Of a stretch of DNA of 64,000 nt, positions 1 through 64,000 are shown piece after piece. The first letter of the stretch is position 1, and each line of letters starts with the position of its first letter. The stretch is from the NCBI GenBank assembly GCA_019058365.1, contig JAHPZE010000008.1, positions 64,001 through 128,000 on the forward strand. The letters run 5' to 3'. The notes beneath the pieces were generated by a model. That model was not told the DNA's origin. It saw only the letters and a program-made list of their open reading frames with translations, and did no database searches. Made by a program: the position numbers and the translations under genes. This DNA comes from Promethearchaeota archaeon. Its GTDB lineage: Archaea > Asgardarchaeota > Lokiarchaeia > Sigyniarchaeales > SOKP01.

Positions 1-1035
1 GGAATGACATGGATAGTTCCAATAGTTAATGGACAGATGGTCCAACATGCCGTTCAGAAACTTCCACTAGCGGGTGTAGACGTTAACCAAAACTTAAAAA
101 GTCTCCTAATGAGAGAAGGTGTAAGTATTTCTTCTAGTGCTGCTGATGAGATTCTTCAAGAGATAAAAGAAAAGAATTGCTATTTTGTATTGGATCCTAA
201 TAAACCTTCTACAACAGGAGAAATGTTTAATGTTCCGATGCCTGATGGCTCAAGCATCAACGTTCCGACTTATATTCTCTATCAAGCTCCAGAAGTTTTA
301 TTTAATCCATCTATGTTAGGCTATACAAATATAATGAATATAACTCAAGCAGTTATTGCTTGTCTAAGAGCAATAGATAATCAATATTGGCATGATCTTT
401 TATCACATATAGTATTTTCCGGAGGAAATCTTTCCTATAGTGGCTTTCAAGAACGCTTTGAATCAGAATTGGATCCACTTCTTTCTCAACTAGGTAGGAT
501 TCCTAAACCCGTCGCACCTCTCTCTGCAATGAAAAGCGAATTAATCAAATTACAAGCTGTTGAAATCTCAAAGAAAAAAGAAGATACTTGCCCACATTGT
601 GGCAGTTTAATAAACTTAAATGATGGAAAAGAATTATGTCCTTCATGTGGAGGAGTATTAATTTTACCTGAAATAAAGATTGGTGCATTAAATCAAAATA
701 ATAAAAAAAGAAATAAATGCCCACATTGCTTAAGAGAAATAACTGATATATCTTCACTTTTCTGTCCTTATTGTGGAGCATCTATGGAAAATTTAGAAAA
801 AACTCAAATCCCTGAAGAAATTTCAAAAAAATCACCTGCTCAAGAATTTTCTGAATTCATGGAATCTGCTAATAAAATAATCAAATTTTTTGTACCCGAT
901 AACCTTCAATTTGCTATTTTTACTGGTGCGGCTATTTTAGGAAGTTTACCTTCTTTCCAACAGATATTTATTACTTATGAACAATTCCAAACAAATAGGG
1001 ATCTGTTATATAGAGATATTAGCGAGATTCTTTAA
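1..1035 (+). CDS. Actin-family protein (Asgard actin-related), 5'-truncated by window edge, with internal double zinc-ribbon insertion
   Basis: Colinear actin motifs: GMTWIVPIVNG~GVTHTVPIYEG, LAGVDV~LAGRDL, EIKEKNCY~DIKEKLCY, APEVLFNPS~CPETLFQPS, IVFSGG~TVLSGG, AIFTGAAILGSL~SVWIGGSILASL; four CPxC motifs between the last two blocks. Confidence 0.92.
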   Translation, partial: GMTWIVPIVNGQMVQHAVQKLPLAGVDVNQNLKSLLMREGVSISSSAADEILQEIKEKNCYFVLDPNKPSTTGEMFNVPMPDGSSINVPTYILYQAPEVLFNPSMLGYTNIMNITQAVIACLRAIDNQYWHDLLSHIVFSGGNLSYSGFQERFESELDPLLSQLGRIPKPVAPLSAMKSELIKLQAVEISKKKEDTCPHCGSLINLNDGKELCPSCGGVLILPEIKIGALNQNNKKRNKCPHCLREITDISSLFCPYCGASMENLEKTQIPEEISKKSPAQEFSEFMESANKIIKFFVPDNLQFAIFTGAAILGSLPSFQQIFITYEQFQTNRDLLYRDISEIL

Positions 1036-1189
1036 GTAAAAAATAAGATATTTGGATTTTTATTTGTATTTCTTACTTAATTATGTAAAATTGAAATATT
1101 CCTTTAAATTCTTTAAACATATAGTTACTTTTTAATTTCAAGATATATTTTTAAAATTAAATTTTAAGTTAACAGATAGGTTTTATTAT

Positions 1190-2290
1190 TTGAAGCATAA
1201 ATATCGGAGTTTAATCATTAGTACAATTGTAATATTTTTGGCTATAAATGCAATCCCGAGTGCCTTGGCAAAAACACGGCAGTATTATTTAACTAGTTTT
1301 ATATATAAAAATGAAATCCAAGGTGAGGGTTTTACTAATGCTATTGATAGCGATGATAGCATATCTTTTGAAGCAACAACTTATGCATTAGACATATTAA
1401 ATTATTTTGCAGTAAATCCACATAATATTGAAACACTTAAAAGCACTTTAGAAGATGACATTGAGGATATGTTTAATAATTATGAAGAAAATTTATATGA
1501 TTTATTCTTTTTAATGAAATCGCTAAATATTTTAGATCAGGATTATGAAATTAATCTTAATTTAGAAAATAAAATTTATGAATTTCTAAATGATACTGAA
1601 CAAATAACAGGTGGATTTTCTTATTCAAACACTACCGACTTAGTTAGTTTAACTTCAACCTATTACTGTATTCAACTTTTTTCATTAATAGAAAAACCAA
1701 TAGAAAATATTACAATACATAAGAACTGGGTTCTTTCATGTTATAATAGTGATGGTGGATATGGAAGCAATCAAAGTCTTCCTTCTACTATGGTAGATAC
1801 CTGTTTTGCAGTTTTTATTTTAGAGGAATTAGGAGAAATAGAAGCTTTAAATAGTGTTAATAAAACAATAGGGTATCTCCAATCTTTCTATGTTATAGAT
1901 TCTGCGGATCTTGACAATTATGGAGGATATATGCCAGATGATTATGCTTCAATTGCTTTGTTGAGTAGCACATATTATTGTGTAAAAGCAGTTTCTTTAA
2001 TTGATAGTACTAAATTATTTAAAAATACTATAAAAACATGGGTGTTAGCACGACAGAATTTCATGGATGGTGGATTTGCAGAGAACACTGAGGGATATCA
2101 ACAAAAAACTTCCTCAATTGTAGCCAGCTATTATGCATTTGAGACATTAAAAATATTAGGTTCTTTATCTAGTTTCCTCAGTGAAATTTGGATGGTAGAA
2201 TTTAATTACTGGATCTTAGGAATAGTTCTTTTTTCTATTGGATTAGTTATTGTAGCAGCTATATTTCTTTGGAGAAGAACAAGAATATAA
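1190..2290 (+). CDS. Prenyltransferase/squalene-oxidase-repeat (alpha/alpha barrel) protein with signal peptide and C-terminal TM anchor
   Basis: Repeats TGGFS, SCYNSDGGYG, YGGYM, RQNFMDGGFA each followed by a T/SYY-type helix; hydrophobic N-terminus ending ALA; C-terminal TM followed by WRRTRI; TTG start. Confidence 0.75.
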   Translation: MKHKYRSLIISTIVIFLAINAIPSALAKTRQYYLTSFIYKNEIQGEGFTNAIDSDDSISFEATTYALDILNYFAVNPHNIETLKSTLEDDIEDMFNNYEENLYDLFFLMKSLNILDQDYEINLNLENKIYEFLNDTEQITGGFSYSNTTDLVSLTSTYYCIQLFSLIEKPIENITIHKNWVLSCYNSDGGYGSNQSLPSTMVDTCFAVFILEELGEIEALNSVNKTIGYLQSFYVIDSADLDNYGGYMPDDYASIALLSSTYYCVKAVSLIDSTKLFKNTIKTWVLARQNFMDGGFAENTEGYQQKTSSIVASYYAFETLKILGSLSSFLSEIWMVEFNYWILGIVLFSIGLVIVAAIFLWRRTRI

Positions 2291-2372
2291 ACATTTTGGG
2301 TTCATACAATATTTTGATGTTAATATAATTGTTTTTTTTAAATTTCAAATTTTATTATACACAGGATGGATC

Positions 2373-3242
2373 ATGCATAATAAAATCTTAGATGGAAAAA
2401 TATTAGCAGAAAAATTAAATTCAGAATTAAAAGAGCTAATTAAAAAAGCAATAGAGGAAACAGGAAAGCACCCAAAATTAGCTACTATACTTGTGGGAAA
2501 TGATCCCGCCTCTCAAGTTTATGTAAATATTAAACATAAAACATGCCAAGCTGTAGGTATTGATTCCATTATTGTTGAGTTAGAAAAAGATATTTCCAAG
2601 GAAGAACTTCTATATGAAATTGACAAACTCAATAAAGATTCCACTATTCATGGTATTTTATTGCAAATCCCACTTCCAGAAAAATTAAAAGTGGCTACAG
2701 CTGAGTTTCAAGAGAAAATATCACCCTTGAAAGATGCAGATGGTTTAAATCCAGTTAATAGAGGGAAACTATTTGATTATAATGAAGAATTAGCTCCGTG
2801 TACTCCTAAAGGAATAATTGCACTTTTAGAAAATTATAATATAGGACTTAAGGGGAAAGACACTGTTATTATAAATAGATCAAATTTAGTAGGCAAACCA
2901 CTAATATTTTTACTCTTAAAAAGGAATGCCACTGTTTCCATTTGCCATACATCAACAAAAGATATTGATAGATATATTAAAAACGCGGATATATTGATTG
3001 TTGCAGTAAGTAAACCAAAATTTATAACAAAAAAAAGAATTAAAGAAGGTGTTGTGATCATCGATGTTGGTACGAACAGAATTGATGGTAGATTATGTGG
3101 GGATGTTGATTTTGAAGATGTTTTTGAAAAATGTTCTTCGATAACACCTTCTCCCGGCGGGGTGGGGCCTCTCACAGTTCATTTTCTACTCCAAAATACT
3201 TTTACAGCTTATAAAAAACAATTGAATCTAACCAAAATGTAA
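2373..3242 (+). CDS. folD: Bifunctional methylenetetrahydrofolate dehydrogenase/cyclohydrolase
   Basis: ILDGK, ASQVYV, KDADG, PCTPKG, NRSNLVGKP, ITPSPGGVGPLT. Confidence 0.97.
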   Translation: MHNKILDGKILAEKLNSELKELIKKAIEETGKHPKLATILVGNDPASQVYVNIKHKTCQAVGIDSIIVELEKDISKEELLYEIDKLNKDSTIHGILLQIPLPEKLKVATAEFQEKISPLKDADGLNPVNRGKLFDYNEELAPCTPKGIIALLENYNIGLKGKDTVIINRSNLVGKPLIFLLLKRNATVSICHTSTKDIDRYIKNADILIVAVSKPKFITKKRIKEGVVIIDVGTNRIDGRLCGDVDFEDVFEKCSSITPSPGGVGPLTVHFLLQNTFTAYKKQLNLTKM

Positions 3243-3457
3243 CTATTAGACTCCTTCTTTTAAGAATTTAAATCAATTATAGAAGAATTTAATTGAATAT
3301 TAGTACTTATAATATCAATTTTAATCTAAAAAAACGATAAAAATAATATTAATTAAAGCTTAAAAAAAAAATAGAACTAAAAACTTTAATTATAAACATT
3401 AAACAAGAATAGAAAATTTATCATATTTTAGATAGAGTAAAAACATCCTTTATTAAA

Positions 3458-3913
3458 ATGGCAATTCTTGAAGTAGGAATTAATTTGGGAATGCGAAATT
3501 TAGTTGAAATTAAGTATTATTCATCTTCAGACAATTTATTAGATCCAAACTTACGTGCTGGATTTTTAACTGCACTTGAAAGTTTTACTACTGAAGTATT
3601 TGGCGATGATATTTCAATAATCAGTCTGGCTTCCTTTAAATTAGTTTGCTATTGCGAGATGATTCAATTACCTAATGATGATGTTGAAAATAAACAACCT
3701 TTATTATCATATGCAATAATAGAAAAAGGAACAGATGCATCAATAGTAAAAGATCAATTAAATCAAATTTTGTCCTATTTTCTCAATCGATATCCACTTA
3801 ATGATATATTTTCGAAAAAACCTAAATATTTTAAGCAATTTGAAAGTCGAATTAATGAAACATTAGGAGATTTAAAACTTAAAACAGAAGATAGATTTCG
3901 TTCTTTATTTTAA
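3458..3913 (+). CDS. Longin-like domain protein (Asgard type)
   Basis: DPNLRAGFLTALESFTTEVFG helix followed by beta strands and a C-terminal F..RY...F..F helix, a pattern typical of Asgard longin domains. Confidence 0.55.
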   Translation: MAILEVGINLGMRNLVEIKYYSSSDNLLDPNLRAGFLTALESFTTEVFGDDISIISLASFKLVCYCEMIQLPNDDVENKQPLLSYAIIEKGTDASIVKDQLNQILSYFLNRYPLNDIFSKKPKYFKQFESRINETLGDLKLKTEDRFRSLF

Positions 3914-3934
3914 ATATAAAAAAAGGATTTTAAA

Positions 3935-5128
3935 TTGAGTTCCAATTTACCTCCTCTAGCTAAAGCTAAATATCAAGAGTATCTAGATGCTGGGGCTTTA
4001 GAAGATAGAATCAAAAAATTAGAGGAATTTTTGTCTCTAGTTCCTAAACATAAAGCAACTGAAAAAATAGTTGCGCTTAATAAATCCCGCTTAGCAAAGA
4101 TGAAGCGTGAATTAGAGAATCGTAAGCAAAAACAAAAAATTACACAAAAAATTATTAGTCCTTTTTCAATAAAAAAGGAAGGAATTCAAGTGATATTAAT
4201 CAGCAGTTTTCAAACTCCTGGAGTCGGAAAAACATCACTTCTGAATTTTCTAACTGGAGCTGCAGAAGAAAAAATTGGTAAATTTACAGCTTTACCAGAA
4301 ATTGGAATTTATCAATATCAAAAAATCCGGTTTCAAATAGTCGACATGCCTTCCATCATGGAGGGTGCCTCTGATGGAGTTGGAAATGGAAAAGAAATCC
4401 TATCACAACTTCGAGCAGCCGATTTATTATGTTTTTGTATAGACTTATCAACAAATTTTGAAGAACAAATGAATTTATTATTAAATGAATTATCTAAAGC
4501 TGATATACGATTAAATGTGTCACCACCACCTTTAATTATTGAAAAAACCGGAGCAAATAAAATTCAAGTGCTCTATCTGACTAAAGAGGCAAAGGAGATT
4601 GAAGGATTTGATGTATTAACAGAAGAAATAAAAGAGATTATATATGAAAATGGGATTCGTAATGGTATTGTAAAAATTTATGGTGAAATAACTCTTGACA
4701 ATGTGATAGACGTTTTAACTCCTTCTGTCGTATATAAAAAAGTAATTTTACTAGGAACTAAGGGAGATCTTTCTCATACTCAAGATATTTTTGAAAATTT
4801 AAAAAGTAAGTATTCAGATAAATTTCCTATAATTTTAGGGACAAGTTATCAAAAAGAGAATTTTCCTAGAGATTTTGGTGAAATAATCTTAAAATTCTTA
4901 AAGAAAATTAAAATTTATACTATGAGTGGTGGAATTGTTGCTGAACAACCATTGATAATGGATGAAAATCCTACTGTTAAGGAAGTTGCATTAAAAATTC
5001 ATAGAAGTTTTTATGATTCTTTCGACCATGCTATAATAATACGAGAAGGAGAACGTCAAAAACGTAAAAAAGTTGGTTTAGATTACATTTTAGCGGACAA
5101 TGATATAGTAGAAATACACTTAACTTAA
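3935..5128 (+). CDS. DRG/OBG-family GTPase with C-terminal TGS domain
   Basis: PKHKATEK N-terminus, PGVGKTS, DMPS, TKGD, KIHRSF...KKVGLDYILADNDIVEIH (TGS). Confidence 0.9.
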   Translation: MSSNLPPLAKAKYQEYLDAGALEDRIKKLEEFLSLVPKHKATEKIVALNKSRLAKMKRELENRKQKQKITQKIISPFSIKKEGIQVILISSFQTPGVGKTSLLNFLTGAAEEKIGKFTALPEIGIYQYQKIRFQIVDMPSIMEGASDGVGNGKEILSQLRAADLLCFCIDLSTNFEEQMNLLLNELSKADIRLNVSPPPLIIEKTGANKIQVLYLTKEAKEIEGFDVLTEEIKEIIYENGIRNGIVKIYGEITLDNVIDVLTPSVVYKKVILLGTKGDLSHTQDIFENLKSKYSDKFPIILGTSYQKENFPRDFGEIILKFLKKIKIYTMSGGIVAEQPLIMDENPTVKEVALKIHRSFYDSFDHAIIIREGERQKRKKVGLDYILADNDIVEIHLT

Positions 5129-7791
5129 TACTTTATGCTTTCTATTAAGTTTGGAATTTCTTTAATCTCTCTTACATAATTTTCATTTAAATTAGATATA
5201 CCTTCTGCAATATTTTTAATGCTTTCCAGACTATAGATTAAATTCTCTAAATAATCGATAAGATCTCCTTTAAAAACTAATATCTTATATTCATTAATCA
5301 AATAATTAGAGATCTCTTCAATTGTCATATCTTCTTTAATACGTAGATTAACTATTAAGTTTTCCAGATTTAAACGTCCGCAATCACAATATGGATTATC
5401 TTTACAGCTACAACTAAATATATCACTTGTTAGTTTCATTAAAAAATCAATAAAATCACGTGAGAATGTTTTTCTTTTCTTAACATAGTCAGCGTTCATT
5501 AAGGATAACACACTAGCACTGAATAAATTGTTTGAAAAATATTTCATATTGATATTCTTAGATAAATCTGCAACGATGTTTTTTGATAAATAAACATTTC
5601 TTAGAAATTCTAAGTCTAAAGCAATATCTAAAGGAGTAGCTAAATTATCTTGCAATTTTTTAATGATATTAAGACTTTCGTTAACACTTAAAAAAGAATT
5701 AGCGATAGCTCTTCCTAAACGGGTAGATTTAACTGTTAAATCTTCCTTTATCCTTATTAATCTAAAACTTATTAATTTCTTTAAAACGTCTTCTAAATCA
5801 AAATGAACATTAATTAAATGGTTATAAAAATCATAGATAAGTTCTTTTGAAATCCATTGATTAAACATAGAAATAAATGCAAGAATTTCTGTTTGAGATT
5901 TATCTTCGTCGGGAACAAGCTCATAATCTTTAATCTTACCATTTAATAGTTTTATCGCAATATTTTCTTCAGTAAGTTTCATTTTAGGAGAATAGACTTT
6001 TCCAGGTTCAACAAGAATATATGCTAAACCCTTTTCATGCTTTTTTAATCTCCCTGCTCTTCCCAGCATCTGTTCAAATTCTGCAACCGATAACCAATTT
6101 ATACCCATTGCTAACGACTCAAAGATTACTTGACGCGCTGGTAGATCTACTCCCGCTGCTAAAGCCGCTGTTGCAACCACACCAGTTATTCTTTGAGCTT
6201 GAAAATTTTCTTCAATAACTTTCCTTTCTTCATTAGTTAAACCCGAATGATATGCGGAAATATTTATACCTTTTTTTTGTAGATAAGATGTTATTAATTC
6301 ACATTTTTTTCTGGTATTTGAAAATATGATTGATTGACCTTTAAAACCATACATAGATTTCTCATAGAAAGAAGATTTTACTAATTTTGAAATATATTTT
6401 TGCTTTTGGGTTTCATTCAAGCATAATATTAAATGGCGTTCAACTGGAACAGGGCGATTATCATATTTTATTAATTGACAATTCAATTTTTTTGCAAGTA
6501 GTTCTGGTTCTCCCAGTGTTGCACTCAAATACAAAAACTGAGAATTATATTGTGTTTTTAGTCTCGCGATTAAACCGTCCAATATAAATCCACGTTCAGG
6601 ATCAATTAATGTTTGTATCTCATCAATAATAATTGTACCAATATTTCCTAAGAGTTCTTTTTTCCCATTCCTTAAAATATAGTCAATTGCTTCATAAGTT
6701 GCTATTATGATATGGGCATTAGTTAAATCTTGAATATTATCCGCCTCTTTCTTTCCAAATAATGATTCTCCAACTCTCTTGATAACTTTCAATTTAAGTC
6801 TTTTATATTTTTCCTTAAATTCTTCTGTTCTTATGTTAGCTAAAGCCACAATCGGCACTAAATACAACATTTTAGCACTTCTATTATTCAAAACACTCGA
6901 AATACCAGCCAATTCACCTACTAAAGTTTTGCCTCCAGAAGTAGGCGCCATAATTAATTGATCAAAACGTTCCATTAACAAACCTTTTTCAACTGATATT
7001 GCTTGAATTGGTAATAGGGTAGATATATTTGACCCTTTAAGTGTTTCTTTAAGTTCAAGAGGGATATTTAGATTTTCTATTCTTATATTAAGATATTTCT
7101 TACTAACCGGAGTTTTTTTTTCAATATCATAAAGTGTAATTTCTTTATTATTTACTGGATTGAAATCTGCATTAAAAGCACTTAATACTTTTCTGATATC
7201 TCTAAATTTAAGTAACATATGCATTAAAAAACTCTTTAACTTTGGACTGATTTTTTCTTGAGAAATCATCCCCGTAAGCTTAATTCTATTCACAACAATA
7301 TCATAAGCACATTTAGAACAAATAATTTGATTTTTTAAAGCTCTAATTTGCAAATTCTCATTTAGCAATGTAAACTTTTTTTTATCCAAACAAGAATCAC
7401 AAATAGTTAAGTTAATTATCTTATCTTTATCATATTGAAAACTATTTAACATTTCTTTAACTGGCAAAATATCTTTAGGCATAGTCTGGCTTGAGAATGC
7501 AATAAATTTGTTTTTCTCTGAAATGATAAACTTTCTTAGTAAATGTGGATCAATAGGCTTTGTACTTCCATCAATTTCGATTTTATTGAAATTTAGAGGT
7601 CTCATCTTATTTTTAAAATCTAATCCGAATAATACCGTACCCTTGAAGAAAGGTTCATTTACATACGTAAATGTGAATCTTTTTTTTTTAAATGATTTAA
7701 GGTAAAAGAAATTTACATTGAAAAGTATTTCTTTTTTAGAATCACGATTTCTATCCAAAACAATGAAATAAGATCTTGAAGGAATACTCAA
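5125..7791 (-). CDS. Archaeal SF2 DEAD/DEAH-box (Ski2-like) helicase with Cys-rich C-terminal domain
   Basis: LLPIQ, APTSGGKT, IIIDEIQ, LSAT, YHSGL, QMLGRAGR; CSCKDNPYCDC. Confidence 0.93.
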   Translation of the reverse strand: MSIPSRSYFIVLDRNRDSKKEILFNVNFFYLKSFKKKRFTFTYVNEPFFKGTVLFGLDFKNKMRPLNFNKIEIDGSTKPIDPHLLRKFIISEKNKFIAFSSQTMPKDILPVKEMLNSFQYDKDKIINLTICDSCLDKKKFTLLNENLQIRALKNQIICSKCAYDIVVNRIKLTGMISQEKISPKLKSFLMHMLLKFRDIRKVLSAFNADFNPVNNKEITLYDIEKKTPVSKKYLNIRIENLNIPLELKETLKGSNISTLLPIQAISVEKGLLMERFDQLIMAPTSGGKTLVGELAGISSVLNNRSAKMLYLVPIVALANIRTEEFKEKYKRLKLKVIKRVGESLFGKKEADNIQDLTNAHIIIATYEAIDYILRNGKKELLGNIGTIIIDEIQTLIDPERGFILDGLIARLKTQYNSQFLYLSATLGEPELLAKKLNCQLIKYDNRPVPVERHLILCLNETQKQKYISKLVKSSFYEKSMYGFKGQSIIFSNTRKKCELITSYLQKKGINISAYHSGLTNEERKVIEENFQAQRITGVVATAALAAGVDLPARQVIFESLAMGINWLSVAEFEQMLGRAGRLKKHEKGLAYILVEPGKVYSPKMKLTEENIAIKLLNGKIKDYELVPDEDKSQTEILAFISMFNQWISKELIYDFYNHLINVHFDLEDVLKKLISFRLIRIKEDLTVKSTRLGRAIANSFLSVNESLNIIKKLQDNLATPLDIALDLEFLRNVYLSKNIVADLSKNINMKYFSNNLFSASVLSLMNADYVKKRKTFSRDFIDFLMKLTSDIFSCSCKDNPYCDCGRLNLENLIVNLRIKEDMTIEEISNYLINEYKILVFKGDLIDYLENLIYSLESIKNIAEGISNLNENYVREIKEIPNLIESIKY

Positions 7792-7919
7792 TGTGAAACC
7801 ATTTATGGATAATATTAAATTAGAATGAATACCAACAATTCAATTTTACTAAATTCTAAAAAACCTAATATCAATTTAAGATAAATTAAGAATTAGGATA
7901 ATAAAAAAGAAATTAAAAA

Positions 7920-8081
7920 TTAGAATCCGAAAACTTGTTTAATTTTATCATAAACTTCTTTGATTTGCCTAAGTTTAGCCTCATCGCTCTGGTTTAGGAA
8001 ATGTTCTATCCATTGCGAAAGACCTTGATTCTTAATCCACTCAAGGAAGTATTCAACAGATTGACGTTCTTCAGCAGACAT
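7920..8081 (-). CDS. Small 53-aa protein missed by the ORF track (MSAEERQSVEYFLEWIKNQGLSQWIEHFLNQSDEAKLRQIKEVYDKIKQVFGF)
   Basis: Clean ATG(8081)-TAA(7920) frame, more GC-rich than the flanking intergenic DNA, amphipathic helical sequence, U-rich tract downstream. Confidence 0.7.
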   Translation of the reverse strand: MSAEERQSVEYFLEWIKNQGLSQWIEHFLNQSDEAKLRQIKEVYDKIKQVFGF

Positions 8082-8230
8082 TTTTTATTCTATTTTTCTC
8101 TTGTGTTTAATTACTTTTTTAATTTTCTTCTATATAAGAATATAAATCATACTATTTTATATTTTTATAATTCTAAATCAATTAAGTAAAGTTAATCAAA
8201 TTTACAATTAATTTTTATAAGTGAAAAAAA

Positions 8231-9187
8231 ATGTCAACCAGAATAAAAACGCCCAATCTTGATGACATTTGGGTGAAATGGAAGGAGAAAGCTGCAAGAA
8301 CAGATCGAAAAAAGATGGAAAAACAATTTGGAACCAAAGGAGCAGTTTTTTCTTTAGATGCTATAAGTGCAGCAGAATATGTTAAAGATACAATGAAAGA
8401 AGCAGCAATATATTTTGCTGTTAAAAAATCACTTGGACCTGCACCAACAGGGAAAGAAGAAAACTTAGTTACAGCTCCAAGAGTAGGAAGAGAACAATAT
8501 TATTCCTTTAAAGGTGCTGGTAAAATTAATAAGGAAAATTGGAAAGGTAATGAAAAAGTCCCTCATTTTGAGTCAATTCAAGCTGTTCCTTGCAAAAATT
8601 GCAAAGGAAAAGGATATCTCGAAGATAAATGTAAAACATGTAAAGGAACGGGAAAAATCGAGGAAATTTTTACAGTTTTAGTTGGTGAAGAACAAAAAAA
8701 AGAAAAAAAACCCTTTTCCTACCCTTGTGGTGCGTGTTATGGAACGGGTAACAGAACAGAACCATGCAAGGAGTGTGGAGGCCATAAGAATATGTATAAA
8801 TATGAAATTCTTCCAGTTCCTTTTCAATCTGTTGTAACTGGAATCCCAATTTTACATAGTAGTGCTCAAACAAGATATGAAAAAGAAATCGGCGAAGACC
8901 TTCATAAAATAATTGAAGATGTTGAAGGAATAAAATTCAGTGATTTTAAAGAACTAGAGTCTAAAACAGAAGCATCTTTAGGGTATATGAATAAAAATAT
9001 CAGTAAGACTATAGGAGCCGCGAAGACTGATTATAGAAAACATGAAAAGGATAAAGATGCCCAAATCACATCCCAGATTTATCTCTTTCCGATGATACAA
9101 ATGATGGCGATTACCAAGCGAGGAACGAAGTTTGAAATCTACAGTCTTGGCTCAGGAAATAAATTTATGGTTTATTCTAATTTTTAA
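8231..9187 (+). CDS. DnaJ-type CxxCxGxG zinc-finger protein without J domain (SSUH2-like)
   Basis: KVPH...CKNCKGKG, CKTCKGTG, CGACYGTG, CKECGG; no HPD motif. Confidence 0.7.
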   Translation: MSTRIKTPNLDDIWVKWKEKAARTDRKKMEKQFGTKGAVFSLDAISAAEYVKDTMKEAAIYFAVKKSLGPAPTGKEENLVTAPRVGREQYYSFKGAGKINKENWKGNEKVPHFESIQAVPCKNCKGKGYLEDKCKTCKGTGKIEEIFTVLVGEEQKKEKKPFSYPCGACYGTGNRTEPCKECGGHKNMYKYEILPVPFQSVVTGIPILHSSAQTRYEKEIGEDLHKIIEDVEGIKFSDFKELESKTEASLGYMNKNISKTIGAAKTDYRKHEKDKDAQITSQIYLFPMIQMMAITKRGTKFEIYSLGSGNKFMVYSNF

Positions 9188-9294
9188 TTCCTATTTTTTT
9201 TTTAAAGTTAATTTCTTAATTTTGTATTAAATAACGATCTTTTCTCCTAATTTAGCTCCTAATCTAAACATTTAAATATAAGATAAGATAAACA

Positions 9295-9326
9295 TAAGTT
9301 GAAACTTACATATAGGTTCAAACTTA
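9295..9326. promoter_or_regulatory. Tandem palindromic operator-like sites downstream of a TATA-like box of the ECF S-component gene
   Basis: TAAGTTGAAACTTA (9295-9308, perfect 6-bp arms) and TAGGTTCAAACTTA (9313-9326), 18-bp period; TTTAAATA at 9271-9278. Confidence 0.5.
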
Positions 9327-9346
9327 TATATATGAAGTGAAAAATA

Positions 9347-9979
9347 GTGATAGAAGAAAGTAAAATAGTGAAAGAAAAAAGGTCTTTTAATCACGAAAGT
9401 CTTTTTGGTTATTATATACCCGATAATGCATTTTTAATTTCGATGATTGGTATTTTTACAGCTTTAAATTTTGTTGTAACATATTGGATTCAGATTCCTA
9501 TTCCTGCTACTGGAGGTTACATTAATATTGGAGATGTTGCCGTAATGTTCACGGCCCTTTTATTTGGACCCATTATAGGGGGTATTGCAGGTGGCGTAGG
9601 ACCCATGCTAGCAGACATTTTTTCACCGTGGATAATTTATGCTCCTGCTACTCTACTTATTAAAGGCATCGAGGGATTTTTAATTGGATTTATTGCAAAT
9701 CCCAAAGATTGTGAAGGGAGAGTTTCTTATCATGATATAATTGCAGTTTTAACTGGTGGAATTTTAATTCCTTTGGGATATTTTATTTATGAAGCATTTA
9801 TACTTCAGTTAGGAATTGCCGTAGCATTGGTCGAGATGCCTGGTAACTTTTTTCAATTTGGATTTGCTGCAATAGGTTCAATTTTACTTATAGCTGCTTC
9901 AAGAAAAAACATAATTGAAGCTCTACCACAGATATTTAATAAAGTATTTATTCAAATAGATAAAGGAAACAATGAATAA
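9347..9979 (+). CDS. ECF transporter substrate-specific (S) component
   Basis: IPIPATGGYINIGD, GPIIGGIAGGVG..LAD, YAPATLLIKGIEG; ~6 TM segments. Confidence 0.88.
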   Translation: MIEESKIVKEKRSFNHESLFGYYIPDNAFLISMIGIFTALNFVVTYWIQIPIPATGGYINIGDVAVMFTALLFGPIIGGIAGGVGPMLADIFSPWIIYAPATLLIKGIEGFLIGFIANPKDCEGRVSYHDIIAVLTGGILIPLGYFIYEAFILQLGIAVALVEMPGNFFQFGFAAIGSILLIAASRKNIIEALPQIFNKVFIQIDKGNNE

Positions 9980-9987
9980 GGTATACT

Positions 9988-11424
9988 TTAAAGTAGTGTA
10001 ATCAAAACATCAAGAACATCCAAGACTTTTTTACCACTTTCAGTAATATAATATAACACATTTTTTCCTTCTTTTTTTCGAGAAATCAATCCTTTAGATT
10101 CTAATTCTTTCAAGTGCTGATATATTGCTGCTAAACTTATAGTTCCCATAATTTCTTGAATTTTAGTACCACTAATTCCCTTAATACTCGTTAATGAAAT
10201 TTGCGATAAAATTTTCAGTTTTGTAATAATAATTGATCCTTTGCCCGTTGTTTTTGTTTGAGAGGAGATAGCTTCTAACACATATGGTGCTTTTAGTCCA
10301 CTTCCTGTAATTAAGCATACAATCTTTTCATTAACTCCAAAAGTATTTTTTTGATTTAAGGTTTGCAATCCCGCTACTGTTAAAGCAGAAGCGGGCTCAG
10401 CAAAAATTCCCTCATATCGTATAAGCTTATCAATTGAATTCAAAATATTATCTTCGGGAATAGTTATAACAGTACCTTCACTCTCTCTTATGCATCTAAT
10501 AGCTAAATCTTTATAAATAGGTTTTTTTACTAATATTCCTAAAGCAAGAGATTTATCCAATCTTTTGCTTATTGGGTTAATGTTATCTTCTTTAAGAAAT
10601 TCATCTACAATGGGAGATAATATTTGAGACTGTATACCTACTAATTTTGGAATGTTATTTATGACATTAGCATCCCGAAGTTCATGAAATCCTTTCCATA
10701 AACTTACTAATAATTCTCCACTTCCCATGGGGATTAAAATCCAACTTGGATCTTCAATCTGTTTAATTATTTCATAAGCAATGGTTTTCTGGGCTTCAAG
10801 AGTAAGTGGATTTAAATCGGGAGTACCTTGATAGAAATCTGTAATATTCTCCCGTATTAACAGTTCTTCAATAGCATCATCAACAGTTTCTCCAATTACT
10901 TCTAATTCGGAGTTATAAGCGATTATTTGGGCTTTTTTACCTACATCAATTATTCTTGGAATGATATTCAAACAACCCATTCCTTCAACAGAAGTATAGG
11001 CTGCTAATGAGGCACCTTGATTACCATTTGAAGCACAGATAATCTTTTTATAATCCCAACTTCTCGCATGGGAAGTTAATAATGCCGCAGCACGATCCTT
11101 GAAAGAATTTGTAGGATTTTGAGTTTCGTCTTTAAAAAATAAACATTTTAATCCTAATTTTTCTCCAAATCTTTTTGATTTTCTACATGGGCTACCTCCT
11201 TCCCCTAATGAAACAATAAAATTATCCTCTATCTGAGGAAGTGCAAATTTATAATCCCAAAATTTATTGATAGCTTCAGCTTTAGAGAACTTCTGTTTAA
11301 AATTTTCTAAATTTACGTCAAACCATAATAATCCTTTACATTCAGGACATTTATGTTGAATAGAGGTAAATTCAAATTTTTTTTTGCATTCTATACAAGT
11401 TAGAGTTAGTGATTTTTTAATAAT
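9988..11424 (-). CDS. thrC: Threonine synthase (PLP) fused to C-terminal winged-HTH; true start upstream of the ORF-track call, probably ATT
   Basis: Frame open upstream of 10980: LTCIECKK...KCPECKGLL, SLGEGGSP, FKDETQNPTNSFKDR (PLP Lys), ASNGNQG; later PMGSG, EPASA, ITGSGLK; C-terminal AAIYQHLKELESKGLI...YYITESG wHTH; SD-like GAGGT at 11431-11435. Confidence 0.88.
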   Translation of the reverse strand: MIKKSLTLTCIECKKKFEFTSIQHKCPECKGLLWFDVNLENFKQKFSKAEAINKFWDYKFALPQIEDNFIVSLGEGGSPCRKSKRFGEKLGLKCLFFKDETQNPTNSFKDRAAALLTSHARSWDYKKIICASNGNQGASLAAYTSVEGMGCLNIIPRIIDVGKKAQIIAYNSELEVIGETVDDAIEELLIRENITDFYQGTPDLNPLTLEAQKTIAYEIIKQIEDPSWILIPMGSGELLVSLWKGFHELRDANVINNIPKLVGIQSQILSPIVDEFLKEDNINPISKRLDKSLALGILVKKPIYKDLAIRCIRESEGTVITIPEDNILNSIDKLIRYEGIFAEPASALTVAGLQTLNQKNTFGVNEKIVCLITGSGLKAPYVLEAISSQTKTTGKGSIIITKLKILSQISLTSIKGISGTKIQEIMGTISLAAIYQHLKELESKGLISRKKEGKNVLYYITESGKKVLDVLDVLITLL

Positions 11425-11640
11425 GAAATAACCTCTAAGACAAATATTAATTTTGATTTATTAATTAATTGGGTTTTTTTATTATTAATTTCTTTTGACA
11501 ACCTTTTTTCTTTTGCGAGATAATTTAATAGAGATTAATTTATATGATTATATGTAAAAATTTACGATGAATCGTAAAACTTTTTTATAATAATAAAAAA
11601 ATTAAAAAAATAATTCAAATTCTATTTGAAGTGATAATAA

Positions 11641-11955
11641 ATTCTTCTATGGATTATATTATTTAGTGTTTTAGGGAGTATTGGAGTTATAGCCTTAGCT
11701 TTTATTTTTCTTAATTTAACTAAAAATGGTATTGAATTAGCAAAAGAATTGAACCGACATAGTAGGCTTCTCGAAATTCTGTTATATAATGAATTAGGAC
11801 TCCATCCAACTAAAGCTCACAATGAAAGTAAAAAATTTAGCTTACTTTTTTCATGTGAAACAATAAATAAAATCTATGAAAAATATGGCCCTCCCGAAGA
11901 ATGCCCTTGTGGTGAAAAGATTGTAAATAGTTCAGGGTGTTTTTGTGAAAAATAA
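11641..11955 (+). CDS. Small membrane-anchored Cys-rich protein; N-terminal TM segment needs an ATT start at 11641
   Basis: In-frame LLWIILFSVLGSIGVIALAFIFL upstream of the 11749 TTG; ATT directly follows GAAGTGA-TAATAA; C-terminal CPCG...CFC. Confidence 0.6.
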   Translation: MLLWIILFSVLGSIGVIALAFIFLNLTKNGIELAKELNRHSRLLEILLYNELGLHPTKAHNESKKFSLLFSCETINKIYEKYGPPEECPCGEKIVNSSGCFCEK

Positions 11956-11975
11956 ATTTACACTAAAATAAATAA

Positions 11976-12452
11976 TTATTTAGCAATTTCATTAGAAGCA
12001 TAAGCAGTTAGAATCTTTCCATAAAAATAATGGTGACTGCTCATATTTGATTTACTCGTATGAATAATCTGACATTCATAGCTTAAGATACAATCTTTTA
12101 TTGTAGGTACTTTTGTTTTTTTTCCCGGAATGGTTTCCAATCCTGCTTGTTTGAATTTGTTAGTATTTCTACCCGAATAAGAACCCGCAATATCTACTAC
12201 CTCATAATTATTCTCTGAGGGTATATTTATAGTAAATTCATTTACTCCCTCTGTGAGTAATTGATAAGTATATCGGCTATAAGCGACCTGTGCTCTAATA
12301 ACAGGGTTACCATTTAATTCTTCAATAGTCTTCCAATCTAAAGCCATAACATTGAGGTTTCCATTTCTTTCCATTGAGACCATTAACGCTGTATTTCTCT
12401 TAAAATACTCAATATAATCATACGGTCCAATTTCTTTTCTATTATTTGACAT
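11976..12452 (-). CDS. Flavin reductase-like FMN-binding protein (flavoredoxin family)
   Basis: NVMALDW, SRYTYQL, EFTINIP, GSYSGRNTNKF, VPTIKDC..SYEC. Confidence 0.85.
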   Translation of the reverse strand: MSNNRKEIGPYDYIEYFKRNTALMVSMERNGNLNVMALDWKTIEELNGNPVIRAQVAYSRYTYQLLTEGVNEFTINIPSENNYEVVDIAGSYSGRNTNKFKQAGLETIPGKKTKVPTIKDCILSYECQIIHTSKSNMSSHHYFYGKILTAYASNEIAK

Positions 12453-12507
12453 ATTTTTATAAAATCAATTTTTAGTTTTAATAAAATTATTTGAAAAAGT
12501 TTAAAAA

Positions 12508-13335
12508 TTAAGGAAGCCCCGCACCGGGTATATCTACTTTCACATATTCTATTCGTCCGTTTATCCTTTCATGGGTTGAGGTGGCAATAAAAAGAATATC
12601 ACGATCAGATCCACCAAGCATACATGCATAAGCATCTGTTTCAACTTTTATTTTATGAGTAATTTTACCCCCTTCAATAACACGTACAACCCTATGTCTA
12701 CCTGGGGCAGCCAACCAAATCCCACCTTCACTATCTAAACAAATACCATCAGGAGCAAGTGATTTGAGGTTAGCCCATATTCGACGCTCTATAAGAGAAC
12801 CATCTTTCATAATATCAAATGCTGTAAGACGAGCAGCGAATGTTTCTCCAACAATCAGAGTATTATCATCTGGTGTAATAACAACTCCATTTGGAAAAGC
12901 TATATTATCAGCAACAACTCTGGCATCTCCATTAGAGTCTACAAGAACAATTTCTGCAGGTTTGAATGGTTTAGTATTAAAATAATCAAAACCAAAATTC
13001 CCAACATAAGCTCTTCCTTTTTTATCCACAACCATGTCATTACAATAAAATGTTGCCAGACCACTTAAATCTGCATGTTCTGTTATTCCTTCGGGATCAA
13101 GACGAAGTAAAGTACAATTTTCCATTGAAACTATTAAAAGTCTGTCATTTGGAAGCCAACCTAAACCAGAAGGACGATTCGGTATCTCTACTATTGTTTC
13201 CGTATTTCCATTAAGATCCAAAGTCATTACCTTATGGTTATCCATATCAGAAAACCATAATTTATCATTATGCCATCGCGGGCTTTCTGGAAATAACAAA
13301 CCTTCTAGAAGCACTCTTGTTTCTAAAAATACCAT
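12508..13335 (-). CDS. SMP-30/gluconolactonase/LRE family protein
   Basis: FPESPRWH, CNDMVVD, FPNGVVITPD, PDGICLD. Confidence 0.92.
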   Translation of the reverse strand: MVFLETRVLLEGLLFPESPRWHNDKLWFSDMDNHKVMTLDLNGNTETIVEIPNRPSGLGWLPNDRLLIVSMENCTLLRLDPEGITEHADLSGLATFYCNDMVVDKKGRAYVGNFGFDYFNTKPFKPAEIVLVDSNGDARVVADNIAFPNGVVITPDDNTLIVGETFAARLTAFDIMKDGSLIERRIWANLKSLAPDGICLDSEGGIWLAAPGRHRVVRVIEGGKITHKIKVETDAYACMLGGSDRDILFIATSTHERINGRIEYVKVDIPGAGLP

Positions 13336-13368
13336 GTCTTACACACTTTTTTAACTTCGAAATTTTAT

Positions 13369-13608
13369 TTATGGTTTAAATTTTTCATCATGAATGACTT
13401 TGTCTATTGCGTTTAAACATGCATCTTCCCAATCATCATCAGGATCAATACTTTCACAACATTCAGGACACCAATCATCAGAATAGCCCTCATCAAACTC
13501 ATCCGCTTCCATGTCACCATTTAGGATGGTTCCACAGTAGAAACATACACCATCATCGTATCTATCCAATATTTCTGAAATCAATTGAATTTTTTTTTTT
13601 GAATTCAT
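13369..13608 (-). CDS. Small acidic Zn-finger-like hypothetical protein
   Basis: CFYC...CPECC, Asp/Glu-rich. Confidence 0.65.
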   Translation of the reverse strand: MNSKKKIQLISEILDRYDDGVCFYCGTILNGDMEADEFDEGYSDDWCPECCESIDPDDDWEDACLNAIDKVIHDEKFKP

Positions 13609-13685
13609 TTTCTTAAAGTAAAATTTTATTAGGAAATATTATAAAATAAGAAAAAAAATAATTTAAGTGTTTATTGAATTAATCT

Positions 13686-14723
13686 CTAAATTATATATGA
13701 ATTAGCTTCTTTTAGCCTTTTTTCCGCATCTTTAACGATATCATCAATAATATATTGAACAGATTCTATCGAATTAATTATACCTATACTTTGACCTAAA
13801 AGAACTGCTCCATCATTAATATTGCCATCATAAGTTATTTCATAAAATTTCTGATCTTCTAATGCCATAGCAGGAGTTATCTGTGCTTCCATTGCTAACT
13901 TCTCTTCCTTACTTGAAACAACTCCATGGTGTAAAGAATAATTGTTTTTCCAAAGTCTTATTGGGCCTAATACCCCTGTTACATATATTGTATCACTTGC
14001 TTTCGCAGATGGCACAATGTTTTTATAATTCTTATGAAATTCACTCTCTTTTGACGCGATAAATCTTGACCCCATAGCAATTGCTCCTGCTCCCATTGTT
14101 AATGCTGAAGCTAAACCTTCTCCACTTGCAAATCCTCCACATGCTATAAACGGTAGATCTGGATACTTTCGCTTAACTTGTTGAAGAAGCACTAATGTGC
14201 TAATTTTTTCGTAAGACTGATGACCTCCACCTTCGTATCCTGTCAATACAACCCCATCAACTCCCGCGTCAATACACTTTCCAGCTAGCCATAATGCTGG
14301 AGCAACATGAAAATGTTTAATATTAGAACCACTTTCTCTTAATCTTTGAAATGATTTTGTTTTTGGTAATTGTTTAGCTGACCCTGCACTTGTTACTGCG
14401 TAAACACATTGTTCTTTTATTTTCGGATTATCCATAATAAATCTTGAAATCCCACGACAGAGTCCTGGAGCATCTAGTTGTAATCGTGATGTTCTTATAT
14501 TAAAACCAAATGGTTTATCAGTATGTTCGATTACAAACTCCATATCTTTCTTCATTTCTTCTAAACTATTTTTTCCGAATAGATTGGTATGACTTAAAAC
14601 TCCCAATCCTCCTGCTTCGGAAACAGCAACAGTTAATTCTTTAGTGTAAAATGGGCCCATAGGAGCTGCAATAATTGGATGCTTAATTCCGAGCATTTCA
14701 GTTATGTTTGTTTTTAACCCCAT
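13686..14723 (-). CDS. Nitronate monooxygenase / FabK-like FMN oxidoreductase
   Basis: PIIAAPMG, AVSEAGGLG, GYEGGGH, IACGG, AMGSRF. Confidence 0.9.
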   Translation of the reverse strand: MGLKTNITEMLGIKHPIIAAPMGPFYTKELTVAVSEAGGLGVLSHTNLFGKNSLEEMKKDMEFVIEHTDKPFGFNIRTSRLQLDAPGLCRGISRFIMDNPKIKEQCVYAVTSAGSAKQLPKTKSFQRLRESGSNIKHFHVAPALWLAGKCIDAGVDGVVLTGYEGGGHQSYEKISTLVLLQQVKRKYPDLPFIACGGFASGEGLASALTMGAGAIAMGSRFIASKESEFHKNYKNIVPSAKASDTIYVTGVLGPIRLWKNNYSLHHGVVSSKEEKLAMEAQITPAMALEDQKFYEITYDGNINDGAVLLGQSIGIINSIESVQYIIDDIVKDAEKRLKEANSYII

Positions 14724-15035
14724 TTATTTTAACAACTTTTTACTTGTTTTAATATTTATAATAAGATTATAATAGTGATAGTGAGAAATAAGAAAAGAAT
14801 ATAAATCTTTTATTACTTAAAAAACGATTAATTAGATAGTATTCTCTTTAAAGAAATGCTTTTTTATTTTTTAAAATAATTAGAATCGAGACTGTAAAGT
14901 TTTCAACATTGTTTTTCTAAATATATTTAAATATAAGTTTCTTTTTGTTTTTATAAATTAAATAATCAAAGATATTCATAAACCAGTAACTTATTGATGA
15001 AAAATTTTGAATCTCTTTTCTAGGCGATTACTGCG

Positions 15036-16037
15036 TTGGAAGGAACTGTTAATTTAAAATTGGTCTTGTTAGGAGAAGCTAGTGTAGGGAAAACTTCAAT
15101 TATTAACACATATTTAGGGAGAGAGTTTCCAGAACAATATTTACCAACAATTGGGAATGAAACTGCTAAAAAAGAGTATAATATAAAAGAAACAGAAAAA
15201 ACTATAAGCATTACGGTTTGGGATGCTGGAGGTCAACGAGCATTTAACCCTTTTAATCCAAAATTATATACCAATATTGATGGAGCTCTTTTAGTCTTCG
15301 ATCTCACAAAACCAAAAGAAACATTTATGAATTTAAAAAAAGAGTATTTAGAAAACATAAACCGTTATTCTGAAGAAATTGTTACACTTTTAGTCGGAAA
15401 TAAAATAGATTTACTATCAAGTAATAAAATGCTTATTACAACCTTAAAAGAGCTTCTGACTAAAAGAGATCATGTATATTTAGTTTCAGCTAAAACGGGT
15501 GTAGGGGTTGATCAATGTTTTGAATTATTAATCTATACTTTTTTAAGAAAATCAGAGTTACTGAATCCCGATCTCGTTCCTAGCGAAACATCTAAAGCAT
15601 TTCTTAATTTAATTGGAAAAAGTGAAGAACAGTTAAAAGATCAATTGTTAAATTTATCGAACATTGATTCAGTTTTAGAAAAGGTAAAAAAAGAACCACA
15701 AGTTAAAAAAGAAAGCATTGTTGAGAAAGAAATCAATGAATTGAAATATTATGATTTCTTGAGACAAGAATTAGAAAAAAATGAAACTCAAAAAAATGAA
15801 GTTATGGATCAGTTTTTAATTAATATTTCGGAACTAGATAAAACAATCAAACGTATTCAAAAATCGCATGCTAAATCAGTTAAAGATTTAATCGACAACT
15901 TATTAAATCTTTTAACGATCACTAAGAAAGATTTTGATGTAAGTAAAGATTTAATTTTAAAACTAAATAGAGAAGAGTTTGAATTAGTAAAAATATTATC
16001 TAAGGTTAAAGAAGAACAATCTATACAACATGAATAG
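15036..16037 (+). CDS. Rab-like small GTPase with ~150-aa coiled-coil C-terminal extension
   Basis: GEASVGKTS, PTIG, WDAGGQ, NKID, SAKTG; heptad-rich tail. Confidence 0.9.
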   Translation: MEGTVNLKLVLLGEASVGKTSIINTYLGREFPEQYLPTIGNETAKKEYNIKETEKTISITVWDAGGQRAFNPFNPKLYTNIDGALLVFDLTKPKETFMNLKKEYLENINRYSEEIVTLLVGNKIDLLSSNKMLITTLKELLTKRDHVYLVSAKTGVGVDQCFELLIYTFLRKSELLNPDLVPSETSKAFLNLIGKSEEQLKDQLLNLSNIDSVLEKVKKEPQVKKESIVEKEINELKYYDFLRQELEKNETQKNEVMDQFLINISELDKTIKRIQKSHAKSVKDLIDNLLNLLTITKKDFDVSKDLILKLNREEFELVKILSKVKEEQSIQHE

Positions 16038-16055
16038 AAGTTTTAGCTAGAAAAA

Positions 16056-17000
16056 TTGGATAATCACAATAAAAATGTAAAAATAATGAATAAAATGTCA
16101 GAAGAAATTAATGTTAAAGATTATCAGAAATTAAAGGAACAAGTTAATAAACTTGATCAGCTATTGAATGAGCAAACTAAAAAGTCTCCACAAAAAACAA
16201 GTGATCGAGTCAATAATCTTGAAAAAAAAATATTAGAACAAATAAATAATTTAAATCGAACTCTAAATGATAATATTAACAACCTCGAGAAAAAATTAAC
16301 TGAACAGAGCAATAAATTAGAACAGAGAACGAAAGTACAGTTCACACAATTGGATCTGAAAGTGGATAAGCAAGGAACTTTAACTAATAAGAAAATTGAA
16401 GATTTAGCAGATATGTTTGAAGGGGGATTAAAAGAAAAATACACTGCTCTTTATCAGAAGTTAGATGAAACCTTTAAAAAGCTGAAATTAGAAGTAGAAG
16501 AAAAATTTAATGCAGTTAATACGCAATTAAGTAAATATGTCGATAATTTTGAAAATGAAATAAAAATTCTTAAAGATAATATAAAAACACTGAACAATGA
16601 TTACTCAAATAAGTTAAATGTCTTTAAAGAAGAGTTTGATACCAAAGAGGATGTTCTGAGAGATATTTTTAAAAAATTCAATGAAGAAAATATAGAATAT
16701 CAAAACAACCTGAAACCTATATTAGAGGATCTTAAAAGCGAACAAGATTTAGTTAAAATAACTGTGGATGTACTTAAAAAACAGATATATGAAAGTGTAA
16801 AAGAGTGGATTGATGAAGAAATAAAACTAGCGTGTAAAAACAAAGAAAAAGAAATTCTCATGAATATTTGGATTGATGAAATGAAAGAGATCATTGATAA
16901 TTTAGATAAATTGAGAGAATTACATCCTAAAGAATTAAAACTTCATATTAATGAAATTTCAAGCACTATAGAATCCTTTAAACAGAAATTTATTAAATAA
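16056..17000 (+). CDS. All-helical coiled-coil protein (apolipoprotein-like repeats)
   Basis: Repeated NNLEKK..EQ.N.L units; K/E/L-rich. Confidence 0.7.
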   Translation: MDNHNKNVKIMNKMSEEINVKDYQKLKEQVNKLDQLLNEQTKKSPQKTSDRVNNLEKKILEQINNLNRTLNDNINNLEKKLTEQSNKLEQRTKVQFTQLDLKVDKQGTLTNKKIEDLADMFEGGLKEKYTALYQKLDETFKKLKLEVEEKFNAVNTQLSKYVDNFENEIKILKDNIKTLNNDYSNKLNVFKEEFDTKEDVLRDIFKKFNEENIEYQNNLKPILEDLKSEQDLVKITVDVLKKQIYESVKEWIDEEIKLACKNKEKEILMNIWIDEMKEIIDNLDKLRELHPKELKLHINEISSTIESFKQKFIK

Positions 17001-17067
17001 TTTTTATTTGATAATTTCTTTTACAGAAAATCTTTTTTTAAAAATAATTTAATTAGATAAAAGTCCA

Positions 17068-18039
17068 ATGGTAAGAATGTGTCCAGATATTATTTCTCTT
17101 GGTGAATTATTAGTAGAAATCATGCGTGAAGAAAAAGATACTCCGCATGGAAAACTTGGTGCGATATATAGGGGACCATTCCCTAGTGGGGCTCCAGCAA
17201 TATATATTGATACAGCAGCTCGTATGGGAAAGAATTTCAAATTTACAGCGGGATTTATTGGAACAATAGGAAATGATGAATTTGGGTCATGCATAATTCA
17301 AAAATTTAAGACTGATGAAATTGATATTTCCCAAATAAGAATCAGTGAAGATTTCACAACTGGAATAGCATTTAATCAATATAATTCTGATGGCTCTCGC
17401 AAATTTATTTTTGCTAAAGGTGCTGCTGGTGAAACCTCTCCAGATGATATTAAAGCAGAATTCTTCAAGAACATAAAAAATCTTCATATTATGGGAAGTG
17501 CCCTTTCCATAAGTTATAACTCTCGAGATGCATGTTATAAAGCAATTAAAATTGCAAAAGAATCTAATCCAGATGTCATTATCACATTTGATCCAAATCT
17601 TAGACCAGAAATGTTAGGGATCGAAAATATTTTAGAAATAAGTAAACCAGTGTTAGAAACTACTCAAATTTTACTCCCAAGTGGAGAAGAAGCTGAGATG
17701 TTAGCTGGAGTAAATGGATCAAAAAAAGCATGTCAAAAACTACTTGAAATGGGACCAGAAATTATCGTGTTAAAACAAGGAAAAGAAGGGTGTACTATTT
17801 TTACTTCTGATGAAAGTAATGGTAAAAAAGTAAAAGGATTTAAAGTAGATGAAAGAGATCCCACTGGAGCAGGAGATTCTTTTGGAGGGGCTTTTATCAT
17901 TGGATACTTAGCAGGTTGGGATATGGAAAAAATCGCAACTTTTGCAAATGCAGTAGGAGCCCTTAAAGTAGAATCTTTTGGTCCTATGGCTAATACTTCA
18001 TACGAAAATGTTATTAAATTCATGAAAAAGATTGATTGA
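17068..18039 (+). CDS. PfkB-family carbohydrate kinase
   Basis: SGAPA, IGNDEFG, FDPNLRP, DPTGAGDSFGG. Confidence 0.93.
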   Translation: MVRMCPDIISLGELLVEIMREEKDTPHGKLGAIYRGPFPSGAPAIYIDTAARMGKNFKFTAGFIGTIGNDEFGSCIIQKFKTDEIDISQIRISEDFTTGIAFNQYNSDGSRKFIFAKGAAGETSPDDIKAEFFKNIKNLHIMGSALSISYNSRDACYKAIKIAKESNPDVIITFDPNLRPEMLGIENILEISKPVLETTQILLPSGEEAEMLAGVNGSKKACQKLLEMGPEIIVLKQGKEGCTIFTSDESNGKKVKGFKVDERDPTGAGDSFGGAFIIGYLAGWDMEKIATFANAVGALKVESFGPMANTSYENVIKFMKKID

Positions 18040-18971
18040 TAAATATGTCAATTAGTTCTGCTAAATCAATTCAAGAGAGAACGTTAGATTTTTGTAAAAC
18101 AATAGGAAATTGGCAAATCAATACCACATTTTTCGACCAAATTAATGTTCTACTTAATAAAGAGTATGATATGATTCCAGAGAAAGAACGAATTGGCAAG
18201 GGAATTAAATTTATATCTAACCATGTCGCTAAAGGTGTGTTTCAAAACTTAATTAATAAGAAAAGAACCAACATAGGATTTATTATTGAGCTTGTAGAGA
18301 ATATATTTGATTATGGAGAAAATATAGATAGTAATATACTCCAGCTTTATGCTCTCCATATTATTGCAGAATTTATAACATCATTTCCTGAAGAATTTGA
18401 AAAAATGATACCATTAATAGAAGTATACGCATGTCATAGAAATTGGATAGTTAGAGAGACAATTGTGGATGCAATTTTAGTAGGTTTAAAAAAAACTCCA
18501 AACAAAACCCTTGAATTATTATCCAATTGGGCTGAAAGTAGCAATGAAAATCTCAGAAGACTTGTTTCAGAAAGCCTTAGACCTCACGTGTCCGTAAAAT
18601 GGCTTAGAGATCCTACAAAAAATGATAAAATTATAGAACTTCTCACAATTTTAAGAAAAGATCCTTCTATTTATGTAAGAAAATCAGTAGGGAATAATCT
18701 TAAAGATCTATCAAAATATATGCCCGAGAAGATCTTGGGTTTAATGGAATCCTGGATTAATAAAGCACAAATCAAAGTTCATGCTGAAATTTCTACTGAA
18801 ATTGGGCTAAGCATAGAAAAAAAAAGATTAATTTGGACTGTGAAGCATGCAATGAGATGGTTGAAAAATAAAAATCCCGAATTCCACCCTTTTCTTGAAA
18901 AAATTTTAGGAAAAAACTATGTACTATATTTTGATGAAAAGCGAAATAGGTTAGCAAAACCTATAAATTAA
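18036..18971 (+). CDS. HEAT-repeat DNA alkylation repair (AlkD-like) protein
   Basis: WAESSNENLRRLVSESLRP, LRKDPSIYVRKSVGNNLKDLSK, WTVKHAMRWL. Confidence 0.75.
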   Translation: MINMSISSAKSIQERTLDFCKTIGNWQINTTFFDQINVLLNKEYDMIPEKERIGKGIKFISNHVAKGVFQNLINKKRTNIGFIIELVENIFDYGENIDSNILQLYALHIIAEFITSFPEEFEKMIPLIEVYACHRNWIVRETIVDAILVGLKKTPNKTLELLSNWAESSNENLRRLVSESLRPHVSVKWLRDPTKNDKIIELLTILRKDPSIYVRKSVGNNLKDLSKYMPEKILGLMESWINKAQIKVHAEISTEIGLSIEKKRLIWTVKHAMRWLKNKNPEFHPFLEKILGKNYVLYFDEKRNRLAKPIN

Positions 18972-18984
18972 AATGAAATTAAGC

Positions 18985-19068
18985 GGGGTTAGTGTGCCTG
19001 TTCAAATGCGAATCATAGATAAAGTATTACCGATATCATTCAATCCGGTCAAAAGACACATAAACCCC
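18985..19068 (-). ncRNA. Candidate structured small RNA
   Basis: GC-rich 84-nt intergenic island closed by GGGGUU/AACCCC and UGUGUCU/AGGCACA stems (G-U pair works only on the minus strand); inner ACCG/CGGU hairpin with UGA motifs. Confidence 0.4.
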
Positions 19069-19364
19069 ATAAATATTTGTTTCTCGATTTAGAATAATCC
19101 AATTTACTACTTAAAACATAATCATATATAAATTTATTCATTAATTTTATCCTATTGCCTAAATATAGACAAGAAAAAATCAACATTTAAATATCTGAAT
19201 AAGTATTTTAACATAAGAAACTTATTAGATGTGTATATCTATAATGATCGATTATTTAAATCGAGATATATTTTACCAAAAATTTTGCATTTGCAAAAAC
19301 TAATTAAATTTACATATTCTAATTCTATATGAGGTATTAATTATCATAATCCAACAATTATAAA

Positions 19365-20819
19365 ATGACAGACGAATTTAAAGGAGAAGAAAAGGAAGGC
19401 AAGTCGGAAAGGGAAACGGACAGAGTTGATAAGGAATTTTTATCTAAAGCTAAAAACTCAAGAGATATGATAGATAAAAAATTAAGAACATTTGAAAATA
19501 GCATTGAAGATATATCAGAGACCATAACAAATGGAGAAGCAGTAGAAAAGAAAGAGACTGAGACGAAAGCTATCGAAGAAATTAGCGAAGAGATAAAAGA
19601 AGCTCAAGAAAAACTTAATTCTATTACTAAAAAGGTAGATGACAAAGAGGAATATCTTAGTGCGATAGAAGATACAATAAAACAGCTTGAGGAAAAATAT
19701 AATAGTAAAACTGATGAGATGAATAATTTAGAGGAAAGACTAAGCATTACTACAGAAAGTAAAGAGAATTTAGAACAAGAATATATGGAACTTTTGAAAA
19801 ATAATGAACAATTAGTAAAACAGTATGAAACAAGACAAGTAGATTTAATTGTACTTACAGATTCAATAAAAGAAAAGGTTACTACTCAAGATGAACTTCG
19901 CACTAAATTATCTAAAATGAATCAAGAGATTCAAACAGGTGAAGACTTACTTGAAAAGCAAAGAGAAGAAGCGGAAGCAATAGAAAAGAAATTAAAGAGT
20001 CAACGAGCTGAAAATGAGACTTTGCGAGTCTCTATTAGCAAGAATAAAATTGAATTAGAACATTCGAATTCTGAAATTGAAGCAAAAGAAGAAGAAAAAA
20101 ATCTGCTTACTGAACAAATTGATAAAAAAGAAAGAAGAATTAAAGAAATTGAATCAAGACTCGAAGAATACAAAGAAGGTTTTCCTGAAATGGAAAAACA
20201 AAGAGAAACATATGAGGAACTTCTTGCTAAATATAAAATACAGTTAGCTGATAAACAACAACAAATGATAGAGATTGAATCCCGTATACAAGAACTTAAT
20301 GGCACAGCTAATTCTTTGATTGAACAAATCATTTCAAAGGAAAATTTAATCGAAGCTAATGAAAAACGAGTAGCTGAATTAAAAAAAGGCATTGAAACAT
20401 CAAATACTGAATATATTGAACGAGAGAAGCGCTTAGAAGCATTAACAGAAAAATTAAAACGTCTGGAAACTGATCAAGAGAAATTAAGTAAAGCAAAAGA
20501 AGCAATTGAAAGCAGTACCAATGATTCTAGAGCAATCTTGCAAAAACTAAAAATAGAATTAGAAAGTCAAGAGAAAGAGATTAGAGATAAGGAAAGCAGA
20601 ATTCATAGATTAGAAGTTTTATCAGCTATTTATCGTGCTTCTAAATTTTTTGGAGGTATCTTAATTGGTGTTGGTATTTTTTTCATAATATGGGCTATGG
20701 GTGTATTTTTTAATATCATTGATCTAGGTAATTTAAATAACTACTTAATGAGTTTATTCTTATTAATTGGTGCTATAGTATCTATTATTTCAGGTATATT
20801 TCATTTAGAAAAATCGTAA
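19365..20819 (+). CDS. Long coiled-coil protein with two C-terminal TM helices
   Basis: ~400 aa E/K-rich heptads then two hydrophobic segments; no ATPase motifs. Confidence 0.75.
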   Translation: MTDEFKGEEKEGKSERETDRVDKEFLSKAKNSRDMIDKKLRTFENSIEDISETITNGEAVEKKETETKAIEEISEEIKEAQEKLNSITKKVDDKEEYLSAIEDTIKQLEEKYNSKTDEMNNLEERLSITTESKENLEQEYMELLKNNEQLVKQYETRQVDLIVLTDSIKEKVTTQDELRTKLSKMNQEIQTGEDLLEKQREEAEAIEKKLKSQRAENETLRVSISKNKIELEHSNSEIEAKEEEKNLLTEQIDKKERRIKEIESRLEEYKEGFPEMEKQRETYEELLAKYKIQLADKQQQMIEIESRIQELNGTANSLIEQIISKENLIEANEKRVAELKKGIETSNTEYIEREKRLEALTEKLKRLETDQEKLSKAKEAIESSTNDSRAILQKLKIELESQEKEIRDKESRIHRLEVLSAIYRASKFFGGILIGVGIFFIIWAMGVFFNIIDLGNLNNYLMSLFLLIGAIVSIISGIFHLEKS

Positions 20820-20882
20820 TATATTAAATTCATATCATAATATTGTAATTTTTAATTTGAACATTAATTAAATGAGATAAAT

Positions 20883-22772
20883 TTGACTGAAAAAGAGCAA
20901 AAAAGAATTCTTCCAACACGAACTATTGGATTATGGGCAGGTGTTTTATATGGGATTGGTTGTGGAATTGGAGGATCAATATTTATCTTATTAGGATCAG
21001 CAATAAATGACGCGGGATCTGGTGTATTAATTAGTCTATCTCTTGGAGGAATTTTGATATTTTTTACTGCTTTAAATTCTAGTGAACTATCAACTAGTTT
21101 GCCTATTTCTGGTGGTGCATATAATTTCAGTAAAGAAGCATTAGGAGGATTCCTTGCTTTTATAATTGGCTTTTTTCTATGGATTGCTAATATAGCATCA
21201 TTTTCATTTTCAGCTCAAGCTTTAGCAATCGTTATTCAAGAATTTTTTAATTTACCCTTTTATATACCCTTTATTCTATTAATAGCAATTGTATCAATAT
21301 TGTTCATCGCGATTGTGGTATTCAGAACCCAAAAATTAGCACTAAGGACCTTAATTACTTTGACAATAATTCAATTGATAATTTTTGGTATATTTATTTT
21401 TGCAGGTTTAATTATTGCGCCAAATATTAATTTACCAAGTTATAATCCAAGTTTTTTACATTCAGATTTAGATTTTTTTAGGATTATTTTTGTTTTTGCA
21501 TCTACCTTCATTTTTTTTGCAAGTATTATCTCAAACTTGGCATACTTAAATGCAGACTTAAAAAATCCCTCGAGAAGTATTCCTAAAGTTAATATTCTCG
21601 CAATTATGATAACATTGAGCATATATCTTTTAACCACTTTTACTGTACTGATTAATCTTGGAAATAAACAATCAGAGTTAGGTAAATCCTCTATTTTATT
21701 AACATTAATAAGTGGTGATATAATGGGTTTTCCAGGATATTTGCTTATGGGTATAGCCGCTATAATTTCGACATTTATTATGATGAATGCTGCTTTAGGT
21801 TCTGCGATAGCAGTCTTTAGTGCTCTTGCTAGGGATCATTATGTATCGCAGAAATTTTTAAAAGTAAATAAAAAAACAAATGTACAACCTTATATTTTAA
21901 TCCTAACGTCTTTAATTACAATTTCATTTACTATATTAGCTTTAACATTCGCTAATATTGGATTTTCTGCCAACATTACTACATTTATTTATTTCATAGG
22001 ATTAGCATTTATAAACTTTGCCGCAGTTAATCTACGACGTAAGAGAAAAGAACTTGATAGACCTTTTAAAGCTCCATTTTATCCCTATTTACCAGTGATC
22101 GTTATGTCTTTCTATCTAATACTTGCTTTATTCTTAGATATAAGTGCAATCTTCTTAGGATTAATTATTTTAAGTATTGGAATAACATATTACTTACTTA
22201 CAATTGCAGATCGTCATTCAATCATTCTAACCCTAGCTGGATTAAAATTTTTTGCTATAATTTTAGTTGGAATCTTTATTTGGGTATTAAATAATTTAAG
22301 CGTTCTAAATTCACCAATACCTGGAATTGCTGCTGTTTTTTCATTTATCTTATTACGCATTTTAATTGTTATTTGTTTTTTTATAATTGGCACTATTTTC
22401 TTTGATGTTATTCCATTAAAACAAGTAGTATATTTTTTTATCAAAAAGATCAATAAAGATGAAGTAGCCATAGATATAGGAATTGGACGAATCATCGAAC
22501 TCAAAAAAGTTAAAGCAAAATCTATTTATTATGCGAATATCATTATTGGCATTATTCAAATTATTTCTGCAATTTTCATTTTTGCTTTAGTCTCCTTATT
22601 TGTATATGAGATAATTTCAATTGATAGTATTACTATTGGTAGTACGGTTATAGCTCAAGCAACTGGAGAATATTTATTTCTATCTCTTTTGGTCTTTCTT
22701 GGTGCGACATTATTGTTTAGTGGACCCTTTAATTTATACATTAATAAAGAAACAAAGACATTGGGAATATAA
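20883..22772 (+). CDS. APC-family amino acid permease with extra C-terminal TMs
   Basis: GCGIGGSIF, ELSTSLPISGGAY, LKNPSRSIP, RPFKAPFYP. Confidence 0.88.
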   Translation: MTEKEQKRILPTRTIGLWAGVLYGIGCGIGGSIFILLGSAINDAGSGVLISLSLGGILIFFTALNSSELSTSLPISGGAYNFSKEALGGFLAFIIGFFLWIANIASFSFSAQALAIVIQEFFNLPFYIPFILLIAIVSILFIAIVVFRTQKLALRTLITLTIIQLIIFGIFIFAGLIIAPNINLPSYNPSFLHSDLDFFRIIFVFASTFIFFASIISNLAYLNADLKNPSRSIPKVNILAIMITLSIYLLTTFTVLINLGNKQSELGKSSILLTLISGDIMGFPGYLLMGIAAIISTFIMMNAALGSAIAVFSALARDHYVSQKFLKVNKKTNVQPYILILTSLITISFTILALTFANIGFSANITTFIYFIGLAFINFAAVNLRRKRKELDRPFKAPFYPYLPVIVMSFYLILALFLDISAIFLGLIILSIGITYYLLTIADRHSIILTLAGLKFFAIILVGIFIWVLNNLSVLNSPIPGIAAVFSFILLRILIVICFFIIGTIFFDVIPLKQVVYFFIKKINKDEVAIDIGIGRIIELKKVKAKSIYYANIIIGIIQIISAIFIFALVSLFVYEIISIDSITIGSTVIAQATGEYLFLSLLVFLGATLLFSGPFNLYINKETKTLGI

Positions 22773-22798
22773 TCTGTTCCTTTTTATCTATAAGAAAA

Positions 22799-23533
22799 AT
22801 GCAATTTCCAAAAATTAATCTCCATATTCATTCGAATTATTCTGATGGAAAACAAACAATTAAACGAATTATAGAAAAAGCAATTGAGCTAGAATTAGAT
22901 TATATTGCTATAACAGATCATTTTACTAACTCTTGGAAAGCGTGGGTATCGACTCTGAAGAATTCTGACATAATTTCGACTTATCTAGACGAAATTTCAA
23001 GTTGTCAGGAATATTTATCAGCAAATAATAAACAATTAACTCTTCTAAAAGGCATAGAAGTAGATCTTTCTAGCTCTATGCAATTTATACAAAAGTATAT
23101 TCAAGCAGATAAATTTGATCTGATTTTGTTTGAGTATCTTCAAAGCCCTGAGTCAATCGCTTTTATTGAAAATTTAATTTATTATTGGAAATTAACAAAT
23201 TTAGATAAATTCGCAATATTTGGCTTAGCACATTTCGATCCTTCTTATTTCATTATGGGAAACCTTGATACTTTAATGTTATTTCTCATAAAACATAACA
23301 TTTATTTTGAATTTAACTCAAGCTATCCTTCATTTTATTCTCCTAAATATGAACGATTTTTTGAAAAATTAAGAGAATATGAAATTCCTGTTGCAATTGG
23401 ATGTGATTCTCATGACCTAAGAACTCTGGATAATATTGATGAACCTTTTGAGATGATAAAGTATTATAACCTTGAAAGAAACTTCGAAATTCTCATAAAT
23501 TTATTAGATATAAAAAATCATAAAAAAAACTAA
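22799..23533 (+). CDS. PHP-domain phosphoesterase
   Basis: NLHIHSNYSDG, IAITDH, GIEVD, LAH, GCDSH. Confidence 0.9.
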   Translation: MQFPKINLHIHSNYSDGKQTIKRIIEKAIELELDYIAITDHFTNSWKAWVSTLKNSDIISTYLDEISSCQEYLSANNKQLTLLKGIEVDLSSSMQFIQKYIQADKFDLILFEYLQSPESIAFIENLIYYWKLTNLDKFAIFGLAHFDPSYFIMGNLDTLMLFLIKHNIYFEFNSSYPSFYSPKYERFFEKLREYEIPVAIGCDSHDLRTLDNIDEPFEMIKYYNLERNFEILINLLDIKNHKKN

Positions 23534-23578
23534 TTTTCAAAATAAATTTATAATCATTTGTTTTTTACTTGGAACTGT

Positions 23579-23983
23579 TCAGAAACAATTTTTATTTAAA
23601 TAATTAAGATAATATTTAAATGCTTTTTCAAATGCAATGTCAATAATAATCTCACCTGTAGATTTGGGATCTTCTAACATTCTTTTTAAAATATTTCTCC
23701 CAAAGTAAAATATCTCCTTAATCGCATTTAACCTTATCCCAATTGGCATTTCTGCTATTTTAGCTATAGTTTTATTATTCTTTAGTTGCCAATCTCTTAA
23801 TGCATTCCAAACGATACCTCTAATAGCAGATTTAGGAATTTTTATGATAAGATATAAAAATGTGGATATTTCATCAATAAATTTGGATTGATATACCGTA
23901 CATTCAATATTTTCATAATCTTTTTCAGTATGCTTTAAAGCTTCCATATCAAAATTAATAGTATATGATAAAATATTCCTCAA
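23579..23983 (-). CDS. Hypothetical protein (start uncertain)
   Basis: Only long ORF in the interval; no recognised motif. Confidence 0.5.
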   Translation of the reverse strand: MRNILSYTINFDMEALKHTEKDYENIECTVYQSKFIDEISTFLYLIIKIPKSAIRGIVWNALRDWQLKNNKTIAKIAEMPIGIRLNAIKEIFYFGRNILKRMLEDPKSTGEIIIDIAFEKAFKYYLNYLNKNCF

Positions 23984-24188
23984 CCTCTGTTATACCAATT
24001 AAAATATCAAATAAGTTCTATTTAAACTTTAATTAAAACAAAAATTTATAAGGCGTTATATTAACTGCTCAATTTATTTAAATACAATCTCTATCGATCA
24101 ATCCTTTAAAAAAATCTATATAAAATACTCTTTTTTTTAGTATCAAAAAAAAAAAGATTTTAATATTTTACAGTAGAAAAATATTAAC

Positions 24189-25448
24189 ATGAGAGATAAT
24201 AAAAAAGTAAGCAGAAAGTTTTTCTCCTATTTTAAATATATGATTTTTATCTTAATATTTGTTGAAATACTTGATACGTATACAACAAATAATCTAAATG
24301 TTGTAGTTTCCGAAATATCTGGAGAATTTTTTCCAGATTTATCCTCGAATGCAGCAATCTCAATTTTTCAAATTTTTGTAGCTATAGGAACATTGGGAAT
24401 GTATTTAGTATTTTTAAATCAGTATTTAGCTGATAGAGTAGGAAGAAAATTACTCTTAGTCTTTACTGTCTTTGGAATGGGATTTGCTTCCTTACTAATT
24501 AATTTCTCAACTAACATAATCACGTATACTATTTTTTTGTTTTTATTGTATTTTTTCTTCAATTCAGATATATGGGTAATATATATTAATGAAGAGAGCC
24601 CTTCTGATAAAAGAGCTTTTTATACAAACTTAGTTCTGATTGGAGGAGTTGTGGGGGCGTTATTAATACCGGCATTTCATGATATTATTATAAATTGGAG
24701 AGGTATGACATATTTCTCAATATTATTAGGGATTCCATTAAGCATAATCATCTTCTTTACTTTTAAAGAAACTTCAAAGTATCTAGAAATAAAGGAAGAT
24801 AACTCCTTATTAACACAAAAACCAAAAACGTTTAAAGAAAATATAAAGAAAATCTTTAAATCTTCTCGAAGAAAGGAATTTATCGTAATTCTTATTATAA
24901 GTTTGATAATAGGTCTGAATAATCTCTTCATTTTAGTGGGAGAGGATTTTTTATCTGATAATTTTACTAAGGAAGATGTTGATACAGTTATCTGGGTGAT
25001 GGGAATTGCATCTATAATAGGATATCTTATTACTGGAGTAACTGCTGATAGAATTGGAAGAAGACCCTTATGCTATCTCTATTCTATTCTATTTCCTATC
25101 TCTATTTTTATTATTGTTCTTGGAGTTAATTTTTCGGAAGGTGCTTTAACAATGATTATGATTGGAGCAGGATTAGCAAATTTATCATATTGGGGACTTC
25201 GTGTTTTAATTAGTATTATAGCATTAGAAATTATACCTACTCAATCAAGAGGGACTGGAGTGGGATTAAAAACATTAACAAGTTCAGTTGGTATAACAGT
25301 AGGACTTATATTAAGTAGCATAATTACATTCACTCAAGGATTAGAACTGTCTTTTTTCATCTTTAGTTTATTATTCATTGGTGTCTTTTTCTTAGTTTTA
25401 GTATTTTTAAAGGAAACTAAAGGTGTGAATTTAAGCGATATTGAATAA
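24189..25448 (+). CDS. MFS transporter
   Basis: LADRVGRK and ADRIGRR motif A, EESPSDKRA, EIIPTQSRG, KETKG. Confidence 0.92.
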   Translation: MRDNKKVSRKFFSYFKYMIFILIFVEILDTYTTNNLNVVVSEISGEFFPDLSSNAAISIFQIFVAIGTLGMYLVFLNQYLADRVGRKLLLVFTVFGMGFASLLINFSTNIITYTIFLFLLYFFFNSDIWVIYINEESPSDKRAFYTNLVLIGGVVGALLIPAFHDIIINWRGMTYFSILLGIPLSIIIFFTFKETSKYLEIKEDNSLLTQKPKTFKENIKKIFKSSRRKEFIVILIISLIIGLNNLFILVGEDFLSDNFTKEDVDTVIWVMGIASIIGYLITGVTADRIGRRPLCYLYSILFPISIFIIVLGVNFSEGALTMIMIGAGLANLSYWGLRVLISIIALEIIPTQSRGTGVGLKTLTSSVGITVGLILSSIITFTQGLELSFFIFSLLFIGVFFLVLVFLKETKGVNLSDIE

Positions 25449-25483
25449 GTATTACAAAAATCTTTTTAAAGTCTATTATTTTT

Positions 25484-25692
25484 ATGTTTTTTAAAGATTT
25501 TGAAGAAAAAATTGATTTAGCTGCTAAATGAATAGCTGAATCAGAACGATTAGTAATTTTTACTGGTGCAAGAATTTCTACTGGGAGCGGATTATCTGAT
25601 TATAGAGGCCCAGATGGCGTTTGGACTAGACAGGATAAAGGACTTTCTCCTCCAAAGAGCCCTCCTTGGGATCAAGTGAAACCTAATCCTAA
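25484..25692 (+). pseudogene. Degenerate 5' fragment of sirtuin (paralogous to 28874-29086)
   Basis: High nucleotide similarity to the start of the intact gene; TGG->TGA at 25529-25531, GAGIS->GARIS; truncated after KPNPN. Confidence 0.88.
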
Positions 25693-25770
25693 TTATTCAT
25701 TGCAGTATTTTTCCTAGTTCTCATATTTCTAAAAGAAACTAAAGGTGTAGATTTAAGTAAGATTGAATAG
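25693..25770 (+). pseudogene. Orphan 3' end of an MFS paralogue
   Basis: Reads LFIAVFFLVLIFLKETKGVDLSKIE* versus LFIGVFFLVLVFLKETKGVNLSDIE* at the end of 24189-25448. Confidence 0.8.
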
Positions 25771-25876
25771 TTAATTTATATCTAATAATAAAAATAATTC
25801 TTTTGAAGAAACAAATTTATTTATAATACCATTTCATTAAATTATTTTAGATTTTTAAGTTCAATAATGATAATTA

Positions 25877-26476
25877 ATGTATCGGTTTAAAGTGATATTA
25901 GCTGGAGATAAAAATGTAGGAAAGAGTTCTCTTATTTCTCGCTTTTGTGATAATAATTTTGATGAACGTATAAAAGAAACTATAGGTGTTGCATTTAAAA
26001 GAAAAAAAGTTATTGTAATGGATAACAACAGTGAAGTTGCTTTAGATTTAAATATATGGGATTTTGGAGGAGAGGAAAAATATCGTACATTATTTCCTCC
26101 GTATGCTAATGGTGCAGCTGCAGCATTGATTTTATTTGATACTACAAATGAAAAATCTCTAGATGGTATAGCAAATTGGGTAAAAATTATCGAAGACAAT
26201 TCTATGCCAAATGTGGTAAAATTATTAATTGCCACTAAAATCGATTTAAAGGAAAAAAGAGAAGTATCTATAAAAAAAGCAATGGAATATTGTAATAATT
26301 ATGATTGGTGCAAGGAAATTGTTAAAACTTCATCAAAATCGGGAGAAAATGTTGAAGAAACATTCTTAACCGTTGCTAAGAATTTATTGAAAAGAAATTT
26401 GCAGAAATGTGAAGCTTGTGGGGCATTTTTTAGCATAAAATTGAAATTCTGTACTATTTGCGGCAAAAAAAATTAA
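25877..26476 (+). CDS. Rab-like small GTPase with C-terminal zinc ribbon
   Basis: GDKNVGKSS, ETIGVAF, WDFGGE, TKID, SSKSG; CEAC...FCTICG. Confidence 0.92.
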   Translation: MYRFKVILAGDKNVGKSSLISRFCDNNFDERIKETIGVAFKRKKVIVMDNNSEVALDLNIWDFGGEEKYRTLFPPYANGAAAALILFDTTNEKSLDGIANWVKIIEDNSMPNVVKLLIATKIDLKEKREVSIKKAMEYCNNYDWCKEIVKTSSKSGENVEETFLTVAKNLLKRNLQKCEACGAFFSIKLKFCTICGKKN

Positions 26477-26502
26477 ATGGATGTAAGTCCTATTTAAAAA
26501 TT

Positions 26503-27309
26503 TTATAAATCTTCTTCTTCTCTATTATAAAGAGAAGGGGGTATTTTTACTTTTTCTAAGGGTCTAGTTTTAATCCTATCAATAAAAGTTTCTAGTTCCA
26601 TTTTAGCATTAGTTATAGAAGATTCTATTTCCTTATTTACTAATTCTTCTCCAATGAGATAATTTCCATGACCTGGATAAAAACTATCTATTTTAAGAGT
26701 ATTTAATATTTGAAGCGAATTGATATACTCTGAAATTGAACCGGATTCATAAATATTCGTAATTCTTCCTTTAAATAATGTATCTCCTGAAAATAAATAA
26801 TGTTTAAATGGTTCATAAAGACATATACATCCAGATGTATGGCCTGGTGTTTCAATTACTTTTAATATGGTATTTCCTAAATCTATTATATTTCTATCTT
26901 CAAACCAAATGTTTATAGTTAAATTTGTTAAATCTACTCCCCATTTCTTTCCTTTAGTTATCAACTCATCACTATACTGGATTTTTACTGCTGCCCACCT
27001 ATGTGCTGCTGTAATACAGTGAAAGTAGGCGTTTGAACTGATATGATCAAAATGTTCATGTGTATTGATAACAAGATTAATTTCTTCTAATTTTAAACCT
27101 ATTTCTGTAGTAAGTAAATAATTAAAACTATTGAATTTTGTAATAATACCAGTGTCTATAAGTACATTTAATTCATCACCTACTATTAAATAAACATGAC
27201 AACCAGGTCCTGCAGAGTAAAATTGGTAAACATTAGGAGTTAAATGGTTTAATATATATCCTGATTTACCATATAAATCATCTTCTTTGATTAAATGAGG
27301 TTTAAACAT
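26503..27309 (-). CDS. Metallo-beta-lactamase-fold hydrolase
   Basis: THEHFDH, TPGHT, FSGDTLF, PGHG. Confidence 0.92.
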   Translation of the reverse strand: MFKPHLIKEDDLYGKSGYILNHLTPNVYQFYSAGPGCHVYLIVGDELNVLIDTGIITKFNSFNYLLTTEIGLKLEEINLVINTHEHFDHISSNAYFHCITAAHRWAAVKIQYSDELITKGKKWGVDLTNLTINIWFEDRNIIDLGNTILKVIETPGHTSGCICLYEPFKHYLFSGDTLFKGRITNIYESGSISEYINSLQILNTLKIDSFYPGHGNYLIGEELVNKEIESSITNAKMELETFIDRIKTRPLEKVKIPPSLYNREEEDL

Positions 27310-27516
27310 ATTTTTTTAACCTATTAATTGTAGATTTCAATTTATTTCATTTTTTATTTAAATAACTAATGAAAAGAGTTAAAAAAAGTTTAGATAAAAA
27401 TACAATTTTCAATCTACAATTTGTCAACATAATTTTAAATAAAATGTAAAATATTTTCTTTTACTTAAAATTATAATTCCTATAACCCCCTTAATTAAAA
27501 AGGAGGGCAAAATAAA

Positions 27517-28719
27517 ATGGTTGATATAAGTGATATTAGAAATATTGCAGTTATTGGAGCAGGTGTACAAGGACATAAAATAGCTCAAGTTGCTTTGATG
27601 GCTGGGTTTGATAAGGTTATTCTTAATAGTAGAACAATGCAATCGATTGAAAGAGCAGTAGATCAGATAATTAATAGTAAATCTGTAGGTTTAAAATTAC
27701 TTGAATCTAAGGGGCTTTTGAAAGAAGATCAAACTACTGAAATCCTAATGAGTAAATTGGTTAAAGAAACTGACTTAAAGAAAGCAGTACAAGATGCAGA
27801 TTTTGTAATTGAAGCTGTACCAGAAATTTTAAAATTAAAACAAGAGATTTTTAAAAAAATGGGAGAATTTTCACCAGATGAAACAATCTTAGTTTCTGAT
27901 ACATCAACAATGAGTATTACAAAAATAGGAGAATCCTCCGGAAGACCCGAGAGAGTAATGGGGATGCATTTTTTTAGCCCAATGGGAAGCACACTAATTG
28001 AGATTACAAGAGGAGCCGAAACATCTGATAAAACTATGGATATCGGATATAATATTGCTAAAAGATTACCTTGTGAAATGGGAGAAAGAATGGTTATTAG
28101 ACTTGAAAAAGAGTCACCTGGATTTGTAGTAAATAGAGTGATAGGTACTGGAGAAGTATATTTCAAATGGGTTATTGAACAAGCTACTAAGCGGGGGATT
28201 CCTTATGAGCAGGTTGATGCTGATGTCATTAAATTGATGCCTATGGGTTGTTGTTTAATGTGTGATATCATGGGTATAGATACAGTCTATAATTCAATGA
28301 AATATTTTGCTTCAACTTTATCATCTGATTTTGCACCTAGTCCTGTTTTTAAAAATTTAATTGAACAAGGGTGTAAAGGAAAGAAATCTGGTAAAGGATT
28401 TTATGACTGGTCCAAAGGTAAACCAATAATAAATAGAAAGAAAAAAGCTGGTCTCATGGATGTTAAAATAGTTGCAGCAATACATTTAAATGAAGGATGC
28501 AAGCTTCTTGAAGAAGGAATTGTAGATAATTATGAAATCATTGACGATGCAGTCTCTGCTGGATATCATATCCCAGGTCCGTTCAAAGTAGGAAAAAGAT
28601 GGTATAAAAGGCTTTCAAAACTATTAGAATCATTCGCTGAAAAAGCTAATTTAGAATATCTTAAACCTTGTGATCTAATGAAATCTGGAGAATTTCGTAA
28701 GATGAGTAGATCCAGCTAA
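27517..28719 (+). CDS. 3-hydroxyacyl-CoA dehydrogenase (duplicated C-terminal domain)
   Basis: VIGAGVQG, VIEAVPE, SDTS, GMHFFSP, PGFVVNR, GKKSGKGFYDW. Confidence 0.92.
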   Translation: MVDISDIRNIAVIGAGVQGHKIAQVALMAGFDKVILNSRTMQSIERAVDQIINSKSVGLKLLESKGLLKEDQTTEILMSKLVKETDLKKAVQDADFVIEAVPEILKLKQEIFKKMGEFSPDETILVSDTSTMSITKIGESSGRPERVMGMHFFSPMGSTLIEITRGAETSDKTMDIGYNIAKRLPCEMGERMVIRLEKESPGFVVNRVIGTGEVYFKWVIEQATKRGIPYEQVDADVIKLMPMGCCLMCDIMGIDTVYNSMKYFASTLSSDFAPSPVFKNLIEQGCKGKKSGKGFYDWSKGKPIINRKKKAGLMDVKIVAAIHLNEGCKLLEEGIVDNYEIIDDAVSAGYHIPGPFKVGKRWYKRLSKLLESFAEKANLEYLKPCDLMKSGEFRKMSRSS

Positions 28720-28873
28720 AAAGAATTATTGTTTAATATTTAAAAATGAAAATTAATAATTCAGTATCTGTGTTATTTTATCATAATTCCGCTCTCTTTA
28801 GTAGAGAATAAAGTATGAATTTAAGTGATATTGAATAAATATTATAAAAATCTTTTTAAACTCTATTTTTTTT

Positions 28874-29641
28874 ATGTTTTTTATGAATTTTGAAGAAAAA
28901 ATTGATTTAGCTGCTAAATGGATAGCTGAATCAGAGCGATTGGTGGTCTTTACTGGTGCTGGAATTTCTACTGATAGTGGATTACCAGATTATAGAGGCC
29001 CAGATGGCGTTTGGACTCGTCGTGATAAGGGATTACCACCCCCTAAGTCAAAAGTTGCATGGGATCAAGTGAAACCGAATCCTAATCATCATGCAATTGT
29101 AGAGTTAATGAAAATGGGAAAGCTTAATTATCTAATTTCCCAAAATGTAGATGGATTACATGCTAAATCAGGGATTCCTTTTGATATATTAGCCGAACTT
29201 CATGGGAATCAATTTTTCATGAAATGTTTATCATGTAATAAAAAAATGTTATTCGAAGAAGCTAGTTGGGACAAAGATGTATGGGGTCCAGGATATAGAA
29301 CACATCCAGTTCGAGAAGGTCAGCCAAAATGCCCCTTCTGTGAAGGAAGAATAATTTCGAGTATTGTTAATTTCGGTGATCCATTACCATATGACGAACT
29401 CGAAGAATCGATACAACGATCTCAAAATTCTGATGTGTTTTTTGTAATTGGGTCATCCTTAGTAGTTACACCTGCAGCAAATATGCCAGGGATTGCAAAA
29501 CAAAATGGTGCTAAACTGATTCTTTTAAATAAAGGTGATACTCCTTATGATCACGCAGCAGATATAAGGTTTGATAACTTAATTGAAGAAGTACTCCCAC
29601 CAATAATGGAAAAGGTAAAAGAAATAGTAAATAAAAATTAA
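28874..29641 (+). CDS. Sir2-family NAD-dependent protein deacylase
   Basis: TGAGISTDSGLPDYRG, SQNVDGLH, ELHGN, two CxxC, GSSLVV. Confidence 0.95.
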   Translation: MFFMNFEEKIDLAAKWIAESERLVVFTGAGISTDSGLPDYRGPDGVWTRRDKGLPPPKSKVAWDQVKPNPNHHAIVELMKMGKLNYLISQNVDGLHAKSGIPFDILAELHGNQFFMKCLSCNKKMLFEEASWDKDVWGPGYRTHPVREGQPKCPFCEGRIISSIVNFGDPLPYDELEESIQRSQNSDVFFVIGSSLVVTPAANMPGIAKQNGAKLILLNKGDTPYDHAADIRFDNLIEEVLPPIMEKVKEIVNKN

Positions 29642-29692
29642 TAATTTATTGCTCTGTTTTATTTTTTTTTATTATATGATGTGATATTTTCA

Positions 29693-29830
29693 ATGAGAAC
29701 AATAGATGAAAGTCAGATAAAAAAGATAAAAGAATTTATTTTTAAAAATGGTAGACTCCTTGAAAGAAAATTATTTTCATCAAATGAATCCAAATGTAAA
29801 GAGTTCGTATGCTTTTTTAAAAGAATATAA
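29693..29830 (+). pseudogene. Probable truncated gene remnant (MRTIDESQIKKIKEFIFKNGRLLERKLF...)
   Basis: ATG preceded by GTGA; protein-like N-terminus resembling the 'F...N.R.LER.LF' start of longer alpha-barrel hypothetical proteins, ends after 45 aa just before the repeat/island region. Confidence 0.4.
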
Positions 29831-29858
29831 TGTTGAACTGTTTGACGGGCGGATTAGT

Positions 29859-29924
29859 TAAAGAAATCCTAATATCCAAAGAAGTAAAGAAATCCTAATA
29901 TCCAAAGAAGTAAAGAAATCCTAA
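29859..29924. repeat. 26-bp tandem repeat, 2.5 copies (TAAAGAAATCCTAATATCCAAAGAAG)
   Basis: Units at 29859, 29885 and a partial one at 29911, no spacers. Confidence 0.92.
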
Positions 29925-29936
29925 ACCTTAATCTAC

Positions 29937-30260
29937 TCATTTCAATACTCCTATCCATTTTAAAAATCTGAAAACAAGAATTCCAATTAGTATAATACAT
30001 ATCAGAATATCTGTAATTGTTAACAAATCGGTGCTTGCTAGTAAAAATATTCCTAATAACCATCCAATGATATAAGAAGTTGCCCAGTGAGGCATTTCTA
30101 GAATAAGAATTATTATGCCAACTATGCTTGATATATCAAAGATCCAAATGAAATCTCTTAAATCTGTACTGGCAAAAATGGATATAATTATTGGAGGTAT
30201 TATTCCCACAACTATTTCCGAGATAGCTGCATCAGCACTTTCATCAAACTTACTAGACAT
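29937..30260 (-). CDS. Small integral membrane protein (~4 TM)
   Basis: Hydrophobic segments throughout; ATG start. Confidence 0.65.
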   Translation of the reverse strand: MSSKFDESADAAISEIVVGIIPPIIISIFASTDLRDFIWIFDISSIVGIIILILEMPHWATSYIIGWLLGIFLLASTDLLTITDILICIILIGILVFRFLKWIGVLK

Positions 30261-30295
30261 GATTATGAAACACTCTTTAAATTTTATAAAACTGG

Positions 30296-30342
30296 GATTT
30301 TGATAATAATATAAGAAATAGAAGATATTAATGTTATTGAAG
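30296..30342 (+). repeat. 47-bp direct repeat, left copy
   Basis: GATTTTGATAATAATATAAGAAATAGAAGATATTAATGTTATTGAAG; one mismatch to 35671-35717. Confidence 0.93.
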
Positions 30343-30382
30343 TGGAAATGGATTTAAAACTACATAAAAAAGAGAAAAAATC

Positions 30383-30580
30383 ATGAAGCAAAAATTAAAC
30401 ACACTTGATTTAGAATTTTTATTTACATATTATGACGATCTCAGAAGTGATCATTTTGAAGCAAGAACAAAATTTAAGAAATTCATATTATCTCTTAGGA
30501 TCAAACACTTGAAGAAGATCATAGATAAAGCTGTAAGTAAAGGAGAACCTCTTCCTTATTTATTTATAGTTTTTGTTTAA
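30383..30580 (+). CDS. Small hypothetical protein
   Basis: 65-aa ORF with ATG and T-rich tract downstream. Confidence 0.5.
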   Translation: MKQKLNTLDLEFLFTYYDDLRSDHFEARTKFKKFILSLRIKHLKKIIDKAVSKGEPLPYLFIVFV

Positions 30581-30684
30581 TTTTTAGATTAGATTTTAAA
30601 ATAAAAAAAAATTTTAACTAAGTCATATTTATATATAAAAATGATTTTCCAGATGCATGAGTTTCGTGCAATAATCCCAACCCT

Positions 30685-33105
30685 GTGTTTGACATGAGCG
30701 AAGAAAAACTAGCAATACATAAAAGAAAAGTAGAAGCGATCTCTGAAATGGTTAGAAATGCGTACGATAACGCGAAGCCGGGGGAATATTTCTCTCTAAA
30801 AAAGGCGAGCGTTTCCCACATGGCTCCACAGCCGGATAATCCGATCTATAGTGACAAGCCGATAGACGTGAAGTCACTTACAGACATTATTGAGATAAAC
30901 ACGGATACAAGGACGTGTATTGCAGAAGCAGGGGTTACTTTTGTTAGGCTTGCAAGAGAAACCTTAAAGTATGGGCTCGTACCGCAATGTGTTTCCGAGC
31001 TCAAGGGAATCACGATAGGCGGGGTAGTAGCAGGATGTTCAGTTGAATCCATGTCTTTCAAGTATGGGGGATTTTTCGATTCCTGTGAAGAAATAGAGAT
31101 TGTGACAGGAACAGGTGACATAATGTTATGCACGAAAAGTGATAACCATGAAATATTCGAGATGCTGCACGGGAGTTTCGGCACGATTGCAATCATCACG
31201 CTCCTGAAGTTCAGACTCGTTCCAGCAAAAGAGTGCGTCCGCATCGATTACATCCGTTACGAAACTTTTAGTGAATACATGGAAGCTATCAAGCAACACT
31301 ACGAAAAGCAGGATATAGAAATGATGGACGGGCTTATCTTCTCCGAGAATATGAACGTACTCTGCGTTGCCAGCTTCGTTGATGAGGAGGAAGCTCCTTA
31401 CAAGAGTAAATATTTCTACGATATTTATTACAAAAGTGCGATGAAAAAAAAACGAGACTTCCTCTTCACCATAGATTATTTTTTCAGGTATGATGCAGAT
31501 TGCCACTGGTCGATACGGAATGTTGCTGGAGGAATTTTTGAGAATAAAGTAGTCCGGTGGTTAGTAGGGCCCTTTATACTTGGATCGACAAATATTCTTA
31601 AGATCAGCGAACGATTGCCATTTTTAACTAAGAATGGGGGAGAACCGGATGTGATTGTTGATGTCTTCATACCAATCACTCACGCGGAAGAATTTTTCAA
31701 TTGGTACCTGGAGTTATTTGATTACTTCCCGGTTTGGATCGTCCCTTACCGCATGCAAAAAAACAAACTAGATGGGTACAAGTTCTACCCATGGATCAAT
31801 CAAGACATGGTCGCTCCCATCGAGGATGAACTATTCATAGATTTTGCCATCTACGGGTTCGAGCAAAAAAGAAAGGGATTTAACTTCTATAAAGCGCTAG
31901 AAGAAAAGGTTCATGAGCTCAGGGGAATGAAAACCCTGATAACTCACAATTTCTACGAGGAAGACTTGTTCTGGAAGGTATATAACAAGAAATTATACGA
32001 TAAAGTGAAAGAACGAACGGATCCCAAGAACCTATTTCGAAACTTGTACGAAAAGACGAATTATAAGAAAAAGACTGAAAAGACGAAAAGACTGAAGGTA
32101 GGTATACCACGTTCCCTGTATTTCTACAAGTATTTTCCATTATGGGAAGGAATGCTTACAAGTCTTGGTTGCGAAGTTATTGTGAGTCCAGAAACAAACA
32201 AAGAAATTCTTACCAACGGATCTAATCAATCTGCAACCGATTTATGCATTCCAATGAAGATTCATTATGGCCATGTGAATTATTTATCGACAAATCACCC
32301 CGATCTAGATTTTATATTTGCTCCAAGATTCATTAGTAATAGTAATGATCATTATTATTGTCCGAAATTTCTGATCCTTCCAGATGTCACTCAACACTCA
32401 GCAGTTTCTAATATTCCCGTTATTGAATGGGTTTTTAATGCCAGGGAACATTCAATGATGAAATCAGCAATAGATTTTGGAAAAACATTAGATAAATCAA
32501 AAGAAGAATCAAAACTTGCGTATGAGAATGGATATAAAAAACTTGAAGAATTCCATAAGTTGATTGAAGATGGAATTCTTGTTCCTGATGCACTTTACAA
32601 AATGTATCCTTTTGAAAAATATCCAAATTATAAGTTTAAGAAAAGATTTCGACCTAAACTTAACAAAGATTATGAAAATTATCCACTTAAATTAATGGTT
32701 CTTGGCCATCCATACAATACTTATGAACCAATTATTAATCATGGATTAATGGATATTCTCAAATCCAATTTTGTTGATGTTGTAAGTGTTGAAAATGCTC
32801 CAAAGGAAATCTTCTCAAGAAGAGTTGAAATTGATGATAATCTTGAAAATTTCTGGGATAATGAAGATGAATTGATGCAATTATCTGATTATGTTATCCA
32901 TAATGAAGAGATTGATGGGGGTATTTTCTTGATTTCTTTTGCATGTGGTCCTGATTCTTTAATTCAAGAATTGGTAATGCAGGATTTTGACATGAAAGAT
33001 AAGCCTTATATTGATCTCACATTAGATGAACACACTGGAGAATCTCAAATAATCACAAGAGTAGAATCTTTTGTCGAAATGATAAGGAGGAAGAAATACA
33101 AATGA
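30685..33105 (+). CDS. Fusion: DHCR24/TmsA(Rv3719)-like FAD oxidoreductase + DUF2229/2-hydroxyacyl-CoA dehydratase-like (PlsA/PlsR-type) domains
   Basis: N-part ELKGITIGG..AGCSVESMSFKYG, LHGSFGT, YFFRYDAD, DPKNLFRNLYEKT; C-part KVGIPRSL, DLCIPMKIHYGHV, YYCPKF, LGHPYN, SFACGPDS, LTLDEHTGE...TRVESF. Confidence 0.85.
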   Translation: MFDMSEEKLAIHKRKVEAISEMVRNAYDNAKPGEYFSLKKASVSHMAPQPDNPIYSDKPIDVKSLTDIIEINTDTRTCIAEAGVTFVRLARETLKYGLVPQCVSELKGITIGGVVAGCSVESMSFKYGGFFDSCEEIEIVTGTGDIMLCTKSDNHEIFEMLHGSFGTIAIITLLKFRLVPAKECVRIDYIRYETFSEYMEAIKQHYEKQDIEMMDGLIFSENMNVLCVASFVDEEEAPYKSKYFYDIYYKSAMKKKRDFLFTIDYFFRYDADCHWSIRNVAGGIFENKVVRWLVGPFILGSTNILKISERLPFLTKNGGEPDVIVDVFIPITHAEEFFNWYLELFDYFPVWIVPYRMQKNKLDGYKFYPWINQDMVAPIEDELFIDFAIYGFEQKRKGFNFYKALEEKVHELRGMKTLITHNFYEEDLFWKVYNKKLYDKVKERTDPKNLFRNLYEKTNYKKKTEKTKRLKVGIPRSLYFYKYFPLWEGMLTSLGCEVIVSPETNKEILTNGSNQSATDLCIPMKIHYGHVNYLSTNHPDLDFIFAPRFISNSNDHYYCPKFLILPDVTQHSAVSNIPVIEWVFNAREHSMMKSAIDFGKTLDKSKEESKLAYENGYKKLEEFHKLIEDGILVPDALYKMYPFEKYPNYKFKKRFRPKLNKDYENYPLKLMVLGHPYNTYEPIINHGLMDILKSNFVDVVSVENAPKEIFSRRVEIDDNLENFWDNEDELMQLSDYVIHNEEIDGGIFLISFACGPDSLIQELVMQDFDMKDKPYIDLTLDEHTGESQIITRVESFVEMIRRKKYK

Positions 33106-34133
33106 ATGAACCAGAATTTATCAAGAATCTTCTTTCAGATGATGTGGATGGCAAGTTATATTTAGGAATCGATGTCGGAAGTGTCTCCACGAAATGTGCA
33201 ATAATTAATGAGAGAAGTGAATTATTGTATGCTACCTGGACCAGAAATGATGGTTCTCCCATTGTTTCTACACAAGAAAATCTAAAATACATGGAAGAAG
33301 TCCTTCCCGATAACATCGAAAAAAGTATTTGTGGTGTGGGGACAACAGGTTCCGCTAGGTATTTAATAAAAGCTCTTATCGGTGCAGATGTAGCAAAACC
33401 TGAAATAATTGCTCATGCAATTGGAGCTTCAACTTATACCCCTGACGTGAGAACAATTCTTGAAATCGGGGGACAGGACAGCAAAGTTATATTGATGAAA
33501 AATGGCATCGTAACAGATTTTAACATGAACAGTGTTTGTGCTGCGGGAACTGGCTCGTTTCTTGATCACCAAGCTATTCGGCTGAAGGTTCCAATTGAGG
33601 AATTTGGGGATTACGCTCTTCGGGCAGAAGAGGAGGTTTCAATTGCAGGACGATGCACAGTTTTTGCCGAATCTGATATGATTAGTAAACAACAAGAAGG
33701 ATATTCTAAAGAATCAATTATCAAGGGATTGTGTAAAGCTCTTGTTAGAAACTACTTGAATAATGTTTGCAAAGGCAAGAAACTCTCCCCTCCTTTTGTA
33801 TTTCAGGGGGGAGTTGCAGCAAATTCCGGAATAAAAAATGCTTTTGAAGAAGAATTGGGGTATGAAGTCATTATTCATGAAAATTTTTATGTAATGGGAG
33901 CATTTGGTTCAGCTATTTTGGCAAAGGAACATGTAAATGGACAAATATCTTCTTTTCATGGCCTAAAAGTTAGTGAAATGAACTTGGCTACAGGTTCATT
34001 TGTCTGTCCTGATTGTCCAAATAGATGTACAGTTAAATACATTGTCAGAGAAGAAGATAAAAGTAGAGTAACTGGAAGAGAAAAGGATGATAGGATATTT
34101 GCGCGATGGAATAGTAGGTGCGGTAAATGGTAA
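33102..34133 (+). CDS. CoA-substrate activase ATPase (BadF/BadG/BcrA/BcrD, HgdC-like) with PlsA-type C-terminal Cys motif
   Basis: LGIDVGSVSTK, TTGSAR, EIGGQDSK, MNSVCAAGTGSFLD, RCTVFAESD, FQGGVAAN, FVCPDCPNRC...SRCGKW. Confidence 0.92.
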   Translation: MNEPEFIKNLLSDDVDGKLYLGIDVGSVSTKCAIINERSELLYATWTRNDGSPIVSTQENLKYMEEVLPDNIEKSICGVGTTGSARYLIKALIGADVAKPEIIAHAIGASTYTPDVRTILEIGGQDSKVILMKNGIVTDFNMNSVCAAGTGSFLDHQAIRLKVPIEEFGDYALRAEEEVSIAGRCTVFAESDMISKQQEGYSKESIIKGLCKALVRNYLNNVCKGKKLSPPFVFQGGVAANSGIKNAFEEELGYEVIIHENFYVMGAFGSAILAKEHVNGQISSFHGLKVSEMNLATGSFVCPDCPNRCTVKYIVREEDKSRVTGREKDDRIFARWNSRCGKW

Positions 34134-35461
34134 ATGTTAGACTTTCATTTTCACGAATGGGTTGGAGCTATATTTTTTTCAAAGGTTTATTCCATGATCT
34201 TCCTGGTATTGAGGTTGTTGAACCTCCTCTAGTAAACACTGAAATCGTTAGTGAAGGAGTTAAAAATTCTCCTGAATTCGTTTGTTTTCCATTTAAAGTC
34301 ATTCTTGGTGAAATGATAAACCTGTATCGTAATTATGATGTTAAAGATTTTGCGATGATTGCTGACTACGGCCCATGTCGAGCAGGAATTTATGCTGTCG
34401 TCCAGAAAAGAATCTTGAAAAATATGGGATTCAAGGATGTTAGAATGTTTTATCTACGTCAAGATGATTTTCGAAATCTTGAATGGCTAAGGGTATTTCG
34501 TGATTTAGAAAAAAGAACAGGAAGAAAATTTGATGACTATAAAATTTTAAGAAACACACTCTTGTTCTTGGTCAAAGCATACTATGTTGAAAGAATAAGC
34601 CATATTGAAGGACTTGTTAGATGTCGAGAAAAAAACAAAGCAATGACTACCAAAGTAGTTCATGCTTTGATGAATTTACTTGATAGCGAAAATAATTTGA
34701 TGAAATTATCTAATTTTGATAGAACGATAGATGAAAATTTTCGCAAGATTCCTATTGACAAGGAAATGGAACCTTTGAGGGTTTGTTATACTGGGGAAAT
34801 CCAAGTCATGTTGGAGAAATGGGTTAATTATGATCTGATGGGAGAATTAGGCGTCATGGGTATCGAGGTTCACAAGCAGTATGATGTCTTTGATTGGGTC
34901 ATGTACAAACTTGACGCCAGCAAACGAAGAAGACGACTTGAACGTGTTGCAAGAAAGTATATTCCAATGGATATTGGGGGGGAGGCTGTGTGGAATATGG
35001 GAAGTTATCTTGAGTCTCAAGAAAAAGGTTTTGATGGTTTTGTCCATATATTCCCATTTACTTGCATGCCTGAAATATCCCTCATGGGAATGTTAGAAGC
35101 TGAGAAAAACATGGACAAGTTTTTCATGCCCCAAATTCATATTAGTCTTGATGGAAGTTCTGGTTTTGAGGGACTTAGAACAAGAGTCGAGGCATTTCAT
35201 GATTTAATGGTTGGTAACAAGGAAACTAATCCCTTGTTTAGAGATGTCAAGTATGTGGTCCCGGATGAAATAAAAAATATATATTTTAAGCCGAAATCCA
35301 ATTTTGAATATTTCATATCTAGTATTGAAACCCCAATGTCAAAGGTTTTAACAATGCTGAATCCATCAAAGAAATTAGATGTAGGATTCGCCCTTAAGAA
35401 TGGACTCGAGTTTTTTTCAAGAAATTCGTTTTTTAGTATCGGATCTCTTTTTAACCTTTGA
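34127..35461 (+). CDS. 2-hydroxyacyl-CoA dehydratase-like Fe-S subunit (PlsR/Ger reductase-type domain)
   Basis: SPEFVCFPFK..LG, GPCRAGIY, TGEIQV, IGGE, PFTCMPE, SLDGSSG.EGLRTRVEAF. Confidence 0.85.
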   Translation: MVNVRLSFSRMGWSYIFFKGLFHDLPGIEVVEPPLVNTEIVSEGVKNSPEFVCFPFKVILGEMINLYRNYDVKDFAMIADYGPCRAGIYAVVQKRILKNMGFKDVRMFYLRQDDFRNLEWLRVFRDLEKRTGRKFDDYKILRNTLLFLVKAYYVERISHIEGLVRCREKNKAMTTKVVHALMNLLDSENNLMKLSNFDRTIDENFRKIPIDKEMEPLRVCYTGEIQVMLEKWVNYDLMGELGVMGIEVHKQYDVFDWVMYKLDASKRRRRLERVARKYIPMDIGGEAVWNMGSYLESQEKGFDGFVHIFPFTCMPEISLMGMLEAEKNMDKFFMPQIHISLDGSSGFEGLRTRVEAFHDLMVGNKETNPLFRDVKYVVPDEIKNIYFKPKSNFEYFISSIETPMSKVLTMLNPSKKLDVGFALKNGLEFFSRNSFFSIGSLFNL

Positions 35462-35476
35462 GAGGCTATTTTGTTA

Positions 35477-35706
35477 TGAAAGTTTCTTTTCCAAATATGG
35501 ACAATTCGTGGCCGGCGTTCAAGACTTTCTTCGAGTGTATGGGTACCGAGGTGATTCTGCCAGATCCCACGAATCGTAACGATGTGAAGATTGGCGTGAA
35601 ACACAGCCCTAAGTTCGTCTGTTTTCCCTTCAAAACTACCTTGGGAGATTTCGTGAACGTTATCGAGAAAGATTTTGATAATAATATAAGAAATAGAATA
35701 TATTAA
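35477..35706 (+). pseudogene. N-terminal fragment of a second PlsR-type paralogue, truncated at the direct repeat
   Basis: MKVSFPNM...GVKHSPKFVCFPFKTTLG parallels the start of 34127-35461; coding similarity ends at 35670, where the repeat begins. Confidence 0.8.
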
Positions 35707-35717
35707 TGTTATTGAAG
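35671..35717 (+). repeat. 47-bp direct repeat, right copy
   Basis: GATTTTGATAATAATATAAGAAATAGAATATATTAATGTTATTGAAG. Confidence 0.93.
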
Positions 35718-35932
35718 AATCATTCAAGGAAGTTAATCCTCACCCATATTAACTGTGAGAGTTTTTCCGATAAAAAATATTTTAAATTTATGAAATTCTC
35801 GTTTATTTTAGAAAATTACAAAAAATCGACTTTTGTAGGTTCGATGAAACCTTTTCAAATTGATTTTTGAAAATTTCCAGTTAATTTTTGAAAGTTACAC
35901 GTTATATTAATGTTTTATATAAAAAAGTAATT

Positions 35933-37591
35933 CTATTTTATTCTTGCATAAATTTCTCTATTCCTATCAAATTCTTTTACAATTTTTTTTCCTTCTTTAT
36001 TAGATAATGATAAATTAATCTCTGCCTTTCGACTTAGGGAGCCAGTAAAAATTTCCTCTTTACCAGAAAAAACAGCAATATTTTGACTGGCAAATTTTGG
36101 GCTTGCTCTTAAAATAACTTTATCTAGCATTATTTCAATATTAAGTTCAATTCTTTCTTTATTACCTTTTACTTTCCCATATCTAGTTAGCTCCCTAAAC
36201 TGTTCCGATTTATACTTTGATTCTTTTAGCTTTATGGGATTTACAACTACATCATTTCCAAAATTGTAAATCTCAAATTCTAAGCGATCATTTTTAAAAT
36301 TTCTTACTTCTACCACAGGTCTTGCTAAATCTTTATCTCTGAAACCATATGGGACCTTAACAGTCATTTTTAATACAAAAACTGTTGAAATATCTCCACC
36401 TTCAATGAAAATTATTGTATCTATAATTGATGGAAGCATTCCAAGCTCTATTCGACCTATAAATCTTTGAATGGCATCTATTGCCGAAGATGAATGAACT
36501 ACACCAACCATCCCTACTCCAGATAAGCGAAAATCGGAATAAATTTGAAAATCTTTTGTTGTTCTAACTTCATCAAAAATGGTAAAATCGGGTCTTACAA
36601 GTAAAAGAATATCTGCAGAATTCTCAAGGTTGCCTTCTAGTTTAGTATATTGAGTTATTTCTGGTTCTACTTGTAAATCTCTAACACTTTCAAGTGTTTT
36701 TATTACTTTCTCTTGTTTCAAATAGTAATTTGCTAATGCTGCTGAAAATGTTGATTTTCCCGCTCCTGGTGGACCTGCTACAAGTATTCCTTCCGCTTTA
36801 TGCAATCTTTTTTGTAACCTACTATCAATTGAATAATCAGATAATTGTAAACTTACTAGAGGTCGTGCTGCCGTAATTTCAACATCCTTCGAGAAAGGAG
36901 GGCGTGTAATAACTATCCTAAATTCTCTCATTTGTGCCACCACAGCACCTTCCTTTTCAATCTCAATAAATGAATGTTGATCTTCTCTAGTCACTTCTGC
37001 AATCTCCATTGCAATATCCTCTATCAACTTATTTGATATTGGTTCATCGCTGATTTTTTGTAATCGCCAACTTCCGGGAGAGCCTTTTTTAGCATAAGGA
37101 GGTATATTTTGTTTGAGATGGACACTCATCGTTTCCTCATCAAAATATTCTAATATCTTTAAAGATATAGGTAAGAGTTCTTCCTTTGATTTTTTTTCCC
37201 AAGCAAAAAGGACTTCTAATCCTTCAAATTCTCCGACATCTCCTTGTATTCTATCTGCGGTTATTAAAATAGCATTATTCTCTTTTGCATACTCTCTAAT
37301 CAAAGCATCCAATTCTCCTCCTGGAGCCATTTTGATTTCTTCTCTGGAAGGGCGTTTACCTACGATGTGTAATATAATTTCGCCTTTATCATGTAGATTT
37401 CTTAATTCTTTTAGAACTCTTAAACCAAAAAATCCAATATCTTTATGAATATTAGTCCTATACTCGACTTCAGCAACAACTATGTTTGAAATAAAAATTT
37501 CTGGTTTTTCTCCTAACTCTCCATCCTCAATTAAGGTAAGAATTTGACCATTAAAAATTACTGATGTATCACAAACAAATTTATCTGACAT
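35933..37591 (-). CDS. PIN-domain ATPase (PINA, VirB11-like ATPase)
   Basis: VCDTSV PIN start, GELDALIR, TMSVHLK, GPPGAGKSTF, LLVRPDFTIFDEVR, GMVGVVH. Confidence 0.92.
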   Translation of the reverse strand: MSDKFVCDTSVIFNGQILTLIEDGELGEKPEIFISNIVVAEVEYRTNIHKDIGFFGLRVLKELRNLHDKGEIILHIVGKRPSREEIKMAPGGELDALIREYAKENNAILITADRIQGDVGEFEGLEVLFAWEKKSKEELLPISLKILEYFDEETMSVHLKQNIPPYAKKGSPGSWRLQKISDEPISNKLIEDIAMEIAEVTREDQHSFIEIEKEGAVVAQMREFRIVITRPPFSKDVEITAARPLVSLQLSDYSIDSRLQKRLHKAEGILVAGPPGAGKSTFSAALANYYLKQEKVIKTLESVRDLQVEPEITQYTKLEGNLENSADILLLVRPDFTIFDEVRTTKDFQIYSDFRLSGVGMVGVVHSSSAIDAIQRFIGRIELGMLPSIIDTIIFIEGGDISTVFVLKMTVKVPYGFRDKDLARPVVEVRNFKNDRLEFEIYNFGNDVVVNPIKLKESKYKSEQFRELTRYGKVKGNKERIELNIEIMLDKVILRASPKFASQNIAVFSGKEEIFTGSLSRKAEINLSLSNKEGKKIVKEFDRNREIYARIK

Positions 37592-38201
37592 TATCTAAAT
37601 CGTCGTTATTGTCTTCTTTATTCAAAATTTGGAATTTTTTTACGCTATAATAAATAGGTTTTGATAACCGATCAACTGTGGCAACTATTAAATCTTTCCG
37701 AGAGCTCATAGCAACTCTGGACATCTTATCCAGATCCCTTAGTTCAATTGGATTCCCTTCAAATACTGGAAAGATAAGAAATTTCGCCGAATCTTTTTCA
37801 AAATCAGCTCCTCTCTTATATACTCGAAAATCGATTCCATCGCCATAACCTGTACGGACAATATATCCCCTTTTTCTTAAATCGCTGTAGATTATATATT
37901 TATGCCACAATCTTTCATCAAATTGAGTAAAATAAGTTAATATATTTTCAAAATCATACAGCAACTTATTCTTATCATTACTTTCCCATAATAATATTCT
38001 ATTCCTCTCAAATAAGAGTAATACCTCAATAGGATTAAGTGTTAAAATTTCCTGCCCCTTATTATCTATTTCAATGGTTCCTATAAATGAAGTGTGATGA
38101 AATTCTTCAATTCCCTTCTTATCAGTAATTATAACTTTATCTCCTTCAATTATTCCCTCTAATTGAACCTTCTCAGTTTTCTCGGATAAATCCATTGTCA
38201 T
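37581..38201 (-). CDS. endA: tRNA-splicing endonuclease subunit
   Basis: LTLNPIEVLLL, YSDLRKRGYIVRTG, DFRVYKRG, SRVAMSSRKDLIVA. Confidence 0.88.
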   Translation of the reverse strand: MTMDLSEKTEKVQLEGIIEGDKVIITDKKGIEEFHHTSFIGTIEIDNKGQEILTLNPIEVLLLFERNRILLWESNDKNKLLYDFENILTYFTQFDERLWHKYIIYSDLRKRGYIVRTGYGDGIDFRVYKRGADFEKDSAKFLIFPVFEGNPIELRDLDKMSRVAMSSRKDLIVATVDRLSKPIYYSVKKFQILNKEDNNDDLDNVR

Positions 38202-38338
38202 AAAACATTAATTATGAATTTATTATAATTAATGAATTTTTCCATGCCTTTTTCTCTATTTTAAATTTTAGATAATTAAAAATATCGAAAATTTGAGATA
38301 AATTCGTCTTTAGGTTCTATAAGTAAGAAATTCTAAAA

Positions 38339-40195
38339 TTAATCAATAAAAAGTGGAAGTGAGAAATAAAAAGTGCTTCCTTTATTTCTCCCTTTAGATT
38401 CCATCCAAATTTTCCCACCATGAGCTTCTACAATTCTTTTTGAAAGATATAATCCTAAACCAGTTCCATCAATTCCTAAATCAAGTCCTTGACCATATCG
38501 TTCAATTTTTCCAAATTGTTTGAATAACCTTGCTTTTTCTTCCTCTGTAAAACCAATTCCGTTATCTTTTATTGAAACAATTACATAATCTTCTAAAATT
38601 TCAGTTCTTATATCTATCCACCCTTTTTTTGGAGTAAATTTTATAGCATTTATGAGTAAATTCGAAATTACATCATGAATTTCTTCTTTTTCAAATTTAG
38701 ATATTATAGAATCGTGAATTTCAACATTAATTGAATGTTCTCTTTTCACAGCTAAAGGATGTAAATTCTCTACGCAGTAATTAATAAGAAACGATAAATC
38801 TTCTACTTCTAGTCTAGGCTTCAAATCTGGGGATTCTAATTTAGAAGTGTGTAAAAGATTATTAATTATAGCTTGCAATCGTTCACATCCTTTATCAATT
38901 TCTTCTAAATTTGAAATAATTTTAGGATTTAATTCTTTTGAATACAAGGTTAATATCAGATCCGTAAACCCTTTGATTGAAATCAATGGAGTCTTTAACT
39001 CATGAGAAGCTCTACTTAAAAATTCAGACTTTATTTTATTAATTTCTTTTAACTTTTGTTCCATTTGCTTAGACTCTGTAATATCTCGTACAATTGCCCA
39101 AATTCTATAAGGATCATCTTGTTCATCTGATAAAATCCAAAATCTAATACTAACTGGCAATAAACTACCATCTTTTTGTATATATTCTTTCTCATAGACT
39201 TTATTTTCACCAACTGCTAAGTGAGTAAATAATATCTCATCTTCGATTTCATACCATTTTGATGGCGTTATTTTGCGAATATTTAGAGTCAATAGTTCTT
39301 CCTTGGAATAACCAAGTATTTCTAGAAACGCTTTGTTAAATTCGATAAAATTTCCTTCCATATCTGTTGAATAAATACCGTCAGTACTAGATTCAAATAA
39401 AGTACGATATTTACTTTCAGATTCTTGTATTTTTTTTTCATTTTTCTTTCGCTCAGTGATATCTCTCGAAATCATTATAGCTCCTTTTATTTTTTTATCC
39501 TCTATTAAAAATCTTCCTTTTGTTTCCACCCAAATGTAATGGCCATCTTTATGTTTAATTCTAAATTCTTCCAGTAGCTCACCTTTAATCAATCCTTTTT
39601 TCATAACATTAGAGATTAGTTTAAGATCATTAGGATGGGCGAAATCTCTTGGCTTCCTTCCAATTACTTCTTCCTTTTTATAACCTAACACTGAGTAATA
39701 TGCGTTTTCATTGATGAATATATGTTCAAAATCTTGGTTTAAAATTGCTATTAAATCATTTGTATTATTCGCAATCAAGCTAAATTTTTCTTCGGTTTCT
39801 TTTAAATTTTGTTCTAGTATACATGTTTCAGTGACATTAGTCACAATTCCTTCTACAAACTCTTGGTCTCCTTCCTTAATTAGATGAGAATTTATTTGAA
39901 TATAAAGAAGCATACCATTTGGGTTCCATATCTTTACAATAAAATCTTTAACAGTTCCGTTCTTCTTTAATTCATTATAGTATTTTTGTTGAATTTCAGG
40001 ATCAGAAAAAAATTGAGATGCTAAAGATCCAGTTAATTCAATTGATGGATCCAATCCTAAGATTGTATTGAGAGCAATATTATGAATTAATAACTCTCCC
40101 ATTAATTCCTCTTTAAAATATCCAATATTTAAACTATTTATAAATTCTTTGAATTGTTTATTGGAAATGTTGCCTTCTTTATTTTTTATATCCAA
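38339..40195 (-). CDS. Multi-PAS sensor histidine kinase
   Basis: Three PAS/PAC repeats (RDITE), SHELKTPL, NLLINAIKF, DNGIG, GTGLGL. Confidence 0.95.
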   Translation of the reverse strand: MDIKNKEGNISNKQFKEFINSLNIGYFKEELMGELLIHNIALNTILGLDPSIELTGSLASQFFSDPEIQQKYYNELKKNGTVKDFIVKIWNPNGMLLYIQINSHLIKEGDQEFVEGIVTNVTETCILEQNLKETEEKFSLIANNTNDLIAILNQDFEHIFINENAYYSVLGYKKEEVIGRKPRDFAHPNDLKLISNVMKKGLIKGELLEEFRIKHKDGHYIWVETKGRFLIEDKKIKGAIMISRDITERKKNEKKIQESESKYRTLFESSTDGIYSTDMEGNFIEFNKAFLEILGYSKEELLTLNIRKITPSKWYEIEDEILFTHLAVGENKVYEKEYIQKDGSLLPVSIRFWILSDEQDDPYRIWAIVRDITESKQMEQKLKEINKIKSEFLSRASHELKTPLISIKGFTDLILTLYSKELNPKIISNLEEIDKGCERLQAIINNLLHTSKLESPDLKPRLEVEDLSFLINYCVENLHPLAVKREHSINVEIHDSIISKFEKEEIHDVISNLLINAIKFTPKKGWIDIRTEILEDYVIVSIKDNGIGFTEEEKARLFKQFGKIERYGQGLDLGIDGTGLGLYLSKRIVEAHGGKIWMESKGRNKGSTFYFSLPLFID

Positions 40196-40341
40196 AGATT
40201 ACCATCTTTTTTGATTTTAGAGAGATTATCCTTAGCGAGAATGCTATTTTAATGTAATTAATAATAAATAAATGCAATATTAGTTTTTTAATTTGCTAAT
40301 TTTAACATAGGTGTTTTAAAATATCAAAAATTTATATAAAT

Positions 40342-40911
40342 ATGAAAGAAATGCTTGAAAAGCTTTTATTAAAATTAAGAGATGCAAAGAAAATTGTTTT
40401 TATGGGTATAGGAGAAGAAAAACTAAGTGATGATGCTATAGGTCCTTATATAATTAGTGAACTTTTAAGTTATTCAAATGATAAATTTCTATTTATTAAT
40501 GCTGGAATTGATCCAATGGGTAGAATTGATGAAGTTATAGATTTCCAAGCATCCCATCTAATTCTTTTAGACACTTGTACTTTAAACAAACCTCCTGGCA
40601 CTGTGGCTATATTTGAAAGAGAAAATTTTAAAGATTATGTTCCAATTTCAACTCATACTATACCAATTCATATTGTTGTTGACTTATTATTAGAAAAATT
40701 ACCCGATTTAACTGTTTTTATGATAGGAATCGTACCAGAGAGTCTTGAAGGTTTCTCTGAGCTAAATTTGTATAAAGAAGATAAAATTACACTTGAGGAG
40801 CGAAATGAAAATATCGATCTTCCCTTCTTTGAATTCAATCTTACATCTACGATTCAGAAAGCAGCAAATCAGATTATCAATATCTTAAAAGAAATTATGA
40901 AGCAAATATAA
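40342..40911 (+). CDS. hycI: Hydrogenase maturation protease (HycI-like)
   Basis: MGIGEEKLSDDAIG, ILLD, PPGTV, ISTHTIP. Confidence 0.82.
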   Translation: MKEMLEKLLLKLRDAKKIVFMGIGEEKLSDDAIGPYIISELLSYSNDKFLFINAGIDPMGRIDEVIDFQASHLILLDTCTLNKPPGTVAIFERENFKDYVPISTHTIPIHIVVDLLLEKLPDLTVFMIGIVPESLEGFSELNLYKEDKITLEERNENIDLPFFEFNLTSTIQKAANQIINILKEIMKQI

Positions 40912-40915
40912 AGCC

Positions 40916-41104
40916 TTAATCTTTCCCTTCTGAGATTTTTGAAATATAATTAGTGATTATTTCAATAGTCTTGGATAAATTTTCCTGATCTCCAGAATTT
41001 AAATCTTCTTTAATTCTTTCTAAAAAAGAAACAACATTATCTGCTTCTCTTAGGATCCTAATATAATCAGATCCCTTTTTATTTAACGATCCTCCCCAAG
41101 CCAT
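40916..41104 (-). CDS. Small hypothetical protein
   Basis: 62-aa amphipathic ORF with ATG. Confidence 0.55.
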   Translation of the reverse strand: MAWGGSLNKKGSDYIRILREADNVVSFLERIKEDLNSGDQENLSKTIEIITNYISKISEGKD

Positions 41105-41384
41105 TTCTCATTCAACAGTAAAATAAATTCATTATTAATTATATTATCAGAAAGCTTATGTTTAAAACTCATAGTTTTTCTAAGCAACGACAAAAATCTG
41201 CCCTATCTTCTGAGCAAATCAATAATATGCATTTTTAAATACTAGTTATGTGTAATTAATGCTAGAGGAAAAGACGTATAGAATTCTTTTTATTCAAAAA
41301 AAGTAGAAAAATAATTCGTTTCATAAGTCAGTGAAAAATTGAAGTTTAACGTTAACTAAAAATTATATTTGAAAGTTATTTGAC

Positions 41385-41810
41385 ATGATTCAGGAATTAA
41401 TGATTATTAATCAAGCAGGAATTGCTTTATTTTATCATAATTTCCTAAATAATGATAAACTTGAAGACGAACAAACCCTCGCAAGCTACTTTGATATTAT
41501 CTGCAAATTTACAAAACGAGAATTTAAAGAAAGCTTGAAATTCATAACGCTAGATCGTTCTATCTTTTTTTTCTACACTCACACATCTCAATATCATCTT
41601 GTACTTAAATGCGATAATGAAAATATTCATAAAAAACAGTTAGAAAAGTTTTCTGAAACGATACTTGAAAAATTCTTGAAAAATTATGAAGACATTCTAA
41701 AAGATTTTACAGGGGAGGTGTCGCATTTTAAATCTTTTTCTAAAGAAATTATGAATATATTAGTTTCAAAATTTGAAAAATTTAAAGATTTATTAATTAT
41801 AGAAAGATAA
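41385..41810 (+). CDS. Longin-like domain protein
   Basis: MIQELMIINQAGIALFYH longin beta-hairpin, LASYFDII..F helix, F...Y...L..FTGEVSHFKSF tail. Confidence 0.75.
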   Translation: MIQELMIINQAGIALFYHNFLNNDKLEDEQTLASYFDIICKFTKREFKESLKFITLDRSIFFFYTHTSQYHLVLKCDNENIHKKQLEKFSETILEKFLKNYEDILKDFTGEVSHFKSFSKEIMNILVSKFEKFKDLLIIER

Positions 41811-41988
41811 GTACACGAATCTTATAATTAGATGTGATTCTCTCAAGATCTTTTTTGATTTTTTTTATAACTCATTGAAAGGACCTTTTATAATAATGCT
41901 TAAAAATAAATTATAGCAAGAATTATTAAAATGAAAAGAAATCATATTTAAAAATTAATATTATTTAATTCAAAAAAAGTGAAATTTA

Positions 41989-43353
41989 ATGAGTTTAAAA
42001 CGATTTGGTGATAAAGTCCAAAAAATTTTAGATAAAAATTTTCATAAGATATTTAATAATTCCCATTTCTTATACACTATAATTTTCTTAGTATCCTCCT
42101 TATTAATTAGTCTTTTAAGTCTTATTCCAAACCAAATTGTTGGGAATTTAATATTATTTTTAGCCACAGTTTTGGCTATTACATTTATCCTATTAATGTT
42201 TGAAGGGTTAATTCCTCAATTAAACAAATATCTATTTGGCTCCGAAAAAAAATTTGATAAATGGAAGCTAATTTTTTTTATTATTAACTTTTTTATTAGT
42301 TTTTTTATAATACTCCCCTACTTTTTAATGGGGACGTCTACTAATTTAACAATTCAATTTCTTGGATGGGATGTGATTCTTCCAGCTCTTTTTATAGTTA
42401 TATATTTTGGATGGAATCTTGGTCAAATCTTTTTCTTAAGAAGAGGTTTTGATGATATTTCTGAAAAAATTGATGATAGAGTAATTGAAAAGTTTGGATC
42501 TTCGAAAAAAAAAGAATCAATCAATATTATTTTTCTGATTTTAGCCTTAATCGTACCCATTTTAATTGAATTTGGCACTTTTTTTGGATTTTTACCAGAA
42601 TATGCTCCAGGAGGAGATAGAACATTATTCATTGGATGCAGTTTAGTTATACTTCTACTCTTAATTATTACATCTTGGCGTTTAATTACATTATATCAGA
42701 GAAGTAGAAAAAATAATTCTACTACTTCATTTTCTTCTATGTTCTACATTTTGATATGGATTCTACTCTGGTTTAGATCTTTTAGCTTCTTCAACGCATT
42801 ATTGAATGTAACTCAAGCATCTACAACACCTGATATTACTTCAGGACTAATTGATATTTTACTCCTGGTTTTTACTGCAATAATGGTTCTAAGGGGTTTA
42901 GGCCAAAAAGTCTATGATTCTTTCTTATTTAATTCAAACAATATGCCCTTTTTCCTCTTCGCTTTTACTGTTTTATATATTGAGGGGCAAATTATAATGA
43001 TTACAGGTGCAGGAACTTTGACAGGAATTTTCGCTAATAGAAATCAGATTAATTTAGTTAACAATTTCTTGAATATAATCCTAATAGTGATTTTTTATTG
43101 GTGGTACTCTGAACATTCTTTAGAGAGGAAAGGATTTCTCATTAAAAAACAGTTTTATCCAGAAGAAGTAGCAGGAATATTAGATGATTTTAAAGAATTT
43201 TTGGTGAATAATAACGCTTTAGTTCCCGATAAAATTGGAGATGAAAAAATGGAAGAATTCCTTCATTTGAAAAATATAGAAATTGAGAAACCAGAACCAC
43301 CAGAAGAAAAACCTGAAATTGAAACAGAAAATAATCTAGTTAGTGATAAATAA
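41989..43353 (+). CDS. Multi-pass membrane protein of unknown function
   Basis: ~10 hydrophobic segments, acidic soluble tail. Confidence 0.75.
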   Translation: MSLKRFGDKVQKILDKNFHKIFNNSHFLYTIIFLVSSLLISLLSLIPNQIVGNLILFLATVLAITFILLMFEGLIPQLNKYLFGSEKKFDKWKLIFFIINFFISFFIILPYFLMGTSTNLTIQFLGWDVILPALFIVIYFGWNLGQIFFLRRGFDDISEKIDDRVIEKFGSSKKKESINIIFLILALIVPILIEFGTFFGFLPEYAPGGDRTLFIGCSLVILLLLIITSWRLITLYQRSRKNNSTTSFSSMFYILIWILLWFRSFSFFNALLNVTQASTTPDITSGLIDILLLVFTAIMVLRGLGQKVYDSFLFNSNNMPFFLFAFTVLYIEGQIIMITGAGTLTGIFANRNQINLVNNFLNIILIVIFYWWYSEHSLERKGFLIKKQFYPEEVAGILDDFKEFLVNNNALVPDKIGDEKMEEFLHLKNIEIEKPEPPEEKPEIETENNLVSDK

Positions 43354-43417
43354 ACATTTTAAACTTCCGAACTAGATATTATAAGCCTTTTCTTAAAATA
43401 TAAAAAAAAATAAAAAA

Positions 43418-43447
43418 AAGAGAAAAGAAAGCCGGCTTTTTTCTCTT
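43418..43447. terminator. Inverted repeat between convergent genes
   Basis: AAGAGAAAAGAAAGCC/GGCTTTTTTCTCTT flanked by A/T tracts. Confidence 0.4.
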
Positions 43448-43487
43448 AATAACCCCGTGATAAATACATTAACTATATACGATTTAT

Positions 43488-43742
43488 TTAAATTCCACCA
43501 GCTTGAGTAGCCATAACAGTAATTACATCTTTTTTTGGATGAATTCCTATCTTTGCGAATTTTAGCTGGTCAGGGAGTACTTTCCCTTTAAAAATGAATT
43601 GTATGGCTAAAATTGGATTTAATTTATACTCTTGCTGTACAGTTTTTTTAATTTCTGCAATTGAACTATTTGGATCTAGTTCTATCAATTTAATAGCTTG
43701 ATCTGGAGGAACTCCCGTAAGTCTGAAACGATATTGAGTAAT
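43488..43742 (-). CDS. Ubiquitin-like protein ending GG-I; probable ATT start
   Basis: TQYRFRLTG...IKLIELDPNSSIAEIKKTV...IQFIFKGKVLPD...IGI...VITVMATQAGGI; beta-grasp pattern like ubiquitin QRLIFAGKQLED; GGGTGTGA SD upstream of ATT 43742. Confidence 0.85.
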   Translation of the reverse strand: MTQYRFRLTGVPPDQAIKLIELDPNSSIAEIKKTVQQEYKLNPILAIQFIFKGKVLPDQLKFAKIGIHPKKDVITVMATQAGGI

Positions 43743-43898
43743 TGTTAATCACACCCTTTTTATTATTTTTAAATTGATTTGAATTAGATATTAATTATAC
43801 AACTAATAAAATAAGGATTATCGTTTAATTTTCCGAACTTCAGTTTAAATAATACACTTTTAGCTCTTAATCTACTCTAAACAATTTTAGAAGATAAG

Positions 43899-44096
43899 TT
43901 AAAATCGAAAAGGTTCTGGAGGGGGTCCTGGTGGTCCTGGTGGTCCTGGAGGATGTATAGGGCCTGGTTTTGGTAATGGGGGTGATGGAAACCTGCCTAT
44001 TCTGTTTTCTAAACTTGAAATCCTTTGTTCAATTTTATCTAACCTTTCTTCAATGGTTTTTATCCTATTTAATATATTGGGGTTTTCTATTGTCAT
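43899..44096 (-). CDS. Small coiled-coil + polyproline/GPP-repeat protein
   Basis: IEERLDKIEQRISSLENRI then PSPPLPKPGPIHPPGPPGPPGPPPEP. Confidence 0.7.
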   Translation of the reverse strand: MTIENPNILNRIKTIEERLDKIEQRISSLENRIGRFPSPPLPKPGPIHPPGPPGPPGPPPEPFRF

Positions 44097-44287
44097 TTGC
44101 TTATAATATTTTAATTATATTTTAATAATTTTCCAAGTTCTAACATTAAATTTCTAATTTTTAAAATTTTACTTTATATTATTCTTAATATATACTAAAT
44201 TTACATATATTTGTTTTTTCAACCTTTTTTAGTCTAAGTCCAGAAAAAAAGTATAAATTTTTATATTTTTATTTATACATTCTTATT

Positions 44288-45394
44288 ATGGAAACCTGGA
44301 ATATATCCAAAAAGTTAAAGATTGAATTATTAAAAAAATCTGGCAACATCGAAGATAATAGTAGGAGAATATTATTTATTCTTAGAAATTTAGGTCCACA
44401 AAGATTTACAAATTTAGTGAAATATTCAAATTTAAGTAGATCAACCGTTTCTAAATATCTTACTTTTCATAGAAAAAATAAAAACATAGAGCAACGGTTA
44501 ATTACCGATAAGGTAACAAACAAGCAATACAGAAGTTATGTAATTACTGATAAAGGAATAGAAAAACTAGGGGAAGCACCCTTAAAATTAAAAGATGAAA
44601 TATTTATTGTGAATGAATTAAAAGAAAACGTCAAGAAACTTGAGGATTTAATAAATTTCTATAAAAAAATAAGCGTAGAAGATCCATTTATAATACATAT
44701 TGTAAGAATTGTATCGAAAATTGGAGATAATTTTTTTGAATTACAGCAGGATAAGGATTTATATTTATCACTATTTTATATATTTTATAACTCAATTCTG
44801 GGCCAAGGTGCATTAGCTAGAAAGTATTGGCATTTAGATGAGAAAAATACTCAAAAATTTGCAGGATATAAAATTGACTTGGAACAATTCTGCATAATTC
44901 ATAAAGTTTCAGAAGAAGCAATTAATTATCTTGCTAGAGTAAAACTAGTAAAAAATGAATTTGGTTTTTACTTAATTAAACGTGAACAAGATGATTTTTT
45001 CTTTCATGAAGAGGATTTACTGGGAACTACAACAATTAGACTCATAAAAGATAAACTAATAGATGAAATTATTAATCTACAAGAAGGAATATATGATATG
45101 ATATATGATCTTGACATTATGGCTGAAGAAATTGCTAATCAGTTAAAAGAAATGGGGCTAATATGGGAAGCAATTCAAGAACAATTTCAATTATTAGTAT
45201 TAAATCTGATAATTAAGAATGCTATAGAAATGGGTTTTTTAGACATAGAAAGAGAGAAATTAATGGAAGGTGTTGCAAAATCAAAAAAATTATCTATGTC
45301 AATAGAGGGTAAAACATTACAGGAAGCAATTTTAAATAGTTCAAAGTTAGAATTAAATTTTAATATACTTACGTTAGCAACCAGAAATGAATAA
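44288..45394 (+). CDS. Winged-HTH (MarR/ArsR-like) DNA-binding protein with helical C-terminal domain
   Basis: RFTNLVKYSNLSRSTVSKYL...YVITDKG. Confidence 0.7.
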   Translation: METWNISKKLKIELLKKSGNIEDNSRRILFILRNLGPQRFTNLVKYSNLSRSTVSKYLTFHRKNKNIEQRLITDKVTNKQYRSYVITDKGIEKLGEAPLKLKDEIFIVNELKENVKKLEDLINFYKKISVEDPFIIHIVRIVSKIGDNFFELQQDKDLYLSLFYIFYNSILGQGALARKYWHLDEKNTQKFAGYKIDLEQFCIIHKVSEEAINYLARVKLVKNEFGFYLIKREQDDFFFHEEDLLGTTTIRLIKDKLIDEIINLQEGIYDMIYDLDIMAEEIANQLKEMGLIWEAIQEQFQLLVLNLIIKNAIEMGFLDIEREKLMEGVAKSKKLSMSIEGKTLQEAILNSSKLELNFNILTLATRNE

Positions 45395-45458
45395 AATTCT
45401 GATATTTTATATATGTTTAACTCATGAAAATTACTCAATATTCTTCTTTTTAAACTTA

Positions 45459-46403
45459 TTAAGAAAATTCAAGCATCTTCTCAATTGGTTTAATCGCTTT
45501 ATTCGCGATTTCAGGAGGGACTTTAACCTCAAATGCTTTATCGTCCAGATTTTCTAAAAGATATTTAATTAATTCAAGATTATGTTTTTTCATATTATAA
45601 CATACTAATTTTTCTTTTGCTAAGTTAAAGTTTTTGTCTGGAAAATCCTGAATTAAACGTTCTAAAAGCCCAACTTCCGTTCCTATTATAAATTCATTTA
45701 TTTTTGCAGAATTTTCCTTAACATAATTATACATTCGGGTAGTAGACCCTACGTAATCTGATAAGTCTCTAACTTGCCTAATACACTCAGGATGAACTAT
45801 AAGTTTTGCTTTAGGATATTTCTCTTTCACAGCCTTAATATCTTCTATAGTTATTTGTGAGTGAACATAACAATGACCTTCATCTGGCATTTTTATAGTT
45901 TTTATCTTAGAGATTTGTTCAGCATAATCTGCTAGGTTTGCATCTGGACCAAATAAAACAGAATTCACATCAAACTCGTGGCTAATCTTTTCAACAATTT
46001 TAACAGCATTAGCAGATGTGCAACATATATCTGCTTCAGCTTTTACAGCTGCAGTTGAATTTACATACACAATCGTAGGCAAACTTGGATGTATTTCTTT
46101 AAATTGCCTCACCATTTCGGGAGTAAGGAAAGCAGCCATAGGACAACAAGATTCTGGATTAGGGATTAGTACATGTTTATTGGGATTAAGTATTGAGGCT
46201 GTTTCTGCCATAAAATCGACTCCCGCAAAAATTATATATTCTGAGTTTACTTTTTCTTTTGCTGTACGTGATAATCCGAGAGAATCCCCTAAAAAATCAG
46301 CAATTTCTTGTATTTCAATTGGTTGATAATAATGTGCTAAAATTACCACATCATTTTTTTTCTTTAAGGTGAGTATTTCTTCCTGTAATTGTTTTGTAGT
46401 CAT
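45459..46403 (-). CDS. nadA: Quinolinate synthase
   Basis: ILAHYYQ, GDSLGL, FMAETA, CPMA, YVNS, CYVH, VHPEC, GST, CYNMK. Confidence 0.97.
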   Translation of the reverse strand: MTTKQLQEEILTLKKKNDVVILAHYYQPIEIQEIADFLGDSLGLSRTAKEKVNSEYIIFAGVDFMAETASILNPNKHVLIPNPESCCPMAAFLTPEMVRQFKEIHPSLPTIVYVNSTAAVKAEADICCTSANAVKIVEKISHEFDVNSVLFGPDANLADYAEQISKIKTIKMPDEGHCYVHSQITIEDIKAVKEKYPKAKLIVHPECIRQVRDLSDYVGSTTRMYNYVKENSAKINEFIIGTEVGLLERLIQDFPDKNFNLAKEKLVCYNMKKHNLELIKYLLENLDDKAFEVKVPPEIANKAIKPIEKMLEFS

Positions 46404-46524
46404 ATTATTATTAAATTATTTTCAAATATTCTAATATTTATAAAAAATTTAAATTAAAATAAGTTCTCTTGTAATAAAAAATAACACTAAAGAGAATAAT
46501 AAAGAAAAGAAAAAAAATAACTTG

Positions 46525-47394
46525 TTATATATTAAAGATTTCTCTAAATCTATTTTGATCTACAATATTTGCTGCTAAAATATTACTCATTGAATTAATA
46601 CCTGTTTTATGCCCTTCTTTGTCAAATCCCGCACAGAAATCACCGCAGACATAAACATTCTTAAATTTATGGATAATCATTAGTTCAAATGTTAAAAGAA
46701 ATACTTTTACATTAGTTATAACTCCAAAAACTCCTATTTTTACTTCTTTATGAGAGCTCCCTGCATTTTTAATAATTGTTTCTATTACTGATTCGAGATC
46801 TGTCTCGTCAAATGAACTAAGACTATTTGAATTTATTATCACGTTAAAATCATGATGTTCTTGAATTAATTCATTCAATGGTGATATAAATTTCGCTCCA
46901 TAAGTACCTTTTATGCAGTGAGGCCCAAAAAGATCCATTTCTCCTTTTTGTGTTTCATCGGTCTGGTCATGCCAATCTCTTAAATGAATACATTGATACT
47001 CTACTCCACTAGTTTCATTTGAATTTGATTCAGATGCTTTATTCATTAAATCTCGTATAAATTGGGGTAATTTATCTCCATCCCATAATCTTCTAGATTC
47101 ATCATAATCAACATGAACTCTCTGTCTATAATATTCTAAAATATGATGGTAAGATAGAGGTGTCTCAATAGGCTCATTACTAACATTTTGCTTCAACCAT
47201 TGTATAAATTTGTCGAGGTTTGCTTCACTAGTATCTCTATTCTGATTTAAGAAATATTCCATCCACTTATTTGAGACTTGTTCATACCCTACTTTCAAAT
47301 CGTCATTTACAATTATGTTGTTATCTAACGGTTCAATAAAATCATTCTGAACTGAACAGGTTATGATAATATTTAATTTTTTATTTACTTCCAT
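46525..47394 (-). CDS. Isochorismatase/nicotinamidase-like protein with divergent catalytic residues
   Basis: SVQNDF, RDWH, PHCIKGTYGA, SSFDETDL, GVITNVKV. Confidence 0.75.
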   Translation of the reverse strand: MEVNKKLNIIITCSVQNDFIEPLDNNIIVNDDLKVGYEQVSNKWMEYFLNQNRDTSEANLDKFIQWLKQNVSNEPIETPLSYHHILEYYRQRVHVDYDESRRLWDGDKLPQFIRDLMNKASESNSNETSGVEYQCIHLRDWHDQTDETQKGEMDLFGPHCIKGTYGAKFISPLNELIQEHHDFNVIINSNSLSSFDETDLESVIETIIKNAGSSHKEVKIGVFGVITNVKVFLLTFELMIIHKFKNVYVCGDFCAGFDKEGHKTGINSMSNILAANIVDQNRFREIFNI

Positions 47395-49840
47395 ATTTTT
47401 TTCTCCTCCTTTTTCTCATTTTCTCATCCAATTCATCTATATCAATATCTCTTTTTTTTGAACCACGTGACTGTATTATCATCATTATGAAAATCAAGAG
47501 AATAATCCCGATTGAAGCGACATTCACGAGTGTTGAAATCCATCCGGGCATTTCAAAATTTGGGATAATAGACGGTAATCCTACTTCAATAAAACCCCAA
47601 AAACTTAATAAAAATTCTACAATTATGATTTTAGCAAAATATTCATCAATCATTTTACCTAATGTTGATACTATACCTTTGCCAATTTTAACACTAGTTT
47701 TTGGGGTTAAAGGATATATGAAATTATCTTTAAAGGCTTCAATAATTTTGTAATCTTCTTTATCACTTCTGGTCGATTCTGATGGTTCTAATGTACTTGT
47801 ATATTCTACTGTAATTTTCCTTATGAAAATATTAGCAAAATCTTCAACACAGTAGCCTTCATCAATCTGAAATGTACAATCTGAATAATAAATGTATTCG
47901 GGATCATTGATCTCCTTAAATTTTTTTAATGAATGTTTTGGATTGGCTAAAATTTTTAGGAAATTTTTTGAATAAGTGAAATCTGAAAATACTAGATTGT
48001 CTTTATCCCCTCGATCATCTTCAATATCAATGTTGATGTTATTTATTAATGGAATGAAGGTTGTTGGAACCTTATTTAATACTATTAAAAATCGGATTTG
48101 AGTTTGGCTTCTATCCTTTAAAATGATGAATGGGGGATCTCCTGTTTGACCTGTTATTTCTACAAAATTAGAATCCTCAATTTTTTCACCCATTTCTGAA
48201 GTTGTTATATATAATTTGAAGCTCCATGGAATATCTGGTAATTTGAAGATCGAATTTCTAATACTATTCCAATATGCCTCATAATTTTGTTTTACTCCCA
48301 GCATAAATTCCTTTTGGGATTTCAATTTTGACTCAAACTTCATAAAAGATGGGATAAAGAAATTACCAAGCTCTCGCATATCATATTCTATTTTTTGTTC
48401 TATTTTATTTGCTAACTCAATTTTCCTTGCTTTTATTAAGCGTTTTTTTATAATATTATATAATTTATTAAGAGAGTCTAAGTTTTCAGGGCTATATTTA
48501 GCAATCTGTTTTAAATTATCTCCGTAGATCTTTCGATATAACTCTTGATCATGCATTTTTAGGAACTTTAGTTGTTGAATGAAGTGCCATACACTACCAA
48601 AATTACGTAGAATTACAATCTTGTTATATTTTGAGACAATGATATAACGATTATCGGGAGTGATTTTAATATTTTTTACAAAATTTAATCCTTTTACTTG
48701 AACCTCTTTTGTTTTGTGTTTTATATTTTCTTCATGTATATTCATGTAATAATGCATATCTATGCTTCTTATCCAGTTAAATTCATTTAAATCCCAGATT
48801 TTGATAGTATCATCTTTAGCAACTGACATCAAATAATTATCATCGGTTTGAACATCTATAGTTAGAACTGCTTCAGAATGTCCCATGAGTTCCTTCTTTT
48901 TGGTATACAAATTTGAATTGATTCTTTCCCAGATAGTTATCGTAGTGTCGGTAGAAGAAGTTGCGATCCATTTACCATTTTTGATAATGCTTATATCTGT
49001 TATTGCGCCATCATGTTCCCCTATTAATACAGCATCTGTTTCTGTCGAAATATTCCACAATTTTACCTTTCCATCTTTGGAACCCGTGATTATAAAATGT
49101 TCTTCCAAATCTCTGTTGATCGTCATTTTTGTAATCCAAACATCATTTGTCCCAATGATTTTTGTTTCTTCGTTTTTAGAAATCACTCCTGAATCATCTA
49201 TGGAAATTCTCATTTCATTTAATGTGTTATCATCAGTTTTATTTTTCCATATTGTAGTATATATGTTATTTAATACAAAATAAATATGAAGCAAACTATT
49301 CTGATTTAGATTTTTTTGAATCTTAATATCAAAAATAGATTTTGGATATTGCTTGGGGTCTTCACTTCCTCCAGTAAAGATAAATGATTTATAGTTTTTA
49401 AAATCCCATTTTCTTGTACCTGGTGTAAATTTAAAGCACCAAATGTATATATCTCCAATTATACTCCCAGCACATATTACCCACCAGTTAATATTTCCTA
49501 TTTCCACAACCGCAGAATCGATGCATAAAAGCCAATTTGTGACATTTGTAAATGCATTGTTCCTTTTGTCTGCTTGAAGGATTATTTCTGGCTTAGTTTC
49601 ACCCTCTAGTAGTTCATCGATACTCCACACAATTAAATATGGATCTTCATGTTCTTCGCATGCGGAGCAAGATATTAAGAATTTTCCATCAGGGCTTATT
49701 TCAATGTCTCTCACTTCAAGTTTATGCTGTGATAATACAGTTTCGATTGCTTTTTTAGAGATTTTTGCTTCGCTAGAGATTTTTTCGTCATTATCTTTCT
49801 TAGAAATTTTACTATCGATGGACGATGTTTCCATTTTCAT
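47381..49840 (-). CDS. WD40-repeat protein with two C-terminal TM helices
   Basis: ITGSKDGKVKLWN, GEHDGAITD...DTTITIWE, GHSEAVLT...DDTIKIWD; two hydrophobic segments and basic tail. Confidence 0.85.
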   Translation of the reverse strand: MKMETSSIDSKISKKDNDEKISSEAKISKKAIETVLSQHKLEVRDIEISPDGKFLISCSACEEHEDPYLIVWSIDELLEGETKPEIILQADKRNNAFTNVTNWLLCIDSAVVEIGNINWWVICAGSIIGDIYIWCFKFTPGTRKWDFKNYKSFIFTGGSEDPKQYPKSIFDIKIQKNLNQNSLLHIYFVLNNIYTTIWKNKTDDNTLNEMRISIDDSGVISKNEETKIIGTNDVWITKMTINRDLEEHFIITGSKDGKVKLWNISTETDAVLIGEHDGAITDISIIKNGKWIATSSTDTTITIWERINSNLYTKKKELMGHSEAVLTIDVQTDDNYLMSVAKDDTIKIWDLNEFNWIRSIDMHYYMNIHEENIKHKTKEVQVKGLNFVKNIKITPDNRYIIVSKYNKIVILRNFGSVWHFIQQLKFLKMHDQELYRKIYGDNLKQIAKYSPENLDSLNKLYNIIKKRLIKARKIELANKIEQKIEYDMRELGNFFIPSFMKFESKLKSQKEFMLGVKQNYEAYWNSIRNSIFKLPDIPWSFKLYITTSEMGEKIEDSNFVEITGQTGDPPFIILKDRSQTQIRFLIVLNKVPTTFIPLINNINIDIEDDRGDKDNLVFSDFTYSKNFLKILANPKHSLKKFKEINDPEYIYYSDCTFQIDEGYCVEDFANIFIRKITVEYTSTLEPSESTRSDKEDYKIIEAFKDNFIYPLTPKTSVKIGKGIVSTLGKMIDEYFAKIIIVEFLLSFWGFIEVGLPSIIPNFEMPGWISTLVNVASIGIILLIFIMMIIQSRGSKKRDIDIDELDEKMRKRRRKKYGSK

Positions 49841-50078
49841 TACTTTGATAAGATATATTTTGAATTATTTTATTAGATTTGTTATTATATGAAAGCAAAC
49901 ATATAAAAATTCTTAAGCTTCATTACTTCTACTAATCAATGAATAGAATCAAAATTTCAAAATTTCTAATTTTTTCTTTTTTTTATAGATTCTGAGAGTT
50001 AATCACAGTTATTATAAAAATACTTATCAAAATGTTATTATTTCTACTTTAATTCTTCAAATTTAAAAATACTTTGAA

Positions 50079-50636
50079 ATGAAAAAAATGCCAATTATAA
50101 TGCCATGTCCAAGAACTGGAAAAAAACCACAGATTCATGAGTCTGTATATATTGCACCAACTGCTGTTATCATTGGAGATGTAACAATTGGAGAATTGAG
50201 TAATATTTGGTTTGGCGCTGTTTTAAGAGGAGATTCAGGACCTATCAGGATCGATAAAAATACAAGCATCCAAGAAAATGTTACTATTCATATGGAAATG
50301 GGAACATCAGTTACTATTGGGTCAGAATGCATAATCGGGCATCATGCGATGATTCATGGGCCAATATCTATAGGAAATGGCTGTTTGATTGGTATTGGTA
50401 GCAATGTACTTCATAACACTAAAATGAATGACGGATCTATGATTGCTGCAGGTGCGGTAACTACTAATAAAGAAATACCTAGAAGACAGTTATGGGCCGG
50501 TGTACCAGCAAAATTCTTAAAAGAATTTCCAGAAGAAGAAGAATTCATTGGTAAGAAAACTTCGGGAGACTATGCGGACAGGGGTAAAAAGTTTAAAGCA
50601 TTTTTTGAGCAGAATCCAAAATATAGTCATTTATAA
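50079..50636 (+). CDS. Gamma-carbonic anhydrase family (left-handed beta-helix) protein
   Basis: IAPTAVIIGDVTIG, NIWFGAVLRGD, IQENVTIH, IGHHAMIHG. Confidence 0.92.
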   Translation: MKKMPIIMPCPRTGKKPQIHESVYIAPTAVIIGDVTIGELSNIWFGAVLRGDSGPIRIDKNTSIQENVTIHMEMGTSVTIGSECIIGHHAMIHGPISIGNGCLIGIGSNVLHNTKMNDGSMIAAGAVTTNKEIPRRQLWAGVPAKFLKEFPEEEEFIGKKTSGDYADRGKKFKAFFEQNPKYSHL

Positions 50637-50660
50637 AAAATGAGTTAATACTCTATTTTC

Positions 50661-51401
50661 TCATCCTGAACAGATACACTTTTCACTTTTAACAATTTCG
50701 ATTATATTGAATCTTAAATCTATAAGATTAACCATTAGAATTTTATTTTCCAAGTTTGGAAGCCCTAAAGCCGTTTTTATTACTTCTAACGCTTCCAATG
50801 TTCCCAAAATTCCTGGAGTAACCCCAATTACGGGTAAGGGACCCTCATTTGGGGGAGTTTCAAGTGGTTTAGGAAAAACACATTGATAACAAGCTGTTTC
50901 TTTTGGATTGATAGTAATAATTTGACCGTAAAAATCCTTTATTCCAGCAATCACACATCGTAAATTACTCTCAATAGCAATTTTATTAACCAAAAATTTT
51001 GTTTTAAAGTTATCACTGCAATCTACTATAAAATCATAATTTTTCTCCTTAAGATATTTCTGAATGGAATCCTCATCAACATAGTCTTTATAAGTGTTAA
51101 TTTTAACGTCTGAATTAAGTTTCGATAATACTTCTTTTGCCGATTTTACCTTATCCTCTCTAATTTGGGTTTCATTGTAAAGGATTTGCCTTTGCAAATT
51201 TGAGATATCTACAACATCATTATCAATTATGGTTAACTCGTTTATTCCTGCAGCTGTGAGGTATAAAGCAAATGGTGAGCCTAAACCTCCCGCTCCAATT
51301 TGTAGAACTTTAATTTTTGATAATTTTTCTTGACCTTCCTCTCCAATTACAGGAGATATAATTTGTCTTGAGTATCTTGCTTTTTGTTTTTCACTTAAAA
51401 T
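50661..51401 (-). CDS. ThiF/MoeB/E1-like adenylyltransferase; probable ATT start at 51401
   Basis: Upstream in-frame LSEKQKARYSRQI...GQEKL...IGAGGLGSP...IDNDVVDISNLQRQ; DCSDNF, CYQC, C-terminal CIC. Confidence 0.9.
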   Translation of the reverse strand: MLSEKQKARYSRQIISPVIGEEGQEKLSKIKVLQIGAGGLGSPFALYLTAAGINELTIIDNDVVDISNLQRQILYNETQIREDKVKSAKEVLSKLNSDVKINTYKDYVDEDSIQKYLKEKNYDFIVDCSDNFKTKFLVNKIAIESNLRCVIAGIKDFYGQIITINPKETACYQCVFPKPLETPPNEGPLPVIGVTPGILGTLEALEVIKTALGLPNLENKILMVNLIDLRFNIIEIVKSEKCICSG

Positions 51402-51407
51402 ATTACA

Positions 51408-51791
51408 TCACTTTTGTATAATTTTTTTTATATTTGATACAAATTCTTCAATCTCGATGAGGATCAAACCTAAATCTACATTTAAGTCAATTAAAGAAAC
51501 TAAAATTGTATTAGGATCTACCTCTACAACTATAAACTGATAATCTTGATATTCCACAGTTAAATTCTTTATTTGATTAAATTCTAAACTTGAAGTAGCG
51601 GTTTCAATTGCTTCAAACATAGTTGCTGCAAGTGCTCCAAATCGTCTTTCATCAATTTCTCTTGGTAATCTTGAAGAAATAAGTAATCCATTACGATTTA
51701 CTAGAGCAGTACCGATAATATCACTAAATTTTTCTAATCTCTCAAGTTCTTCATTGAGATTTTTAGACATTAATTCATTCTTAGAGCTCAT
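51408..51791 (-). CDS. Roadblock/LC7 domain protein
   Basis: IIGTALVNRNGLLISS, FGALAATMF, LGLILIE. Confidence 0.9.
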   Translation of the reverse strand: MSSKNELMSKNLNEELERLEKFSDIIGTALVNRNGLLISSRLPREIDERRFGALAATMFEAIETATSSLEFNQIKNLTVEYQDYQFIVVEVDPNTILVSLIDLNVDLGLILIEIEEFVSNIKKIIQK

Positions 51792-51946
51792 TTTTAGAGT
51801 AAAATTAGATATTCTGAGAAAATTTGATTTAAATGGAATTTAAACTAAAAGCCTTAAAGTTAGAAAATTAGGCAATTATATTTATAATTTTAGAATTGAA
51901 TTATCCTCAACAAAATGAATTATCTAATTATTAAGTAATAAGATTT

Positions 51947-52147
51947 CTATCTATAGAAGGACTTCTTTCCATTAAAACTTCGATATCTGTTGCGAAAACC
52001 TGGTTGTCTGAGTTTGGCTGTATGTCCAAAACCACAACTGGCACAAAATCCTTTTCGGCGGTGATAAGAGTGTTTTCCACATCGTCGGCAAGTTTTATGA
52101 CTTGCTGCTTTATTCTTCTTTCCCTTACTAGGTGTTCCTTTTCCCAT
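51947..52147 (-). CDS. rpl37e: 50S ribosomal protein L37e
   Basis: [26 protein letters not shown]...CASCGFG. Confidence 0.96.
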
Positions 52148-52164
52148 TTCCAATCATCTCTTAT

Positions 52165-52473
52165 CTATATATCTTCAATCTCTTCTCTATGCATTAATTT
52201 CTCCTCATTATCTTGAGCGAAAATTAATTTCTCTCGATCTTGACCAATGAAAATTATACTACCGCCTCGTATAAAAACTTCCCCTAAATCTTTACTTCTC
52301 TTCCCACCTCGACCAAAATAGATTTCTTTAGCATCTTTAACTATTAGATTCATGTAATTATCAAATTTAATAAGCTTCCCTGTTAAGTACGTATTCCAGA
52401 TTTTTAATTTAATACGAACCTCTGGTTTTAAAATAGCTTTACTTAGTGTACGTGATATGGTGGGTTGAGACAT
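52165..52473 (-). CDS. Sm-like archaeal protein (SmAP/LSm)
   Basis: GKLIKFDNYMNL (Sm1), GEVFIRGGSIIFI (Sm2); adjacent to L37e as in many archaea. Confidence 0.9.
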   Translation of the reverse strand: MSQPTISRTLSKAILKPEVRIKLKIWNTYLTGKLIKFDNYMNLIVKDAKEIYFGRGGKRSKDLGEVFIRGGSIIFIGQDREKLIFAQDNEEKLMHREEIEDI

Positions 52474-52590
52474 GAATTTAAAATCATCTCAAAATTATTC
52501 TTTGATACTTATTGAATAGAAGGGTTAAATAAATATTTTTTTAAATATTTCAAGATTTAGAACTATAGGATTTTAAGATAATATTTTAAT

Positions 52591-53643
52591 TTGCGTTGGG
52601 TAAATATGATAAAAATCGCTTATTTTGATGCTTCTGTAGAAACTCCAGAAGAGATCATTCTTGCTGGTGATATGACCCCAATTCGACTGTTTGGAAATCC
52701 AACAATAGGAATAGATAAAGCAAATGAACACGTACCTCCAAATCATTGTGTTTGGGCAAGAAATATACTCCAACAAGCTATAGAAGGGTTTAAAGACGAT
52801 TTCCAGGGTATAATCACTTCTCACGGGTGTGATTGCACTAATCGCGAATTCGATATATGGTTAGAATGTATAGATTTACCATTTTTATTCTTTCTGAATG
52901 TTCCATTGAAAAGAAATGAAATAGCTTTAAAATTCTTTATTGATGATATGAAAGAATTGATTTCTCAGTTAGAAGAAACGTTTAATATAAATATTACCTC
53001 CGAGAAAATAAGTAAAGCTATCAAAAAGATGAACCAAATCAGGGATTTATTGAGAGATATTTCAGAATATAGAATAAAAATGACTTTAAAAGGTTCTGAA
53101 TTTCATGCGTTAGTTAAGGGAGTACAACAAATGGATAAAGATAAAGCTTTAAATATGCTGGAAACGAAGCTTAAGCAGTTAAAGACAAATAAACCATTTT
53201 TGGATAAAAACTTAAAGAAAGTTTTGTTAACAGGTTCAGTAATAGATGATACAGAGTTCATTAGATTTCTTGAAAAGCTCGGATTTCAAATTATAATAGA
53301 TGATTTATGTATCGGAACTAAATATTTTTGGGATAATGTAGATGAAACTGAAGACCCTATTTATGCTCTAGCCAAATATCATTTAAATAAGCCTATATAT
53401 TCTACAAAATTTCCTTCATATAAAAGGTTTGAAACACTTAATTTCTTGGCGAAAAAATATAATGTTGATGGTGTCATAAATATTGCTCAAAAATTTTGTG
53501 AACCAATCCTATATTCACATCCATATTTTAGTAAAAAATTTAAAGAATTAGAAATTCCATATTTGTTTGTTGAAATGGAATATAATAGAGAATCATATAA
53601 ACAATTAGCAACGAGATTTGAAGCATTTGCAGAAATAATTTAG
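52591..53643 (+). CDS. 2-hydroxyacyl-CoA dehydratase / benzoyl-CoA reductase subunit (HGD-D family)
   Basis: PEEIILAG, NHCVWAR, HGCD, DDLCIGTKYF, KFCEP, TRFEAFAE; ATG at 52606 is an alternative start. Confidence 0.88.
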   Translation: MRWVNMIKIAYFDASVETPEEIILAGDMTPIRLFGNPTIGIDKANEHVPPNHCVWARNILQQAIEGFKDDFQGIITSHGCDCTNREFDIWLECIDLPFLFFLNVPLKRNEIALKFFIDDMKELISQLEETFNINITSEKISKAIKKMNQIRDLLRDISEYRIKMTLKGSEFHALVKGVQQMDKDKALNMLETKLKQLKTNKPFLDKNLKKVLLTGSVIDDTEFIRFLEKLGFQIIIDDLCIGTKYFWDNVDETEDPIYALAKYHLNKPIYSTKFPSYKRFETLNFLAKKYNVDGVINIAQKFCEPILYSHPYFSKKFKELEIPYLFVEMEYNRESYKQLATRFEAFAEII

Positions 53644-53658
53644 AGGGTGTAAGGAAAA

Positions 53659-54918
53659 TTGTCAAAAGTAAAAAAAAGTGGTAAGATGTTAAATGCAACA
53701 AATAAATTAAAGAACGAGATGGGAAGGCATTTTTTAGCAATTGAACAAGCTTACAGAGATGGTAAGCCTACCGCTTGGGCAACAGCAGGTACACCCGTCG
53801 AATTCTTATATACTATGGATGTACAACCAATGTTACCGGAAAATTCAGCAACCATTTCGGCAGCTTTAAAGAAATCTCAAAACTTTATAGAAATCGCAGA
53901 AGATGAAGGATATTCTTATGATCTTTGTTCATATTTCAAAACTAATGTTGGTGCTGTAGTAAGTCAGGCAGAAATGAGTGTAGGTGGAACAAGAAAACCA
54001 TCTTTTATGTTATCCAGTGACGTAATTTGTGATACTCATGTTAATTGGTTTCAAGTACAAGCAGAAAGATTCAATGTTCCTCATTTTACTATTGATGTCC
54101 CTCATGTCGTAAGTAATACAACCAACAGACAACGAGAATATTTTAAGAAATATATAATTGAACAGCTTTGGGAATTATTAGATTTTATTACAGAGGTAAC
54201 TGGTCACGAATATAATCCGGAAAAGGGAAAAGAGGTCGCAATAAATTCTTTTGAAATGGGAAAGATTTGGCAAGATGTTTTTGAGTTAAGAAAAAATATT
54301 CCTTGTCCTGTATCTACAAGAGATACATTTGGAGGATTATTTCCTTTGTTTACGATGACTGGATTAAAATCTCCTATAAAATTGTATAAAAGAATGTATA
54401 AAGAAGCAAAAGAACGTGTAGATAATGGAATTGGAGCATTAGAACAAGAAGATTTCAGGTTAATGTTTGAAGGTATCCCTTTTTGGTATAATTTAAAATT
54501 CTTTTCAAACTTAGAACGATGGAATGCAATTATTGTTTATGAACCTTATGTTTATGCTTTCACGAAATACACAAACCCAAATGTCACAAAAGAGATGGTT
54601 GTTAACAAACCTGTTGAAACAATGGCTGAATTAGTGTTAAGTTTTTGGTATATTTATGATTTAAAAACAAGGGTAGAAATGTTCAAAGAAACAGTAAAAG
54701 ATTGGAAAATAGATGGTGTTATACTACATGATAACCTATCATGCCGCCCCAACGCATGTGGAATGTATGATTTAAAGCGTAAATTAATGGATGAAGCAGA
54801 TATTCCTTCTCTTGTTATTACTAGTGATATGAATGACCCACGTAAGATGAACGAAACACAAGTTCTCAATCAAATCGAAAGTTTTGTAGAAATTCTTAGA
54901 AAAAGAAAGAAAAGATGA
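53659..54918 (+). CDS. 2-hydroxyacyl-CoA dehydratase / benzoyl-CoA reductase subunit (HGD-D family)
   Basis: PVEF...PENSA, YSYDLCSY, ICDTHVNWF, EGIPFW, SCRP, IESFVE. Confidence 0.88.
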   Translation: MSKVKKSGKMLNATNKLKNEMGRHFLAIEQAYRDGKPTAWATAGTPVEFLYTMDVQPMLPENSATISAALKKSQNFIEIAEDEGYSYDLCSYFKTNVGAVVSQAEMSVGGTRKPSFMLSSDVICDTHVNWFQVQAERFNVPHFTIDVPHVVSNTTNRQREYFKKYIIEQLWELLDFITEVTGHEYNPEKGKEVAINSFEMGKIWQDVFELRKNIPCPVSTRDTFGGLFPLFTMTGLKSPIKLYKRMYKEAKERVDNGIGALEQEDFRLMFEGIPFWYNLKFFSNLERWNAIIVYEPYVYAFTKYTNPNVTKEMVVNKPVETMAELVLSFWYIYDLKTRVEMFKETVKDWKIDGVILHDNLSCRPNACGMYDLKRKLMDEADIPSLVITSDMNDPRKMNETQVLNQIESFVEILRKRKKR

Positions 54919-54922
54919 AATA

Positions 54923-55267
54923 TCAGTTTGCAATTTTGACATGTGCATTGGGGGTAATGATTAAATAATTATCTCCTAACCTTCCCATACTACCACCATT
55001 TTCTCGTAGAAAGGACTTTAAATCCTCTATTCGTCTTTTAAGCTCTGAAACATCAACATTCTCAAGAACTTCTTTTGCATTAATAATCAATATTTTTCTT
55101 TTTAGTAATTGGTTCTTTATATCTTCTACTTGGTTAAGATTTGTGAAATCATATTTTCTTATTATAAAATTATGAAGTAATGAAGAATATTCTTTAGAAA
55201 AACCCATTGTTTCTTGTGGAGAGCCTAATAGCTCATTGTCTTCCTTTTTTCCCCAAAGTTTACCCAT
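54923..55267 (-). CDS. sepF: Archaeal cell division protein SepF
   Basis: N-terminal MGKLWG, IKNQL..RKILIIN, ELKRRIEDLK, GGSMGRLGDNYLIITP. Confidence 0.75.
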   Translation of the reverse strand: MGKLWGKKEDNELLGSPQETMGFSKEYSSLLHNFIIRKYDFTNLNQVEDIKNQLLKRKILIINAKEVLENVDVSELKRRIEDLKSFLRENGGSMGRLGDNYLIITPNAHVKIAN

Positions 55268-55382
55268 ATATATAACCTCAATATTTTTTTCTGGAAGGAG
55301 TCTAAAATTCTTATATTCAGTGTATTAATAATCTCTAATAAACATAAATAGAAGAAATATCCAGACGAATATCCAAATAATA

Positions 55383-55422
55383 TTTTAAATATGGATCTTA
55401 TTTTTTAAATATGGATCTTATT
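55383..55422 (+). repeat. Perfect 20-bp tandem duplication spanning the nitroreductase start codon
   Basis: TTTTAAATATGGATCTTATT x2. Confidence 0.85.
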
Positions 55423-55947
55423 AAAAATGATTTTATCGAGTTTATTAAACAGAGAAAAAGCACTAGGAGCTTCATCTATCAGAAAATTGATAAAGAAACA
55501 ATTTTAAATATATTGGAAGGCGCTCGATGGGCACCTTCTGGAAATAATAGTCAACCTTGGCGAGTATGCATAGTTATTCATCCCACTGTTAAAAGAATGC
55601 TTTCGGAGCTCTCTAAATATGGAGGTATTATCGAAGATGCTTATGTTAATTTAGTGATATTCTTGGATCTTGAAAGAGGGTATGATAGAGTAAAAGATAT
55701 TCAAGCTATTGGAGCATTCATGGAAAATCTTCTGTTGGGGATTCATGCACAAGAGGATATTGGGGGTGCATGGATCGGAGAAATTTTAGATCGAAAAGAA
55801 GAAGTTAATGAGATTTTTAAACTTCCAATAAACAAGTTTGAGTTAATGGGCATTATTGCTATTGGGCATATTGATGAAGCTCGAGAAAAAGTACATGCTA
55901 AAGAAAGAGAGAGACGTCCATTAGACGAGTTTGTTGAATGGTATTAA
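55411..55947 (+). CDS. Nitroreductase family protein
   Basis: RKSTRSF, RWAPSGNNSQPW, ENLLL, IGGAWIG. Confidence 0.92.
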   Translation: MDLIKNDFIEFIKQRKSTRSFIYQKIDKETILNILEGARWAPSGNNSQPWRVCIVIHPTVKRMLSELSKYGGIIEDAYVNLVIFLDLERGYDRVKDIQAIGAFMENLLLGIHAQEDIGGAWIGEILDRKEEVNEIFKLPINKFELMGIIAIGHIDEAREKVHAKERERRPLDEFVEWY

Positions 55948-57297
55948 TTATTCGTTTAATACAGAATTTTCTTTTTTCTTCCTTAATTTTTTGTCTTCGA
56001 GTGGTTCGACAAGATAGGGATTGAGGATCTTCATTCCTATAATAAAGAAAGAAATTAATGACCATTCGACAATAATTGAAATGATAAAAGGTGCTTGATG
56101 ACTTATAGTTTCCCATGCGATCCCTCCTAAGAGAGGACCTATTATCATACCTATTGATTCAAAAAGAGTAATCATCCCAAATATCTTTCCTCGATGCTTA
56201 ATCGAGACACGACTAAGGAAATTTATGAAAATAAAGCTAGTTGTTAACATAATGGTCTGGTCGATAATAAGTAAAATAGAAAAAACCCATAAGTTACCTG
56301 AATTAATAATGAGCCATGTAACCACACCTCCAAGAAAACTTGATACAATAACAGTTAAATATGTGTTAAGTTTGTCAGCTAATGTTCCTAATTTAGGTGC
56401 GATTAAAGCCCCGATTAATGCTGTGGGCAAATAAAACCATGCCACTAATTCTGCATTACTATTTATATTTGCAAGTACATAAGTTTGAATATAAGGCCGA
56501 TATAATCCAGAATTAATTGCGGTTAAAAAAAAACCAGAGAATAAGATAATAATTCCTAAAAAATAGAACAAATTTGGTGTTTTTTTTGAAACCTCGTCTG
56601 AAGTTTCTAATTCAGATTCAACTATACTGTTATTCTCTATATTTGGGTATTCAAACTTTTTATTCTCATCTACTTTCCTTGAGAATTGAATTCCTGCATA
56701 AATATTTGAGATCCCGAAGATAGGAATTGCTCCATATATTAAAAAAGCATTATTCGGAATAAAGTAATTCGATAAACTAAAAATTGTAAATCCTATAACC
56801 GTACCAAGAACCATTCCAATCCCTAAGGCAAGTCTTCTCTTTCCAAAAGCTGAAGATCGATGATATTTTGAGGATTTTTCAGAAATTATAGTATCTAAAG
56901 GAGTCCAAAAAATTTGAGCACCCACACCTAAAAGAAATGCACTTATATACATTCCTATTAATGACTGTAAGATTATAGAAGCATAGAGAACAAAATAAGA
57001 TAAACCTCTCCCAAACGCCCCTATCATTACTAAAATTCGCTTCGAAAAACGATCGGTTAAATATCCAATGAAACTTGAACTGATTAAACCTCCAAACGTG
57101 ATAGCTGAAAAAAATAATCCTACATTAGGCGCAGGATATCCTAAGACGAAATAAATATAGTAATTCATTATATATTCTATAAAAAAAAAACCAAGGGAAT
57201 TCCACACTACAATAAATATAACTGAATTGAAATCTGAAGTGAATTTGTGATGCTCAGTTACTGATTGCTTTTTTCCATTCTTTAAAGTTAATCGCAT
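55948..57297 (-). CDS. MFS transporter
   Basis: GYLTDRFSKR, GTLADK, HRGKIFG, IGPLLGG; ~12 TM. Confidence 0.9.
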   Translation of the reverse strand: MRLTLKNGKKQSVTEHHKFTSDFNSVIFIVVWNSLGFFFIEYIMNYYIYFVLGYPAPNVGLFFSAITFGGLISSSFIGYLTDRFSKRILVMIGAFGRGLSYFVLYASIILQSLIGMYISAFLLGVGAQIFWTPLDTIISEKSSKYHRSSAFGKRRLALGIGMVLGTVIGFTIFSLSNYFIPNNAFLIYGAIPIFGISNIYAGIQFSRKVDENKKFEYPNIENNSIVESELETSDEVSKKTPNLFYFLGIIILFSGFFLTAINSGLYRPYIQTYVLANINSNAELVAWFYLPTALIGALIAPKLGTLADKLNTYLTVIVSSFLGGVVTWLIINSGNLWVFSILLIIDQTIMLTTSFIFINFLSRVSIKHRGKIFGMITLFESIGMIIGPLLGGIAWETISHQAPFIISIIVEWSLISFFIIGMKILNPYLVEPLEDKKLRKKKENSVLNE

Positions 57298-57422
57298 AAT
57301 ATCAATTAGGAAAAAAAACCAAGGAAAAAAAGATTTATGTTTATAACTACATTTTTCAATTTATTAACTAACTTAGGAGTACTATTTAATTACTTTTCTC
57401 GTTGTTTTAGATCTACTCAATC

Positions 57423-58076
57423 TTATAACCAGAAGTGAATTATAGGTGAGAAAGTTTGTCCAAGCCAGTAATAAAAAGTAACCCAATATGTATAAGTAAT
57501 ACCAAGATACAAAAGAGCATATAATATTGCGAAAAAGAATCCAAAAAATACATCTATCGGGAAATGTACCCCTAATATTAATCTTGAAATTGCCATAATA
57601 ATATCTAATATAATAAAAACAGATAAAATAATCCAAAAAAATTGCGTAAAATAATAAGCAAATATAAAACCAAAAAACAATACAAAGGTTACGTGCCCTG
57701 AAGGGAATGATTGTTTTTCTGATTCTTTCATAATATATGGAATTCTAATAAAATCATCATATTTCTTTACGCCCTCATTTTGAAGTGTAACGAATGGGCG
57801 ATTTCTTCTAATTATCTTATAACGTATGATGCTATGAATAATGATACTTTGTTCGAAACCACCAGTAAATAGCACTAAGAGATAATAATCTTTTGTAATA
57901 TATCCGTAGAAATACCATATTAACCAAACCAAACCCCAAAAATACATGGAGCCGAAAAAGCTATATACAATGGCGAATTTTTTTGTTTTTCTACTAAAAT
58001 CACTTTTGTAAATACTTAAAAATGCCCGGTGATCCCAATCCTCTATTTTTCCAAGATATTCTGATAGTGATGACAT
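57423..58076 (-). CDS. PAP2-family membrane phosphatase
   Basis: RRNRP, SFPSGH, SRLILGVHFPID. Confidence 0.93.
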   Translation of the reverse strand: MSSLSEYLGKIEDWDHRAFLSIYKSDFSRKTKKFAIVYSFFGSMYFWGLVWLIWYFYGYITKDYYLLVLFTGGFEQSIIIHSIIRYKIIRRNRPFVTLQNEGVKKYDDFIRIPYIMKESEKQSFPSGHVTFVLFFGFIFAYYFTQFFWIILSVFIILDIIMAISRLILGVHFPIDVFFGFFFAILYALLYLGITYTYWVTFYYWLGQTFSPIIHFWL

Positions 58077-58426
58077 TATTAAGTTATAAGTCTAATATTG
58101 CATAGGATTTAAATAAAATACAAAAATTGATATTTATACTTTTTGCTACACTTAATCATCTTGATTAATTTTATTATTCCGAATATAATTAGTATTATTT
58201 TAAAGATATAACTTAAATTAAAGACTTTAAAAAGACTTTAGAGTCATTTTCATATCTATCATTAAAATTTGGAAATCACTTTCTTTCTATAATTTGTAAT
58301 TTTAAAGATTTTAAGGTTGCTATGCGTGTTTTATTGGTATGTAGATCCAACAAGTATAAATACAAGTATAGATACTAGAATTTAAAGGAATTAAACTTAT
58401 GATTTTCCAAGAATTATGATGTAATT

Positions 58427-58945
58427 ATGATTGAAAATAATGCATTCTCAGAAGAAAGTTTAAGAAAAATTGCTGCTCAAAAAGTAAGTTTTAGGTTCTC
58501 TGTTAGGATCCATGTGTCTATTTTTATCATTGTTAACTTTTTACTTTTTACAGTAGATTTAGTCTTTACACCAGGACTTTATTGGATCATATTTCCCTTT
58601 TTTTCATGGTTAATAGGAGTTAATATGCATACTTTAGCATATCTCTTATATGCAAGAGGAGTTTATCCAATGGCTAAACGAGGAGTGATTTATCACATAG
58701 TATCTTTTGTCTCTGTTATGCTATTTCTGTTTATAATTAATTTTGCAACACTTTCGGAATATTATTGGGTAATATTTCCTGCAATTTTTTGGGGTACAGC
58801 TGTTATTTTACATATAGTAATTTACATACAATACTTTAGTGGAAAAGCTGAAGAAGGTGGGAAGCTTAGATCAAGAAAAGAGCGTGCAATTGAAAAGGAA
58901 TTACAAAAAATGAGGAAAAAGCAAGAAAGAAATCAACAAAAATAA
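58427..58945 (+). CDS. Tandem 2TM-domain membrane protein
   Basis: Two H...F..V..LF..(N/D)...W.IFP...W....H repeats; ERAIEKEL tail. Confidence 0.8.
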   Translation: MIENNAFSEESLRKIAAQKVSFRFSVRIHVSIFIIVNFLLFTVDLVFTPGLYWIIFPFFSWLIGVNMHTLAYLLYARGVYPMAKRGVIYHIVSFVSVMLFLFIINFATLSEYYWVIFPAIFWGTAVILHIVIYIQYFSGKAEEGGKLRSRKERAIEKELQKMRKKQERNQQK

Positions 58946-58952
58946 TTTCAAA

Positions 58953-59585
58953 ATGTGGTTAGGTAAATTTTTAGATCTTGAAGACGATATTGAAGAACTG
59001 GGTTCTATAATTAAAAAGGAAATCCTTGACAATCTTCAAAAAAGCAAACTTACCCCTCTCGAATTTACTATTATTGAGACAATTTTCAATAGTGAACAGC
59101 TTTCTGGTTATGACTTAATAAAAAATTTAAATAGAAGTTTCGCTGGTACATGGGAAGCTCAATCTGGTACCATATATCCACTGTTAAGAAAATTAGAGAA
59201 AGATGGATTTTTGAAAGCTAAGAAAGTAAAAAGCCCAATTGGACCATTAAGAAAAGTTTATTCCTTAACTGAAGTAGGAGATGAACTATTAAAATTTAAG
59301 GTGAACAAAAACTACTACGACCAGTTAAAGTTTGTTGAGAATTTTTTAGTAGAACTCTCATCAATCTTTATTCGGTCTTTTCCTATTAAAGAACAGAGCC
59401 AAAAGATAGCAGAAATACAAAATGCTCTCAATGAAACTCTTATAAATGTGATGCAAAATATCCCACCAACATTAGAATTTAACACAACATGTAAAAATTG
59501 TGGAACTGAAATTGGTCGAGAAGTTGCTTATTGTCCCCAATGTGGAAAATCATTATTTGATGAAATAGAAGTTAAAAAAGATTAG
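58953..59585 (+). CDS. PadR-family transcriptional regulator with C-terminal zinc ribbon
   Basis: SGYDLIK, SGTIYPLLRKLEKDG, RKVYSLTEVG; CKNCG...YCPQCG. Confidence 0.9.
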   Translation: MWLGKFLDLEDDIEELGSIIKKEILDNLQKSKLTPLEFTIIETIFNSEQLSGYDLIKNLNRSFAGTWEAQSGTIYPLLRKLEKDGFLKAKKVKSPIGPLRKVYSLTEVGDELLKFKVNKNYYDQLKFVENFLVELSSIFIRSFPIKEQSQKIAEIQNALNETLINVMQNIPPTLEFNTTCKNCGTEIGREVAYCPQCGKSLFDEIEVKKD

Positions 59586-59610
59586 AATAAAGATAATTTA
59601 AGCTTGTTAA

Positions 59611-60891
59611 TCATTCAATTTCAATACCATATTTTCTGAATATTTTTTTAAGCTCTTCATCTGCAAGGTGCTTTAAAATATCCTCTAAAGGTGCTAAAAT
59701 TTCATCTTTTTTAGCAGTTCGGTTCTGACTTATCCTCCCCTCTTTCACTTCTAGCGCTGTTTGAGCCCAACTATACTCATCATTAAATGTAAAGAGAACA
59801 TCCTTATAAGCACCCTCTGTTCCACCATCTCCTGCAAGTGGTTTTTTTTCAATTGGAACCTCTGGGTCTTGTAAATAACACCAATCAAGTATTACCCATT
59901 CTAATTTCCTTTCGGATTCGGGTCTATCAGCGAGATAAAGACAATAAGCATGACCTCCTAATTCAGAATTTGATGGGGCAAAAACAGGATCAGCTAAAAC
60001 TTCAGCAGCAGATACTTTTACGCGCCAACTAGGGATGCCTGCGTTGATCAATAGAGCCGCAATCAGAATTGCTCCATCTTCACAATCTCCAATCTCTGCT
60101 TGTAAACTCTCGAAGGGGAACAGCCAAAATTCTGGTACTTCAGCAGTTAAATCATCATATTTATACTTCAGAAAATTACAGACGAAATTTTGAATAGCTA
60201 ATGCAGTTTTGTTAGGTGTTTCTTTTCTTAATCCCAACTGTGTTATAACATGCCATAATATAGCATCATTCTTTTTAATAAAAGCCTTAACATCTACATC
60301 TATTTGTTTCTTGTACATTTCTGCTCTTAATGCTCTGCCAGTGTATATGATTGGAGCGGTTTCCCATTTATTATTCCAATAATCTGGCCCGTATTTTCCA
60401 TAATCTCCTTTAAATTCCTCGATGGGTACATAATCAATTTTAGGTATATGGCTTGGAGCGGGTTCTTCTTTTTTCACTGGTTTCTTCGCTGGTTTTTTCT
60501 CAGGGGTTCCTGAAAGATCTTTGGCAGCCTTAATCCAACTTTCAATTTCTTTTTGAGTAGGCATTTTTATGAGAGCTTTAGGATTATCTTTTTTAAATTG
60601 TTTTAATTTTTCAAGAGTACTTTTAGCATTTCTATAGGCAAATTCCTTCACAGAATCTACACCTATAAGATTTAATGCATTAGCCATTTCAGGGCTTACA
60701 CCTTGGATCCGCATTAAATCTGCATGTTCTTGCCATGTATCAACTAATTTCACTGACACTCCTATCTTTCTAGCCAATTTTCTAATTTCATTATATGTAA
60801 GAGGTATAAGATCTTCTACTGTAGAAATTCCTTCTTTCTCTAACTTTTTTGCATGATTTTCGGTAAGACTAATAATTTCTGTTAATTTCAT
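59611..60891 (-). CDS. DUF4332 (HhH-like) domain + transglutaminase-like cysteine peptidase
   Basis: KLEKEGISTVEDL...ADLMRIQGV...GVDSV; GDCEDGAIL, GGHAY, VILDW (Cys-His-Asp). Confidence 0.8.
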   Translation of the reverse strand: MKLTEIISLTENHAKKLEKEGISTVEDLIPLTYNEIRKLARKIGVSVKLVDTWQEHADLMRIQGVSPEMANALNLIGVDSVKEFAYRNAKSTLEKLKQFKKDNPKALIKMPTQKEIESWIKAAKDLSGTPEKKPAKKPVKKEEPAPSHIPKIDYVPIEEFKGDYGKYGPDYWNNKWETAPIIYTGRALRAEMYKKQIDVDVKAFIKKNDAILWHVITQLGLRKETPNKTALAIQNFVCNFLKYKYDDLTAEVPEFWLFPFESLQAEIGDCEDGAILIAALLINAGIPSWRVKVSAAEVLADPVFAPSNSELGGHAYCLYLADRPESERKLEWVILDWCYLQDPEVPIEKKPLAGDGGTEGAYKDVLFTFNDEYSWAQTALEVKEGRISQNRTAKKDEILAPLEDILKHLADEELKKIFRKYGIEIE

Positions 60892-61017
60892 ATGTATATC
60901 TCCCTAAATTTTAGAAAATAAATATATAATAATTAAATTTGTTAATATTAATGTTTATTCAATTTACTCGGGTTAAAAAATTAACATGAACACTTAAAAA
61001 TGTAAAATAAATTTCTC

Positions 61018-61695
61018 TTATGAATCTTCTAGTGGAATAACTACAAATATTTCATTCTCAACTAAATTATAAATTAACATTGCAATCTCCACATTATCCA
61101 ATTTTAGAACTTGGCATGCTTTAGTAAATAGTGGGCCAAGTAATATTCGCCCTTTATTTTTATGAGCAACATCCTTAGCAATTTGGAGAATTTCCTTTAT
61201 TTTTAAAGATATCTCTTTTCCTTTAGTAGATCCCATTTTATATGGCAATATAAGACGTAAGTGAAATTCATCATCAACGATCATATCCACACTCACTTTG
61301 TATAACGATTTACGTTGAAAAATTGAAATATCTCCGTTGAATTCAGAATATAACTCTTTAAGCTCGTGATTGTATAATTTTTCAAATCTATTACAAAAAG
61401 AAGTTAAAACTTCTCTCGCAATAATAATAGGTTTTTGATTGGATATAATAGTAGTCCAAATCATTTTTCCCGTACGTGTTATTAAATATTTGCCTTCCAA
61501 AGTTGCTTGTTCGATTGATCCCTCTACTAAAGGCAAATCTAAGATTTCATATTGAATTGAGCTTCGAAAGATATCAAGGAAATCTGGATCAAAATCACCA
61601 GCTGTTTTATAGTAAATAATCTCTTTTGATTCTTTATGAATAATAACAATATACTCGATTGATAATGCTAAAGAAAGATACTCCGGAATAAGAAT
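61018..61695 (-). CDS. Longin-like domain + C-terminal winged-helix-like protein; N-terminus extends beyond the ORF-track start (ATT/CTG start)
   Basis: In-frame upstream IEYIVIIHKESKEIIYYK...FDPDFLDIFRSSI; F.NRFEKLY...FNGDISIF; no ATG/GTG/TTG in the extension. Confidence 0.6.
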   Translation of the reverse strand: MLIPEYLSLALSIEYIVIIHKESKEIIYYKTAGDFDPDFLDIFRSSIQYEILDLPLVEGSIEQATLEGKYLITRTGKMIWTTIISNQKPIIIAREVLTSFCNRFEKLYNHELKELYSEFNGDISIFQRKSLYKVSVDMIVDDEFHLRLILPYKMGSTKGKEISLKIKEILQIAKDVAHKNKGRILLGPLFTKACQVLKLDNVEIAMLIYNLVENEIFVVIPLEDS

Positions 61696-61868
61696 CAGTA
61701 CCCATCGCTGTGATTTCTATGTATATTGAATAGTACCTTTTTATTTATAATTTTGCTCAATAATTATCATAAACTTGGAAAATATTAAATATATAGGAAG
61801 TACTAATGAATCATACTGTATAGACTGAAAGCTTATACAGATGCGATTTCAAAACTTATATTAATAAG

Positions 61869-62195
61869 GTGGTAAATGAAATGCTTTTTATATCTTATTG
61901 GGAATTAAATCCAGATTTTGATCCCTCAGAATTGGCTGAAATTGCCCAAAAGCTTATGAGTAAAAAACTTTATCCTGTTGAAGGAGTTAAACAAATAGGC
62001 TTTTATATCAGTACCTCAGATTATTGGGGTATCACTATTGAAGAAGCCGAGAATGTGGAACAGATTGCGAAAGGTTCAATGGTATGGAGACTTGCAAAAC
62101 CTGGTTATATTACGGTTATGAAAACTACTCCTGCTATGGATGCAACAAAAATGATACCTCTTGTAATGAAATTAAAAAAGGAAATGAAAAGTTAA
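61869..62195 (+). CDS. DUF3303-like small alpha/beta protein
   Basis: MLFISYWEL...PVEGVKQIG.Y...WGITIEEAE...TTPAM. Confidence 0.6.
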   Translation: MVNEMLFISYWELNPDFDPSELAEIAQKLMSKKLYPVEGVKQIGFYISTSDYWGITIEEAENVEQIAKGSMVWRLAKPGYITVMKTTPAMDATKMIPLVMKLKKEMKS

Positions 62196-62529
62196 ATTCA
62201 GATTAAATCTTTAATTTTAAATCTTTTTTTTTGAATTTATTAAAATTTGATGGCCTTTTGTAAGGCTTTAAAGATTATAACTTAGCTCAATTAAACATTA
62301 AATTCAAATATAAATAAGCGACTAAAATTAAGTCGTAAGTTTGAGGTATAAAGAATGCTATATTTAAGATTATTAAAACCAAGTGTTAACCTAAATAAAG
62401 CAACAGAAATTCAATGAAATAAAAAGATTGAGGTGGGAAGTTCTTCACCTTCAGACAACCCTAACATGTTTTGAAACCTTGAAATATACATTTGAATTTA
62501 AAATTTACTCCAGAATAAAGAAAAAGGTG

Positions 62530-62675
62530 TGGAGAGGGGGAGATTTGAACTCCCGAAGGCCTTTTGGCTATCCAGTTATAAACTGAATATTTGCCACTGG
62601 ATCTTAAGTCCAGCACCTATAGTCTTGACCCATTTTGGTGTAAAATGGCGTTTGACCATGCTCGGTAACCTCTCC
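62530..62675 (-). tRNA. tRNA-Leu(UAA) with two introns (62619-62651 in D-loop; 62563-62590 in variable arm)
   Basis: Acceptor GGAGAGG/CCTCTCC, anticodon arm CTGGA-CTTAAGA-TCCAG, T arm GGGAG-TTCAAAT-CTCCC; removing 33-nt and 28-nt BHB-type inserts gives an 85-nt type II tRNA. Confidence 0.92.
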
Positions 62676-62949
62676 ATTGCAAAAATAAGAAATTTTATTT
62701 TAAAAACGGTAATTCTAAGCTTTTAAGGGTAACAATAAATCAAAGTTATAATTTTAATTTAAATTTTTTCTTAGCTTAATTTATATTAGGGATTTGATTT
62801 GTGTTAATGGTCAGATAAGATATGCATAAAAATAAAAAGAAATAAATAAAAGTAAGATATTAAAATAATAACATAAATAGTAATGATTCAAGTCTACAAA
62901 TAAAATTACGTACTTATCTTATATAACTTAAATTAAATGGTATAAAATC

Positions 62950-63327
62950 ATGCCTGTAGGTATTCTTGTAATTCGCTGGGATAATGAGATTGGTCCTATT
63001 AATGAAGGCTTTTATCCGAATACTCTAAAAATAACAAACAACTTGTTAACACAAGTTTACAGTTCACATCGGTATCAATCTTTAAAACCTGGTTTTGCGT
63101 CAATTGCTCTTAAAAATAATAAAGTAGTATCGTTCTTCTCTGGAGTTGGACAAGATTTTATTTCCGTGGAAAATTATGTCGTGGCACTTCTACTTCGGCG
63201 AGATGAGAAACCTGGTAAATATCGTGAGATATTAAAAACAATTTCGGCCGAAATACTTGAAAAAATTCCAGATGATAAGTATAAAGAAGTATTACCACGT
63301 TTGTATGATCAGTTAGCAAAAATTTAG
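62950..63327 (+). CDS. Stand-alone uDENN/longin-like protein
   Basis: GILVIRWDNEIGPINEGFYP matches the (F/W)D...GP....YP start of uDENN longin domains. Confidence 0.65.
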   Translation: MPVGILVIRWDNEIGPINEGFYPNTLKITNNLLTQVYSSHRYQSLKPGFASIALKNNKVVSFFSGVGQDFISVENYVVALLLRRDEKPGKYREILKTISAEILEKIPDDKYKEVLPRLYDQLAKI

Positions 63328-63427
63328 AGCAATCTATTTTAACTCCTTATTTTATCGATAGAATAATTTTTAAAAGGGATATCAGAAAACTTCAATGCTA
63401 TTATTAAAATTTGAAATTGGAAGGAAC

Positions 63428-64000
63428 TTAAAGCTCTTCCTCTCTTTTTATAACGATTTTTCCTCTATCATTTGTTTCGATAAGACTCATACTTTCTAAT
63501 TGTTGCACATTCTTTTTTACTGTGACTATTGGAATACCAAGGGCATTTTTAAGATCTTCTAAAGTAATTCCTCCAACTTCTTCAACTATTAAGAAAGTTT
63601 TAAAAAGAGGTTCCTTCTCCATTAAGGGTTTTAACTTTTCATAATAATTGATGCTATCTATATTATCTTTTTGGAGTGTCTTTAATTCATTAAGGTTTTT
63701 AGTTAGCTTCTCAATTTCTTCATTTGCATCTCTATTTTTATCGCCTAATTCTCCTACTTTGGCAATTAGCTCATCATATTTTGATCTCATACTTTCAAAA
63801 CGGGAAGCAAAATCTTTTGCTTCAGAAATCTTTTCTGTAGATGTTAACTTGCTGTCCATTAAAAAGGAATCAAGTTTATTAATTTTAGATCTTAATTCTT
63901 GGGTCTCATTTCTATATTTTTGTTCCATTTCTTCTATCATTTTAACTTGTTCTTCTTTAAATTTATCAGTAAATGCTTCTAATTCTTTTATTTTTGTTTC
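63428..64000 (-). CDS. Coiled-coil protein with C-terminal winged helix (5' end outside window)
   Basis: Heptad-rich region; ITLEDLKNALGIPIVTVKKNVQQLE..SLIE; frame open to the window edge. Confidence 0.7.
   Translation of the reverse strand, partial: ETKIKELEAFTDKFKEEQVKMIEEMEQKYRNETQELRSKINKLDSFLMDSKLTSTEKISEAKDFASRFESMRSKYDELIAKVGELGDKNRDANEEIEKLTKNLNELKTLQKDNIDSINYYEKLKPLMEKEPLFKTFLIVEEVGGITLEDLKNALGIPIVTVKKNVQQLESMSLIETNDRGKIVIKREEEL

Follow-up and report, generated by a model that had tools for sequence, protein, structure and literature searches.

The window, a stretch of 64,000 nucleotides from a genome of the Lokiarchaeia, carries a threonine synthase-like gene (thrC), a ubiquitin-like gene (Ubl), a MoeB-like gene and a longin-like gene, as well as an open reading frame at position 11641 (Table 1). 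A first-pass annotation had proposed that all five begin at ATT, and the five sequence motifs that it listed are present as it described them and where it placed them. It had also held that each protein needs an N-terminus lacking a canonical start codon (ATG, GTG or TTG). This is borne out by Pfam domains that are cut by the first canonical start in thrC, Ubl, the MoeB-like gene and the 11641 open reading frame. Comparison with other genomes of the genus (congeners) verifies conserved near-cognate codons, ATH (ATT, ATC or ATA), at the predicted starts of thrC, Ubl, the MoeB-like and the longin-like gene; for the 11641 open reading frame the comparison fails.

Table 1. Features considered in the text. 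Coordinates are positions in the window unless a contig is named; start codons are predicted.
Feature	Coordinates	Strand	Remarks
Threonine synthase-like gene, thrC (zinc ribbon, PALP, C-terminal winged helix)	9988..11421	-	predicted start ATT 11421-11419, alternatively ATT 11424-11422
SD-like GAGGT (thrC)	11431..11435	-	6 nt before first ATT, 9 nt before second
DtxR-family regulator remnant (hydrophobic N-terminus and Fe_dep_repr_C)	11641..11955	+	GTGAT-N6-ATT right after TAA stop
Ubiquitin-like protein, 84 aa, C-terminal GG	43488..43742	-	predicted start ATT 43742-43740
SD GGGTGTGA, includes GTGAT (Ubl)	43749..43756	-	TGA is in-frame stop; 6 nt before ATT
MoeB/ThiF (E1-like) protein, 246 aa	50661..51401	-	predicted start ATT 51401-51399
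GTGA (MoeB-like)	51408..51411	-	TGA is stop of upstream Roadblock/LC7-like gene; 6 nt before ATT
Longin-like protein	61018..61689	-	predicted start ATT 61689-61687, tenth codon of open frame
Initiator tRNA	G000:C35:107637-107745		A1:U72, GGG-CUCAUA[intron]A-CCC

The thrC sequence on the minus strand reads GAGGT (11435-11431), TATTTC and then ATT ATT (11424-11419). The stop-to-stop open reading frame spans 9988-11457 and its first ATG is at 10980; ATG, GTG and TTG are absent from the 159 codons that precede it. The PALP domain occupies residues 71-374, with the first ATG at residue 149, in agreement with the earlier observation that the PLP lysine lies upstream of the first ATG. The second ATT is ATT in 13 congeners, ATG in three and ATC in one. 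Because it aligns with ATG in these three, the second ATT (11421) is the most likely start, rather than the first (11424), which had been proposed. Measured from the position that aligns with the A of GGTGA, GAGGT is 4 and 7 nt from the two ATT codons. It is kept as GAGGT or AAGGT in the congeners that carry ATH and is missing in the three that carry ATG. Over the N-terminal 148 codons, the mismatch rate is 0.175 at codon position 1, 0.101 at position 2 and 0.318 at position 3.

In Ubl, the start region is GGGTGTGA-TTAACA-ATT at 43742, and residues 17-80 match ubiquitin profile positions 11-71 (Pfam). Congeners have ATT (17), ATA (1) or ATG (2) at the predicted start. Outside the genus, ATG is found at the homologous start, or at most two codons from it, in 10/10 orthologues. 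The Shine-Dalgarno (SD) sequence is kept in the ATT-bearing congeners, and the two with ATG show decayed forms, GGTTTGA or AGTTTGA. The shorter product would not contain strand beta-1. Public gene calls for the orthologues of Ubl are too short or wrongly extended, as the first-pass annotation expected of standard annotation; there are at least seven different wrong N-termini, LTGVPP..., VPPDQ... and MTGVPP... among them.

The MoeB-like gene has GTGA-TGTAAT-ATT at 51401. Position 1 of the ThiF profile corresponds to residue 10 (Pfam). A product started at the first TTG, residue 69, would lack the GxGGxG loop. Every one of 21 genomes of the genus carries ATH at the predicted start (ATT 16, ATC 4, ATA 1), and orthologues outside the genus have ATG in 7/7. 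Mismatch rates over the N-terminal 68 codons are 0.114, 0.054 and 0.368 at codon positions 1, 2 and 3. The G preceding TGA, which belongs to the putative SD, is kept in 21/21 genomes; the last sense codon varies (AAG, AGG, GAG, ATG).

The longin-like protein has no Pfam match and its gene displays only a weak SD motif. ATT is present in its frame at both 61695 and 61689. At 61689 the congeners have ATT (12), ATC (1) and ATG (1), and genomes outside the genus have ATG (2) and TTG (1). Many congeners show stops at codons 4-5 of the open frame, and thus a start further upstream is excluded. The conserved ATT therefore stands, with its position corrected from 61695 to 61689. The stretch before the first canonical start has mismatch rates of 0.111, 0.057 and 0.306 at codon positions 1, 2 and 3.

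The open reading frame at 11641, previously read as a transmembrane protein with an ATT start, is a lineage-specific remnant of a DtxR-type regulator. The sequence is GAAGTGA-TAATAA-ATT, and Fe_dep_repr_C covers residues 27-95 (Pfam) with a TTG at residue 37. Congeners match only over residues 21-104, and their open reading frames, of 138-160 aa, carry an HTH domain. Positions 11538-11712 of the window (175 nt) stand in place of 506 nt in the closest relative. The 5′ part of the open reading frame has been replaced and has no comparator; the ATT start is therefore unsupported.

Ribosomal protein genes and the initiation factor gene aIF1 display the same arrangement: L7Ae has GTGAT-N6-ATT, L24e has GATGA-N6-ATA, and aIF1 has ATT. 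ATH starts thus appear to occur in essential, highly expressed genes. For these three genes, as well as for thrC, Ubl, the MoeB-like and the longin-like gene, the homology-defined N-terminus lies upstream of every in-frame ATG, GTG or TTG and is bounded by an in-frame stop. In alignments of the last four, the position of the initiator Met of outgroup proteins is ATT, ATC or ATA, occasionally ATG, in 14-21 congeneric genomes, and ATG is found at the homologous position in other families of the Lokiarchaeia. The regions before the first ATG, GTG or TTG diverge with a third-position bias, as coding sequence does (12-20 congeners). The arrangement thus appears stable across the genus, and the four genes of the window would use AUG in other families.

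A spacing effect is seen genome-wide. In open reading frames where the TGA of GGTGA is the upstream in-frame stop, the codon 6 nt past GGTGA is ATH in 26/64 and ATG in 13/64; at neighbouring codons ATH is found in 24/256 (Fisher p = 2e-8). The enrichment of ATH is confined to 6-7 nt, and ATG starts peak 6 nt from the A of GGTGA. After the weaker HGTGA the counts are ATH 15 and ATG 47, compared with 26 and 13 after GGTGA (p = 3e-5). This contrast, together with the loss of the SD in congeners with ATG (Ubl, thrC), suggests that a strong SD compensates for a weak start codon. Distances from an SD-led ATH to the next canonical codon fit the expectation for coding sequence; those from control codons do not.

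Among starts that follow a strong SD at optimal spacing, approximately 29% are near-cognate; ATH makes up 10-14% of all codons, and about 30% of the coincidences of SD and ATH are background. ATA is as common as ATT across the genome and CTG is also used. TTG starts are frequent, as had been noted, at about 12-18% of SD-led starts. Unbiased sampling of orthologues shows that, where relatives have a clean ATG, a credible ATH takes its place here in about 4-5% of genes. Apparently several per cent of genes have near-cognate starts behind a strong SD, in this genome and in the whole genus; the best guess for the share of all genes with a near-cognate start is approximately 5% (range 2-8%).

It is very probable, from conservation and codon statistics taken together, that AUU, AUA, AUC and less often CUG are genuine near-cognate start codons in this genome. 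The relaxed start-codon selection proposed in the first-pass annotation is the simplest reading, and it is supported by ATH codons that are kept or interchanged genus-wide, follow a strong SD by 6-7 nt and occur in essential genes. Tallied against orthologues, start codon and SD spacing agree with it, with ATH at the homologous start and an enrichment at 6-7 nt.

The 16S rRNA 3′ end, GGATCACCTCC, would pair with a strong SD whose core is GGUGA, part of GGAGGUGAUC, and position the 30S subunit; the codon 6-7 nt downstream would thereby be set in the P site. A single initiator tRNA was found, with A1:U72, the GGG/CCC anticodon stem and a normal CAU anticodon. This ordinary tRNA may accept a third-position mismatch, and the protein therefore presumably begins with Met. 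Both initiation at ATH and the use of Met-tRNAi are predicted steps, as is a low start-codon stringency in the lineage. A candidate cause of the latter is that the fidelity factor aIF1 would itself be made from an AUU start, in a feedback loop like that of infC or eIF1.

The aIF1 start is ATT in 21/21 readable congeners, and no conserved motif is obviously missing from the protein. Elsewhere in the order the starts are TTG (3), ATA (2), GTG (1) and ATG (2). Five genomes from three further Asgard genera have an aIF1 gene with ATA or CTG, 6 nt after GGAGG or AGGTG; ATG is the start in about half of the Asgard aIF1 genes that were sampled. In the literature searched, no archaeal aIF1 was found that had been reported to start at a near-cognate codon. 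A more far-reaching proposal can be made only tentatively. Lower stringency would be genus-wide, and AUU, AUA and AUC behind GGUGA-N6 would be efficient and routine for about 5% of genes, those for ribosomal proteins and for the ubiquitin-like system among them. The aIF1 gene, with its own near-cognate start, would hold the set-point. This archaeal parallel to the autoregulation of infC and eIF1 would recur in several Asgard lineages and predate eukaryotes.

The codons themselves could be artefacts or could be corrected, through errors of sequencing or assembly, RNA editing from U to G, read-through of a stop from an upstream ATG, or a frameshift; this is extremely improbable. The source run covers the sites at approximately 81x with no listed variant there and five differences in 19 kb, which answers the concern about read errors. 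Contigs of independent salt-marsh samples cover the Ubl start without a listed change, and the ATH codons agree in more than 20 independent assemblies. Editing would have to turn each of U, C and A into G, three different changes. Upstream stops vary in type and position among congeners, the sequence above is not conserved as coding, and the protein alignments start at the ATH codon. It is also highly improbable that expression begins at the first downstream ATG, GTG or TTG, or that the genes are pseudogenes, with the upstream stretches untranslated. Gene callers do choose the downstream starts, the DtxR remnant, one of the five, resembles a decayed gene, and some of the 75 long open reading frames preceding canonical starts are probably fragments or shadow open reading frames. 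However, the shorter products would lose the PLP lysine of thrC, the GxGGxG loop of the MoeB-like protein, strand beta-1 of Ubl and the zinc knuckles of L24e and aIF1; the upstream stretches evolve as coding sequence under purifying selection, and outgroup proteins have Met exactly at the ATH position.

Reassignment of the start codon, in which an Ile-tRNA or a second dedicated initiator reads AUH and proteins start with Ile, would account for the free exchange of the Ile codons ATT, ATC and ATA at the same sites and for ATH being far commoner than the near-cognates CTG and ACG. The tRNA set was incompletely detected (25-30 genes, most with introns), and Ile and elongator Met tRNA were not found by ARAGORN or Rfam in this inventory. 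However, only one initiator-like tRNA is seen, and a pattern search revealed no plausible initiator-like stem with a GAU or UAU anticodon. AUU, AUC and AUA are each a third-position mismatch to CAU, and CTG starts with the same SD geometry fit mismatch tolerance of the initiator tRNA better than an Ile-specific initiator. Reassignment is very unlikely. Somewhat less so, but still unlikely, is that the lineage is not special and shows the usual low level of the rare ATT, ATA and CTG starts found in all prokaryotes, made visible by low GC. NCBI translation table 11 allows ATT, ATA and CTG starts, and infC and pcnB of E. coli start at AUU. SD and ATH candidates were compared in 400 kb samples of two genomes from other Lokiarchaeia families, where such genes are fewer but not absent, with two candidates in each; the ATA and CTG starts of aIF1 in other Asgard lineages, and one ATT start reported for a tubulin gene (PMC13394414), point the same way. 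Against this, ATH outnumbers ATG two to one after GGTGA-N6, ribosomal protein genes use ATH, and the four genes of the window carry ATG outside the genus. Open reading frames with at least 50 codons before a canonical start number 84/4281 in the genus and 2/664 in two genomes from other families with equal GC content (p = 7e-4). Relaxed selection as a trait of the lineage, as had been suggested, thus seems to hold as an enrichment in the genus but not as exclusive to it.

Gene callers limited to ATG, GTG and TTG would shorten, over-extend or overlook several per cent of the genes of these Asgard genomes, among them the Ubl of the window and its E1-like partner, ribosomal proteins and aIF1. Surveys of eukaryotic signature proteins are distorted by such misannotation, as are constructs designed for structural studies. 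The lineage would offer a natural case in which a strong SD lets an archaeal, eukaryote-like initiation machinery tolerate a mismatch at the third codon position, with the fidelity factor aIF1 itself predicted to be made from a weak start.

As in bacterial near-cognate initiation, the starts described here appear SD-dependent, differ from a match to CAU at one position, and have a strong, well-spaced SD that would compensate for the weak codon. Bacteria use near-cognate starts in a handful of genes per genome, whereas here the estimate is 2-8% of genes and approximately 29% of strong-SD genes, ribosomal proteins are included, and conservation extends over the whole genus. The machinery is also different, the archaeal aIF1/aIF1A/aIF2 set in place of IF3. 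Like the genes of bacterial IF3 (infC, AUU) and eukaryotic eIF1, the aIF1 gene encodes the factor that rejects non-AUG starts and itself has a weak start. For infC and eIF1 this is autoregulation; feedback through aIF1 is a proposal made from its start codons. Eukaryotic eIF1 has an AUG in poor context, with autoregulation of the fidelity factor, according to the passage of PMC6237735 that cites Ivanov et al. (2010). A comparable archaeal case is AtubA from a Kariarchaeaceae (Heimdallarchaeia) metagenome-assembled genome, for which a single "rare ATT start codon" was proposed (Sci Adv 2026, PMC13394414). The deposited AtubA protein lacks the first beta strand; the upstream ATT restores it, and a likely ribosome binding site is then plausibly spaced (PMC13394414). 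The reasoning is the same as that applied here. However, that report concerns one gene and calls its start rare, whereas the near-cognate starts described here are genome-wide and genus-wide, quantified, and tied to the strength and spacing of the SD.

ATT is present at all five positions of the window where the first-pass annotation had placed it as a start codon. In four of the five genes the Pfam domain begins 5′ of the first canonical codon (ATG, GTG or TTG). In thrC the PALP match starts at residue 71, while the first ATG is residue 149; in the MoeB-like protein residue 10 corresponds to ThiF profile position 1; in the ubiquitin-like protein (Ubl) residues 17–80 match positions 11–71 of the ubiquitin profile; and in the TM ORF Fe_dep_repr_C covers residues 27–95, with TTG at residue 37. 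An Rfam search of the window gave no match. The thrC product also carries a C-terminal winged-helix domain (window 9988–10220, minus strand; PadR, HxlR and HTH_45 matches at residues 401–475), an unusual enzyme-regulator fusion of a threonine synthase-like protein that is kept at full length in congeners.

Genes and start sites, with codons preceding the first canonical start (ORF listing after the upstream stop, for the window genes) and the codon that orthologues have at the proposed start
Feature	Position	Strand	Codons before canonical start	Same genus	Outside genus
thrC	window 11421	minus	159	second codon of ATT ATT: ATT 13, ATG 3, ATC 1	N-terminus not alignable
TM ORF	window 11641	plus	36		
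Ubl	window 43742	minus	20	ATT 17, ATA 1, ATG 2	ATG 10/10, same codon or at most 2 codons away (MVQYRF, MAQFRF)
MoeB-like	window 51401	minus	70	ATT 16, ATC 4, ATA 1 (of 21), ATG 0	ATG 7/7 (MLS..ELERYQRQ)
Longin-like	window 61689	minus	60	open-frame codon 10: ATT 12, ATC 1, ATG 1	ATG 2, TTG 1
aIF1 (SUI1)	G000:C35:130367-130690, outside window	minus	88 (107-codon frame)	ATT 21/21 readable	rest of order: TTG 3, ATA 2, GTG 1, ATG 2
L7Ae, L24e	G000:C51:45230-45600 and 45954-46140	minus	no canonical start before conserved N-terminal motifs		
Initiator tRNA	G000:C35:107637-107745				

For the comparison 40 relatives were searched, of which 24 belong to the genus and 16 to three other families of the order; in each orthologue the codon at the proposed start was read off the alignment. 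For MoeB-like and Ubl, the ATT is at the homologous start; nearly all congeners have ATT, ATC or ATA (ATH) there, and ATG is found outside the genus. GTGA plus 6 nt precedes the MoeB-like start in every genus orthologue, and the G before the TGA is constant though the final codon of the gene upstream differs between genomes. The Shine-Dalgarno (SD) motif of Ubl is degraded in both congeners that have ATG. In thrC a near-cognate start is upheld (ATT or ATC in 14 of 17 congeners) but the exact codon is not: GAGGT is absent in the three congeners with ATG, thus the second ATT, at 11421, is preferred. Likewise, the longin-like gene keeps its ATT start (12 of 14 congeners), but stop codons at open-frame codons 4–5 in many congeners move it from 61695 to 61689. 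Divergence in the stretch before the first canonical codon is 0.175, 0.101 and 0.318 at codon positions 1, 2 and 3 in thrC, and 0.114, 0.054 and 0.368 in MoeB-like. As divergence lies mostly at third positions, these stretches appear to be translated.

The TM ORF is the case in which the comparison fails, as congeners match residues 21–104 only. Their counterparts are DtxR-type regulators of 138–160 aa with an N-terminal HTH. At window 11538–11712, 175 nt stand in place of 506 nt in the closest relative, with loss of the HTH domain, leaving 104 codons with a hydrophobic N-terminus. On this alignment the TM ORF appears to be a remnant of a DtxR-type regulator, and its ATT start is conjecture. 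A 251-aa protein whose gene lies nearby in relatives has a segment similar to this hydrophobic N-terminus. Two close relatives have intact DtxR-like orthologues (loci L212 in genome G005 and L213 in G043): one starts with ATA (GGAGGA..AAA ATA CTA GAT), the other with ATG in that position, which is one more ATG/ATA exchange between near-identical genes. Elsewhere in the window, an N-terminal fragment of a Sir2 (sirtuin) gene (25481–25717, plus strand) has an in-frame TGA at 25529–25531 and ends about 61 codons later; this probable pseudogene remnant is situated upstream of a small GTPase gene (25877–26476).

The pattern extends to the whole genome (G000; 4.74 Mb in 54 contigs, GC ~29.7%), in which the window is C12:64001-128000. 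Ahead of clean ATG starts there is a GGTG(A) signal, separated from the codon by 6 nt, and the 3′ end of the 16S rRNA is GGATCACCTCC. The 20 nt preceding such starts, modelled as a position weight matrix, discriminated too weakly, and exact SD k-mers were used instead. In 64 of 3899 ORFs of at least 100 codons the upstream in-frame stop is the TGA of GGTGA. The third codon after this stop, i.e. at 6-nt spacing, is ATG 13, ATA 12, ATT 10, ATC 4, TTG 3, CTG 3 and GTG 2 times; ATH is found there in 26 of 64 cases vs 24 of 256 at codons 1, 2, 4 and 5 (p = 2e-8). With the weaker HGTGA, ATG predominates (47) and the 15 cases of ATH do not rise above background (p = 3e-5 vs GGTGA). The position of ATT close behind an in-frame stop, remarked in the first-pass annotation, is thus accounted for by the SD's own TGA, which is in frame at this spacing. 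When any 5-mer of GGAGGTGATC is taken as SD, ATH enrichment is limited to spacings of 6–7 nt. Arithmetic on these spacing-profile counts gives background-corrected start shares of about ATG 55%, TTG 12%, GTG 5%, ATT 12%, ATA 13%, ATC 2% and CTG 2%. Distances from SD-led ATH to the next canonical codon fit the geometric expectation of coding sequence, unlike those from control codons, which are concentrated shortly before canonical starts. The ATH-start pattern is real and far above chance. ATT is confirmed as a recurrent start, but ATA is equally common genome-wide.

In the window, GTGAT-N6-ATA lies right behind a stop at 28835 (plus strand), 13 codons 5′ of a 255-aa ORF's ATG at 28874, and is a further candidate start. 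Two ORFs of 631 and 843 codons, at G000:C23 (plus, 9749) and G000:C54 (minus, 10409), begin (G)GTGA TTT AAG GTA and run for 71 and 118 codons before any canonical start; GTA might itself initiate both, or the two may be paralogues with another explanation.

Sequencing error, which could turn ATG into ATT, finds little room. Coverage of the region by the source run is ~81x, with five differences from the window in 19 kb, and the start sites are absent among the differences listed. Independent salt-marsh metagenome contigs cover the Ubl start, likewise with no change among the differences listed, and more than 20 independent assemblies concur on the ATH codons. Contigs of two salt-marsh metagenomes, from a strain ~93% identical, differ from the window at 60037–60914, where 12 other letters link 60036 to 60915; the difference, of 878 nt, falls inside a 426-aa gene at 59611–60891.

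ARAGORN and Rfam tRNA searches of the genome gave 25–30 tRNAs, mostly intron-bearing, with no Met or Ile tRNA. A pattern search located a single initiator tRNA, called tRNA-Ser(cga) by ARAGORN. Its anticodon, CAU, sits on a stem with three G:C pairs; it also has A1:U72, and an intron follows position 37. With few detectable genes, most containing introns, and the initiator miscalled, the tRNA inventory is unreliable by standard tools. The ribosomal protein genes L7Ae (TGA AAA ATT; GTGAT-N6-ATT) and L24e (TGA TTA AGC ATA; GATGA-N6-ATA) also lack canonical starts, and, judged from these genes, initiation at ATH must be reasonably efficient.

The number of SD-led ATH starts has a lower bound of about 65–90. 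An upper bound of about 300–400, which includes fragments, is extrapolated from the 75 ORFs with at least 50 codons before a canonical start; ~95% of these are coding-like by a codon-usage score that separates coding from non-coding windows just 78% vs 20% and served for rough fractions only. In an unbiased sample of genes with clean ATG in relatives, the aligned codon is a credible ATH in about 4–5%, and our best guess is about 5% of genes. In three relatives, sampled at 400 kb apiece, ORFs with at least 50 pre-canonical codons number 0/345 (G038, other family, GC 31%), 2/319 (G032, other family, GC 31%) and 9/382 (G006, same genus, GC 29%), vs 75/3899 in the present genome (GC 30%); genus and other family differ (p = 7e-4). 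In each other-family sample, too, two SD+ATT candidates stand at a long distance from the nearest canonical start, thus the trait, proposed as one of the lineage, is enriched in the genus rather than exclusive to it. Relaxed start-codon selection is supported overall, although one of five cases fails and two start coordinates move by one or two codons.

Public gene calls of Ubl orthologues begin MWKKITQY, MIKITQY, VKLKITQY, LTGVPP, VPPDQ, MPPDQ and MTGVPP, so that the predicted mis-annotation is seen as truncation and also as spurious extension. The literature searched gave no systematic account of ATH starts for Asgard archaea, the sole mention being a 'rare ATT start codon' remarked for one Kariarchaeaceae tubulin gene, AtubA (PMC13394414). 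The mechanism, near-cognate SD-dependent initiation, is known; what is unusual is the scale.

The gene for aIF1, which discriminates against non-AUG starts (PMC6237735), itself belongs to the set. Its ATT lies behind a very conserved AAAGGTTGTGATAA, and in two congeners a stop lies two codons ahead of it (comparison loci L182–L210 and L241–L270). Three genera from other Asgard families (five genomes) have no canonical aIF1 start before the zinc knuckle; in these, ATA or CTG stands 6 nt behind GGAGG or AGGTG. Starts in further genomes were read by motif search, with nine genomes outside the tally; some reads are ambiguous, e.g. GTG or ATA in G085, and GGTGA-N6-ATA or a downstream ATG in G076 and G065. 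The aIF1 protein alignment gives no lineage-specific loss of conserved motifs to account for relaxed stringency. A link between ATH starts and aIF1 is suggestive: we infer that aIF1 would feed back on its own synthesis through its weak start. This may be an autoregulatory design like that of infC, with its AUU start, and eIF1, with its poor context, both of which likewise start weakly.

Follow-up and report, generated by a model that had tools for sequence, protein, structure and literature searches.

What does a flavoprotein resembling sterol reductase do when it is fused to a reductase module related to plasmalogen synthase (PlsA/PlsR) and glycerol ester reductase (Ger)? The question is raised by a locus of an Asgard archaeon within the 64,000-nucleotide stretch of DNA analysed here (the window). 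An earlier note on this DNA had described four ORFs at the positions of Table 1, with 806, 343, 444 and 82 aa. All four were found as described, together with the quoted motifs KVGIPR, SFACGPDS, DEHTGE, SPEFVCFPFK, GPCR and PFTCMPE and the activase tail FVCPDCPNRC...SRC. Successive ORFs overlap by 4 or 7 nt. The assignment to an Asgard host agrees with the names of the homologues (Promethearchaeota, Lokiarchaeota or Thorarchaeota) and with the Ras/Arf GTPase genes adjoining the locus.

Table 1 Features of the locus (positions in the window)
Feature	Position	Strand	Length, evidence or remark
Fused flavoprotein-Red1 ORF	30685-33105	+	806 aa
FAD domain, VAO-type, DHCR24-like (residues 1-465 of the fused protein)	30685-32079	+	PF01565
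Red1 module, DUF2229 and HGD-D tail (residues 466-806 of the fused protein)	32080-33105	+	Pfam, conserved cysteines, tree
Activase ATPase, single-domain, BcrAD_BadFG, 'B2' type	33102-34133	+	343 aa; Pfam, cysteines
Red2 module, PlsR-like	34127-35461	+	444 aa; alignment, invariant cysteines
Red2 remnant, resident-type	35458-35706	+	82 aa; match to DUF2229 N-terminus
Shared cassette	30661-35463	+	95-99% nucleotide identity in other species of the genus and other metagenomes; homologous loci, metagenome contigs
47-nt direct repeat, left copy, bounding the inserted segment	30296-30342	.	repeat family D1
47-nt direct repeat, right copy	35671-35717	.	repeat family D1
Island missing from genus-mates	29781-35923	.	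Sir2 and PIN-ATPase genes adjacent there
Sir2 gene, left neighbour of the island	28874-29641		
PIN-ATPase gene, right neighbour of the island	35933-37591	-	

The proposed domain inventory held, in part with matches below threshold. The 806-aa protein matched FAD_binding_4 (PF01565) with 51.5 bits and, over residues 471-702, DUF2229 (PF09989) with 153 bits at a cut-off of 29.4; its tail reached 24.9 bits for HGD-D (PF06050), under the cut-off of 28.4. The activase matched BcrAD_BadFG (PF01869) with 160 bits. For Red2 the DUF2229 and HGD-D matches were both below the Pfam threshold, and the protein could be aligned both to the PlsR-like protein of this genome (470 aa) and to the C-terminal portion of a myxobacterial PlsAR. 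Three cysteines are invariant in Red1 (C521, C559 and C754; 116 homologues, BBD-type proteins included) and three in Red2 (C53, C84 and C313). The cluster cysteines C146 and C185 of the activase are invariant as well. Its C-terminal four-cysteine motif (C302, C305, C309 and C340) is shared with the second, but not the first, B domain of BBD proteins; this arrangement of two activation domains and one reduction domain was reported as conserved throughout the alkyl-ether producers (PMC13159169). No significant similarity of the catalytic subunits to 2-hydroxyacyl-CoA dehydratases was detected. The best match was HadC (3o3m_B, E = 0.018 over 63 residues), the NCBIfam HadC model gave 15 bits (E = 0.0068) at a cut-off of 700, and the match to double-cubane cluster proteins (DCCP) was marginal (E = 0.09-0.22). 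PF09989 is also carried by T. maritima and L. lactis.

The module is no orthologue of PlsA/PlsR or Ger, to which the earlier note had likened it. In the tree Red1 lies outside the clade of BBD-type enzymes, in a group made up of the split Red1 proteins. The branch between this group and BBD measures about 3 substitutions per site, with 1.48 either side of the root (SH-aLRT 100), and Red1 shares 23-27% identity with the BBD-type protein of the same genome. The activase is a single domain on a polypeptide of its own; a BBD fusion is lacking and Red1 is joined to the flavoprotein instead. Judged by tree and domain order, the reductase part is not a classical PlsA/Ger: it belongs to a deep sister branch and is split into Red1, one activase and Red2. 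Ger homologues have already been reported in Asgard archaea (Lokiarchaeota, Heimdallarchaeota; PMC13159169); the 'Ger homologue' of this genome in the sense of the literature is likely the separate BBD-type protein of 974 aa on contig C21.

With the PlsA/PlsR plasmalogen synthase (C. perfringens; single-gene PlsA of facultative anaerobes), known for oxygen-sensitive, ATP-driven radical chemistry (PMC9702350, PMC12838417), the locus shares the families of BcrAD_BadFG activase, DUF2229-type Red1 and PlsR-type Red2 and the conserved three-cysteine sites, a likeness drawn from domain families and description. In contrast to the three polypeptides and single activase domain found here, PlsA/PlsR is an Act1-Act2-Red1 fusion, and it has no 465-aa flavoprotein ahead of Red1. 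Ger of Thermotoga maritima and Desulfatibacillum alkenivorans belongs to the same superfamily and forms the net product proposed below, a saturated alkyl ether. It is one protein of ~1400-1500 aa with a BBD core, whereas the archaeal system is split and fused to a flavoprotein; Ger alone, without a flavoprotein, yields saturated ethers in E. coli (PMC13159169). The three genes are best explained as encoding an ATP-dependent iron-sulfur reductase of the PlsA/PlsR-Ger superfamily that is split into three polypeptides.

The fusion of flavoprotein and Red1 is not an assembly error. It is present in frame in three further assemblies (97%, 89% and 89% identity), hence in four independent assemblies in total. 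The junction is covered piecewise by overlapping DNA contigs of a second study and bridged by contigs from RNA libraries (metatranscriptomes) of two other studies, and no indels at the fusion were seen in the assemblies and contigs examined. The earlier note knew of no characterised protein with this fusion, and a HMMER search of 1.84 billion representative proteins bore out its rarity: it was confined to one narrow clade, and no other FAD-Red1 fusion was found. What this search did return were FAD-FAD tandems of ~900 aa and fusions of Red1 with Red2 (~710-770 aa). Among the closest relatives no unfused flavoprotein gene was found beside Red1. In L017 this position is taken by a 523-aa protein that is unrelated and has no match in Pfam.

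The three-gene cassette evidently spreads laterally between species of the genus. Over 4.8 kb it shows 95-99% nucleotide identity across at least seven species, with 73-83% for the flanking genes, and it was found in several habitats and at no fewer than six different sites, often within the resident lipid locus. In the loci L028-L035 its homology begins between 30661 and 30686, and in L033 it ends at 35463. Run contigs of X10, X15 and X16 start at 30661, have differing flanks and stop near 35470; uncovered parts in these contigs are coverage gaps and not evidence of absence.

The cassette lies in an island, as had been claimed from the sequence, and this is backed by direct repeats, an empty site in relatives and the limits of cassette homology. 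The repeat copies are 98% identical with a spacing of 5375, and are the sole two copies in the genome. Genus-mate genomes lacking the island show the empty site. In nine of them Sir2 homology stops at 29631-29780 and PIN homology begins at 35923-35934 (36234 in L133); in G005 the Sir2 and PIN-ATPase genes are 35 bp apart. Two metagenome 'skip' joints (30293 to 35673 in X10; 30651 to 35774 in X1) were considered as cassette-free alleles, but with a shorter side of 20-22 letters they are unsupported. The 82-aa ORF has a 36.6-bit match to the N-terminal part of DUF2229. Its identity is 63% with the paralogue on contig C21 but only 44% with the Red2 of the cassette, and it is a remnant of a resident-type Red2 gene. 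Its final 11 codons derive from the right repeat copy.

In Asgard genomes the split branch is repeatedly found beside PlsC-type glycerolipid acyltransferases. Among the closest unfused relatives, a PlsC-type acyltransferase overlaps Red1 in L019 (57% identity), and two acyltransferases lie upstream in L020/L021. The double acyltransferase and the resident Red1 stand immediately in front of the cassette in two genus-mates (G014, G011), and in G002 the resident Red1 is broken by the cassette after codon 79. All three PF01553 domains of the genome adjoin PlsA/Ger-like genes; a PlsY homologue is also present. For bacterial split homologues, no lipid context was detected in the neighbourhoods examined, where cluster names gave generic labels only.

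A second, independent linkage of the FAD family with a PlsA/Ger-type enzyme was found in an unrelated clade of Myxococcota. There a FAD-family gene lies 160-220 bp downstream of a PlsAR/Ger gene of 1450-1510 aa on the same strand (seven species checked; the clade comprises 9 rows of the tree), and in the FAD tree a long distance separates this clade from the fused one of Asgard. Among 80 FAD loci, PlsAR was the sole functionally specific recurrent neighbour.

The FAD domain has the VAO-type two-domain fold together with PF01565, as seen by Pfam, AlphaFold and Foldseek. The AlphaFold model was of high quality (pLDDT 91.9, pTM 0.92), and the nearest solved folds were cytokinin oxidase and DprE1 (TM ~0.65, probability 1.00), at an identity of 13-16% only. 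The domain is 62% identical to standalone Asgard proteins of ~450 aa. Its placement in a DHCR24-like family, made in the earlier note, is matched by automatic names only: a relative with 56-59% identity (P0022) is called '24-dehydrocholesterol reductase' and the Atlas cluster of the family 'Delta(24)-sterol reductase'. By way of these names the domain was compared with the lipid C=C reductases DHCR24 (sterol Delta24-reductase) and BfaA/TmsA (10-methylene fatty-acyl reductase, PMC5660069), which carry a VAO-type FAD domain of ~450 aa. Unlike eukaryotic DHCR24, it has no N-terminal membrane anchor (residues 2-29 form a charged helix without hydrophobic segment) and no accompanying sterol genes. 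BfaA/TmsA has a cfa-type methyltransferase as partner, whereas none was found in the cassette, its annotated neighbours or the ten annotated recurrent neighbour clusters of the 80 FAD-family loci. The GC content of the FAD stretch is 41%, compared with 29.5% for the genome. Members of the family also occur in CPR and DPANN genomes, with the DUF2229 gene absent in four of five tested, and the Asgard standalone genes closest to that of the cassette adjoin an MFS transporter and not PlsA-like genes. Hence, the substrate of this family is not always a PlsA/Ger product.

As a tentative reading, to which we give slightly less than an even chance, the system would convert an ester to a vinyl ether at the expense of ATP and then saturate it to an alkyl ether with its flavin. 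The activase homodimer would bridge a [4Fe-4S] cluster, and ATP hydrolysis would drive a low-potential electron into a Red1/Red2 heterodimer with one three-cysteine cluster site in each subunit. The substrate would be an acyl ester on a glycerolipid supplied by PlsC/PlsY-type acyltransferases of the same genomes. Reduction and dehydration of its ester carbonyl would yield a 1-alk-1'-enyl (vinyl) ether, whose C=C bond the DHCR24-like domain, tethered to Red1, would then reduce, probably with NAD(P)H. The lipid-tailoring idea of the earlier note thus gained from the acyltransferase neighbours and the Myxococcota linkage; for the chemistry, we still infer from homology what the substrate is, the two reactions and which way the flavin step runs. 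Further points in favour are the intact domain set and cofactor sites, with invariant cysteines common to BBD-type PlsA/Ger homologues, and purifying selection on all four parts of the cassette (dN/dS 0.11-0.25). DHCR24 reduces a C=C bond of a lipid. The same holds for BfaA, another characterised relative of the FAD family (PMC5660069), and the precedent of both favours a lipid C=C bond as target. A further point for the reading is that the literature ties single-B PlsA homologues to plasmalogen production (PMC13274423).

Several observations weaken this reading. Red1 and the PlsA/Ger-type domain are deeply separated sisters with low identity, and the bacterial split homologues are without lipid context. 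The FAD family occurs in DUF2229-free genomes and beside an MFS transporter. The genome yielded no ketoacyl synthase, which puts the acyl source in question. To our knowledge, only isoprenoid lipids have been shown for cultured Asgard archaea, and this also counts against it. Since Ger alone suffices in E. coli, a separate saturase is not strictly needed. The heuristic that a single B domain makes the vinyl ether does not fit the Myxococcota partner, which has two.

An unlikely alternative keeps the lipid pathway and changes the flavin step. Since PlsA and Ger are not separated by sequence (PMC13274423), Red1/Red2 could be Ger-like and the FAD domain could oxidise their saturated alkyl ether to a vinyl ether, as an oxygen-independent plasmalogen desaturase; or it could saturate another double bond of the same lipid, e.g. 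in an unsaturated acyl or isoprenoid chain. Among the solved structures nearest to it, most belong to oxidases or dehydrogenases that act beside a heteroatom or on lipid-linked substrates, and the DUF2229-free genomes point to a substrate range wider than the PlsA product. However, the named sequence relatives DHCR24 and BfaA are NADPH-dependent reductases, and the anaerobic host has no evident acceptor for dehydrogenation of an unactivated ether. Fusion or adjacency specifically with an ester-reducing module also favours action on its immediate product.

It is quite unlikely that the fusion arose by chance during formation or movement of the cassette, with halves acting alone on unrelated substrates. 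Its restriction to one narrow clade would fit, as would the unequal GC content of the halves (41% for FAD, 32% for Red1), the Lys-rich linker of ~10 residues with short repeats (a 9-aa duplication in P0006) and the absence of PlsA-like genes beside the nearest standalone FAD genes. But both halves are under purifying selection, the fused form was retained during its spread through species and habitats, and the same two families are independently neighbours in Myxococcota.

Action on a CoA ester or small molecule, as by 2-hydroxyacyl-CoA dehydratase or benzoyl-CoA reductase, with the FAD domain reducing the enoyl product, is very unlikely: the activase fits TIGR00241, a generic model for activases of acyl-CoA dehydratases, a 3-hydroxyacyl-CoA dehydrogenase is encoded 2 kb upstream and bacterial split homologues lack lipid neighbours, but Red1 matches DUF2229 strongly and HadC or double-cubane proteins marginally, the upstream gene is outside both cassette and island, no CoA-transferase or ligase occurred in any context seen, and the acyltransferase linkage is recurrent in Asgard. 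HgdABC, HadBCI and double-cubane proteins share the ATP-dependent electron injection from a BcrAD-type activase into a cysteine-cluster heterodimer, but are without DUF2229, and a CoA-transferase context is missing here.

The enzyme that converts vinyl to alkyl ethers in bacterial ether lipid and branched GDGT biosynthesis was called 'yet-unknown' (PMC13274423). Through its ties to PlsA/Ger-type modules in two lineages unrelated to each other, the flavoprotein is a concrete, clonable candidate for it. A wider proposal is that the DHCR24-like family is this missing anaerobic reductase (plasmenyl to plasmanyl), recruited twice to PlsA/Ger-type enzymes, as fusion in Asgard and as operon in Myxococcota, and that the genus makes bacterial-type fatty-alkyl ether lipids with a laterally exchanged cassette; taken as a whole, we regard it as rather doubtful. 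The Asgard genus holds up to three PlsA/Ger-like systems, of which the resident ones are wired to its only PlsC-type acyltransferases, while the extra, flavoprotein-bearing system is exchanged between species. By genomic inference, this is relevant to the question whether fatty-acyl or fatty-alkyl glycerolipids are made in addition to isoprenoid ones by close relatives of the eukaryotic ancestor. RNA-library contigs of two studies cover the cassette, which is a weak hint of its expression.

The FAD-Red1 fusion is real, conserved and rare. It joins a flavoprotein (FAD domain, residues 1-465) to the first reductase part, Red1; the genes of an activase and of the second reductase part, Red2, follow. 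The four ORFs of this run (see table) are co-oriented, neighbours overlap by 4 or 7 nt, and every motif quoted for these genes in the earlier note was located in the translations. The fusion described there was recovered in frame in three further assemblies from different sources (97%, 89% and 89% identity); in one of them 9 residues of the Lys-rich linker are duplicated. RNA-library contigs of two further studies bridge the junction, and in DNA from a mangrove study it is covered by overlapping contig pieces; none of these metagenome and metatranscriptome contigs had a reported insertion or deletion. In a full HMMER search, no FAD-DUF2229 fusion was found elsewhere among 1.84 billion representative proteins. 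The long proteins matched were FAD-FAD tandems or Red1-Red2 fusions. Against an 89% identical relative, dN/dS was 0.15 for the FAD domain, 0.25 for Red1, 0.11 for the activase and 0.20 for Red2. The longest ORF of the 806-aa protein starts with GTG at 30685; two relatives use an ATG three codons downstream (30694, MSEEK...). For G014 and G011, two other genomes of the genus, an upstream ATG lengthens the flavoprotein by 11 residues.

Features of the cassette and of related loci. Positions without prefix are those of the window; G000, this genome; other G numbers, other genomes; C, contig; L, locus
Feature	Location	Strand	Description
806-aa ORF	30685-33105	+	FAD_binding_4 within residues 1-465; DUF2229 (153 bits), residues 471-702; sub-threshold HGD-D tail (Pfam)
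343-aa ORF	33102-34133	+	BcrAD_BadFG ATPase, 160 bits (Pfam); acyl-CoA dehydratase activase domain (NCBIfam)
444-aa ORF	34127-35461	+	Weak DUF2229 and HGD-D matches (Pfam)
82-aa ORF	35458-35706	+	DUF2229 N-terminus as sole match (Pfam)
47-nt direct repeats	30296-30342 and 35671-35717		46/47 identical; bound a 5.3-kb segment
Tandem 26-nt units	29859-29936		Three units (TAAAGAAATCCTAATATCCAAAGAAG; the last incomplete), before the cassette within the island
Resident lipid locus L016	G000 C21:8270-25955		BBD-type and PlsR-like genes, split set, PlsC-type acyltransferases
523-aa protein	L017:657-2228		Precedes Red1 in the cassette's closest unfused relative
Cassette in G014, G011			Upstream: acyltransferase and resident Red1
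Locus L034 of G002	G002:C21:62029-62889		Cassette interrupts resident Red1 after codon 79
Cassette in G012			Upstream: BBD and PlsR-like genes
Cassette in G003 C29			Upstream: fragment of resident Red2
Cassette in G003 C19			Followed by intact resident Red2 and activase genes
Cassette on JGI contig			Upstream: SelR
Cassette in G000			Upstream: Sir2 region
Contigs breaking in the FAD gene	G002:C21, G003:C29, G008:C43, G011:C68, G012:C90, G014:C192		

By its sequence, the cassette reductase module is a member of the PlsA/Ger superfamily, but no orthologue of the characterised enzymes. The earlier note had named it PlsA/PlsR(Ger)-like. Domains and cofactor cysteines bear out the superfamily; orthology did not hold, and the module lacks the BBD architecture, in which two activase (B) domains are fused to one DUF2229 reduction domain. 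Three observations lead to this placement. First, in the Red1 tree the split proteins (separate Red1, activase and Red2) of Asgard archaea and bacteria group together, and a long branch with full support sets them apart from the BBD type. The window Red1 lies within an Asgard clade as sister to the homologues P0393 (71%) and P0246 (57%). Second, the cofactor sites are kept across both groups. Cysteines C521, C559 and C754 of Red1 are invariant in 116 sequences, the BBD group included, and C53, C84 and C313 of Red2 are conserved, as are C146, C185 and the four-cysteine tail of the activase. This tail is common to the second B domain of BBD proteins and absent from the first. Third, 2-hydroxyacyl-CoA dehydratases and double-cubane proteins have only marginal similarity to the cassette reductase.

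Contig C21 of this genome carries two more systems. One is of BBD type: a 974-aa protein with two activase domains and DUF2229, behind which a 470-aa PlsR-like protein is encoded. The other is split (Red1 352 aa, Red2 396 aa, activase 340 aa). Identity of the cassette proteins to this split set is 43%, 43% and 54%, compared with 23-32% to the BBD protein. Proteins of BBD type are common across Asgard archaea and about 60% identical to those of Thermodesulfobacteriota. Ger homologues were already reported for Lokiarchaeota and Heimdallarchaeota (PMC13159169); these are likely of the BBD type.

Comparison of its contexts indicates that the cassette moves. The FAD gene was found at a protein identity of at least 93% in 7 of 25 genomes of the genus, this one counted. 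Nucleotide homology to the window starts at 30661-30686 and, where the contig runs through, ends at 35463, with 95-99% identity; the resident lipid genes of the cassette-bearing genus-mates are just 73-83% identical to the copies in this genome. In other metagenomes and metatranscriptomes solely 30661 to ~35470 is shared and the flanking letters differ. Upstream contexts vary (see table). In G002 the resident Red1 is unrecognisable past codon 79, precisely at the cassette start, and the cassette may have replaced it behind the acyltransferase. Six contigs of genus-mates (loci L028-L035) break off 52-208 codons into the FAD gene, as expected if a near-identical cassette in several contexts per sample disrupts the assembly graph. 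The GC content is 36.8% for the cassette (FAD half 41%, Red1 half 32%) and 29.5% for the genome.

The island suggested in the earlier note was confirmed; it lies between a Sir2 and a PIN-ATPase gene. Direct repeats bound a segment that includes the cassette, 318 bp upstream and a Red2 remnant, and the two flanking genes adjoin each other in nine genus-mates, with a minimum gap of 35 bp. No further copies of the 47-nt repeat were detected in the 4.7-Mb genome, and no integrase, transposase or recombinase gene lies within the island.

The neighbourhood of the Asgard split reductases points to lipids. In the closest unfused relatives, genes of PlsC-type acyltransferases lie directly upstream of the reductase genes, overlapping Red1 by 4 nt in one locus (L019) and present twice in others (L020/L021). 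All three PF01553 domains of this genome adjoin PlsA/Ger-like genes on C21: 20 bp separate a 558-aa protein with two of them from the resident Red1; the third is just downstream of the resident activase. A PlsY homologue is encoded on contig C15; a ketoacyl synthase was not found in the genome. The 523-aa protein of L017, for which no Pfam match was obtained, is a possible further partner of the split reductase.

A second, independent linkage is the pairing in Myxococcota. Among 80 loci of the FAD family, a complete PlsAR/Ger-type gene stands beside the FAD gene in four (L055, L061, L106, L113), all of Myxococcota, and a fifth locus falls into the same neighbour cluster. The frames of 1450-1510 aa combine BB, DUF2229 and a PlsR-like part, and stop 160-220 bp before the FAD gene, which has the same orientation. 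In that order, three further species whose FAD orthologues are 83-89% identical share this arrangement, and five with 42-46% paralogues lack it. The PlsAR-linked FAD proteins form one well-supported clade, distant from the fused Asgard clade. PlsAR was the sole functionally specific recurrent neighbour in the 80 loci; ABC ATPases, kinases and the like made up the rest.

We tentatively propose two steps. Activase, Red1 and Red2 would convert an ester of an acyl-glycerolipid to a vinyl ether, driven by ATP; saturation of that product would be the task of the tethered flavoprotein. This two-step reading, possible at somewhat below even chance, agrees with the C=C reductase chemistry of DHCR24 and BfaA, with the two independent genomic linkages and with the acyltransferase context. 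Moreover, plasmalogens are reported to correlate with single-B homologues, and the enzyme from vinyl ether to alkyl ether is explicitly called unknown (PMC13274423); both speak for the two-step reading. Another reaction of the flavin on this lipid is unlikely, a fortuitous fusion quite improbable and a non-lipid substrate very improbable. Ger-like genes in Asgard archaea are already known. The literature searched yielded no published account of the acyltransferase-linked split branch, of the fusion with a flavoprotein, of the parallel operon in Myxococcota or of a laterally spreading cassette.

The FAD domain was modelled as a VAO-type two-domain flavoprotein (pLDDT 91.9). Among solved structures, cytokinin oxidases and DprE1 come nearest (TM ~0.65, 13-16% identity), and the nearest Atlas cluster is labelled Delta(24)-sterol reductase. 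Closest in sequence are standalone proteins (~450 aa) of Sigynarchaeota and further Asgard archaea (62%), the nearest of whose genes adjoin an MFS transporter; many bacterial, CPR and DPANN flavoproteins reach 42-48%. The fused copy is the sole family member in this genome. In the family tree it nests within the Asgard standalone clade; the domain is therefore of Asgard origin. In contrast to the Myxococcota pairing, four of five CPR/DPANN genomes carrying the DHCR24-like family (L041, L074, L087, L107) contain no DUF2229 gene. These carriers, of Patescibacteria, Woesearchaeota and Nanoarchaeia, have very small genomes, in which the role of the family is perhaps tailoring of scavenged host lipids. 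Five homologues of ~890-916 aa (P0257, P0267, P0274, P0280, P0298) consist of two DHCR24-like flavoprotein copies in tandem. P0022 of the anaerobic protist Anaeramoeba flamelloides (563 aa), annotated as 24-dehydrocholesterol reductase, shares 56-59% identity with the Asgard flavoprotein and falls within the Asgard clade, suggestive of a transfer between an anaerobic eukaryote and Asgard archaea.
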